A stretch of 26,147 bases of DNA, taken from Eubacteriales Family XIII. Incertae Sedis bacterium (GTDB lineage Bacteria > Bacillota > Clostridia > Peptostreptococcales > Anaerovoracaceae). A program made the position numbers and the translations under genes. The stretch is taken from the NCBI GenBank assembly GCA_031257215.1, contig JAIRPC010000011.1:1-26147 (forward strand), written 5' to 3'. The notes below the pieces were generated by a model. That model searched no databases. It worked only from the letters and a program-made list of their open reading frames with translations, and was not told the DNA's origin. Below are positions 1 through 26,147 of the stretch, piece by piece (within the stretch, counting starts at the first letter, position 1; each line of letters opens with the position of its first letter).

Positions 1-1
1 T

Positions 2-211
2 GGGTCTAGCGGCGGGGCCAGGGGCGAGGCTGCTACGCGCATATTCAGCACGGCACCGCTCGACGGGCGGGCGTGGCGGCCGATAAGGATGAATACGGTA
101 TTCGCGTACAAGGGCGGCAGGCTGGTGTTCCAGGGCGAGCCGCATGGATACGGTTACACGGAGAGCGAGGACGATATGAAACGGCTGTATCAGGGTTTCT
201 CGGGGCTTTGA
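2..211 (+). CDS. 3' end of a probable class II glutamine amidotransferase (EgtC/YafJ/Dug3-like), truncated by the window edge
   Basis: Frame from nt 2 is open to TGA 209-211: ...RIFSTAPLDGRAWRPIRMNTVFAYKGGRLVFQGEPHGYGYTESEDDMKRLYQGFSGL*. The 'STxPL..W..' plus beta-strand tail resembles class II GATase C-termini. It lies 21 nt upstream of the next ORF. The catalytic N-terminal Cys is outside the window. Confidence 0.5.
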   Translation, partial: GSSGGARGEAATRIFSTAPLDGRAWRPIRMNTVFAYKGGRLVFQGEPHGYGYTESEDDMKRLYQGFSGL

Positions 212-232
212 GAACAACAAGAGGAGAGAGGC

Positions 233-1630
233 ATGAAAAGGGACGAGGTTTTGGAGCGGCTTTACGACAGGTATATCGCGCCCACCAAGCGCAAGGACGG
301 CAGCTATATCGGCGTAGAGATAGAGATGCCCGTCATCAATCTCGCGAGAAAGGCGGTGGACTTCTCCGTGGTGCACGACCTGACGCGCAGGTTCAAGGAG
401 GAGTTCGGCTTTTTCGTTTCCGTCATAGACGAGGACAGAAACGCCTGCTCCCTGCTGCATTTCGGGAACGACGATATCCTCTCGTACGATTGCTCCTACA
501 ACAACCTAGAACTCTCGTTCGGCAAGGAGCGCGACCTGAACTCTGTGGCGAATCGGTTCGCCAAATATTATTCCTTCATCAACAATACCCTCGCTCGTAG
601 CGGGCATACGCTGTCGGGGCTGGGCGTGAACCCATACCGCGCTTATAACCACCACGAGCCCATCCCGAATGCCCGCTATCGGATGCTCTTCCGCCACCTG
701 TCCTCGTATGAGCGGTATCGTCCGCGCGTGCCGATGTTCTTCCACCCCTACCCGCACTACGGCATGTTTTCGAGCGCGTCGCAGGTGCAGCTAGACGTGC
801 GGCACGATGAGCTGATCGGCGCGATACGCGCGTTCTCCCTGCTCGAACCTTTGAAGTCCGTGCTGTTTTCAAATTCGGTGCTGACGGGCGAGAACGACGG
901 GCTTCTCTGTTGCCGCGATATGTTCTGGGAGAACTCGACGCACGGCATCAACCCGCACAACATAGGCATGTTCGAGGAAATACCGGGTTCGATAGGCGAA
1001 CTGCTTGATTATATTGCTAGCACGAGCATCTACTGCACGGAGCAGGGCGGCAAGTACATAAATTTCGAGCCGATCAATATAGTGGAGTATTTTGGGCGCA
1101 GGCAGGTGAGCGGCGAATACTATGACCGAGGGGACGGCAGGTACAGGGACGTGGTATTTTCGCCAAAGGAAGATGATTTGAAATATCTGCGCACATTCAA
1201 ATTCGAGGATTTGACATTTCGGGGGACGATAGAGTTCCGCTCGGTCTGCTGCCAGCCGATACGCGACGCGTTCACGGTCGCGGCGTTCCATCTGGGGCTG
1301 TCGGGCCAGGTGGGCAGGCTGAACGAGATAATAGACGCCGACGGCTCGCTGTACCACCACGGCTACGGTGCGCCCGAGCTGCGCAGGCTGTTCAACAGGC
1401 GCAAATGGCCGGATTTCATAAGCAGGGACGCCCTTCGGGGGCTGCTGGCCAGCGTGCTAGGCCTGGCGAGGGAGGGGCTGGTTCAGCGCGGGCTCGGCGA
1501 GGAAAAATTCTTGGAGCCGCTCTTTGCACGCGCGGAAGAGCTGGCCAACCCCGCGTTGAAGTTGCTGGCGCACCTGGAATCAGGCGGCGATGTGGAGGAC
1601 GTCATTGCGGATTTTGGGGAGCTGGGGTAG
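233..1630 (+). CDS. glutamate--cysteine ligase family (GCS2/GshA-like) gamma-glutamyl ligase
   Basis: 465 aa with RBS GGAGAG. Motifs IGVEIEMP, NLELS, SASQVQLD and TIEFRSVC match the metal/ATP-binding strands of carboxylate-amine ligases. The substrate cannot be determined from the sequence. Confidence 0.8.
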   Translation: MKRDEVLERLYDRYIAPTKRKDGSYIGVEIEMPVINLARKAVDFSVVHDLTRRFKEEFGFFVSVIDEDRNACSLLHFGNDDILSYDCSYNNLELSFGKERDLNSVANRFAKYYSFINNTLARSGHTLSGLGVNPYRAYNHHEPIPNARYRMLFRHLSSYERYRPRVPMFFHPYPHYGMFSSASQVQLDVRHDELIGAIRAFSLLEPLKSVLFSNSVLTGENDGLLCCRDMFWENSTHGINPHNIGMFEEIPGSIGELLDYIASTSIYCTEQGGKYINFEPINIVEYFGRRQVSGEYYDRGDGRYRDVVFSPKEDDLKYLRTFKFEDLTFRGTIEFRSVCCQPIRDAFTVAAFHLGLSGQVGRLNEIIDADGSLYHHGYGAPELRRLFNRRKWPDFISRDALRGLLASVLGLAREGLVQRGLGEEKFLEPLFARAEELANPALKLLAHLESGGDVEDVIADFGELG

Positions 1631-1702
1631 TGTCATGCGCACTCTGGCCCAAGGCCGTGACTATGCCATGGATTGCGAATAGAGCCATCAATAATAGCCG
1701 TA

Positions 1703-2329
1703 TTATATCGAATACTCTGGTTCGAAGTCGTATTTTGTGCGGGTTTTTTTGTTGAACACCGTGACCGCTTCGCGCTTTTCGGGGTCACCCAGCATATAGA
1801 AGCCTTTGCCGCGGGCGTTGAGGCGTTCCAGCGAGAATACGCAGTTGTAGAGCTTGGGCTTGTCTGTTACCAGCTCGACGTCTGCGGCCTCGCCGCTGTA
1901 TTTTCTCATGCGGTAGTAGGGATCCCATGCCAGCAGCCTGTCGCCGTCCAGCCCCGTCAGGAGCAGGTAGTGGTCCACCTCGTATTTCACTCGCACGATG
2001 ACCGCGCCGCCCTCCTTCAGCGCCAATGTCAGGCGGCTGCCTGGCTCCGCGGTGACGCCCGTGCCCGAGAGGTACTCGGACTCGATGGGGAATTTGGTCA
2101 TCTGGCCGTATTCGTTCAGCCAGCCGGAAATGAACATCATGGCGAGCCGCGATGTCCCGCCCTTGCCGTGCTCGCCACAGCGCCCGTAGCTGTCCATCGC
2201 GTACATGGAGACGAATTTCAACAGCTCAGGCGGTATCTCCTCGCGCTCGAACAAAAAGCTGACGGCGTTCAGGAGCGTCGTCGGGCCGCAGTCGTATTCA
2301 GTCCTCTGATATGCCAACGGGTTTTTCAT
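1703..2329 (-). CDS. stand-alone C39-like (papain-fold) cysteine peptidase
   Basis: 208 aa with Q-x4-DCGP near the N-terminus (YQRTEYDCGPTTLLNA), downstream HYLLLTG and AWDPY, giving a Cys-His-Asp triad pattern. No signal peptide and no ABC domain. Confidence 0.7.
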   Translation of the reverse strand: MKNPLAYQRTEYDCGPTTLLNAVSFLFEREEIPPELLKFVSMYAMDSYGRCGEHGKGGTSRLAMMFISGWLNEYGQMTKFPIESEYLSGTGVTAEPGSRLTLALKEGGAVIVRVKYEVDHYLLLTGLDGDRLLAWDPYYRMRKYSGEAADVELVTDKPKLYNCVFSLERLNARGKGFYMLGDPEKREAVTVFNKKTRTKYDFEPEYSI

Positions 2330-2355
2330 AACTTGAATATCTTATCATATTTCGC

Positions 2356-2384
2356 TTGACAATGGGGAGGTGGAAAGGTAGAAT
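2356..2384 (+). promoter_or_regulatory. sigmaA-type promoter of the ABC operon
   Basis: TTGACA (2356-2361), 17 bp spacer, TAGAAT (2379-2384). Confidence 0.75.
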
Positions 2385-2394
2385 AATTAAATAG

Positions 2395-2423
2395 ATATAA
2401 CATATATGAAAACTATGTTATAT
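2395..2423. promoter_or_regulatory. operator, perfect interrupted palindrome ATATAACATA-N9-TATGTTATAT
   Basis: Perfect 10-bp inverted repeat just downstream of the -10 box. Related copies occur at 7674, 11833 and 16020. Confidence 0.75.
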
Positions 2424-2496
2424 GCGGAGCAGGAAGAACAGCTAGAACATGAAGTATAGGGATCACAGGAACAGCAGGTAGAAGGGAAGGTGTATC

Positions 2497-4182
2497 ATGG
2501 AAAACAGATTTTGGGCAAATAGGCGGGGCGAGCTTAGGCTCGCTCGTATCCTTGCGGCGGCACTCGTGGTCGCTCTTGCGCTTGCGCTCGGGTCGTGCAG
2601 CGGCGGAGACAAGGCGCAGGGCGGTGATGGCAGCGCAGGACAGGGCGGTGACGCGGCGGCCGGCGGCACGCAGAATGCCGGTGCGGACGTAGCTGACGGC
2701 GAGCTGGTCATAGGCATCCCAGGGTCGCTTTCGTCGCTCGACGTCAACCAGGAGGCGGGCATCCTGAATTATTATGTGGCCGCCATCGTGAATGAAGGTC
2801 TGGTCAGCATCGGCAACGACGGCAAGGTCATCCCCGCGCTCGCGGAGTCGTGGAGCGACGAGAAAGGCGAGGTCTGGAAGTTCAAGCTGCGCCAGGGCGC
2901 GAAGTTTTCGGATGGCTCGCCCGTGACGGCGGACGATATCATATGGTCTATCGAGCGGGCGCAGGATCCAGAGCGTTCGCCTGGCGTGTCGATATATTTC
3001 CCGGACTATGTTAAGAGCGCGGAGAAAACCGCTGACGATGAGATCACCATCACGCTTGAGGGCTCGCACGGCGGGTTTATCTGGGCGGTGTCCAATTCCG
3101 GCGGGCTTTTTGTCAACAAGAAGGAATGGGGCGAGAAAGCGGAAGCCATCGGTTCGCAGAAAGACTTGCTGCTCGGCAGCGGTCCGTACAAGGCGGTGGA
3201 GTTCGAGCCTGGCTCCCACGCCACATTTGAAGCGTCCGGCACATGGTGGGGCGGAGATGCAAGCATCCCGAAGGTCAGATTCGACTTCATCGAGGACGAT
3301 GCCACGCGCCTGCTCGCGTTCACGCAGGGCGATATAGATTTCGCGCTCAACATTCCCGTAGACCAAGCGGAGCAGTGGGAAAAGGTGGACGGCGCGAAAG
3401 TGGAATACATAGCCGACCGCTCATACTACGGGCTGACCTTCGACCCGAATGTCGAACCCTTTGGCGATGAGCATATCAGGAAAGCTGTCTCATACGCGAT
3501 AAACGCGAAGAGCATAGTGGAGGGAAGCATACTAAAGGGCCGCGGCACGGTGGCTACAGCCATCACTCCGCCAGAGCAGCTCGCCGCCGCGCTGACACTG
3601 GATGCGGCGAAGGAAAAGCTGGGAGGCATCACTCACTACGAATACAGCATTGAAAAGGCGAAAGAGGAATTGGCGCAGTCGAGCCGACCCGATGGGTTTG
3701 AAACCACGCTGTATTATCCGGACACATACCAGAACGCCGGGAAGGCGTCGCTCGTCATCGCCGAGTCTTTGAAAGAGATAGGCATAACGCTGGACGTGAA
3801 AGAGATACCGATCGACCAATGGCTGAACGAGGTCGGCGATGGCAAGCAGGGCGTGGCTTGGATGATATATTTCCCGACCACCGCCGAGCCGGGCGAAATA
3901 GCGGGGTGGCTGCTGGATGCGGAGGGCGCTGGCACGAACCCCGCCAACTGGACTGACGCAGAAGCCGCCAAACTGGCTGCGCGGATACTGGGCGCGGAGT
4001 CCCTCGAAGCCGAAATAGAGCCTACTGTCCAGGCGAACGAAATCGCGCAGAAGCAGGCCATTTATGCCCCGGTGTGGTGGGGTCAGTCAGCCGTGGCATA
4101 CGGCGGTGGCGTGACTGTGGACGGCTACGGGTCGTTCTCGCTCATATCGCAGAACTGGCCACGGCTTTTCTCGCTGGGATGA
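2497..4182 (+). CDS. ABC transporter substrate-binding lipoprotein, family 5 (peptide/nickel; OppA/DppA-like)
   Basis: 561 aa with lipobox LALGS-C, signature VIPALAESW..WKFKLRQGAKFSDGSPVTADD and GSGPYK. Confidence 0.9.
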   Translation: MENRFWANRRGELRLARILAAALVVALALALGSCSGGDKAQGGDGSAGQGGDAAAGGTQNAGADVADGELVIGIPGSLSSLDVNQEAGILNYYVAAIVNEGLVSIGNDGKVIPALAESWSDEKGEVWKFKLRQGAKFSDGSPVTADDIIWSIERAQDPERSPGVSIYFPDYVKSAEKTADDEITITLEGSHGGFIWAVSNSGGLFVNKKEWGEKAEAIGSQKDLLLGSGPYKAVEFEPGSHATFEASGTWWGGDASIPKVRFDFIEDDATRLLAFTQGDIDFALNIPVDQAEQWEKVDGAKVEYIADRSYYGLTFDPNVEPFGDEHIRKAVSYAINAKSIVEGSILKGRGTVATAITPPEQLAAALTLDAAKEKLGGITHYEYSIEKAKEELAQSSRPDGFETTLYYPDTYQNAGKASLVIAESLKEIGITLDVKEIPIDQWLNEVGDGKQGVAWMIYFPTTAEPGEIAGWLLDAEGAGTNPANWTDAEAAKLAARILGAESLEAEIEPTVQANEIAQKQAIYAPVWWGQSAVAYGGGVTVDGYGSFSLISQNWPRLFSLG

Positions 4183-4226
4183 GCCGAGCCAATGCGAAAT
4201 AATTATATGGAATAATTTTCGGGGAA

Positions 4227-5255
4227 TTGTTTGGTATGATAAGGCAGTGGGGTGATGTGAACATTCGCGGAGCGGCTAGGTATATCGCAAAGCGCATAGC
4301 CGAGTTCGCGGTGTCGGTGGTTGCGTTGTCGTTCGTGATATTCTCGTTGCTCTATATCGCGCCCGGCGATCCGGCCAGGTCGCTCGTAGGCACGAGAAAA
4401 GCGACTCCAGAGCTTTTGGCGCGCATTAGGGAGCAGTACCATCTGGACGACCCGTTTCTGTCGCAGTACGGCAGGTGGCTTGAGGGGGCTTTTCATTTTG
4501 ACTTCGGCGAATCCATCAGGTCTGGGGCATCCGTGTCTGACACGATAGCGCCCCATGCGGTGGTCACGTTCGAGCTGGTTCTCATATCGCTCGCGATCAG
4601 CGCGGTGGTCGGCGTGGCCTGCGGCATCGCGGCGGCCAAGGGCAGGGGGAGGTTGCGCGATGGCGCTATCACGGTCGCTGCGCTCGTCGGTACGAGTGCG
4701 CCGAGCTACGCGGCGGGGCTGGTGTTCCTCTATGTGTTCGCTCTGAAGCTTGGCCTGTTCCCTATCTACGGGATAGGGAACGGGAGCGCGGCAGATGAGC
4801 TGTGGCATCTGGCGTTGCCCGCAGTCACCCTGGCCTTCGGCGTGGGTGCGCTTCTCGTGCAGATAACGCGGTCGGCCATGTTGAAAGAAGCGGCGAGCGA
4901 TTACACCGTATTCATGCGGGCTCGGGCGATATCGCCTCTGCGCGTCACGGCAGCGCAGATGAAAAACGCTTCGCCCGCCATCCTGACGAGCGCGGGGCTG
5001 GTGCTGGCGGGGTTGTTCGGATCGACCGTCCTTGTCGAGAGCGTGTTCTCGATACCCGGGCTGGGAAATCTGCTTGCCTCGTCCGTGACGTTCCACGACG
5101 TGCCTGTGGTGCAGGCCATCGCGCTGCTTTTGGCTGTCTTTATCTGCGCCGCATCCACTGCGGTGGATATCTGTGTCTACCTGATAAACCCCTCTTGGGT
5201 GCAGCGGCACGGGGTGAGGTGGAAAGGGGGCCGGCATGAGCGCATCCACGCCTAG
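4227..5255 (+). CDS. ABC transporter permease (DppB/OppB-like); start uncertain (4227 TTG, 4236 ATG or 4257 GTG)
   Basis: PGDPA motif, YHLDDPFLSQYGRWL, DFGES, EAA-loop region 'RSAMLKEAASDYTVFMRARAIS' and hydrophobic TM segments. Confidence 0.88.
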   Translation: MFGMIRQWGDVNIRGAARYIAKRIAEFAVSVVALSFVIFSLLYIAPGDPARSLVGTRKATPELLARIREQYHLDDPFLSQYGRWLEGAFHFDFGESIRSGASVSDTIAPHAVVTFELVLISLAISAVVGVACGIAAAKGRGRLRDGAITVAALVGTSAPSYAAGLVFLYVFALKLGLFPIYGIGNGSAADELWHLALPAVTLAFGVGALLVQITRSAMLKEAASDYTVFMRARAISPLRVTAAQMKNASPAILTSAGLVLAGLFGSTVLVESVFSIPGLGNLLASSVTFHDVPVVQAIALLLAVFICAASTAVDICVYLINPSWVQRHGVRWKGGRHERIHA

Positions 5256-6066
5256 GCTGCGGCAAGGCGCGACGCTGGCCTCGGCGGGATTCTGTATTTC
5301 GCTTGGCATCCTCGCGGTCGTTCTGGCATTTGTCCTGTTCCCCGAAGCTTTTGCGCCGAACGCGCTGGCACAGGATGTGGCGCATGGTGGCCTGCCCGCG
5401 CTCTCCTCAGGCCATCCCCTCGGCACGGATGCCCTAGGGCGTGATGTCTTGAAGCTGCTTATCGCGGGCTCGCGCAGTGCGCTCGCCGGCCCGCTTGCCA
5501 TCGCCGCCGGCTCTATGGCGATAGGGCTTCTGCTAGGTGGGATAGCCGGATGGTACGGCGGCGCGGCAGACTGGATCATATCCAGATACGCGGATCTTAC
5601 GCTGTCCATGCCGTCGCTGCTGCTCGCTATCGTCGCGGCAGGCATCATCGGCGGTGGTTACTGGGTCAGCGTTTTGATAATGGTCATCCTCTATTCGCCG
5701 TTCGACATCAGGCTGGTCAGATCGGCGGTCATGCAACAGAAAGGTATGGCGTACATAGAGTCAGCGCGGCTGCTCGGGCTAGGTGCGCGGCGCATACTGG
5801 TGCGCCACATATTCCCCAATGTGACGCTTGTCATATTTGTGAATTTCTTCCTGAACATAGCGTACGGACTCGTTTCCATGTCCTCTCTATCGTACCTCGG
5901 CCTCGGCGTGTCCCCAGGCGCGGCTGACTGGGGTCGGCAGATATCGGACGGACGCGCGTTGCTGTTCGACAATCCGGCCTGTGCGCTCAGCGCTGGCGCG
6001 GCAATAATAATAACAGCGGTTGCGGTGAATATGGTGGGAAGACAAATAATGGAGAGAAGCCTGTGA
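5236..6066 (+). CDS. ABC transporter permease (DppC/OppC-like)
   Basis: HPLGTDALGRD, EAA motif YIESARLLG, LSYLGLGV..ADWG. Overlaps the upstream permease. Confidence 0.9.
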   Translation: MSASTPRLRQGATLASAGFCISLGILAVVLAFVLFPEAFAPNALAQDVAHGGLPALSSGHPLGTDALGRDVLKLLIAGSRSALAGPLAIAAGSMAIGLLLGGIAGWYGGAADWIISRYADLTLSMPSLLLAIVAAGIIGGGYWVSVLIMVILYSPFDIRLVRSAVMQQKGMAYIESARLLGLGARRILVRHIFPNVTLVIFVNFFLNIAYGLVSMSSLSYLGLGVSPGAADWGRQISDGRALLFDNPACALSAGAAIIITAVAVNMVGRQIMERSL

Positions 6067-7541
6067 TAAATCTGTCGGTGAAAAACTTAAAGGTGGGAAT
6101 TGGCGGTGCTGATATACTGGACGTGCCGGCATTTTGTATCGGAGGCATTGCCGAACATGCGCCGCGCATCGGCATAGTCGGTGAGTCTGGCAGCGGCAAG
6201 ACCATGCTCGTCAGGTCGCTCATGGGCCTGCTGCCGGCTGGCGTATCCGTCAGCGGCAGCTATGCGATAGACGGGATTGGTTTTAGCCTGAACGCCAAGG
6301 AGCGGGAGTGGCGTGGAGTCAGGGGGGCGCGGCTCGGTATGGTCATGCAGGATCCGTTCACGGCGCTTGACCCGCTAAAAAAATGCGGTCGGCAGATATT
6401 GGATGGCGTTCCGAAAAGCTCGCGGGCTTCGTTCGACACGCGGGCCGCTCTCGCCGAGGTCGGGCTTGCGGCGGACATCGCGGGCAGATACCCCCGAGAG
6501 CTTTCGGGCGGGCAGCGGCAGCGCGTGGTCATCGCCGCCGCGCTTGCCACGGAGCCGCAGCTTCTTATCGCGGACGAAGCCACCACCGCGCTTGACGTTA
6601 TTACACAAAAGGGCATACTCGACCTGCTTGACGAAATCAGGGAAAGGCGCTCCATGCCGTTCGTGCTTATCACGCACAATATCAGGCTGGTTTATCAGCG
6701 GACGGATATGCTCATCGTGATGGACGGGGGGCGCATCGTGGAGACTGGCCCGACTCGCGAGGTGATAGCGGATCCGCAGAGCGCATATACCCGCGCACTC
6801 ATCGAGGAGGACAGGCTCCTGCGCGTGAGCGCATACCCCGAATACCGTGTAGGCGGGCCCGTAATACTGAAAGTGCAGAACGTGGAGAAAAGCTTCGGCG
6901 CAGTCAAGGCGCTGCGCCGCGTGGACATAGAGGTATGTGAGGGCGAGATAGTTGGCATAGTCGGCGAGTCGGGCAGCGGCAAGACCACGCTGGCGCGAAT
7001 CGTGGCGGGGCTTGAGAGCGCCGACGGTGGCGATGTGAAATTCTTCGCTGAGGGGACTCCTAAGATCGTGTTCCAGGATCCGTATTCGTCGCTGAACCCC
7101 GCGCACACCGTGCGCTTCGCGATAGAGGAAGCTCTGGCGGCTTTCGGAAGGCCGCTGTCGGAGCTTTCGGAGATAATGGATCTGACCGAGTTGGATGATT
7201 CACTGCTGGATCGCAGGCCCGCAAAGCTATCTGGCGGCCAGCGTCAGCGCGTGGCCATCGCGCGCGCCCTCGCGACTCACCCGAGCCTCATCGTCTTCGA
7301 CGAATCCGTGTCCGCGCTCGACATCGCGACGCAGAACAGGATACTTGGCATGATAGAGCGGCTGCGCGGCGAACGGCAGCTCGCCGTGCTGTTCATCACG
7401 CACGACCTCTCGGTGGTGCGGATGCTCGCGGGCAGGATCTACGTGATGCACGAGGGGCGTATCGTGGATTCAGGCTCGGCCGAGCATATCTTCGAGGATT
7501 CAAAAGCGGGGTACACGAGGGCCTTGGTAAGTGCGTCGTAG
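6063..7541 (+). CDS. ABC transporter ATP-binding protein with two fused NBDs (DppD/F-like)
   Basis: Two Walker A (GESGSGKT), two signatures (LSGGQRQR), two Walker B (LIADE, IVFDE) and two ITH H-loops. Start overlaps the previous stop (GTGA). Confidence 0.92.
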   Translation: MINLSVKNLKVGIGGADILDVPAFCIGGIAEHAPRIGIVGESGSGKTMLVRSLMGLLPAGVSVSGSYAIDGIGFSLNAKEREWRGVRGARLGMVMQDPFTALDPLKKCGRQILDGVPKSSRASFDTRAALAEVGLAADIAGRYPRELSGGQRQRVVIAAALATEPQLLIADEATTALDVITQKGILDLLDEIRERRSMPFVLITHNIRLVYQRTDMLIVMDGGRIVETGPTREVIADPQSAYTRALIEEDRLLRVSAYPEYRVGGPVILKVQNVEKSFGAVKALRRVDIEVCEGEIVGIVGESGSGKTTLARIVAGLESADGGDVKFFAEGTPKIVFQDPYSSLNPAHTVRFAIEEALAAFGRPLSELSEIMDLTELDDSLLDRRPAKLSGGQRQRVAIARALATHPSLIVFDESVSALDIATQNRILGMIERLRGERQLAVLFITHDLSVVRMLAGRIYVMHEGRIVDSGSAEHIFEDSKAGYTRALVSAS

Positions 7542-7629
7542 GTGGCGGCGATTGCCTGCATCGAAGCCGCCGACTCCATTTTTTCGGGCCATTTCCAATA
7601 AACATTAAAAGGAAACTTAAAAAACATGC

Positions 7630-7658
7630 TTGACATATATGCAAACCTGTGATATAAA
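7630..7658 (+). promoter_or_regulatory. sigmaA promoter (copy 1 of a triplicated promoter cassette)
   Basis: TTGACA, 17 bp, TATAAA with extended TG. Sequence TTGACATATATGCAAACCTGTGATATAAA. Confidence 0.8.
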
Positions 7659-7673
7659 TTACTAGAATATATG

Positions 7674-7700
7674 TATAACATATATGTGAAGTATGTTTTG
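7674..7700. promoter_or_regulatory. operator copy (TATAACATA-tatgtgaag-TATGTTTTG)
   Basis: Same half-site and 9-bp spacer as 2396-2422, 15 nt after the -10 box. Confidence 0.7.
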
Positions 7701-7762
7701 CGAGAAAGGGGTTTGCGGATGGCTGTACGAAAATTAGAGATTCCCATATACGGACGATGTAC

Positions 7763-7804
7763 AATCCCGCCGAGCCAGGGCTGATGTCCTGGCGCGGCGG
7801 GTTT
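7763..7804 (+). other. strong GC hairpin in the 5' leader (possible attenuator or terminator)
   Basis: CCCGCCG(7766-72)/CGGCGGG(7795-7801) plus GCCAGG/CCTGGC, followed by TTTGCCGATTTT. Confidence 0.4.
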
Positions 7805-7837
7805 GCCGATTTTGCACAGCCGTCGGCTGACGAAGCA

Positions 7838-7985
7838 AATCAGTTATCGCAGGCGAATAAATAAGAAGGAACGGCTCAACTCCGACATGCAATCAGGTGA
7901 ACCGTTCCAGCGCAGCCCTAAGACCGCATAATCATTATAGCATAATTTTGCTTGTATGCGGTCTCGGGAAAGAAAGGAGAACGAC
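7838..7985 (+). ncRNA. candidate structured cis-regulatory 5' leader, copy A
   Basis: Aligns with 11937-12087 and has two conserved stems with a compensatory change. Not matched by eye to any known riboswitch class. Confidence 0.5.
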
Positions 7986-10900
7986 ATGCAAGCTATTTTT
8001 TCAGAAACCAGAAATAAAAGGGCGCGGATGATAGTGGCGGGCGCACTCACCGTCGCGTTGCTCCTGACCGGCGTGCCGATAGTCGGCTGGCTGGGCGCAC
8101 AGGACGGCTCGGGAGACTCGGCTGTCTACGCGCAGGGTTTGGAGGCGGGCGAAACCAATGACTCCACGCAAGCTGCCGCGGCAGCCAAGACAGAGATAGA
8201 CTATCTGGGAGATACCTATCAGCTGCCTGCCGGCCATGTATTCACTAACATTACGACCGAGCGCCTGAGCTTCCTGCTCGGCTACACTGCCACAAACTCC
8301 GCAAACGCCAACACCGATGCGGCCTACGATCCGAGCGGAAACTACGCGTTCGTGTTCGGTGGTCCCGAGAACGCCAGCTCGCTTGCGGCCGTGCCGCTCA
8401 TAGGCGAGGTCGCGAAGGAGTACGGCGTGGAAACCGTATACCACTACGACCCGAAGCTCGATGGCGATAAGCTCGACATCACGGGCGCGAATCCTGCGGT
8501 GGCGTCTGCATTCACCGACCTGTGGTCCGGCGCGCGCGGCATCAAGACCAGGCTGAAGGGCGGTGTTGACCCTGCGTATACATCGTCCGACACCTATTTC
8601 TTCATCTATAACAAGAACAGGGTGGCGGATACGGACAACGATTCGGATACGCCAGACGTTTCGGCGCCGGTCGTGGCAGGCGTGCTGTCCAAGGCGCAGG
8701 CCATAGGCCAGACGCAGGCGATTAATTACAAGCAGAATATAGCCGCGGCGTTCGAAGCGGCGGGCGTCGATCCCGTGACGAACAAGGCCAACGTGAAGAC
8801 CTATCCGTTCTTCGATTATTTCAAGACTAGGATAAACGCAGTCGTCGGCTCGCCAACGACATACGCAAATGTGATAATACCCGAATCGGCCCGCGAAACT
8901 TTTGCCATACAGACCGTGACGCTGCCCGAGCTGTTCCATATCTTCGAGAGCGAGGGCGACTACGCGATTTTCCTCGGCGGCACATGGTGCCCGTACACGA
9001 GCCCCACGGACAACATCGCCAACACCGCGGCGGTGACGAATGGTGTCCGCAAGGTCTACCAGTTCGATCTGCGGCTTGACGGCGCGACATCGGCCACGGG
9101 CCTGAAGACCGTGTTCAAGTCCGGCGATACAGAAGCCGAAGACCCGCGCATCAACGGAAATACAGTAGTGGAAGGCAGTCATCTGTATGGAAAACTGCTC
9201 GACTATCTCTCAAATCTGGAACTGGAGCCTGGCGTTGTCGAATACCTCTATTACCCGAACGGCGACACATCGAAGCCGGTGAGCGAGAAGAAAGCCGCAA
9301 AGAACATCGGCGTGCCATTCTTGTTCGAGTACAACAAGGACAACAAAGCCGCGGATGGCACAGCCGCGCCCGTGGCCAGCGAATGGATAGGCTATAAGCC
9401 GCTGAAAAAAGAGCTGTACGCATATGCCTGGTACACGAAGAACAATGTGCGTGACTACTTGAACGATGCGGGATATTACGAGAAGCAGCTGGGCCGCCCC
9501 GTGAATCCCGATGTGGATGATACCGAGGGCAACGGCGCGGTAAGCGCTTCGCTCGCGCTGCCGGGGCTCTACACGTTCTTTGATGGACTGAACAGAAACC
9601 GCACGGATTCCGACCCATGGGCGGAAAACCCGGGCGCCAGGCCAAGCCCGTCGGGTACGCCCGAACCGAGCGGCGGCTGTGGCTCGGATGTAAAGGAAAT
9701 CCTCCTCGGAGTCGAGAATCCGATTCTTGGCCAGAACGGCAACGACGGTTACGATGTCCAGCACTACGATATCGATGCCGCATACAAGGAAGCTCTGAAC
9801 GCCACTCCGTCCGCGTTGCGCGCGAACCTGCACGCGGAAACGAAGATAACGGCGAAGGCCACGAAGAGCCTCAGCAAGATAGAGTTCGACTTCCGCGCCG
9901 ACGCTGACCGCGCAGATGTGGGCAGCGTGAAGCTGAACGGTGTCGATGTAGACAAGGCGGCGGTGACGTCCGTCAGCGACGATGCGGCCGACAGGCACAA
10001 GCTCGTCATAACGCCCGAGACCGCCATCGCAAGCGGCAGCACGTTCACGGTGGATATTGTTTATTGGGTGAAAACCGGCACATACAAATTCAATGGCGCT
10101 TCCACGCAGGGATTTGTGCCTAGTGCGAACGGCACGGGCGCAACCGCGCTCGGCGAGCCGAACGGAGCCACCTTCTGGTTTCCATCCAACAACAATACAA
10201 CGGACAGAGCCACGTACACCATCTCGCTGACCGCGCCTCGAAATCTTGTCGGCGTCAGCGTCGGAAATCTGATATCCAAGCAGTCGCACGGCTCGGATAT
10301 CACGAGGGTCTGGGAGCAGACGCAACCCACGATACCATACCTGGTCGATGCGTCGTTTGGCGACTATATCGAGTTCAGCGACGAGATAGAGCTGATAGAC
10401 GGGACGAAGATACCCGCCTACGGCTACGTGGACAAATCCCTCTATAACAGCAGCAACACGAATAAGCGGCGGGCATATTGGTACGCGAAGGACTTGCAGG
10501 AGTACATCAACTGGGCCGAGAGCCATTTCGGAAAATACCCGGGCGAATCGGCGGGCTTCGTGTTCGAAAACCTGAAGGACGGCGATGACGGCGTGGGCTA
10601 CAGCCTTGAGACTGTCGGGCGCCCGTATTACAGCGGCATTCCGGCTACGTCAACCTTCGTACACGAGCAGCTGCACCAGTGGTTCGGCGACTCGGTGACC
10701 ATCGCGAAATGGGAAGACCTGTGGCTGAACGAGGGCTTCGCGTCGTTCCTGTCCAACATATGGTTCGAGGAAAACGGCGTGCGCCCGAGCGGTTTCGGCG
10801 CCGGCACTACCACGAACGACTGGTATGCAAGATGGTACGAGGACAACAAGGATTCGGATTTCTGGTATATCGCGCCGGCTGATCCGATAAACGCCGCCAA

Positions 10901-11732
10901 CCTGTTCACTGACATCACCTATGGGCGCGGGAGTTATGCGCTCGCGGCGTTGCGCGTGGCGGTGGGAGATGAAGATTTCTTTAACATTGTCAAGACCTGG
11001 GCGGATGAGCAGGCAGGAAAGGCCGCGACCACCGCGCAGTTCATTGAGACCGCGAAGCGCGTGTCGGGTGTCGAGCAAACCGCGCTGGACACGTTGCTGC
11101 AAAGGTATATCTACGACCAGTACAAGCCTGAGAGCTTCCCCGCAGGGCGGCTGCCTGACGCGCCGACAGAGCCTGGCGACGACCAGACTGGCACAGACGA
11201 CGACAAGGTGGGCGATAAGCAGCAGGTTTCCGCCAAGTCCATAGGCGGCGCACGGATAGCGGCGATCGCCAACCAGATCTACAAGGGCAAGGCTATCAGG
11301 CCCGCAGTCAGCGTTGCTCTGGACGGAACTATTCTCGCGCCCGCTGAATACACCGTGTCATACAAGTCCAATACGGGCATCGGGCTGGCATCCGTCACGG
11401 TCACGGGCAAGGGCGCGTACAAGGACAGCGTGACCGCAACATTCAAGATACTGCCCGCCAAGGCGAAATTCAAGAGCGCGAAGGCTGGCAAGGGCAGGGT
11501 GGCGCTGAAATGGTCGAAAGCCAAGGGTGTAACGAAGCAGCAGATACAGTATCGGATCAAGGGCAAGCCATGGAATACCAAAACGGTTTCGGGCGCGACG
11601 GCATCCAAGGCCATCAGCAAGCTGAAAAAGGGCAAGACATACCAGTTCCGCGTCCGCGGGTACAAGGCCACATCCGGGCTCAAATACTTCGCGTCATGGA
11701 GCAGCATTAAAACGGTAAAGGTGAAAAAATAA
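7986..11732 (+). CDS. secreted multidomain protein: tandem thioredoxin-like region + M1 family Zn aminopeptidase + Ig/MBG-like + FN3-like C-terminal modules
   Basis: RBS AAAGGAG before ATG 7986 (the ORF track start at 7956 is upstream of the RBS). Signal peptide, GGTWCPYT, HEQLHQWFG-x-WLNEGFAS (HExxH-x18-E), catalytic-Tyr region TYGRG, Lys-rich FN3-like tail KWSKAKG..YQFRVRGYK. Confidence 0.85.
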   Translation: MQAIFSETRNKRARMIVAGALTVALLLTGVPIVGWLGAQDGSGDSAVYAQGLEAGETNDSTQAAAAAKTEIDYLGDTYQLPAGHVFTNITTERLSFLLGYTATNSANANTDAAYDPSGNYAFVFGGPENASSLAAVPLIGEVAKEYGVETVYHYDPKLDGDKLDITGANPAVASAFTDLWSGARGIKTRLKGGVDPAYTSSDTYFFIYNKNRVADTDNDSDTPDVSAPVVAGVLSKAQAIGQTQAINYKQNIAAAFEAAGVDPVTNKANVKTYPFFDYFKTRINAVVGSPTTYANVIIPESARETFAIQTVTLPELFHIFESEGDYAIFLGGTWCPYTSPTDNIANTAAVTNGVRKVYQFDLRLDGATSATGLKTVFKSGDTEAEDPRINGNTVVEGSHLYGKLLDYLSNLELEPGVVEYLYYPNGDTSKPVSEKKAAKNIGVPFLFEYNKDNKAADGTAAPVASEWIGYKPLKKELYAYAWYTKNNVRDYLNDAGYYEKQLGRPVNPDVDDTEGNGAVSASLALPGLYTFFDGLNRNRTDSDPWAENPGARPSPSGTPEPSGGCGSDVKEILLGVENPILGQNGNDGYDVQHYDIDAAYKEALNATPSALRANLHAETKITAKATKSLSKIEFDFRADADRADVGSVKLNGVDVDKAAVTSVSDDAADRHKLVITPETAIASGSTFTVDIVYWVKTGTYKFNGASTQGFVPSANGTGATALGEPNGATFWFPSNNNTTDRATYTISLTAPRNLVGVSVGNLISKQSHGSDITRVWEQTQPTIPYLVDASFGDYIEFSDEIELIDGTKIPAYGYVDKSLYNSSNTNKRRAYWYAKDLQEYINWAESHFGKYPGESAGFVFENLKDGDDGVGYSLETVGRPYYSGIPATSTFVHEQLHQWFGDSVTIAKWEDLWLNEGFASFLSNIWFEENGVRPSGFGAGTTTNDWYARWYEDNKDSDFWYIAPADPINAANLFTDITYGRGSYALAALRVAVGDEDFFNIVKTWADEQAGKAATTAQFIETAKRVSGVEQTALDTLLQRYIYDQYKPESFPAGRLPDAPTEPGDDQTGTDDDKVGDKQQVSAKSIGGARIAAIANQIYKGKAIRPAVSVALDGTILAPAEYTVSYKSNTGIGLASVTVTGKGAYKDSVTATFKILPAKAKFKSAKAGKGRVALKWSKAKGVTKQQIQYRIKGKPWNTKTVSGATASKAISKLKKGKTYQFRVRGYKATSGLKYFASWSSIKTVKVKK
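11214..11732 (+). repeat. C-terminal module duplicated collinearly at 15265-15783
   Basis: Both copies are 519 nt with no indels. The core 11367-11567 vs 15418-15618 encodes 64/67 identical residues. Confidence 0.85.
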
Positions 11733-11784
11733 TGAAAAACAGGAAATAAATACAGCGGCATGAAAACCTGGCCTGCACACCCAC

Positions 11785-11813
11785 TTGACATATATGCGAA
11801 CCTGTGATATAAA
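11785..11813 (+). promoter_or_regulatory. sigmaA promoter (cassette copy 2)
   Basis: TTGACATATATGCGAACCTGTGATATAAA, one mismatch to copy 1. Confidence 0.8.
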
Positions 11814-11832
11814 ATAACGGAAAGGTATCTTG

Positions 11833-11859
11833 TATCACATATATGTTAAGTATGTATTA
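11833..11859. promoter_or_regulatory. operator copy (TATCACATA-tatgttaag-TATGTATTA)
   Basis: Same motif and spacing, 19 nt after the -10 box. Confidence 0.7.
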
Positions 11860-11936
11860 TGGAAAGGGTGGTTCGGTTATGCGATGTTTTTTATCAATCG
11901 GTTATAGCTGACGGGTAGTCAGACAGACGGACAGTC

Positions 11937-12087
11937 AATCAGTTGTCGCAGGCAGATCAAACAAATAGGGAACGGCTCAACCCCGACGTGCAATCAGTGT
12001 GAGCCGCTCCGCCGCAGCCCGTGGGCCGCATACATATTATAGCATAATTCGGCTTGTATGCGGCTTCGGGAAAGAAAGGAGAACGAC
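11937..12087 (+). ncRNA. candidate structured cis-regulatory 5' leader, copy B
   Basis: Homologous to 7838-7985. Stems GGA(A)CGGCTCA/TGAGCCG(C)TCC and GGGCCGCATAC/GTATGCGGCTT. Confidence 0.5.
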
Positions 12088-15000
12088 ATGCAGGCTATTT
12101 TTATTGGAAGAAAGAGGGTTAGGGCGCTGCTCGCCTCCGCGCTGGCTTTGGCGCTGGCTGTTACCGGCATATTCGCCGCCGCGCCGTCGGCTTCGGCAGC
12201 CAGCCCCGCAGCACCGCAGGCTTCGGCAGAGGGTGCCGCTGGGGCTTCGGCCGCGCCGTCGGAGGATTATTCCCCGTCCAGCACCACGGACTATATCGCC
12301 GCCAAATTCGACGGGATCAGCGCGAACGCGCACGTGTTCGACGTTGTGACGGTGGAGCGGCTGACCAAGGGCGTGCTCGGGCAGGACGGCAACAGCGTCG
12401 TGGTGCTCGGCAGCCCGAAGAACGACAGCACGAAGAAATCGCTGCGCTATATCAATGACGTGGCGCAGGCCTGGGGCATCGAGAAGATCTATTTCTTTGA
12501 CCCGAACCTCGCGGGCGAGGCGGGCGCGGACATCACGGACGCGTCGACGGGCGCACCCTATGCGGCGCGGACGGACAGCCCGAACAACCGCATCTGGGCG
12601 GCTCTGAAAACCGCCGTCACCACCGGCACGGACAATCTCAGGGGCGCGCGCTTGAAGCATATACCCGCGGGTTACACCTCCGACCAGACGCTCCTGTTCG
12701 TGTATAACAGGAAGCCGTCTGGCGCTATCGTGGACAGCGCGGACACTATCGTGTCGAGCCTGCTCATACCCGGCGCGGTGGACGTGGGCAGCACGGCCGC
12801 GCAGAACGCTTTGAAGTCCGATATAGCGGCGGTGTTTTCCGCTGTTCCCGGCTGGACATCGGGGAACACAGGCGAAACCTTCTACGACCAATACTGGTGG
12901 TTTCGGAATGTCTGGACGTACTCCTCGGGCAGCATTGACGGAATAACACAGAGCAAATTCACGGTGAGGCAGGTCACCCAGCCTGAGCTGGTGAACGTGC
13001 TGAACACGCCGGGCACGCACAATGTGTTCATCAGCGGCTCCTGGTGCGGGGACTCGCGGGCACTCACGGCATATCTGGCGGAGAACGCCAGCAAGGCGAA
13101 CGAGCCTGTCTATGTGTTCGACTTCCGCGTCAGCGGCGGCATCGGCGACAGCTCCGCCTATTCCGTGCTGCGCTCAGAGGCACCCACCTCCGATGGCGGC
13201 TATGGCTACACGGGGCTGGGCTTTATCGGCGCTCGGCTCGTGGATCTGTTCGCGCCGTTTGAAAGCGGCACGGTGAACACGGTTTCCAAATACTATCCGA
13301 ACGGCGACAGCTCGGCGCAGCTGGCCACTAGCCCGAACCGCAATTTCCGTTCGCCATTCCTCGTGAAATACCAGAAAGGCAATAACAGCAGCAAGGGGAG
13401 CGTTGTTAAGGAATGGGTACACCAGACGCAGGAATGGGAAGCGCCGTGGAAGTCCGCCGCAGGATATGAGGGCGGGCAGCTCCCAGGCACCTACCTGGAC
13501 TACGAGGTGGCTACGGGAGGCACGAACCAGCTCCAAAACGCGAGGGCTCGTTATGCCCTGGCGGAATTTTTCGGGCAGCCTAGCGTGCATAGCCTCAGCG
13601 GTTATTCGCCGTCAAGCACCGTGGGCACGAATGTCAGCAAGAGCGACAGCGGCTGTGGAGACGACAACGACCCGCTCGACGATCTCGGCGAGAGCAGGCT
13701 CATCCCGAACCAGGGCACGTCGGACTATGATGTCCAGAGCTACGACATAGCCATCGACGCGTCGAGCATTGCGGCGTCCTCGGACGATGTCGATTTCATC
13801 AAGGGCGCAACGACCGTTACCGCTATCGCGAAGAAGGGCCTTTCGCATATCGAGCTGGACTTCAAGCCGCTTGCGGTGAACGGCGGGGAGCTGCGGGTCA
13901 ATGTGGGCAGCATAGACGAGAGCGGCGCGTTCGTGGCGTCGGGCTCGCGCACCGTTACGCATTTTTCGCAGGCGAGCAATGACGCTGAGGATTTGCAGAA
14001 GCTGGCGCTCGACGTGAACTCGCCTATCGCGAGCGGCACGCCGTTCCAGATATTTGTTTCATACACCACGGGGCTGCTCGACACGTTTGTCGGCAACGGC
14101 GAATCGCCGCAGGGCTTCTTTTCGCGAATCGACGAGGGAGGGATCGCCGCTATCGGCGAGCCGCTCGGCGCCATCTACTGGTTCCCGAACAACAACACGC
14201 CCGCCGACGGCGCGAAATACGCGATCACTCTGAAATACCCGTCAGGCTACGAGGGCGTCGCGCCGGGCGTCCGCACATCCAGGAGCGGCACCCAGTCCGT
14301 GTGGAAGGTCAACAGGGATATCGCGTCGTACCAGGCGTTCGCGTCGATAGGGAAATACACCATAGTCGGCGGCACGGGCAATAACTATCTGTCAATAACA
14401 GCGCCTACGGCGTACACGCAAACCGTGAACAACGGCAACAACCCCGACAATTTGGACGAGAAGAAAATCAACAAGGCCATCCCGTACTACAATTACGTCA
14501 ACAGCACGATCTACGCCGCGAACGCCAGCCGCAACCGCGACAAGGCCGACGCGTTCACGCACGAGCTGCCGCTGTATATCCGCGCGCTTGAAAGCATCGC
14601 GGGCCCATACCCCGGCGAGGCGGCGGGGTTCGTCTTTGACAACCTGGGGGATGGCCACGGCTCGCCCGCCTCGTGGGGCGCGGTCGAAACGGCTGACCGC
14701 CCGTTCTTCACGGGCACGAATATCACGAGCGAACGCACCTTTGTACACGAGTACGCGCACCAGTGGTACGGCGATGCGGTCCGCATAGCGGGCTGGGAAG
14801 ACCTCTGGCTGAACGAGGGCTTCGCCACCTATGTTACCGACCTGTATTACGAGCAGAAGCCCGGCTCGGAGTTTTCCGCGCAGGAGAAATGGGAGAATGT
14901 CTACAACAGCACCGCCGCGAACAAGCCGTGGTGGGGCTACGCGCCCGCGAAGATCGAGACTGAGGGCGATCTGTTCGGCGGGGCTTCCGCCGCGTACAAC

Positions 15001-15783
15001 AGGGGTGCGCTCGCCCTCGCCGCCCTGCGCGCCGAGATAGGTGACGCGAAATTCCTGAAAATCCTGAAAGACTGGCCGACGGAGAAAAAAGGGCAGGCGG
15101 TAACTACGGCTGACTTCGTGGCGTTTGCCGCCGCCAGCGCGGGGCAGGACCTGACCGACTGGGCGGACGCGTGGCTCTACGGGCAGGCGAAGCCCGCCGC
15201 GTTCATAACGAGCGATATCCCGAAGGATCCAGGCAAGGGCGACGACAAGCCAGGCGGCAATGATGACAAGCAGCAGATCACAGCGAAGTCCATCTCCGGC
15301 GCGAGGATAGCCGCTATCAAAGACCAGATCTATAATGGCAAGGCGGCCATCCCCGCTGTCAAGGTCACGCTGAACGGCGCGGCGCTCACGGCGGCCGACT
15401 ATGCGCTGACGTACCGCTCCAACACGGGCATAGGGCTGGCGTCCGTCACGGCTACGGGCAAGGGCGCGTACAAGGACAGCGTGACCGCGACGTTCAAGAT
15501 ACTGCCCGCCAAGGCGAAGCTCAAGAGCGCGAAGGCCGGCAAGGGCAGGGTGACGCTGAAATGGTCGAAAGCCAAGGGCGTCACGAAGCAGCAGATCCAG
15601 TACCGCATCAAGGGCAAGGCGTGGAAGAGCATAACGGTTTCAGGCGCGGCGGTGTCCAAGGTAGTGAAGAAGCTGAAAAAGGGCAAGACCTACCAGTTCC
15701 GCATCCGGGGCTACAAGAAGGCCGGAAGCGAGAAATACCAAGCGGCATGGAGCGGCATCAAGACGGTGAAGGTGAGGAAGTAA
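12088..15783 (+). CDS. secreted multidomain protein: tandem thioredoxin-like region + M1 family Zn aminopeptidase + Ig/MBG-like + FN3-like modules (paralogue of 7986..11732)
   Basis: RBS AAAGGAG before ATG 12088. Signal peptide, SGSWCGDS, HEYAHQWYG..WLNEGFAT, AYNRG and the same C-terminal modules. Confidence 0.85.
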   Translation: MQAIFIGRKRVRALLASALALALAVTGIFAAAPSASAASPAAPQASAEGAAGASAAPSEDYSPSSTTDYIAAKFDGISANAHVFDVVTVERLTKGVLGQDGNSVVVLGSPKNDSTKKSLRYINDVAQAWGIEKIYFFDPNLAGEAGADITDASTGAPYAARTDSPNNRIWAALKTAVTTGTDNLRGARLKHIPAGYTSDQTLLFVYNRKPSGAIVDSADTIVSSLLIPGAVDVGSTAAQNALKSDIAAVFSAVPGWTSGNTGETFYDQYWWFRNVWTYSSGSIDGITQSKFTVRQVTQPELVNVLNTPGTHNVFISGSWCGDSRALTAYLAENASKANEPVYVFDFRVSGGIGDSSAYSVLRSEAPTSDGGYGYTGLGFIGARLVDLFAPFESGTVNTVSKYYPNGDSSAQLATSPNRNFRSPFLVKYQKGNNSSKGSVVKEWVHQTQEWEAPWKSAAGYEGGQLPGTYLDYEVATGGTNQLQNARARYALAEFFGQPSVHSLSGYSPSSTVGTNVSKSDSGCGDDNDPLDDLGESRLIPNQGTSDYDVQSYDIAIDASSIAASSDDVDFIKGATTVTAIAKKGLSHIELDFKPLAVNGGELRVNVGSIDESGAFVASGSRTVTHFSQASNDAEDLQKLALDVNSPIASGTPFQIFVSYTTGLLDTFVGNGESPQGFFSRIDEGGIAAIGEPLGAIYWFPNNNTPADGAKYAITLKYPSGYEGVAPGVRTSRSGTQSVWKVNRDIASYQAFASIGKYTIVGGTGNNYLSITAPTAYTQTVNNGNNPDNLDEKKINKAIPYYNYVNSTIYAANASRNRDKADAFTHELPLYIRALESIAGPYPGEAAGFVFDNLGDGHGSPASWGAVETADRPFFTGTNITSERTFVHEYAHQWYGDAVRIAGWEDLWLNEGFATYVTDLYYEQKPGSEFSAQEKWENVYNSTAANKPWWGYAPAKIETEGDLFGGASAAYNRGALALAALRAEIGDAKFLKILKDWPTEKKGQAVTTADFVAFAAASAGQDLTDWADAWLYGQAKPAAFITSDIPKDPGKGDDKPGGNDDKQQITAKSISGARIAAIKDQIYNGKAAIPAVKVTLNGAALTAADYALTYRSNTGIGLASVTATGKGAYKDSVTATFKILPAKAKLKSAKAGKGRVTLKWSKAKGVTKQQIQYRIKGKAWKSITVSGAAVSKVVKKLKKGKTYQFRIRGYKKAGSEKYQAAWSGIKTVKVRK

Positions 15784-15852
15784 GAAAAACGCATCAGCGG
15801 AATCCGCAATGGCGCGGGCGCGCCACCCTTCACCGACATGTGTGAGCCAACC

Positions 15853-15940
15853 CTCGTCATTGCGGGCCGTCGCAAGCGCCGCCGCAATCCAGAGACACGC
15901 GACAGCGCTGGATTGCTTCGCCTTACGGCTCGCAATGGCG
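15853..15940. repeat. REP-like palindromic element (GTCATTGCG...GCAATCC..GGATTGC...CGCAATGGC)
   Basis: Nested inverted repeats. 39 bp (15853-15891) are identical to 24603-24641. Confidence 0.7.
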
Positions 15941-15973
15941 TCGGAAAAAATTTTAATTATTTTCATAACATTC

Positions 15974-16002
15974 TTGACATATATGCGAACCTGTGATATA
16001 AA
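15974..16002 (+). promoter_or_regulatory. sigmaA promoter (cassette copy 3)
   Basis: TTGACATATATGCGAACCTGTGATATAAA, identical to copy 2. Confidence 0.8.
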
Positions 16003-16019
16003 TATCATTGAAGTTCGTA

Positions 16020-16046
16020 TATAACATATATGCGAAGTATGTATTA
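16020..16046. promoter_or_regulatory. operator copy (TATAACATA-tatgcgaag-TATGTATTA)
   Basis: Same motif, 17 nt after the -10 box and adjacent to RBS GAGGAG. Confidence 0.7.
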
Positions 16047-16060
16047 GAGAGGAGAACGAA

Positions 16061-18370
16061 ATGCAGGTTAACTACTATAATAATAGAGGGCAGAGGGGCG
16101 CGTTGGCGGCTGTGCTGGCTTTGGCGCTGATCGCCGCCTCGGTGCTCGCGCCCGGCGCACCGTCCTGGCTGCCCTTTGCGGCGAGCGAGTCCCATGCCGC
16201 CAGCGGGTCCGGTATCGCCGCGCCCTATCCGTGGAGCAAGACGGCTGCGGCTACGACGGGCGACTATATCGCGGACGTATATAGCGGCATATCCAAGGGC
16301 GGGCATGTGTTTGAGGACGTGACGGTGGACAGGCTTGCCGACGTTCTCAGCGCGGAGGGCGACTACTATGTCGTGTTCGCAAGCCCCATCAAGGACACGG
16401 CGCAGAGGGTGCTTGCCACCATCAACGAGCAGGCCAAGGCGGCGGGCGTCACGAAGATCTACCATTTCAACCCCGTCCTAGACAACAAATACCTCGACAT
16501 CACAAGCGCGGACCCGAGCATAGCGAGCCTGGGCGTGAGCACCACGACAAACTACGCCAACGCGACCAATGCGCCAGCAGGCGCGGCAACCCTGGAACAC
16601 CGCATAGGCACGATCCAAACCTATATCAATTATTTCTTCCCCAACGACGAGGCGGGCGATATCCTCCGCGCCTACAAGTCCTCGAACACGCTGCTGTTCC
16701 GCTTCCATAAGGGCAGCCACACCGATCTGGCGTCCGAGGCCGCCATCAGCGCGACATATCAGCTCAAACCCGCCGATATCGTCGGGGGTTACAGCAAGGC
16801 GGCGCAGGCGGCGAAGATCGCGGGCGTGTTCAGGGACAGCGAGGGCGCTATCGTCAAGGGCGATGTCCGCACGGACTACGATTTCTTCGAGCGCGCGTAC
16901 AGGGGCCAGCTCCCCGGCGAGGATGCCATCTCGGATGCGAATTTCACGAGCGGCGCGGGCTTCAATGTCAAGTCGCTGACCTTCCCCGCCGCGTTCGACC
17001 TGCTGAACTCCCCCGGCGAGCACGCCATATTCTTCGGAGAGGTGGGCTGCGGCAACACGAAAGCGACTCTTGGCTGGGCGGCGAAGCGCGCGAAGGCCTA
17101 TAACAGGACGATATACTTCGTCGACGGCTCGCTCGGCGGCTCGGTGCGCTTCAAATACGGGGAAGATATAGACGCGCAGCTCGCGCAGACCTCGAACGCC
17201 TGGATCAACATCCGCCTTGGGCAGCGCACCAACGGCGCTGTGCCGTCGGGCTACGCGGGCGTCGGGCATCTCTACGGCGCGCTGTTCAGCTATTTCGGCA
17301 GCGGCATCAACACGGAGGACTGGTCGCAGAGCGGGCGGTCCGTGTTCTATTACGAGAACGGCATCAATGCCGACACAGGCACGCCGACGAACCGCGCATA
17401 CGGCACAGGCGCTTCGGAGGCGGGGCCCTTCGACGCGCCGCGCTTCCAGTACCCGTTCCTGTTGTCCTACAACAAGGGCTTCGACCAGCCTGTCACGGTT
17501 TCGACCACCGCCATCCAGTGGGGCGAACAGAACGGTGCGCCGTGGCTGACCGAGTATATGCTCGGCGTGAGCCAGGTGAACGCGATCCACGCGTACGGGT
17601 GGCAGCTTGGGGACGCCGTTCCCGTCACCATTGCGGGCATAACAAACGCGTCCACCGCCAAGCTCCATTTCGACGGGCTTACAGACTATGACAGGATATT
17701 GAATCCCGCATACATCAAGTCGGTGCGCCAGGCCCAGGCGGCGGACGAGGGCATAGAATACGACGATGGAACTGGCGACAACAATAACAATAACAACGAC
17801 ACGGTTCAGTCGGGTGCGCCGAAGGCCTTTGCCACAGCGCCCGCGCCGAGCCTCGTCGGGGAGGCCGTGGTCGGCAACACCCTGGGCGTCAAGGCGGGCG
17901 CGTGGAGCGACAGCCCCGCACTCAGCTACCAATGGTACCGCGAGGGCATTGCGGTGGCGGGCGCGACAGGCTCGATCTACACGCTGTCAAAGCGGGATAT
18001 CGGCAAGCTGATACAGGTCGCGGTCAAGGCCACAAAGGCCGGCTTCCAGACAACTGAGCGTATCTCCAAGGTCAGCGCATCGGCCCGAGCCAAAGGCCTG
18101 TTCGCGGGAATTACTTCAAATTCTGCCAAAATAACCGGAACGGCTAAGGTGGGCAAGACGCTGAAAGCCAAGGTGGTCGGGGTTTCCCCGAGGTTCACCG
18201 CCAAATACAGGTGGTACGCGAACGGCAAGGCCATCAAGGGCGCGACCAAGGCGAGCTTGAAGCTGAAAAAATCGCTGAAAGGCAAAAAAATCACGGTCAC
18301 AGCGACATTGAGCAGAGCGAACTATGTGAAAGCAACCGTTGTTTCCAAGGCAAAGAGGGTGAAGAAATGA
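16061..18370 (+). CDS. secreted tandem thioredoxin-like protein with two C-terminal Ig-like (QWY..G..I.GAT) repeats; no peptidase domain
   Basis: Signal peptide and blocks homologous to the M1 fusions (KIYHFNPVLD, FGEVGCGNT, YYENG, QYPFLLSYNK). Poly-Asn linker and Lys-rich repeats. Confidence 0.75.
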   Translation: MQVNYYNNRGQRGALAAVLALALIAASVLAPGAPSWLPFAASESHAASGSGIAAPYPWSKTAAATTGDYIADVYSGISKGGHVFEDVTVDRLADVLSAEGDYYVVFASPIKDTAQRVLATINEQAKAAGVTKIYHFNPVLDNKYLDITSADPSIASLGVSTTTNYANATNAPAGAATLEHRIGTIQTYINYFFPNDEAGDILRAYKSSNTLLFRFHKGSHTDLASEAAISATYQLKPADIVGGYSKAAQAAKIAGVFRDSEGAIVKGDVRTDYDFFERAYRGQLPGEDAISDANFTSGAGFNVKSLTFPAAFDLLNSPGEHAIFFGEVGCGNTKATLGWAAKRAKAYNRTIYFVDGSLGGSVRFKYGEDIDAQLAQTSNAWINIRLGQRTNGAVPSGYAGVGHLYGALFSYFGSGINTEDWSQSGRSVFYYENGINADTGTPTNRAYGTGASEAGPFDAPRFQYPFLLSYNKGFDQPVTVSTTAIQWGEQNGAPWLTEYMLGVSQVNAIHAYGWQLGDAVPVTIAGITNASTAKLHFDGLTDYDRILNPAYIKSVRQAQAADEGIEYDDGTGDNNNNNNDTVQSGAPKAFATAPAPSLVGEAVVGNTLGVKAGAWSDSPALSYQWYREGIAVAGATGSIYTLSKRDIGKLIQVAVKATKAGFQTTERISKVSASARAKGLFAGITSNSAKITGTAKVGKTLKAKVVGVSPRFTAKYRWYANGKAIKGATKASLKLKKSLKGKKITVTATLSRANYVKATVVSKAKRVKK

Positions 18371-19149
18371 GGATAACGGCACGGAGCATGCCTGTGCGCA
18401 TACTGGCTATCGCGGTGAGCGTGGCTGTCGCGCTGGCGCTTGGGACGGCGGCGCAGGGCCAGAGCCGCTCCTTTGCGGGCGCGGCCGAGGGCTGGCCCTA
18501 TACCGCGGCCAAGGTCGGAGACGGGTGGCAGTGGACGTTCACCGAGGCGTGTGAGCTCGAAGACGGCAACACGATCCCGGCGGGCACGGTGATAGAGTAT
18601 TCAGACAACGGCTACGACTTGGAGGACTGCGACGGCAACGGCTACGACGATCACACGGTCCCGCCTGTCCCCGTCCCGTGGTACGGCGTTTTCGACGGCA
18701 CCAAGACCGACAGGATACCCGATGGCTGGGACGGCTATACCCGCGACTACGAATATTATTTCCCGTACAGCAAGCCGCCCGCCAACAAGGGCGACAACAA
18801 TAACAATAACAACAAGGTTGTCGGCGAGAAGCCGGCAGGCAAGGACACGGGCAGCCAGGCCAAGGCCGCCGCGAAGAAATTCGCGAAGTCCCCGAAGCCC
18901 GCGATAACGGGCAAGGCGCGGGTAGGCAGCACGCTGAAAGCCAAGGCGGGCGCGTGGAAGCCGAAGCCGAAGCTGAGTTATCAATGGTACGCGAACGGCA
19001 AGGCCATCAAGGGCGCGACCAAGGCGAGCCTGAAGCTGAAAAAGGCGCAGAAGGGCAAGCGGATCAGCGTCAAAATAACGGCGAAAAAGACGGGCTACAA
19101 GGCGGTGTCAAAGCTTTCGGGCAAGACCGCCAAGGTGAAGCCCGCGTAG
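18367..19149 (+). CDS. secreted acidic protein with EDCDGNGYDDH motif and one Ig-like repeat
   Basis: ATG 18367 overlaps the upstream TGA (ATGA coupling) and is followed by a signal peptide. The ORF-track start at 18211 lies inside the previous gene. Confidence 0.75.
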   Translation: MRITARSMPVRILAIAVSVAVALALGTAAQGQSRSFAGAAEGWPYTAAKVGDGWQWTFTEACELEDGNTIPAGTVIEYSDNGYDLEDCDGNGYDDHTVPPVPVPWYGVFDGTKTDRIPDGWDGYTRDYEYYFPYSKPPANKGDNNNNNNKVVGEKPAGKDTGSQAKAAAKKFAKSPKPAITGKARVGSTLKAKAGAWKPKPKLSYQWYANGKAIKGATKASLKLKKAQKGKRISVKITAKKTGYKAVSKLSGKTAKVKPA

Positions 19150-19190
19150 ATGGAAGTTATAGGTTGAAGAATGCGAGGTTGGTGAACATT

Positions 19191-21308
19191 ATGAGTAAGG
19201 CAAAGAAAATCGTGAATAGGCTTGCGTGCGCACTGCTTGTGGCGGCGCTGGTGGTCGGGGCTTCCGCGGCGGTGCCGGGCGCACAGAGCTTCCTTGGCGC
19301 GCGGGCGGACGCGGCGAACCCGACTCCATACCCTTGGAGTCCCAGGGCGGCGACGCTCGACTATATAGATGATGTCTATGACGGGATTTCGGGGCCAAGC
19401 GTGTTCGAGGATGTCACGGCGGAGCGGTTGCTCGACATCCTGAGCAGCGCGGGCGATTACTACATATTGTTCGGCGGGCCGCAGAACGCTTCGACCCAGA
19501 AGATCATTGGCGATATCGCCAGCGAGGCGGGCGAAGCGCCTGGCATCACGAAGATCTACCACTTCAACCCGCTTCTGGACGGCTACCAGTTGGATATCAC
19601 GAAGACCGATGGCGTTGGGCTCTGGGCGGGCGGACACCGCGGCGATATGAAGCTCGAAAAGCTACACGATGTGTGGACGGATATCGTCGGGCTGCTTCCG
19701 CCAGGCGTTGACTCCGAGGTGGCGGACTACGACTCGGACGACACCCTGTTATTCCGTTTCCATAAAAACGCGCGGACGGATCTGCCCGCGCAGACATCCG
19801 TCCCAGCCACGTACACGTTCTACGCGGAGGATGTGGACTGGTATGACGAGGGTGACGACGCGGACTCGATAGCGGATGTTTTCGGGCCGCCATCCTCGGT
19901 GCGCAGCGACTACGATTTCTTCAAGCGCGTGTACAACGGCAACGCTACCTTCTTCAACCTGAACGGCGGGAGGGGCGCGACCGCGAACAGGACGGGCAAG
20001 GCCGAGGCGATCATCAGCGATTCGGTGTTCGGCGCGAGCGGCGCCGGGTTCACGCTCCACCAGGTCACGCCGCAGGAGCTGTTCAACGTGCTGAACGCGC
20101 CCGGCGAGCACGCCATCCTGTTCGCGTCGGCTCCCTGCCACAACACGCAGGCCATAGTCGGCGAGGTAGCGAAGCGCGCCAAGGCGAACGGCTTCAACGG
20201 CAAGGTCTATGTCTACGACCCCGCCCTCGGCGGCGCGACGATATGGGGGACGGGCGCGCAGATCGACACGGTTAAGTCGAGCGCGTCCACAGGCGGGCTG
20301 TACACTAGGAACAGCAACTACAATTTCAGTTATATTTATGCCAATATTGTTAGTTATTTCAAACAGTTCGTAACAGAGAACTATACGAAGCGCGAGAGCC
20401 GCATAGACTATTACCCGAACGGCGATATCAGCAGGCCGAAGGTCGCGGCTGACCCGTGGTCGGGCGCGGCGCAGAAAAGCGCGATCAGGCTGCAAGTGCC
20501 GTTCCTGCTCGGCTACGACAAGTCGAAGGCCGCGCCTGTGGTGAAGCGGTGGATCCACCAGAAGAATGGGCTTAGCACATACAGCGAATACATGCTAGAC
20601 CTGACGTTTGTGCAGGGCACGGCGCTGGCGCGGGCGCTGCCGGTCGAGGACGGCAAGGCGGGCAACGACAGCGTGGATACGGATGGCTTGCAGGCGGTCG
20701 AATTCGCCGCCGAAGCGGTCAGGTCGCTCGACAATGTGTTGAAGCCGGGGCTCGCCGCGCCCGTCGTACACAGCTTCACGCGAGCCCCGTCCCCCAAGAT
20801 AGCGGGATCCGCCGCCGTCGGCAGGAAGCTGACCGCCGCGGCGGGCGCACTGAGCCAGGCGCCGAGCGTTTCCTACCAATGGTATGTAGGAGGCAAGGCC
20901 GTCAAGGGCGCCAGCTCCTCGGCGTACAAGGTCAAGAAATCCGACCTCGGCAAGAAAATCAAGGTGGCCGTGACGATATCGCGCACGGGCTACAAGAGCG
21001 TAACAGCGGCCTCGGCGCAGACCGCCAAGGTGGCCAAGGCGTTCGCGAAATACCCCGCGCCGAAGATCAAGGGCACGGCCAAGGTGGGCAAGACGCTGAA
21101 AGCCGCTATCGGCAAATGGAGCCCGAAGCCGACGAAATTCCAATACCAGTGGTACGCGGACGGCAAGAAGATAGGCGGCGCGACGAAGTCCAGCCTGAAA
21201 CTGAAAAAAGCCCAGAAAGGCAAGCGCATAACGGTACAGGCGACGCCTGTCAAGAAGGGCTACGAGAAATACTCGGTGGTTTCCAAGGCGACGAAAAAGG
21301 TGAAATAG
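19191..21308 (+). CDS. secreted tandem thioredoxin-like protein with two C-terminal Ig-like repeats (paralogue of 16061..18370)
   Basis: Signal peptide from ATG 19191 (GAGGT upstream). PYPWS, KIYHFNPLLDG, FASAPCHNT, YYPNGD, QVPFLLGYDK. Confidence 0.75.
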   Translation: MSKAKKIVNRLACALLVAALVVGASAAVPGAQSFLGARADAANPTPYPWSPRAATLDYIDDVYDGISGPSVFEDVTAERLLDILSSAGDYYILFGGPQNASTQKIIGDIASEAGEAPGITKIYHFNPLLDGYQLDITKTDGVGLWAGGHRGDMKLEKLHDVWTDIVGLLPPGVDSEVADYDSDDTLLFRFHKNARTDLPAQTSVPATYTFYAEDVDWYDEGDDADSIADVFGPPSSVRSDYDFFKRVYNGNATFFNLNGGRGATANRTGKAEAIISDSVFGASGAGFTLHQVTPQELFNVLNAPGEHAILFASAPCHNTQAIVGEVAKRAKANGFNGKVYVYDPALGGATIWGTGAQIDTVKSSASTGGLYTRNSNYNFSYIYANIVSYFKQFVTENYTKRESRIDYYPNGDISRPKVAADPWSGAAQKSAIRLQVPFLLGYDKSKAAPVVKRWIHQKNGLSTYSEYMLDLTFVQGTALARALPVEDGKAGNDSVDTDGLQAVEFAAEAVRSLDNVLKPGLAAPVVHSFTRAPSPKIAGSAAVGRKLTAAAGALSQAPSVSYQWYVGGKAVKGASSSAYKVKKSDLGKKIKVAVTISRTGYKSVTAASAQTAKVAKAFAKYPAPKIKGTAKVGKTLKAAIGKWSPKPTKFQYQWYADGKKIGGATKSSLKLKKAQKGKRITVQATPVKKGYEKYSVVSKATKKVK

Positions 21309-22667
21309 ATGAATGTAGATGTCCTGTCCGTAGTGGCGTTAGTGGTAATAATAGCTCTTTTTATAATAATATTCCTGCTCAGAAAGCGCGGCGTGGATTT
21401 CACCTTTACGGTGCTGGGCGCCCTGGTGGTGGGCGTAGTGTTCGGCGTGCTTTTCAACGGGCATACGGGGTGGATCATGCCCATAGGGAAGATATATGTA
21501 ACGGTGCTTTCCGCGATAGTCATGCCGCTGGTGATAGTCTCGATACTGTCCAGCGTGACCTCGCTCGGCTCCGCCAAACAGCTCAAAGGCATAGGCGCGA
21601 GGTCTGTGCTGTGGCTGCTGCTCACGAACGCCGTCGCGATAGCGCTGGCCATCGGGTTCGGGCTGACCTTCGGCGTGGGCAAAAATTCCTACCTGTCGAT
21701 AGAGGGCGTTGACGCCGCCAATTTCGAGGGCACGTTGAAGAGCTTTTCCGAGGTGCTGATAGGCTTCTTCCCGCAGAACGTGGTGTCCGACGTAGCGGAA
21801 GACAGGATCATCCCCGTCATCCTGTTCTCCGTGCTGATAGCCGTGTCCTACGTCCTCGTGCGCCAGGAAAAGGGCGAAAAGGTAGCCGTGTTCAAGCAGT
21901 TCGTCGAAGCGGTCAAGGATATCGTCTACAAGGCTGTCGGCTTCATAATAGAGCTGACGCCCTACGCCGTCCTCGCGCTGGTCGCGACCGCAACGTCCAA
22001 CGGCATGAACCGCAGCGGCATGATCTGGTCGCTCATAGTCCTTTTGGTCATATCGGTAGTCGCTATGGCGATAGACCTCTGGGGCGTGAACTACGTGCTT
22101 GTAAAGGTGTTCGCGGGGCTGCCGCCACTGAAATTTTTCAGGAAGCTCATACCCGCGCAGGTGATAGCGTTCTCTACGCAGTCGAGCGTGGGGACTCTGC
22201 CCGTGACCACGCGCATACTCCAATCGGAGGTGGGGGTCAGCCCCAAGGTGGCGAATTTCACCGCGCCGCTCGGCACGACGATAGGCATGCCCGGCTGTGC
22301 GGGGATATGGCCGATACTGGTGGCGATATACGGCATACACGGGCTGGGCATCAACTACTCCCTGGCCGACTACGCGATACTGGGCATCATGGGGCTGTTC
22401 GTGTCCATAGGCGTGGCGGGCGTTCCGGGCACCGCGACGATAGTAACGGCAAGCGTGCTGACCGCGGTAGGCCTGCCGCTTGAAATAATGGTGCTGACCA
22501 TCCCGATAGCCGCCATAGCGGACACCGCCAGAACCGCGACCAACGTAACGGCGGCGGCCGTGGCCTCGGCGATAGTGGCAAGGGGCGAAAGGGTGCTTGA
22601 CGAGGATATATTCTTCGGAAGAAAAACCTTCGTAGCCGCCGGCACAGGAGGGGATGCCGCGGGATGA
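21309..22667 (+). CDS. dicarboxylate/amino acid:cation symporter (DAACS family), TcyP/L-cystine-transporter-like
   Basis: AFSTQSSVGTLP, GTTIGMPGCAG, GVAGVPGTA, DTARTATNV. Extra N-terminal TM followed by LRKRGVDFTFTVLGAL, as in TcyP-like members. ATG directly follows the upstream TAG. Confidence 0.85.
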   Translation: MNVDVLSVVALVVIIALFIIIFLLRKRGVDFTFTVLGALVVGVVFGVLFNGHTGWIMPIGKIYVTVLSAIVMPLVIVSILSSVTSLGSAKQLKGIGARSVLWLLLTNAVAIALAIGFGLTFGVGKNSYLSIEGVDAANFEGTLKSFSEVLIGFFPQNVVSDVAEDRIIPVILFSVLIAVSYVLVRQEKGEKVAVFKQFVEAVKDIVYKAVGFIIELTPYAVLALVATATSNGMNRSGMIWSLIVLLVISVVAMAIDLWGVNYVLVKVFAGLPPLKFFRKLIPAQVIAFSTQSSVGTLPVTTRILQSEVGVSPKVANFTAPLGTTIGMPGCAGIWPILVAIYGIHGLGINYSLADYAILGIMGLFVSIGVAGVPGTATIVTASVLTAVGLPLEIMVLTIPIAAIADTARTATNVTAAAVASAIVARGERVLDEDIFFGRKTFVAAGTGGDAAG

Positions 22668-22683
22668 GAGCGGGAACAGGAAT

Positions 22684-22735
22684 GGGTCAAGCTTCCGCCA
22701 TTGAGGCACTGAGCCTGGCTCAGGGGAAGCGACCC
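22684..22735. other. compact three-way-junction-like intergenic structure
   Basis: GGGTC/GACCC and GCTTCC/GGAAGC close two hairpins, GCC-attga-GGC and CTGAGC-ctg-GCTCAG. Confidence 0.35.
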
Positions 22736-22771
22736 AGTTGAGTATATAATGTAGGAAAGAGGGCAGGAATA

Positions 22772-23914
22772 ATGAAAGTTATTGAAAAAAATATTGGCAG
22801 AGAAAGCAAGAACGGCGTCGCGGCAAGCCCACGCGGGGGCAGGGCGGCCCGGCTTTGCATCGCCGTAGCATTGTCCGTGTCCGTCGCTTTCGCGTTTGGC
22901 TTCGGCGCGGCGGGCGGGCCTGATGTGTACGCGGCCGACTATGAGAGGTGGGAGGACTGCGATTGGGACGGGTACGACGACCATACGGGCGTGAAAGTGC
23001 CGTGGGTCGGCTTCGACGGAACGCGCGGCGATACGCCCGCGGGCCCCTCGCCAAACTCGCAGACGGGAAAGAAGAAAGCCGAGGAGGAAAAGAAGAAGGC
23101 CGAGGAAGCCAAGAAGAAAGAAGCAGCGAAGAAAGCCGCTGAAAAGAAGAAAAAGGAAGCCGCCGCGAAGAAGAAGGCCGAGGAAGCCAAGAAAAAGGCG
23201 GCTGCTGAGAAAGCGGCGGCCGAAAAAAAGGAAGCCGAAGCGAAGAAAACCGATAGCGCGGAGGGCTCTGGCGACTCGGACGCTTCTGAGAGCAAAAAGG
23301 CGGCCAAGACATCAAAGGCGAGCGCTACCGCTTCCGCTGTGGCGAGCGAGCCGACGGAGACCGAAGCTATCGTGGAGACGGAAACGCCGCTGTCGGGCGA
23401 TATAGCGGAGGCGGAGGCAGTGCGCGAAGCCGCCATACTGGAAGCCCCCGGCGAGATCGAGGTCAGCGGCGCGGAGGGCGGCGCGCTCTACGCGGGAGGC
23501 AAGATAACCGTCAAGGGCACGGGCTTCTATGGCAACGTGGCGGGTATCGAGATACAGCTGCAATCCACGCCAAAGACACTGGGCACTGTCGCGTCCGACG
23601 CGGACGGAAGCTTCCAAGCGTCGTTCGCCCTGCCGGAGGGCGCGGCCACGGGAAGCCACAGCATAGTGGCGCTGTACAACGGCGCGGAGCTGGTTCGCGC
23701 CGAGGTAGAGCTTCGACCCGCGCCCGCGAACAGCTTCTGGAAAGCTCTGAGCGTGGGGCTGGCGGGCGGCAACGCCGAGCTGCTGCCGGGTATTCTGATC
23801 TTCGTGGTGTTGGTGGCCATAGCCCTGGCGGCATTGCTGGCGGGGGATGTCCGCAGGCGCAGAAGCGCGAGGGCGGAAAAAGCCGAGAAGAGCTACGCGT
23901 ATGCCGGGAAATGA
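22772..23914 (+). CDS. surface protein: signal peptide, EDCDWDGYDDH motif, Lys/Glu/Ala-rich helical stalk, Ig-like domain, C-terminal TM anchor
   Basis: (KKKAEEAKKKEAA)n low-complexity stretch, 'GGKITVKGTGF..LGTVASDADGSFQASFALPEGAATGSHSIVA' beta domain, hydrophobic LLPGILIFVVLVAIALAALLA followed by an Arg/Lys tail. Confidence 0.8.
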   Translation: MKVIEKNIGRESKNGVAASPRGGRAARLCIAVALSVSVAFAFGFGAAGGPDVYAADYERWEDCDWDGYDDHTGVKVPWVGFDGTRGDTPAGPSPNSQTGKKKAEEEKKKAEEAKKKEAAKKAAEKKKKEAAAKKKAEEAKKKAAAEKAAAEKKEAEAKKTDSAEGSGDSDASESKKAAKTSKASATASAVASEPTETEAIVETETPLSGDIAEAEAVREAAILEAPGEIEVSGAEGGALYAGGKITVKGTGFYGNVAGIEIQLQSTPKTLGTVASDADGSFQASFALPEGAATGSHSIVALYNGAELVRAEVELRPAPANSFWKALSVGLAGGNAELLPGILIFVVLVAIALAALLAGDVRRRRSARAEKAEKSYAYAGK

Positions 23915-24035
23915 TCTGGCGGTATCGCGTGTGCGGAGGTCGGCTGGGAAATGATCTGGCGATATCGCGTGTGCGGAGGCTGACTGGAAAATGATCTGGC
24001 GGTATCGCGCGTGCGGAGGCTGACTGGAAAATAAT
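23906..24035. repeat. 40-bp tandem repeat, 3 copies plus a partial fourth
   Basis: Units start at 23906, 23946 and 23986 (GGRAAATGATCTGGCGRTATCGCGYGTGCGGAGGYYGRCT), with a partial unit at 24026. No unique spacers. Confidence 0.9.
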
Positions 24036-24040
24036 CCCAC

Positions 24041-24069
24041 TTGAATCCGCGCCGCCGCTGTGATACAAT
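24041..24069 (+). promoter_or_regulatory. rplS promoter
   Basis: TTGAAT, 17 bp, TACAAT with extended TG. Confidence 0.7.
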
Positions 24070-24077
24070 ATTTACCG

Positions 24078-24132
24078 CTGTCGCGTCCGGTCCGCTGGCC
24101 GCTCATTGGGAGTGCGCCAAGAACGCCAACGA
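24078..24132 (+). ncRNA. probable ribosomal protein L19 leader
   Basis: GTCCGCTG-stem-AAGAAC pattern directly upstream of rplS, as recalled for Bacillota L19 leaders. Boundaries are approximate. Confidence 0.45.
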
Positions 24133-24157
24133 GGCGGGGTAATTATGGAGATAGATT

Positions 24158-24505
24158 ATGATGAATGTTTTGCAAGCGGTAACACAGAAATACCTGAGAA
24201 ACGACATGCCGGAGATCCGCGTCGGCGATACGGTAAAGGTGCATATCAAGATCGTCGAGGGTTCGCGTGAGCGTATCCAGGTCTTTGAAGGGTTCGTCCT
24301 GAAAAAGCAGGGCGGCGGCATCGGCGAGACCTTTACGGTGCGCCGCATAGCGTCAGGCGTCGGAGTCGAAAAGACCTTCCCGATGCACTCGCCAAAGGTG
24401 GACAAGGTAGAGGTAGTGAAGCACGGATTCGTGCGCAGGGCAAAGCTCAACTACATGCGCCAGCGCACAGGCAAGGCGGCCAAGATCCGCGCCGAAAAGG
24501 AATAA
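24158..24505 (+). CDS. rplS: 50S ribosomal protein L19
   Basis: [51 protein letters not shown]. Confidence 0.98.
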
Positions 24506-24533
24506 GGCATTGCGCCCCAAGCAAAATGAAAAG

Positions 24534-24564
24534 AAAAGCGGCAAGCCAAGGCGGCCGCTTTTTT
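24534..24564 (+). terminator. intrinsic terminator after rplS
   Basis: AAAAGCGGC...GCCGCTTTTTT. Confidence 0.8.
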
Positions 24565-24568
24565 GGTG

Positions 24569-24683
24569 GGATTGCTGGCGGCGCATAGATGGCGATACTC
24601 CTCTCGTCATTGCGGGCCGTCGCAAGCGCCGCCGCAATCCATATACCGCAGACAGGGAATGTGGCCGTTGATCGGCAATGGCG
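24569..24683. repeat. REP-like element, second copy
   Basis: 24603-24641 is identical to 15853-15891. GGATTGC-t-GGCGGCGC (24569-84) pairs with GCGCCGCC-GCAATCC (24626-40). Confidence 0.65.
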
Positions 24684-24711
24684 GTTTTTCTAGCACAGCC
24701 TCGCTTAGCTG

Positions 24712-24720
24712 TGCTACAAT
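24712..24720 (+). promoter_or_regulatory. extended -10 promoter for rbgA (TGC TACAAT)
   Basis: TACAAT at 24715-24720 ends 6 nt before the ATG at 24727. No SD sequence upstream. Confidence 0.5.
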
Positions 24721-24726
24721 ACTCTT

Positions 24727-25698
24727 ATGATTGAAAACATTAACTGGTATCCTGGGCATATGAAAAAGACGCGCGAGCTGATCGCTGCCAACCTGCGCCT
24801 TGTCGGCGCGGTTGTCGAGGTCTGCGACGCCCGCATACCCGTGTCCAGCCGCAACCCCATCATAGACGAGCTGACCAAGGGCAAGCCGCGTATCGTCGTG
24901 CTGAACAAAGCCGACCTTGCCGACGAGCGCGAGACAGGGGCGTGGACAGCACGGCTGTCCGGACGCGGCGCGGACGGCGGGCGCGAGGGCTGCGGCTCTA
25001 TATCGGCGGTCGCGCTCAACGCGCAGAGCGGGCAGGGAATGAAGAAGCTGCTCGCGGCGCTCGGCGGCATCGCGGCTTCCCGCGTCGGCAACGCGGCGGC
25101 GGGCTCGCTGGGCGTCATGGTGGTCGGAGTGCCCAATTCAGGTAAATCATCCCTGATTAACAGGCTGACAGGCCGCAGGGCGGCGCAGACAGGTGACCGC
25201 CCGGGCGTGACCAAGGGCAAGCAATGGCTGACCTTGGAAAACGGCATGCGCCTGTTGGACACGCCGGGCATACTCTGGCCGAAATTCGAAGATCCGAACG
25301 TCGGGATGAACCTCGCGTTCTGCGGCTCGATAAAGGACGAGATAATGGACGCGCCCACCCTCGCGCTCGAACTGATACGCACATTGGGCGAGCTGTACCC
25401 AAGCGCGCTGGCGGAGCGTTACGGGCTTGCGGCGGCACGCGGGGGCGAGCCGCCCGCGGACTCTGCGGATGGTGGCGGGGCAGGCTCCGAATACGGCAGC
25501 GGCGCGGATTCCGCATGGGATGGCGGGACAGACCCCGCGCTCGCCCTCATGGAAGCGATAGCGGCGAAGCGCGGCTGTATACTGCCAGGGAAGCGCGTGG
25601 ACTACGAGCGGGCAGGGCGCATGATAGTCGGTGAGTTCCGCGAGGGAAAGCTCGGCCGCGTAACGCTTGAAAAGGCGGGGCAGGGGAGCGGGCTATGA
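24727..25698 (+). CDS. rbgA: ribosome biogenesis GTPase RbgA (YlqF)
   Basis: [25 protein letters not shown] (G4), GVPNSGKSS (G1), [21 protein letters not shown] (circularly permuted GTPase). Confidence 0.97.
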
Positions 25699-26147
25699 GC
25701 GAGGCAAAGGAACCCATCCAGGGCACTGCGGCAAGCAGGAAAATCAGCAGGGAGGAAAAGCTACGTGCGCGGCTTGCCGAGATGCGCCAGTTCGAGCGCG
25801 GGCTTCTCGCGGGTAGCGCCGCCGCCCCCGGCGCAGACCGCATAGGCGAAAGTCCCGCTGCGGCGGGCGGGGCTGTGAATATAGCGGGTGTGGACGAGGT
25901 GGGGCGCGGCCCGCTGGCGGGTCCGGTATGCGCGGCGTGCGTCGTGCTGCCGCCGGATTTCGCGGTGCTGGGCGTGGACGATTCCAAGAAGCTCTCCGAG
26001 AAAAGACGCGAGCTTCTCTATGGCGAGATAACGGCGGCGGCAGTCGCGTGGGGCGTAGGGCTGGTGGACAACCGCCGCATCGACGCCATAAATATCCTGA
26101 ACGCCACCAAGGAGGCCATGGCGGCGGCAGTCCGCGAGGCGGGCAGG
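25695..26147 (+). CDS. rnhB: ribonuclease HII, runs off the window end
   Basis: ATGA overlap with the rbgA stop. My translation gives [30 protein letters not shown] and [10 protein letters not shown]. Not in the ORF track because no stop lies in the window. Confidence 0.95.

Follow-up and report, generated by a model that had tools for sequence, protein, structure and literature searches.

A conserved three-gene module of thioredoxin-fold protein, DAACS symporter and Cys-tipped anchor, with a candidate role in sulfur amino-acid uptake

Genes at the locus

The window, meaning the whole stretch of 26,147 nucleotides that was analysed, comes from a Family XIII MAG (1.1 Mb, 58% complete). Its features are given in Table 1.

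Table 1. Positions and properties of features in the window
Feature	Position	Strand	Properties
GCS2-family (glutamate-cysteine-ligase-like) gene	233..1630	+	context only; no conservation with the module
C39-like papain-fold peptidase, 208 aa	1703..2329	-	divergent from ABC operon
ABC operon promoter	2356..2384	+	TTGACA-17-TAGAAT, 11/12 consensus matches
Operator copy (ACATA-N9-TATGT)	2400..2418	+	exact ACATATATGNNAASTATGT match, downstream of ABC promoter
Family-5 solute-binding lipoprotein	2497..4182	+	lipobox LALGSC; Pfam SBP_bac_5 E 2e-73
Two ABC permease genes	4227-5255, 5236-6066	+	Pfam BPD_transp_1 E 1e-23, 3.5e-26
Fused double ABC ATPase, Opp/Dpp/Nik type	6063..7541	+	Pfam ABC_tran, two stretches, E 1.3e-48
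P1 promoter	7624..7696	+	TTGACA 7630-7635, TG-extended TATAAA 7653-7658
P1	7986..11732	+	signal peptide, X (WCPYT), two-domain-type M1 aminopeptidase, fn3, Lys-rich tail
P2 promoter	11779..11855	+	TTGACA 11785-11790, -10 at 11808-11813
P2	12088..15783	+	signal peptide, X (WCGDS), M1 aminopeptidase, fn3
P3 promoter	15968..16042	+	TTGACA 15974-15979, -10 at 15997-16002
P3	16061..18370	+	signal peptide, X (GCGNT, Cys330), Ig-like Lys-rich repeats
Small secreted protein, 260 aa	18367..19149	+	signal peptide, 'LEDCDGNGYDD..VPVPWYG' tip-type motif, one Ig-like Lys-rich repeat
P4	19191..21308	+	canonical X (PCHNT), 77% identical to a relative
DAACS/SDF symporter	21309..22667	+	distinct subfamily, TcyP-like TM7 motif
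Cys-tipped anchor	22772..23914	+	signal peptide, invariant tip, long charged helix, Ig-like domain, C-terminal TM helix

Four secreted paralogues, P1 to P4, were recognized in a preliminary description of this DNA. They have in common a domain of ~500 aa, here called X, and a profile of this shared N-terminal region matches all four at E 1e-115 to 1e-172, with no further match in the MAG. Their true starts are those in Table 1; in the ORFs at 7956 and 12058, the first ten codons correspond to leader and RBS. Two paralogues were thought to be fused to M1 aminopeptidases, which is borne out for P1 and P2 by Pfam (E 8e-23 and 1e-19) and by an intact zinc site, HEXXH-X18-E (HEQLH..E in P1, HEYAH..E in P2). 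The GXMEN exopeptidase motif is not kept, and reads G-Y-S-L-E-T in P1 and G-A-V-E-T in P2. The closest solved relative of these M1 parts (E 2e-23), and the nearest solved two-domain M1, is PDB 6a8z/6iff (‘zinc metalloprotease, putative’). It resembles them in the zinc site, in the G-x-x-E-T variant of GXMEN (A-L-E-T at this place) and in lacking the C-terminal ERAP-type domain. However, the M1 parts of P1 and P2 are fused behind X and followed by fn3 and, in P1, by the Lys-rich tail.

P4 adjoins the symporter gene, as X does in single-X genomes, and the symporter start immediately follows the P4 stop codon (TAG, 21306-21308), in agreement with the coupling of symporter and X array proposed earlier. 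The gene for the small secreted protein is absent from the preliminary description and overlaps the P3 stop in an ATGA.

The GCS2-family gene reported upstream is present. Its HMM support is weak (TIGR01436 E 5.6e-7, 28 bits vs a cut-off of 463; Pfam E 0.06, 13 bits vs 21), and its ESM-Atlas look-alikes are GCS2 clusters (score 0.98, TM 0.98). By contrast, the class II GATase placed just upstream proved to be a minus-strand gene for a C39-like peptidase (Pfam Peptidase_C39_2 E 0.002; C39-like Atlas clusters, score 0.99, TM 0.94). For the plus-strand ORF at 1673-2359, no Pfam family matches at E up to 10, and its translation looks unlike a protein.

Promoters and operator

The operator ACATATATGNNAASTATGT occurs in four exact copies, at 2400, 7678, 11837 and 16024, while the reversed control pattern has no match in the whole genome. 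The ABC importer and three of the X genes, P1 to P3, all have this operator upstream. The earlier observation that the importer shares the operator with the X genes is correct, and the copy at 2400 lies downstream of the ABC promoter. Inverted copies overlie the -35 boxes. The P1 promoter lies between an inverted copy that covers the -35 box (7624-7642) and a direct copy (7678-7696), and these repeats are the repeat families D16 and D8. Similarly, the P3 promoter has an inverted copy at 15968-15986 and a direct copy at 16024-16042, and the P2 promoter has a copy at 11837-11855 and a weaker inverted one at 11780. P4 lacks its own promoter and operator and is part of the P3 operon. About 25 loci in other Clostridia have the operator CATATAWGNNWAGTATG immediately upstream of an X, X-M1 or SDF gene, with 46 matches compared with 5 for the reversed pattern.

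Three genes are linked across two phyla

With the symporter as query, we retrieved 80 loci in named genomes, which span two phyla. The X profile matches the gene adjoining the symporter in 72 of these 80, and the remaining 8 are cut by contig ends. X and the Cys-tipped anchor are locked to one symporter subfamily in all 72 loci that reach far enough. With X as the starting query, the order X-SDF-anchor was recovered in five of five contigs. The carriers are soil actinobacteria (Cellulomonas, Agromyces, Nocardioides, Solirubrobacter) and anaerobic Clostridia (Anaerocolumna, Eubacterium, Family XIII). At one locus (L006), a gene of the glutathione peroxidase family is found nearby.

When all neighbours were clustered, X, the anchor and the symporter were the only families common across loci. 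Conservation with transporters had been anticipated: this holds for the DAACS symporter, but not for the ABC importer or the GCS2 gene, and neither these two nor the supposed GATase are supported as general parts of the system. The ABC importer belongs to the regulon only in this genome, via the shared operator, and it and the GCS2 gene are lineage-specific additions. X-M1 fusions recur in independent proteins, elsewhere directly upstream of X-SDF-anchor. They are restricted to a minority of lineages, and are also lineage-specific additions to the module. No CcdA/DsbD-type electron donor is linked to the module, and net disulfide reduction is therefore left unexplained.

SAM-IV riboswitches and cysteine-desulfurase-like neighbours

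In Cellulomonas and relatives, the orthologous symporter-anchor-X operon is preceded by a SAM-IV riboswitch (RF00634). In two Cellulomonas genomes it is found about 215 nt ahead of the start of the symporter gene and scores 110.3 and 104.5 bits (loci L066 and L064), compared with a gathering threshold of 38. Searches with nhmmer found SAM-IV in 13 of the 80 loci, all from actinobacteria, and directly upstream of the symporter in 8 of the 13. Searches at gathering thresholds of the window and of the entire length of 10 type-A loci gave no riboswitch, nor did a search of one upstream region that allowed E up to 1.

In 11 loci the module contains or adjoins a class-V aminotransferase gene, which in 5 of them lies behind its own SAM-IV. 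For the two such proteins scanned with NCBIfam, the top matches are all cysteine desulfurases (SufS 283-301 bits), suggesting that this neighbour is SufS/CsdA-like. The SAM riboswitches are as good an indication of methionine as of cysteine. The sulfur and cystine theme was originally drawn only from the functions of the protein families. It is now backed independently by SAM-IV, the SufS-like genes, a TcyP motif in the symporter and the active site of X, and a role in scavenging sulfur amino acids of the cystine type is supported.

The X domain

X has no Pfam, NCBIfam or PDB sequence match. The tandem thioredoxin-like region that had been described is confirmed: the N half aligns with the C half (hhalign probability 98%, E 2.8e-13), and a thioredoxin fold is found in both halves of an AF2 model of P3 residues 50-560 (pLDDT 84, pTM 0.90). 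By VIA-align, domain 1 matches 3iv4 (Z 9.3, rmsd 2.7 A, 109/112 residues) and BrxA (Z 9.2), and domain 2 reaches Z 7.0 and 6.7. The model thus places X in the thioredoxin-fold superfamily (beta-alpha-beta-alpha-beta-beta-alpha). X additionally carries a beta-rich insertion and C-terminal helices.

As had been noted, each X domain has one Cys. It is located in the second repeat, is invariant in 81 of 81 sequences, and has no counterpart in the first repeat, which has zero Cys. It occupies the canonical thioredoxin active-site position (motif W-C-H-N-T), at the N-terminus of helix 282-297 and after strand 272-277 in the AF2 model. The site is C-x-x-T/S, with Thr or Ser at +3 in all 81 sequences. 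A CxxC dithiol site can be ruled out, because only the first Cys is present, and X is a monothiol protein. Asp355 is also invariant (81/81). Pro465 (79/81) lies just before a strand in the loop R-L-Q-x-P-F-L-x-x-Y-N-K, which by sequence resembles the cis-Pro loop of thioredoxin (I-P-T-L-L-L-F-K-N-G). X is a secreted, wall- or membrane-attached protein with two thioredoxin folds and one nucleophilic Cys in the second. Given this single Cys and the cis-Pro-like loop, X could form a mixed disulfide with a thiol or disulfide substrate, and would not complete a two-electron reduction by itself.

Foldseek returned only multi-thioredoxin proteins such as ERp44, PDI and ERdj5, all as weak matches (E 2.5e-3 and above, TM about 0.15), and the top match is zinc-bound ERp44. 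Like X, the monothiol (CxxS/T) proteins of the PDI family such as ERp44 have several tandem thioredoxin folds and one active-site Cys with Ser or Thr in place of the resolving Cys, which permits mixed disulfides and not full reduction. However, X shows no sequence relation to them, differs in its domain packing, and is bacterial and extracellular, with the W-C-H-N-T motif, the insertion and the C-terminal helices. Membership of the PDI/ERp44 family, which would call for recognizable sequence homology and the domain order a-b-b'-a', was rejected. In monoderm bacteria, the surface-tethered, extracytoplasmic thiol proteins of thioredoxin fold include pneumococcal Etrx1/2-CcdA-MsrAB2, ResA and MdbA. 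Etrx1/2, ResA and MdbA are single-domain CxxC dithiol proteins that are fed by CcdA/DsbD-type carriers and serve protein repair or folding. X resembles them in its fold, location, cell-surface tether and Gram-positive setting, but is a monothiol, has no linked electron carrier and has an amino-acid symporter as its obligate neighbour.

E. coli TcyP is described as part of a cystine/cysteine shuttle through which reducing thiols reach the outside of the cell, and C-x-x-T resembles the motif of GPx. X might accordingly be a surface thiol peroxidase or thiol-repair protein in envelope redox defence, with the symporter in such a shuttle for external thiols. The GPx-like monothiol site, the TcyP-like symporter motif and the gene near L006 would fit this idea. 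Yet the SAM riboswitch reports on nutrition and not on stress, clustering of neighbours revealed no linked cysteine exporter or reductase, many carriers are strict anaerobes and the M1 fusions would be left unexplained. We therefore consider redox defence quite unlikely.

The symporter

The symporter belongs to the DAACS/SDF family (PF00375; E 1.2e-90, 304.8 bits vs a cut-off of 27.9). It is 67% identical to its Anaerocolumna orthologue and 29% identical to E. coli TcyP over 398 residues. It retains the Asp for the amino group and the Arg for the distal carboxylate of the amino-acid site, residues that would suit an alpha-amino-acid substrate carrying a distal carboxylate. TcyP (YdjN/YhcL), a cystine/sulfocysteine:cation symporter of the same Pfam family, has in common with it conserved Asp/Arg/Asn in TM8, as well as a one-residue insertion and the motif G-x-x-G-C-A-G-(I/L)-(W/Y)-P in TM7. 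The insertion and motif are absent from GltP, DctA and SstT among the four E. coli DAACS paralogues compared. Nevertheless, the locus symporter is a distinct subfamily that is equally distant from GltP, and it always adjoins two extracytoplasmic partner genes. To our knowledge, TcyP has none.

The overall score is about the same with GltP (132 bits) and TcyP (134 bits), and the symporter is not grouped with TcyP in a small tree, so glutamate or aspartate could also be its substrate on these grounds. The module might then serve general nutrition, harvesting these amino acids or peptides, with X as a non-redox, binding or chaperone-like presenter whose Cys is structural or a metal ligand. The retained Asp/Arg pair is used for aspartate, the M1 fusions and the regulon shared with a peptide-type ABC importer point to peptides, and calsequestrin and many PDI-family b domains are redox-inactive thioredoxin folds. 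However, SAM-IV control and the SufS-like neighbours point to sulfur and not to Glu/Asp, the Cys of X is invariant at the catalytic position beside a cis-Pro-type loop, and most lineages do not have M1 fusions. This explanation is unlikely in our estimation.

The anchor and the ABC importer

The anchor gene is a conserved third component of the module, and its family has no Pfam or NCBIfam model. The mature N-terminus is an acidic loop with a single Cys inside a DxDxDG-type sequence, and the tip reads E-D-C-D-x-D-G-Y-D-D..V-P-W-x-G-x-D-x-T-x-G-D. Twelve of its residues, including the Cys, are invariant among 22 anchor sequences from two phyla. AF2 models the Ig domain at pLDDT above 90 and the tip at 43-59. 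The motif ‘EDCDxDGYDD..VPW’ is common to the anchor and the small secreted protein, and the latter matches the Anaerocolumna anchor in this motif at E 5e-8. Type-B anchors have other Cys-acidic N-terminal motifs, with CxxC-like spacing.

The family-5 importer is complete, with an SBP_bac_5 binding protein, two permeases and Opp-type ATPases. For the binding protein, scores against NCBIfam equivalog cut-offs are 111/600 bits for NikA, 104/594 for GsiB, 88/947 for OppA and 63/1005 for DppA, and the ATPase matches (YejF, NikD, NikE) are also below cut-offs. As no score reaches its cut-off, identity with GsiABCD, NikABCDE, Opp or Dpp was rejected.

The main alternative in the preliminary description was metal acquisition, in which Cys/Asp-rich tips and X would bind Ni, Zn or Cu and the family-5 ABC system would import it. 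The top matches of binding protein and ATPase are indeed NikA, NikD and NikE types, but they are far below cut-offs, with GsiB and OppA about equal, and we found no positive HMM support beyond them. The DxDxDG-type loop with its Cys, the CxxC-like type-B tips and the zinc-bound ERp44 match might also suggest metal. On the other hand, the ABC system does not recur with the module, and a DAACS protein with an intact amino-acid site, SAM-IV and SufS-like genes do not fit. We regard a metal role as very improbable.

Proposed function and comparison with known systems

Much of the cysteine in the environment is tied up in disulfides or peptides, and the free form is reactive. We judge the chance to be slightly better than even that the three-gene surface module serves to import an amino acid that contains sulfur, with cystine or disulfide-held cysteine as the most likely candidates. 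For the thiol chemistry and the role of the tip, we infer that X would capture or exchange cysteinyl disulfides at the cell surface, the Cys of the anchor tip would act as a resolving or relay thiol, and the symporter would import free cystine or a cysteine-disulfide. In many actinobacteria, the co-located SufS-like enzyme could desulfurate the import and so feed methionine and SAM synthesis. In the Family XIII MAG, the module is expanded to four X paralogues, two of which, fused to M1, would trim peptides, and it shares one operator with the peptide-type ABC importer.

A more specific version, which is possible but which we would not expect to hold, is covalent delivery. Here the DAACS transporter has obligate thiol partners, and mixed disulfides on X are relayed to it by the anchor as a ‘swinging arm’ composed of TM helix, Ig domain, long charged helix and an invariant, Cys-bearing calcium-loop tip. 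We know of no transporter family with covalent substrate delivery for sulfur amino acids, and of no DAACS member with extracytoplasmic partners. TRAP and TTT are conceptual analogues, in that a secondary transporter is encoded with a dedicated extracytoplasmic partner, as in the module. However, their transporter and partner families are unrelated to those described here, and in the module the coupling seen is that of gene linkage.

The set of X, symporter and anchor is undescribed and widely conserved, and X and the Cys-tipped stalk are two protein families without a Pfam or NCBIfam model. The SAM riboswitch and the cysteine-desulfurase-like gene make the hypothesis testable, and several carriers are cultured. 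Bacterial acquisition of cysteine from the surroundings is only partly understood. If confirmed, the module would extend sulfur assimilation by a new extracellular step, provide the first partner-dependent DAACS transporter known to us, and give functions to two uncharacterised families and an operator.

A three-gene module around the symporter

We found that the X domain, a secreted domain of about 500 amino acids of which the window encodes four paralogues (P1 to P4), the SDF (DAACS family, PF00375) symporter and the anchor, a Cys-tipped membrane stalk, form an undescribed, tightly linked three-gene module. Downstream of its single X gene, Anaerocolumna encodes a symporter with 67% identity to that of the window and then a protein without a Pfam match, and this order recurs in four more contigs. 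With the symporter as query, relatives were located in 195 stretches of about 185,000 species genomes, and the best 80 of these 195 loci were fetched. In 72 of the fetched loci, a neighbouring gene matches the X profile; in the remaining 8, the contig ends on the relevant side. After every neighbouring ORF was clustered, the only families common to the loci were X, the anchor and the symporter. Literature searches returned no description of this gene set.

The module occurs in two gene orders. Type A (X-SDF-anchor) is found in Lachnospiraceae, Eubacterium, Family XIII, Propionibacteriaceae and Coriobacteriales, and type B (SDF-anchor-X) in Cellulomonas, Agromyces, Nocardioides, Solirubrobacterales, Conexibacter and others. 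The linkage of X to DAACS symporters that the preliminary description anticipated is thus conserved among these best loci, but its other expected partners are not: a dpp-type ABC importer is directly upstream of the symporter in one other locus, and neither the GCS2 (glutamate-cysteine-ligase family) gene nor the C39-like gene was found in the other loci.

Gene content of the window

The source MAG comprises 1.1 Mb and is 58% complete, and the window is its contig C14. The encoded YlqF is 78% identical to proteins of "Clostridiales Family XIII" MAGs, and the genome is therefore that of a high-GC member of the Clostridia and not of an actinobacterium. On the same ground, an assignment to Coriobacteriia, the source of some X relatives, is rejected.

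Features of the window, with M1 denoting the aminopeptidase domain
Feature	Position	Strand
GCS2-family ligase	233-1630	+
C39-like papain-fold peptidase	1703-2329	-
Family-5 ABC importer: lipoprotein binding protein, two permeases, fused double ATPase	2497-7541	+
Stretch in the P1 5′ leader	7838-7985	
P1: X + M1 + fn3	7986-11732	+
Stretch in the P2 5′ leader	11937-12087	
P2: X + M1 + fn3, built as P1	12088-15783	+
P3: X + Ig-like repeats	16061-18370	+
Ig-like Lys-rich repeat, C-terminus of P3	18212-18299	
Small secreted protein, 260 aa	18367-19149	+
Ig-like Lys-rich repeat, small protein	18985-19072	
P4: X + Ig-like repeats	19191-21308	+
SDF symporter	21309-22667	+
Anchor, membrane-anchored, 380 aa	22772-23914	+
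Three tandem 40-nt repeats	23906-24036	
rplS, ylqF, rnhB	3′ of the anchor gene, in that order	

The four X paralogues, the M1 fusions and the symporter had all been recognized in the preliminary description, but the small secreted protein was overlooked. A "class II GATase" assigned to a plus-strand ORF (1673-2359) must be withdrawn: this ORF gave no Pfam match even at E up to 10, its translation does not resemble a protein, and the gene on the opposite strand is the C39-like peptidase.

The Ig-like Lys-rich repeats at the C-terminus of P3 and in the small protein share 88% DNA identity, far above the rest of the two proteins, which suggests recent gene conversion or duplication. The tandem 40-nt repeats share 86-90% identity and are found between the anchor stop codon and rplS.

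X is a monothiol tandem-thioredoxin domain

The X regions of the four paralogues have no match in Pfam, NCBIfam or PDB sequences, and the ESM Atlas gave no usable match. The family is rare and patchy. Clustering at 50% identity gives 135 clusters among 1.8 billion representatives, and a search of 398 further sampled genomes from the class of the source MAG detected no member; some relatives come from Coriobacteriia.

The N- and C-terminal halves of X are homologous to each other in a profile-profile comparison (98%, E 2.8e-13). An AlphaFold2 model built with 31 sequences is confident (pLDDT 84, pTM 0.90), and both halves match thioredoxins and the bacilliredoxin BrxA (domain 1, Z 9.3 and 9.2; domain 2, Z of about 7). 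Foldseek returned multi-thioredoxin proteins alone (ERp44, PDI, ERdj5, calsequestrin), all weakly, and among AFDB clusters the family's own unnamed members rank first, followed by thioredoxin/PDI entries.

Our alignment of X domains comprised 81 sequences, the four of the window and 77 taken from named genomes. The sole Cys (Cys330 in P3) is invariant within a W-C-H-N-T consensus, with Thr or Ser at +3 in 81/81, and the model places it at the N-terminus of a helix after a strand, the position of the thioredoxin nucleophile. Asp355 is also invariant. Pro465 is present in 79 of the 81, within an R-L-Q-x-P-F-L-x-x-Y-N-K loop that, judged from sequence, we take to resemble the cis-Pro loop of thioredoxin. 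In the first repeat, the position matching the Cys is occupied by Pro or Gly. Because it has a single invariant Cys, Thr or Ser at +3 and no Cys in the first repeat, X is a monothiol thioredoxin-fold protein lacking a resolving Cys, and is predicted to be able to make mixed disulfides. Among the window copies, P4 alone has the canonical C-H-N-T; the variants are C-P-Y-T (P1), C-G-D-S (P2) and C-G-N-T (P3).

Surface attachment of X seems to vary, with CWB2, Flg_new, SH3, LPXTG, dockerin and TM fusions. The dockerin domain (precomputed Pfam PF00404) is in P0013, an X relative from Coriobacteriales. In Coriobacteriales loci (L007, 9029-9913), two X genes flank a small TM-anchored protein that lacks the EDCD motif.

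The anchor and its tip

The anchor consists of a signal peptide, a tip motif at the mature N-terminus, a linker, a confidently modelled Ig-like domain and a C-terminal TM helix. Its tip carries an invariant Cys within the motif E-D-C-D-x-D-G-Y-D-D-x-T-..-V-P-W-x-G-x-D-x-T-x-G-D, 12 residues of which do not vary among 22 sequences that represent two phyla. The segment D-C-D-x-D-G, with the invariant Cys inside, fits the calcium-loop pattern DxDxDG. In the window's anchor, the linker is a long charged helix, and the tip is modelled at low confidence. When the P4 X domain was modelled as a complex with the tip (residues 55-100), the score was 0.02, which speaks neither for nor against binding.

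Type-B anchors are homologous to those of type A through their Ig and TM parts, and have N-terminal Cys-acidic motifs of the form W-V-D-G-G-D-D-x-x-C-L-x-D-D..C..C or D-V-C-D-L-C-S..A-C. In Agromyces, X itself carries the Ig and TM part as a fusion. The small secreted protein of the window bears a copy of the type-A tip motif.

The symporter has a TcyP-like signature

The residues that bind the amino group and the distal carboxylate in solved structures of aspartate transporters (Asp, Arg and Asn) are all retained in the symporter. Of the four E. coli paralogues, only TcyP, the cystine importer, has the same one-residue insertion and the sequence G-x-x-G-C-A-G-(I/L)-(W/Y)-P, which replaces N-M-D-G-T-A. 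Overall similarity is equal (TcyP 134 bits, GltP 132 bits), and a small DAACS tree with these paralogues leaves the symporter unplaced because of long branches. The designation "cystine-type" is therefore supported by the shared signature and by context, not by orthology.

A conserved operator in Clostridia

The promoters of P1, P2 and P3 are near-identical (TTGACA, 17 nt, TG-extended TATAAA). Each has a downstream copy of an operator, a 19-bp palindrome ACATA-N9-TATGT, and in the case of P1 and P3 the -35 box is covered by a good inverted copy. The window holds four exact and two inverted copies; a reversed control pattern occurs 0 times in the whole genome. The ABC operon has its own promoter with one downstream copy, which bears out the earlier proposal that it shares the operator of the X genes. 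In this genome, a peptide-type ABC importer has been drawn into the operator's regulon.

In Anaerocolumna, Family XIII and other Clostridia, about 25 loci have the same element, CATATAWGNNWAGTATG, 30-350 nt upstream of an X, X-M1 or SDF gene. Since it recurs upstream of module genes, with 46 matches in 1.53 Mb versus 5 for the reversed pattern, the module carries a conserved putative operator in Bacillota.

A seventh operator-like palindrome, ACATATATGAGATATATGT, occurs on another contig of this MAG (C139, 221-239; locus L017), 145 nt upstream of the gene of an OmpR-family response regulator (384-1067), which is paired with a histidine kinase gene. This pair is a candidate regulator or a further member of the regulon.

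The P1 and P2 transcripts have long 5′ leaders (~300 nt from promoter to start) that are about 85% identical across their last 165 nt, with a hairpin GACCGCAT...ATGCGGTC immediately 5′ of the RBS. Rfam has no match for the leader, and none of the fetched loci contains a relative; it therefore reflects either a duplication of recent date or a cis-regulatory RNA private to this genome.

SAM riboswitches in Actinobacteria

Several actinobacterial lineages have SAM-riboswitch control and cysteine-desulfurase-like neighbours at the module. In two Cellulomonas genomes, Rfam places a SAM-IV riboswitch about 215 nt before the symporter start (110 and 104 bits; cut-off 38), and a profile made from these two copies detected it in 13 loci. 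It is directly upstream of the symporter in 8 of the 13. In two Nocardioidaceae loci, it precedes a class-V aminotransferase gene that itself precedes the symporter, and in three others it precedes such a gene beside the module. This aminotransferase family is present in 11 loci. For two members scanned against NCBIfam, the best matches are all cysteine desulfurases, led by the SufS subfamily at 283-301 bits (below the cut-off of 475) and followed by CsdA. The window has no Rfam match at E up to 1, and type-A loci have no riboswitch near the module (10 whole loci at gathering thresholds; one Anaerocolumna upstream region at E up to 1).

Agromyces cerinus (L085, 14612-14724) and Eubacterium xylanophilum (L053, 19613-19719) each have a TPP riboswitch within a few kb of the module; in Agromyces it is directly 3′ of the X gene.

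Lineage-specific additions

Several metagenomic proteins are X-M1 fusions, among them X-M1-X and X-M1-X-M1 arrays, and two named MAGs encode such fusions as well. On a metagenome contig (L102), X-M1 is directly upstream of X-SDF-anchor, beside a secreted papain-family peptidase. The M1 parts have a HEXXH-X18-E zinc site and G-x-x-E-T in place of GXMEN; the closest solved relative of those in the window is a two-domain M1 enzyme (6a8z/6iff).

The L102 peptidase (791-3934), a surface protein of 1047 aa with a Peptidase_C1 assignment, is encoded directly upstream of the X-M1 gene, a further hint of extracellular proteolysis feeding the module.

The ABC binding protein of the window scores below every NCBIfam equivalog cut-off, and its Nik, Gsi, Opp and Dpp matches are all weak. 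ABC ATPase genes near other loci are generic, and a Dpp/Opp-type importer is directly upstream of the symporter in L100, a Conexibacteraceae MAG, only. There (6630-9829), a DppB/OppB-type permease gene and two Opp-type ABC ATPase genes, assigned from N-terminal sequence only, are co-directional with SDF-anchor-X-SufS-like genes.

Possible function

The module may acquire cystine or disulfide-bound cysteine. X would make mixed disulfides with substrates, the tip Cys would resolve or relay them, and the M1 fusions would trim Cys-containing peptides. We consider this specific disulfide relay unlikely. No electron donor was found linked to the module. Alternatively, the cargo may be methionine-related or acidic amino acids. 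On balance, we lean towards the broader reading that the module harvests sulfur amino acids.

Follow-up and report, generated by a model that had tools for sequence, protein, structure and literature searches.

An AT-rich palindrome with the invariant core ACATA-N9-TATGT is repeated four times, close behind predicted promoters, in a stretch of 26,147 nucleotides (the window) from a termite-gut Family XIII MAG that is 58% complete (G000). Comparison of sequences makes it likely that these boxes are operators of a CymR-type Rrf2 repressor, encoded elsewhere in the genome, within a clostridial sulfur regulon. Circuits of this type are already known; what sets this one apart is, very probably, its operator sequence and some targets that are unusual, the less ordinary part being the recruitment of Opp-like and M1 peptidase genes. 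A previous sequence-only reading of this DNA had taken the repeats for a common operator, positioned as for a repressor and defining a regulon, and this fits the comparative evidence from the genome and its relatives. The regulon had been called unassigned, which no longer holds, as it can now be assigned to cysteine and methionine (sulfur) metabolism.

The palindrome and the genes behind it

The predicted promoters, operators and genes (genes by Pfam, for the two M1 peptidases also by the ORF listing) are as follows, all on the + strand:
2356-2384, predicted opp promoter: -35 TTGACA (2356-2361), 17-nt spacer, -10 TAGAAT (2379-2384), 11/12 matches
2396-2422, predicted operator 1 (core 2400-2418), the sole perfect 9-N9-9 palindrome, 37.0 bits
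2497-7541, Opp/Dpp-type ABC importer operon
2497-4182, SBP_bac_5 binding protein
4227-5255 and 5236-6066, two permeases
6063-7541, fused double ATPase
7630-7658, predicted M1 peptidase A promoter (TTGACA, 17 nt, TG-n-TATAAA), within which lies a partial box
7674-7700, predicted operator 2 (core 7678-7696), 36.9 bits
7986-11732, secreted M1-family peptidase A with fn3
11785-11813, predicted promoter of M1 peptidase B, near-identical to 7630-7658
11833-11859, predicted operator 3 (core 11837-11855), 35.0 bits
12088-15783, secreted M1-family peptidase B, paralog of A
15974-16002, predicted promoter of the following gene row, of the same type
16020-16046, predicted operator 4 (core 16024-16042), 34.7 bits
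16061-22667, gene row: uncharacterised secreted proteins (16061-18370, 18954-21308), then the symporter
21309-22667, SDF-family symporter (Pfam SDF, 304.8 bits)

As the sequence-only reading had described, all four sites match the 27-mer TATAACATA-N9-TATGTTATA, with no mismatch at 2396, two at 7674 and at 16020, and three at 11833. However, the conserved unit is 5+5 around an asymmetric spacer rather than the 9-N9-9 palindrome then proposed; the outer arms vary, and their differences among the four operators occur without compensating changes. The spacers (TATGAAAAC, TATGTGAAG, TATGTTAAG, TATGCGAAG) share the pattern TATGNNAAS, in agreement with the tatgNNaaN noted earlier. The concern that the motif might be equally frequent in random AT-rich DNA was not borne out, as 100 dinucleotide-preserving shuffles gave zero matches to the 27-mer. 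A fifth match with three mismatches, at 11808, overlaps a -10 box and was discarded as spurious.

The arm with its spacer, ACATATATG, is found on the + strand in the seven copies that had been counted before (2400, 7633, 7678, 11788, 11837, 15977 and 16024), against 0.07 expected, and two additional minus-strand matches merely reflect the palindrome ACATATATGT. Measured from the predicted -10 boxes, operators 1 to 4 begin 11, 15, 19 and 17 nt downstream, precisely the range of 11-19 nt claimed earlier, and the start codon region lies 15 nt beyond operator 4. Copies had also been placed inside the -35/-10 spacers of three promoters; they are present in these promoters (at 7633, 11788 and 15977), over the -35/-10 region, but as partial sites only. 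The copy at 7633 can be read in an alternative minus-strand register at 7624-7642, across the -35 box, with 23.6 bits in the weight matrix described below, and the partial box of 15974-16002 also reaches 23.6 bits in an alternative register. These three of the four predicted promoters, of the type TTGACA-17-TATAAA with a TG ahead of the -10 hexamer, were unlisted by the promoter scan because their second hexamer ends in A and not in T.

The opp promoter has a conserved orthologous counterpart in G004 (JAIRPQ01), a genome of the same genus. The orthologous site of operator 1 is retained there with one uncompensated change (L010), and the core of operator 2 is identical (L002). The orientation of the box relative to the gene is constant in this genus, a property that a purely symmetric dimer site need not have.

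For M1 peptidase A, the listed ORF starts at 7956, but translation probably begins with the ATG at 7986, which is preceded by a GGAG ribosome-binding site. We infer co-transcription of 16061-22667 from the abutting ORFs. The SDF symporter at its end looks like the cystine transporter TcyP, its nearest Atlas clusters being named 'putative L-cystine uptake protein TcyP' (score 0.97, a lead only). No DNA-binding family was found among the main ORFs of the window, which agrees with the earlier suggestion that the regulator acts from outside it; the beginning of the likely gene is at one end of a different contig, C62.

The box and an Rrf2 gene across genomes

A weight matrix built from 20 sites and applied to the whole MAG at a threshold of at least 12 bits returned 78 matches, compared with 0-6 in five mononucleotide shuffles, and every match above 28 bits lies in front of a gene. 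The top matches precede opp, both M1 genes, the 16061 row, metY-patB (C59; TIGR01326 at 499 bits, TIGR04350 at 423 bits), metN (C87), the class-II amidotransferase gene GATase_4 (C139) and the Rrf2 gene (C62). In G004 the box stands ahead of opp, M1, cysK (TIGR01139, 453 bits), metY and the GATase_4 gene, and in G005 and other genera ahead of metQ, metY, cysK, DUF2292 genes and NifB/NifH-like genes. The box, for which the earlier reading had recommended a matrix scan of the genome and its relatives, is present on further contigs, and in relatives, ahead of sulfur amino-acid genes. At cysK promoters, CATATA-type repeats are located a few to ∼20 bases past the -10 box in 18 of the 19 genomes examined, the exception being G126, with a box ∼250 bp upstream. 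The 58%-complete G000 yielded no cysK; it does contain cysE, so that O-acetylserine can be made. We found no published description of this box in the literature.

The candidate regulator is a cysteine-free Rrf2-family protein of 148 aa. Its full gene was not found in the incomplete G000, where contig C62 ends after the box-bearing promoter and the first ten codons. The Rrf2 domain is recognized by PF02082 (90.7 bits for G004:C12) and by the superfamily model TIGR00738 (96.2 bits, cut-off 73.3), and among proteins of solved structure its best relative is CymR of S. aureus (3t8r, E 5.7e-18). The CymR equivalog NF047409 gives 88.3 bits, below its cut-off of 195, and the IscR model 87.3 bits, below 207.55; with scores so nearly equal, sequence alone fails to place the protein in CymR. 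Rrf2/CymR had been named among the families for comparison, and the reader of the box is most probably a CymR-like Rrf2 protein.

Orthologs, defined by at least 49% identity and E <= 3e-40 (next best match, 42%), occur in 24 of 251 family genomes. No cysteine is conserved among them, and 19 of the 24 lack cysteine altogether. They have a conserved C-terminal tail, [FY]M[LM][NG][LMI] or ..GI (for the window's genus, YAQGI/FASGI), and proteins from wider Clostridia have xMF[FY]I. The tail resembles YMFYI, with which CymR of S. aureus enters the active site of CysK (bioRxiv 10.1101/2024.09.19.614015). Ile is the last residue of the CysK-docking tails that have been studied (same source), whereas Met or Leu is the last residue in most orthologs of the family.

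Within the family, enrichment of the box in its symmetric form is confined to genomes with the Rrf2 ortholog: by hand tally, these 24 contain 44 matches to ACATATAT-N3-ATATATGT versus 2 for the reversed control, and the other 226 contain ∼38 versus ∼60, counts that overstate independence since the genomes are related. The Rrf2 gene adjoins cysK, divergently or in tandem, in G266, G065, G104, G167 and G098, and lies within 2-5 kb of it in G004 (in the order Rrf2-mnmA-larE-like-cysK), G002 and G005. Likewise, most named homolog loci with cysK on the fetched stretch have the Rrf2 gene beside it. Moreover, CATA-N9-TATG is present upstream of the regulator's own gene for roughly two in three of the 24 orthologs, and in the window's genus, G000 included, this box sits inside the -35/-10 spacer. 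Among 80 named homolog loci from Clostridia and Negativicutes, 54 have CATAT-N7-ATATG within 250 nt upstream (controls: reversed, 3; shuffles, 1). These genomes also encode a further Rrf2 paralog, which contains Cys; it is without the box and is the better candidate for an IscR-like protein.

Other explanations for the box

It is unlikely that the box is read by another factor (MarR, LysR such as the CmbR/MetR type, PadR or similar), with the Rrf2 gene as a mere member of the regulon. ATA-N9-TAT is compatible with the loose T-N11-A pattern known for LysR sites, but LysR activator sites usually lie at -65/-35, whereas the boxes are downstream of, or across, the core promoter. A MarR-family gene does belong to a box-controlled DUF2292 operon in G005; however, it is without ortholog in the box-bearing G004, G002 and G098, and in G049 and G212 its relatives reach only 31-35%. 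Although a site on the Rrf2 promoter would be expected equally for a simple target gene, box enrichment tracks the Rrf2 ortholog, and the box recurs upstream of the Rrf2 gene across Clostridia and Negativicutes, at the 54 of 80 loci mentioned above.

A role as RNA, in which the element forms a hairpin at the 5'-end of four mRNAs and stabilizes the transcript or binds a protein or ligand, appears very unlikely. Provided that the promoter predictions are correct, the transcripts would include all four copies of the window, always in the orientation of the gene, and 2392-2426 folds to -7 kcal/mol (z -3.5). However, the other three sites fold no better than shuffles (z -1.8, +0.1 and -1.5), and the best fold at 16016 is a different hairpin. 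The outer-arm changes are uncompensated in the window and in G004 alike, and the would-be loop is conserved as much as the stem. Furthermore, copies occur in untranscribed places, within -35/-10 spacers and upstream of a -35 box, and the right half of the copy in the Rrf2 promoter overlaps the -10 box. An Rfam search for an RNA element gave no match, even at E <= 1.

We give even less credence to the idea that the Rrf2 protein activates at some or all promoters, or that the true promoters are elsewhere, so that the term 'repressor position' would be wrong. The transcription starts are predictions, the box of the regulator's promoter lies just upstream of -35 in five genera, a position that activators also use, and IscR, a relative of the candidate, both activates and represses. 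Nevertheless, in many genomes the box is found a few to ∼20 bases past a near-consensus -10 box, or across the core promoter, a geometry seen at the cysK, opp, metY, metQ and GATase_4 promoters and classical for repressors; and CymR is a repressor in Bacillus (PMC3828012).

Finally, it is hardly credible that the similarity is a by-product, without regulatory role, of a recent duplication of a promoter cassette (the M1 paralogs and the next row): three TTGACA...TATAAA promoters are near-identical over 29 nt and two of them are followed by paralogous genes, but the stretch from -10 to operator has fully diverged in the three copies while the box is retained, the unrelated opp promoter bears the best box, and the box is found on four other contigs and in other genera ahead of unrelated sulfur genes.

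A predicted sulfur switch and its known relatives

If the boxes are operators of the CymR-type Rrf2 protein, we infer that, when sulfur is plentiful, a dimer would bind ACATA-N9-TATGT just past the -10 box and block RNA polymerase, and might also occupy the weaker partial sites across the -35/-10 region. When cysteine is scarce, the repressor would leave the DNA, and the Opp-like peptide importer, the two secreted M1 aminopeptidases, the surface proteins and the TcyP-like cystine symporter would be turned on. The same switch would act on metY-patB, metN and the class-II amidotransferase gene and, in relatives, on cysK, metQ and nitrogenase-like sulfur-salvage genes. Judging from Bacillus and Staphylococcus, O-acetylserine probably serves as the signal: the C-terminal tail of the repressor may dock in the CysK active site, giving a complex that would grip DNA more firmly, and O-acetylserine would displace the tail from CysK.

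The closest known system is CymR-CysK of B. subtilis and S. aureus, with which the candidate shares a cluster-less Rrf2 protein of ∼140-150 residues (its repressor role and its operators here being predicted), a conserved hydrophobic C-terminal pentapeptide, a genetic tie to cysK, and operators over or just past the core promoter. As with cymR in B. subtilis, mnmA/trmU comes next after the Rrf2 gene in G004. By site prediction, the shared targets are cysK, a TcyP-like symporter, a methionine ABC transporter, a peptide-type ABC importer and C-S lyases. In B. subtilis, CymR targets include tcyP and cysK (PMC3828012), and the S. aureus regulon comprises a glutathione peptide-type ABC importer (gisABCD-ggt) and metNPQ homologs (PMC13689551). 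Besides the tails and a score far below the NCBIfam CymR cut-off (88 versus 195), differences concern the regulon, which here extends to M1 aminopeptidases that are secreted, to surface proteins and, in relatives, to genes of nitrogenase-like type, and the operator, which here is a 5-N9-5 / 8-N3-8 AT palindrome (CATAT-N7-ATATG). The Bacillus CymR site, in contrast, has a consensus of 27 bp that lacks palindromic symmetry and is not known to resemble the box found here.

IscR, known from Proteobacteria and Gram-positives, shares with the candidate the fold, a similar length, a near-equal HMM score (87 bits) and, as predicted for the candidate, palindromic operators ∼25 bp long and regulation of its own genes. 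However, the candidate is without the three cluster-ligand cysteines, its gene is unlinked to iscSU or suf (the neighbours being mnmA, a larE-like gene and cysK), and its predicted targets are genes for sulfur amino-acid uptake and synthesis. An IscR identity was rejected, given the lack of a conserved cysteine and of isc/suf linkage and the score under the IscR cut-offs. CodY, which recognizes the box AATTTTCWGAAAATT and responds to branched-chain amino acids and GTP, controls the proteolytic system (opp and pep genes) in lactic acid bacteria. There too, peptide uptake and peptidases are tied to the supply of amino acids by a repressor that senses nutrition, but protein family, signal and box differ, and the coupling here would be to sulfur amino acids.

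Tentatively, CATAT-N7-ATATG (typically CATATATGTTTAATATG) could be a deeply conserved, so far undescribed 'clostridial CymR box', in use from Family XIII as far as Negativicutes and different from the site of the Bacillales. It might have drawn a peptide-scavenging module (secreted M1 aminopeptidases, Opp-like importer and TcyP-like symporter) into the sulfur-starvation response of termite-gut Family XIII and, in relatives, nitrogenase-like organosulfur-salvage genes, a kind that includes methylthio-alkane reductases. Sulfur regulation in Clostridia has mostly been credited to S-box and T-box RNAs, the role of the cysK-adjacent Rrf2 gene being left open (PMC2940859, PMC3828012). If our proposal is true, cysteine supply, and not general amino-acid status, would govern extracellular proteolysis, and termite-gut bacteria would be predicted to meet cysteine shortage by harvesting peptides outside the cell. 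The Rrf2 protein would also be a candidate for controlling the nitrogenase-like systems with which Clostridia salvage sulfur; no mention of CymR or Rrf2 was found in the recent papers on these systems that we checked. A defined box would make sulfur regulons readable directly from the genomes and MAGs of gut anaerobes, and it would tie to sulfur acquisition the surface proteins of 769 and 784 aa, GATase_4, DUF2292 and a ferredoxin-domain protein.

The box in the window and its promoters

The four window sites share the putative operator box ACATA-N9-TATGT, with a spacer that reads TATGNNAAS in every case. In a mismatch search of the window, the 27-mer TATAACATA-N9-TATGTTATA was found perfect at 2396, with two mismatches each at 7674 and 16020 and with three at 11833, always 11-19 nt past a predicted -10 box (promoter to site distances, in order of position, of 11, 15, 19 and 17 nt). 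Dinucleotide-preserving shuffles of the window gave no match (0/100). The sequence-only reading had reported these positions, the conserved spacer, a partial box inside three promoters and seven copies of ACATATATG, and all were recovered, the copies being counted on the + strand against 0.07 expected. However, its long 9-N9-9 palindrome is perfect at 2396 only; elsewhere the inner ACATA and TATGT are constant and the outer arms vary. A further match at 11808 (three mismatches) was discarded as a site, since it overlaps the -10 region by chance. The box does not seem to fit the Fur, Zur, Rex, CcpA, CodY, NrdR, CopY/BlaI or PadR consensus.

Boxes of the window, with predicted promoters and the genes behind them
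2396, opp site: promoter TTGACA-17-TAGAAT; Opp/Dpp-type ABC importer (SBP_bac_5 protein, two permeases, fused double ATPase)
7674 and 11833, M1 sites: near-identical TTGACA-17-(TG)n-TATAAA cassettes, each with an embedded partial box; two secreted M1 peptidases, paralogs of ~1250 aa each
16020, fourth site: the same cassette, also with a partial box; row of secreted proteins without assigned function, the last gene encoding an SDF symporter

The partial boxes score 14-24 bits with the weight matrix in their best register, which spans the -35 box in two of them, and they may be auxiliary sites. Full and partial sites of one promoter lie 45, 49 and 47 bp apart; as these spacings are out of helical phase, looping is not proposed. 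The clusters closest to the SDF symporter in the Atlas carry the name TcyP (cystine transporter); this serves only as a lead. No DNA-binding family was found among the main ORFs of the window, in agreement with the earlier statement that the regulator is encoded elsewhere. Two ORFs located 5' of the opp promoter, at 233-1630 (465 aa) and 1673-2359 (228 aa), have no Pfam match. At least part of the stretch is present in six public sequencing runs, nearly all of it in one, a termite-gut metagenome from which it may derive; there was no RNA run among those listed.

Boxed genes in the genome and in its relatives

The window makes up contig C14 of a metagenome-assembled genome (G000) of 1.1 Mb, 58% complete and with 58% G+C; among named genomes, those closest to it are termite-gut 'Eubacteriales Family XIII incertae sedis' ones. 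With a weight matrix made from 20 sites, 78 matches of at least 12 bits were obtained in this genome versus 0-6 in shuffles. All matches above 28 bits lie in front of genes: they are the four window sites and the boxes on C139, C59 and C87 listed below. Scans of the genome and its relatives showed that the box recurs before genes elsewhere in the assembly and outside the genus.

Boxes on other contigs of the genome
C139, 219-241 (L139/L095), 37.4 bits, the top score of the genome: GATase_4 gene (Pfam 73 bits)
C59: O-acetylhomoserine/O-acetylserine sulfhydrylase gene, then PatB C-S lyase gene
C87: gene of a MetN-like ATPase
C74, ~1360-1390 of L254, 22 bits: weak box CATAT-N7-GTATA before cysE, overlapping the predicted -10 box of that gene

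The C139 product is a 300-aa class-II glutamine amidotransferase-like protein without NCBIfam model match (counterpart in G004, a genome of the same genus, at L065); one guess is a gamma-glutamyl-peptide hydrolase. cysE and an Rrf2 gene have weaker boxes, placed inside their promoter spacers. The cysE match covers 1501-1980 of L254, a terminator-like hairpin is found in its leader (~1390-1445), and this arrangement of box and hairpin is kept in G004 (L255).

G004 has the box at its own opp and M1 promoters, orthologous to those of the window, as well as 5' of cysK, metY and its GATase_4 gene. Elsewhere in the family, other genera have a more symmetric form, ACATATAT-N3-ATATATGT, before metQ, metY, cysK and DUF2292 (YezD/OscA-like) genes, and also 5' of the gene of a ferredoxin-domain protein and of NifB/NifH-like genes. 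The boxed genes constitute a cysteine/methionine, or sulfur-acquisition, regulon; previously described as unassigned, it can now be assigned from the boxed sulfur amino-acid genes and the link to Rrf2. Scanning the family loosely with ACATATATGNNAA told little, since in most genomes its matches were about as frequent as those to the reversed control. No SAM-I riboswitch was found in G000, G002, G004 and G005, which are incomplete genomes, and one was found in G098; in the lineage where none was found, metY, metN and metQ carry the box, a putative protein operator, instead. In this lineage a repressor may therefore have taken over the methionine genes from RNA control.

Nitrogenase-like genes were also observed behind a box, at L260 (G197:C107:9000-21000; box at ~2504, genes 2848-10927), L261 (G005:C151), L067, L101 and L103. 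They encode a NifH-like, a NifB-like and two Oxidored_nitro proteins; genes of an NMT1/Ssu-type ABC transporter come next and, often, a DUF2292 gene. These loci resemble the group IV nitrogenase-like and methylthio-alkane reductase sulfur-salvage systems, on which two recent papers make no mention of CymR or Rrf2.

The Rrf2 protein as candidate reader and its proposed mode of action

It is quite likely that the regulon is read by a CymR-type Rrf2 repressor. In G004 the gene order is Rrf2-mnmA-larE-like-cysK, and the Rrf2 gene precedes the boxed cysK promoter by 2.2 kb. Its product, of 148 residues, contains no cysteine; among proteins of solved structure, S. aureus CymR is the closest to it (E 5.7e-18). 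The NCBIfam CymR equivalog model gives it 88 bits, under the curated cut-off of 195, and the IscR model gives 87 bits. Nor is the box known to match the Bacillus CymR consensus. Orthologs were called among 251 family genomes at ≥49% identity and E ≤3e-40, the next best hit having 42% and the search being bimodal. In the 24 ortholog-bearing genomes the symmetric box was matched 44 times and the reversed control twice, and in the other 226 the counts are ~38 and ~60 (hand tally); these come from related genomes and do not amount to a probability. In many of the 24 genomes the Rrf2 gene adjoins cysK, divergently or in tandem, and about two-thirds of the orthologs have CATA-N9-TATG upstream of their own gene. 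In the genus of the window, the box lies within the -35/-10 spacer of the Rrf2 promoter, its right half overlapping the -10 hexamer. The same promoter and the first ten codons (MRISVKGRYA) form the very end of contig C62, indicating that G000 has the regulator gene, cut by the assembly.

A search with a protein alignment, taking one genome per species, gave at least 566 relatives, of which the best 80 were examined upstream; they include Thermoclostridium caenicola, Selenomonas sputigena, Sporobacter termitidis, Anaerotaenia torta and Clostridium uliginosum. CATAT-N7-ATATG (≤1 mismatch, within 250 nt upstream) was present in 54 of these 80, versus 3 for the reversed motif and 1 in shuffled sequence, and cysK is mostly next door. 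Their upstream consensus, approximately CATATATGTTTAATATG, has the same spacer asymmetry (ATG left, A-rich right), so that this trait of the box is old. Another Rrf2 paralog, with a cysteine cluster and likely of the Fe-S type, occurs at G001:C175, G002:C55, G004:C8 and G005:C22 (L057-L060), without a box upstream.

The box lies just past the core promoter or over it, a position that speaks for repression; activation, an improbable alternative, may apply where it sits upstream of a -35 box. CymR is a repressor in Bacillus (PMC3828012). The S. aureus CymR pentapeptide YMFYI inserts, at nanomolar affinity, into the active site of CysK, in competition with O-acetylserine (bioRxiv 10.1101/2024.09.19.614015). 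The conserved Rrf2 C-terminal tail reads [FY]M[LM][NG][LMI] in the family, where its last residue is mostly Met or Leu and not Ile; it reads YAQGI or FASGI in the genus of the window and xMF[FY]I in the wider Clostridia. From this likeness, a relay of Rrf2 tail, CysK and O-acetylserine as in S. aureus may be proposed. cysE is found in G000. A complex prediction for CysK and the Rrf2 protein scored 0.14, below the mark, and counts neither for nor against the relay.

We regard the Rrf2 protein as the clostridial counterpart of CymR, in a system that would work like the CymR-CysK circuit. Prior reports describe an Rrf2 gene adjoining cysK in C. acetobutylicum and the induction of an Rrf2 gene by cysteine limitation in C. 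perfringens. The S. aureus CymR regulon includes gisABCD-ggt, with a peptide-type ABC importer, and metNPQ homologs (PMC13689551), which gives a precedent for a peptide importer and a methionine transporter under CymR. No precedent was found in the literature for secreted M1 aminopeptidases in a CymR-type regulon, nor a description of the box in that on the motif string and on Rrf2/cysK/Clostridia regulons. Site scans and comparative evidence support the shared operator, its repressor position and a regulator acting in trans: the feature is real and probably belongs to a known kind of circuit, in variant form.

Rival readings of the box, and the M1 leaders

That another regulator reads the box is improbable. 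A MarR gene in the boxed DUF2292 operon of G005 was considered as reader and rejected, as its ortholog was not found in G004, G002 and G098 and its distribution does not follow the box. Still less probable is that the box acts as an RNA hairpin: it folds at -4 to -7 kcal/mol, one of four better than shuffles, the outer arms of the four sites differ without compensating changes, copies lie in untranscribed places, and Rfam gave no match over the whole window (gathering scores) or over 7600-12100 (E up to 1). A relic of promoter duplication, the least credible source of the likeness, does not account for the diverged -10-to-operator stretch, the unrelated opp promoter or the boxes found outside the window, be it on further contigs or beyond the genus.

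In another genus, a promoter designed like those of the window M1 genes stands 5' of an unrelated secreted protein of >449 aa (L096, G098:C49:1-1720), with its -35 box fused to ACATATAT..CTATGG and two overlapping boxes past the -10 box. Since this design is shared, the -35-overlapping layout may recur and not be only a duplication relic.

The two M1 leaders are long and alike (7700-7985, ~290 nt; 11860-12087, ~230 nt). Both have two common hairpins directly 5' of the ribosome-binding site, one with an A-T pair in one copy and G-C in the other, and short upstream ORFs (e.g. 7719-7784 and 11879-11911), each with a Cys codon. In the first leader there is also a G+C-rich hairpin with a T-rich run after it (~7765-7815). 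These leaders may constitute a second, attenuation-like control layer.

Follow-up and report, generated by a model that had tools for sequence, protein, structure and literature searches.

A conserved leader element with a predicted cis-antisense RNA before secreted peptidase and transporter genes in a Family XIII lineage of Clostridia

Promoters, operators and leaders in the window

The window, by which we mean the whole stretch of 26,147 nucleotides that was analyzed, carries two aminopeptidase genes, A and B, whose leaders (7838-7985 and 11937-12087) are 82% identical, although the proteins encoded behind them share only 37% identity. The plus-strand promoter of gene A (7630-7658) consists of a -35 box, TTGACA (7630-7635), a 17-nt spacer and a TGn-extended -10 box, TATAAA (7650-7658), and is conserved in three copies in the window. 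The promoter of gene B (11785-11813, plus strand) is a duplicate of it, while the third copy, before the gene at 16061 (gene C), lacks the leader, as a previous sequence-only reading of this DNA had stated. Two CATATATG palindromes (7634-7641 and 7679-7686, together spanning 7634-7687) bracket the gene A promoter and presumably serve as its operator. Equivalent palindromes are found at the B and C promoters, and another (2396-2419) lies before a peptide ABC transporter operon.

Downstream of the gene A promoter, a plus-strand uORF of 21 codons (7719-7784) has its own Shine-Dalgarno sequence (SD), encodes a Tyr-x-Arg-Cys-Thr-Ile-Pro stretch and ends with a UGA stop. Its end is overlapped by a GC-rich hairpin (7766-7814, plus strand), seen in the sequence and in the minimum free energy (MFE) fold, which is followed by a weak U-rich run and fails the terminator scan; in the related copies G106 and G175, hairpins of other sequence are found at this place.

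The conserved leader itself contains, in order, a stem 1, a small hairpin and a stem 2. In copy A, stem 1 (7868-7908, plus strand) comprises 11 base pairs with one C.A mismatch, around an open loop of 19 nt; its counterpart in copy B lies at 11969-12010, and each copy has a single mismatch, at differing positions. Stem 2 spans 7916-7968 in copy A (plus strand, -22.0 kcal/mol) and 12018-12070 in copy B (-26.6 kcal/mol), where an A:T pair is replaced by G:C and where two changes yield G.U pairs on the sense strand. It ends directly before the SD in both copies and leaves it free in copy A. The single mismatches of stem 1, the base changes in stem 2 and its end before the SD, as well as the alignment of the two leaders over ~150 nt, had been described in the sequence-only reading and were recovered here from the sequence, the alignment also by BLAST.

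Copies in related genera

BLAST of the source assembly, which is 58% complete, returned exactly two copies of the element (82% identity over 148 nt, E = 3.6e-36). The statement of the sequence-only reading that the leader is shared only by the two aminopeptidase genes thus holds within this incomplete genome; among relatives it does not, as the element is found there before a gene-C-like protein and before a Bmp-type ABC transporter operon as well. The homologue search that the same reading had proposed as a check, performed here with covariance models and pattern searches, yielded nine copies across six genera of a single family (a Family XIII Eubacteriales MAG lineage). Seven of them precede genes for related secreted proteins, namely M1 peptidase fusions and a related protein, one precedes the Bmp-type operon and one is situated at a contig end. 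The layout is the same in all nine, with an AT-rich palindromic operator at the sense promoter followed by stem 1, the small hairpin and stem 2, such that the palindromes accompany every copy of the element in the other genera as well. When G000 and G004 are compared, the element is 90% identical, versus 76% at the fourfold-degenerate sites of the adjacent gene.

The Rfam check suggested in the same place was also performed. With Rfam 15 at gathering thresholds, the whole window, searched on both strands, gave no hits, with riboswitches, T-box, known countertranscript RNAs (ctRNAs) and leaders being included in the search, and scans by E-value, covering 7600-8000 as well as the G136 and G175 loci, returned only chance-level hits, none of them on the element. 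The proposal of a candidate new cis-regulatory RNA is therefore upheld insofar as the element is conserved and structured, matches no Rfam family, is represented by homologues in other genera and has undergone compensatory changes. It is not upheld for a sensor of the riboswitch type acting on the sense strand, as discussed below.

A pair of similar leaders in one genome could also be a neutral and functionless by-product of a recent duplication, or of gene conversion of the gene ends. Indeed, gene conversion acts at this locus, as the last ~130 codons of A and B are 87% identical in DNA; the third-position identity among identical residues is about 0.8 in these homogenized 3' ends and about 0.5 across most of the gene. 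Furthermore, copy B is a secondary insertion, and in the congener G004, gene B directly follows gene A with neither a promoter nor a leader between them. However, the sequence from promoter to element is not conserved between A and B, the element with its compensatory changes is found in other genera before genes that are only 34-49% identical, and it also precedes the Bmp-type operon, which encodes different proteins. A neutral origin is thus extremely improbable and, for practical purposes, is refuted by the cross-genus copies; on these sequence comparisons, the similarity of the two leaders is more than a residue of duplication.

Strand asymmetry of the conserved core

Across the copies, 93.5% of the cells of stem 1 are paired and five of its 11 pairs change on both sides, a number reached in only four of 500 shuffles, although it should be noted that the nine copies include three close relatives and are thus not independent, such that these covariation statistics are weak. 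The seven internal non-standard pairs of stem 1 are all A.C on the sense strand and hence G.U on the antisense strand, and the same is true for the four non-standard pairs of the small hairpin in the g1 copies. In all nine copies, the antisense hairpin is more stable than the sense hairpin (means of -19.6 versus -12.0 kcal/mol), and in most copies it closes to a loop of 4-5 nt. The 12 nt following the hairpin contain, on average, 7.1 U on the antisense strand versus 1.4 on the sense strand.

When read on the minus strand, the core of copy A predicts an antisense RNA at 7858-7927 (MFE of -32.8 kcal/mol, z = -4.79, with none of 200 shuffles folding as well). It would begin with a 6-bp 5' hairpin complementary to 7912-7927, continue with a long terminator hairpin opposite 7868-7908 and end in a U-rich tail opposite 7858-7867, with U at nine of the 12 nt after the terminator hairpin. 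The RNA predicted for copy B (11959-12029, minus strand; MFE of -37.6 kcal/mol, z = -4.14) has its terminator hairpin in the complement of 11969-12010. Such predicted RNAs always present one two-hairpin shape, with z between -4.1 and -6.2 in the eight of eight copies considered.

A putative minus-strand -10 box, TGnTATAAT, is positioned 25 nt upstream of the antisense hairpin in both copy A (7934-7942) and copy B (12036-12044). A TATAAT-type box is found 23-29 nt upstream of this hairpin in eight of the nine copies, in six genera, and four of these eight boxes carry the TGn extension; the exception is G136, where the box is at 34 nt rather than at about 25. The hexamer is TATAAT in six copies, TACAAT in two and TATACT in one, while the sequence of stem 2 around it is unrelated between genera. 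If transcription is taken to begin about 7 nt past the box, then in all copies checked the first part of the predicted RNA is complementary to the 5' arm of stem 2. No convincing -35 box was found for the antisense promoters, the best match being four of six positions, in G165. The consensus scanner reported neither an antisense promoter nor an antisense terminator, and even the obvious sense promoter of gene A escapes its rules, which demand a T at position 6 of the -10 box.

The resemblance of the antisense hairpin to an intrinsic terminator, together with the poor -35 elements, would also suit an insulator, in which a minus-strand hairpin and U tract merely stop stray antisense transcription from entering the sense promoter, with no antisense RNA gene and no RNA-RNA regulation, and with stem 2 and its alternatives being independent. 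We consider this improbable, as such an insulator leaves unexplained the conserved -10 hexamer at 23-29 nt in eight of nine copies, the conserved 5' hairpin between box and terminator, and the constant place of the element immediately before the antiterminator arm; nor is there a downstream minus-strand gene that requires termination.

A second alternative places the function on the sense strand, where the loop of stem 1 would bind a protein, a small molecule or an RNA and so choose between stem 2 and its alternative helices, with the small hairpin acting as an anti-antiterminator stabilized by the bound factor, comparable to PyrR-type control. The loop core CACCGCAAAA is conserved in the short-loop copies, the combination of one conserved domain with expression platforms that differ by genus is riboswitch-like, and, as would suit a three-state switch, one and the same segment forms the 3' arm of the small hairpin and the 5' arm of stem 2. 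The sense segment that holds stem 1 is, moreover, significantly structured in four copies, G106, G175, G165 and C98 (z = -3.3 to -4.1), and on this folding evidence stem 1 may have a role on the sense strand as well. Over all copies tested, however, z ranges from +0.17 to -4.1, and in the window copies the segment folds no better than shuffled sequence (z = -0.91 for A and +0.17 for B). Stem 1 and the small hairpin form perfectly only on the antisense strand, their sense versions being imperfect; the element has no Rfam match, and no conserved loop-loop or pseudoknot pairing or multi-helix junction was found in it. Sense-strand sensing also gives no reason for the loop of stem 2 to contain an exact ATTATA, for stem 1 to be preceded on its 5' side by an A-rich tract, or for their spacing to be fixed. 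This alternative is thus rather unlikely. As the antisense strand is structured, as the A.C/G.U asymmetry favors it, and as a U-rich tail is found there together with a conserved -10 box whose distance is fixed, the conserved core is more likely to be an antisense RNA gene together with its target.

Alternative helices and the proposed switch

Stem 2 competes with other helices. In copy A, an alternative helix at 7950-7993 (plus strand) joins the 3' half of stem 2 to the SD at 7975-7979 and to the start codon at 7986-7988; this helix reaches -18.7 kcal/mol when folded alone and is part of the MFE structure predicted for the full leader. In copy B (12018-12096, plus strand, for both structures), the corresponding helix at 12050-12096 (-18.4 kcal/mol) sequesters the SD (12077-12081) and the ATG at 12088. 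These SD/AUG helices range from -18.4 to -19.6 kcal/mol in A, B and G004, and stem 2 presents an A:U to G:C compensatory change between copy A and G004. In G106, G004:C98 and G136, the 3' arm of stem 2 doubles as the 5' arm of a hairpin that is followed by a U run (-14.9, -13.3 and -11.3 kcal/mol, respectively), such that a mutually exclusive antiterminator and terminator are present in these three copies, whereas in the window copies this arm has the SD and AUG as its other partner. G175 has an SD-sequestering helix that does not obviously depend on stem 2.

Before turning to the antisense RNA, the uORF should be considered, as a ribosome that translates or stalls on Tyr-x-Arg-Cys-Thr-Leu/Ile-Pro might steer these hairpins, through leader-peptide attenuation or as an arrest peptide, with stems 1 and 2 being only the read-out. 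uORFs with an SD and the shared motif are found in A and, at the equivalent place, in G004, G106 and G175; the uORF is truncated in B (11879-11911) and weaker in G290. The Tyr, Thr, Leu/Ile and Pro codons vary synonymously, five of the six uORFs end with UGA, and the stop codons of G106 and G175 lie inside the 5' base of stem 1. There is also a parallel in pepNL, an arrest-peptide uORF before Escherichia coli pepN (PMC11890864), which is, as here, a short UGA-ended uORF upstream of a gene for an M1-family aminopeptidase; the two are unrelated in sequence and a third of the copies here lack the uORF, and we regard the parallel as no more than an analogy. Leader-peptide attenuation calls for a translated uORF in all members, overlapping the first alternative helix. 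However, G136, G165 and G004:C98 have no uORF and yet keep stem 1 and a stem 2 with a terminator, and where a uORF is present, it lies anywhere from 0 to about 80 nt away from stem 1. Furthermore, no nucleotide changes are seen in the Arg and Cys codons, which is compatible with an RNA or DNA constraint, and there is a single Cys codon rather than a run of regulatory codons. A sensor role for the uORF is thus highly improbable.

From the conservation, covariation, strand asymmetry and alternative helices described above, we infer that an antisense RNA is made and acts on the leader, and we lean, with moderate confidence, towards a switch in which this cis-antisense RNA of ~70 nt pairs with the 5' arm of stem 2 and thereby frees the 3' arm, either for a terminator (in relatives) or for sequestration of the SD and AUG (in the window). 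The conserved block would then form a small cassette whose regulatory action involves both strands. An RNA of ~65-70 nt would be transcribed from a minus-strand -10 box of the TATAAT type within the stem 2 loop, and the long hairpin and U-rich tail of this RNA would be its own intrinsic terminator; stem 1, an imperfect mirror image of that hairpin in the mRNA leader, is the presumed antisense target. By pairing with the nascent leader, in copy A with 7916-7927, the 5' end of the antisense RNA would block stem 2 and leave its 3' arm free. For genes A and B, this arm would take the SD and start codon, and translation would be blocked; in G106, G004:C98 and G136, it would pair with the downstream segment ahead of the U run, and transcription would terminate. 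When the antisense RNA is absent, stem 2 would form and the gene would be expressed. Repression would then have two layers, the palindromic operator at the sense promoter and the antisense RNA.

Apart from the pepNL analogy, the closest known systems are plasmid-borne. In pT181, pIP501 and pAMbeta1, replication genes are controlled by countertranscript-driven transcriptional attenuation (PMC2879508, PMC4981023). As in those systems, a small antisense RNA, here predicted, is encoded in cis opposite a leader with a mutually exclusive antiterminator (preemptor) and intrinsic terminator, and would be able to pair with the 5' partner of the antiterminator. Judged by sequence and folding, this exact layout is that of the G106, G004:C98 and G136 copies. 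Unlike them, the element resembles no ctRNA family in sequence or in Rfam, is chromosomal, and precedes genes for secreted proteins and an ABC transporter operon rather than a replication initiator gene, while the predicted read-out in the window is sequestration of the SD and AUG rather than a terminator. RNAII of pMV158, also a very small RNA, carries a 5' tail of about 17-19 nt before its single terminator hairpin, and its 3' end is rich in U. It inhibits the downstream gene at the level of translation and works alongside CopG, a transcriptional repressor at the operator of the sense promoter (PMC4485353). The same two-layer logic would pair the predicted antisense RNA with the CATATATG operator, but the RNAII stem has 8 bp whereas that of the element has about 16, the 5' tail is here folded into a hairpin of its own, and the two systems have different target genes and host lineages and share no similarity in sequence. 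For a gene other than one of replication, RnaG of Shigella icsA, a cis-antisense RNA from a convergent promoter, drives the leader into a terminator by pairing (PMC2879508), as is proposed for the element. RnaG differs in its length (about 450 nt), in its Gram-negative virulence plasmid, in also acting by transcriptional interference and in having no alternative translational platform.

Why chromosomal peptidase and transporter genes should be under countertranscript control is a matter of conjecture. We nonetheless suggest, more tentatively than for the switch itself and from comparison of the copies, that the element could represent a previously undescribed family of chromosomal countertranscript switches in a lineage of Family XIII (Clostridia), in which a ~70-nt antisense module with its own promoter and terminator lies in leaders that precede genes for nutrient acquisition, those of secreted peptidases and of a Bmp ABC transporter, is coupled, depending on the genus, to a terminator or to an SD/AUG helix, and is always combined with a palindromic operator. 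Such a cassette could be copied before new genes, as before gene B. If true, this would mean that the two-layer copy control of plasmids has been reused for the regulation of chromosomal genes.

Leader copies, promoters and upstream reading frames

Both copies of the element lie within 5' untranslated regions, one of gene A (ATG 7986) and one of gene B (ATG 12088), whose secreted products of 1,248 and 1,231 residues each carry an M1 peptidase domain; an Opp/Dpp-type peptide ABC transporter operon (2497-7541) precedes the two genes. The sequence-only reading had aligned 7838-7985 with 11937-12087, and this alignment was recovered with 82% identity over 148 nt (E = 3.6e-36), as were stem 1 (7868-7908 and 11969-12010), stem 2 (7916-7968 and 12018-12070), the mismatches and the compensatory change that it described. 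The promoter of the third gene, gene C (at 16061), indeed lacks the leader, and no Rfam family matched the element on either strand at gathering or permissive thresholds. The further claim, that only the two aminopeptidase genes carry the leader, holds for the window's own assembly, where two copies were counted in 1.1 Mb that are 58% complete, but not for its relatives, in which copies also precede Bmp/PnrA and gene-C-like genes.

Genes A, B and C each have a strong promoter (TTGACA, 17 nt, TGnTATAAA) bracketed by CATATATG palindromes, at 7630-7687, 11785-11848 and 15967-16045, respectively, as recognized from the sequence. A related palindrome site (2396-2419) lies ahead of the peptide ABC transporter operon, and equivalent palindromes are found beside every element copy in five other genera. 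These palindromes look like a predicted repressor operator that would control a peptide-utilisation regulon.

Between the promoter and the element of gene A there is an upstream open reading frame (uORF) of 21 codons with its own SD and a Tyr-x-Arg-Cys-Thr-Ile-Pro stretch (7719-7784). The stretch recurs in three relatives' genomes (G004, G106 and G175), is truncated in copy B (11879-11911) and is weaker in a fourth, G290. Across the leaders (loci L124, L120, L012 and L169, and the window) the motif reads Tyr-x-Arg-Cys-Thr-Leu/Ile-Pro, with invariant CGA and TGT codons. The uORF varies synonymously at several codons, ends on UGA in five of six cases and may encode a regulatory leader peptide, as a further control layer; its likeness to E. 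coli pepNL/pepN is an analogy only (PMC11890864). Control based on the uORF as the explanation of the whole leader is very improbable in our estimate, the frame being present in six of the nine leaders known and missing from three. A GC-rich 14-bp hairpin that overlaps the last part of the uORF and has a weak U-rich run behind it (7766-7814) may act as a translation-sensitive pause or weak terminator; hairpins of other sequence stand at this position in G106 and G175.

Distribution and conservation of the element

A search with protein A in 300 genomes of the family found orthologues in G136, G175 and G106 at 34-49% identity. Upstream of each, a sigma-70-type promoter flanked by AT-rich palindromes of the CATATATG kind is followed by a hairpin collinear with stem 1 and then by more hairpins. 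A covariance-model search of relatives, which the sequence-only reading had proposed, was carried out with model R2, built from five stem 1 sequences, and gave two additional copies. One is on a second contig (C98) of G004, a congener (35 bits, E = 1e-6), and precedes genes for a substrate-binding protein of the Bmp/PnrA type and for the ABC ATPase and permease that go with it, while the other, in G165, stands ahead of a protein 35% identical to gene C. A search with a degenerate stem pattern gave a ninth copy, which lies at a contig end in G290. The element thus totals nine copies in seven genomes of six genera, and its distribution is narrow.

Model R3 (E <= 0.001) found no copy in 132 genomes drawn from 11 further families of the order, and model searches of the whole genomes G000 (the window's own assembly), G004, G106 and G175 gave no additional credible copy. 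The copy in G136 was missed by R2 genome-wide and recovered by a further model, R1, in a small search only (E = 0.004). Most of the weak R2 matches in the family proved to be terminators of the ordinary kind or palindromes resembling REP elements. With a strict loop pattern there were 15 matches, three of them real, against six in the control. The exact stem 2 loop pattern was found among species genomes in G004 only and had no match in metagenome contigs, where a protein-based scan returned merely distant generic M1 peptidases (22-37% identity); the closest metagenomic protein homologues (P0003-P0010) have 46-69% identity. As all the genomes involved are metagenome-assembled (MAGs) and several are 58-78% complete, absences of the element mean little. 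Two further genera of the family contain long perfect palindromes that have a GGGGACGGTTCTA unit as their building block and are repeated nearby (L154 in G152:C131 and L158 in G150:C64); these look like REP-type repeats unrelated to the element.

In a seven-sequence alignment, 93.5% of the stem 1 pairs are standard, and five of the 11 pairs show two-sided changes, a number equalled in four of 500 shuffles; all slid registers of the alignment collapse. Because the sample is small and partly related, this covariation should be taken as support for the stem, not as proof. Between the window's assembly and G004 the element is 90% identical, as compared to 76% for the fourfold-degenerate sites of gene A (566 sites). 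We find it barely conceivable that the leader is a neutral relic.

Strand asymmetry and alternative folds

The internal non-standard pairs of stem 1 (seven cells: one each in A, B, G106 and the G004 copies on contigs C39 and C98, two in G290) are all C.A or A.C on the sense strand, as are the four mismatch cells of the small hairpin in a group of three copies (g1), and all of these become G.U on the opposite strand. When stem 1 is folded alone, the antisense version is the stabler one in all nine copies (mean -19.6 versus -12.0 kcal/mol), and what is an 18-19-nt loop on the sense strand closes, in most copies, through G.U pairs to 4-5 nt in its antisense counterpart. The 12 nt past the hairpin contain on average 7.1 U on the antisense strand and 1.4 on the sense strand. 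A plain terminator on the antisense strand could be read from this hairpin and its U tail, an explanation that we judge improbable. An ATTATA in the loop of stem 2 is TATAAT on the minus strand. This candidate -10 box is exact in six copies, extended to TGnTATAAT in the three g1 copies, TACAAT in G165 and G136, and TATACT with a TGn extension in G290. From its end to the antisense hairpin there are 23-29 nt in eight of nine copies and 34 nt in G136, and the stem 2 sequence around it is unrelated between genera.

Predicted antisense transcripts of eight copies were folded from about 7 nt after the box through 10 nt past the hairpin. All eight have the same shape, in which a short hairpin at the 5' end is followed by a long one and then by a U tail; their z scores are -4.1 to -6.2, and none of 200 shuffles reaches the same stability. 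For these bases read on the sense strand, the z scores are -0.91 and +0.17 in the window copies and -1.1 to -4.1 elsewhere. In G004, four tandem units of about 21-24 nt (L012 1655-1760, contig C39, minus strand) form an insertion directly upstream of the element, in this genome only; they are akin to the CAGTTATCGCAG segment ahead of stem 1, and they lie just past the predicted 3' end of the antisense RNA.

In copy B, stem 2 includes two pairs that are G.U on the sense strand, and stem 2 is therefore a sense-strand structure. In eight of nine copies, the 5' arm of stem 2 is also used by the small hairpin between the stems. In G106 and the C98 copy of G004, the 3' arm of stem 2 doubles as the 5' arm of a second hairpin, behind which there are six or seven U; stem 2 has -12.5 and -13.4 kcal/mol, and this alternative terminator -14.9 and -13.3 kcal/mol, respectively. 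G136 follows the same logic in unrelated sequence. Copies A and B and the G004 orthologue have no terminator; there, the SD and start codon are the alternative pairing partners of the 3' half of stem 2, in a helix of -18.4 to -19.6 kcal/mol as compared to -22 to -28 kcal/mol for stem 2.

The simplest account of all these features, which we favor with moderate confidence, would be an antisense RNA, encoded in cis and about 65-70 nt long, that attenuates the leader. In the window it would run on the minus strand from near 7927 to near 7858-7862 for copy A, with its predicted -10 at 7934-7939 touching neither arm of stem 2, and from 12029 to about 11960 for copy B. The predicted 5' end could base-pair with the 5' arm of stem 2, and by pairing with the nascent leader the RNA would block stem 2 from forming, leaving the 3' arm to enter the terminator (G106, C98 and G136) or the SD/AUG helix (window). 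Against this account stand the poor -35 elements of the predicted antisense promoters, the small sample, and a sense segment that is also well structured in four copies. A sense-strand leader that binds a protein or ligand is an unlikely alternative to antisense attenuation, with this structured sense segment to be set beside the strand of the stem 1 mismatches.

Several other candidates were rejected: a T-box (the UGGN bulge and any Rfam match are absent), a K-turn (stem 1 lacks tandem G.A pairs), a conserved kissing interaction of the stem 1 and stem 2 loops (the complementary segments vary from copy to copy), a small ORF from an AUG in the stem 1 loop (frame and length vary), an anti-SD role of that loop (it fits some copies only), an internal sense promoter at ATTATA (poor hexamers) and a coding role of the antisense RNA (no SD or conserved ORF).

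History of the cassette and its meaning

Taken alone, the similarity of the two leaders is little proof that they are not simply left over from a duplication. The identity between proteins A and B is 37%, and third-codon-position identity at identical residues is about 0.5, i.e., saturated, across most of the gene, climbing to about 0.8 over the last 130 or so codons. This rise indicates that gene conversion, or recent exchange of a C-terminal Ig/fn3-like module, probably operates at the A/B locus. The gene ends themselves (11340-11732 and 15390-15783) show 85% identity at the protein level and 87% at the DNA level.

The G004 MAG, also of Eubacteriales Family XIII Incertae Sedis, has the gene order A-B-C of the window with a single promoter and a single leader, ahead of gene A and 91% identical to copy A. 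The start of gene B there directly adjoins the gene A stop codon, gene C lacks a promoter, and the three genes form one operon with one promoter (window 11733-11784 compared with L021 4990-5060). In the window, a decayed remnant of the former B start codon and signal peptide lies just past the gene A stop, and behind it comes an inserted cassette that contains a promoter, a leader and new first codons for gene B. Given this remnant and insertion, copy B is a secondary copy of a regulatory cassette that was copied within the locus. A promoter has also been inserted before gene C in the window genome, as compared with G004.

Attenuation driven by antisense RNA is a textbook mechanism of plasmid copy control. 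To our knowledge, demonstrations for ordinary genes of the chromosome are rare, the usual example being RnaG/icsA. The proposed antisense/stem 2 logic is that of the countertranscript-driven attenuation of pT181, pIP501 and pAMbeta1, reviewed together with RnaG/icsA, a precedent outside replication genes (PMC2879508). The same logic underlies the way in which RNAII of pMV158 inhibits translation; this RNA, too, is tiny, consists of a 5' tail, a single hairpin and a U tail, and acts beside an operator-binding repressor (PMC4485353).

For the discovery of RNA motifs, the lesson is that the strand on which mismatches are G.U rather than A.C can reverse the reading of a "structured leader". If the proposal is true, operator, antisense RNA and switchable leader would form a conserved compact cassette and a new RNA family, a small portable repression module and a natural case of expression platforms swapped modularly around an antisense sensor. 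The cassette would then have two kinds of read-out and stand ahead of genes for secreted peptidases and for transporters in uncultured anaerobes of the gut.
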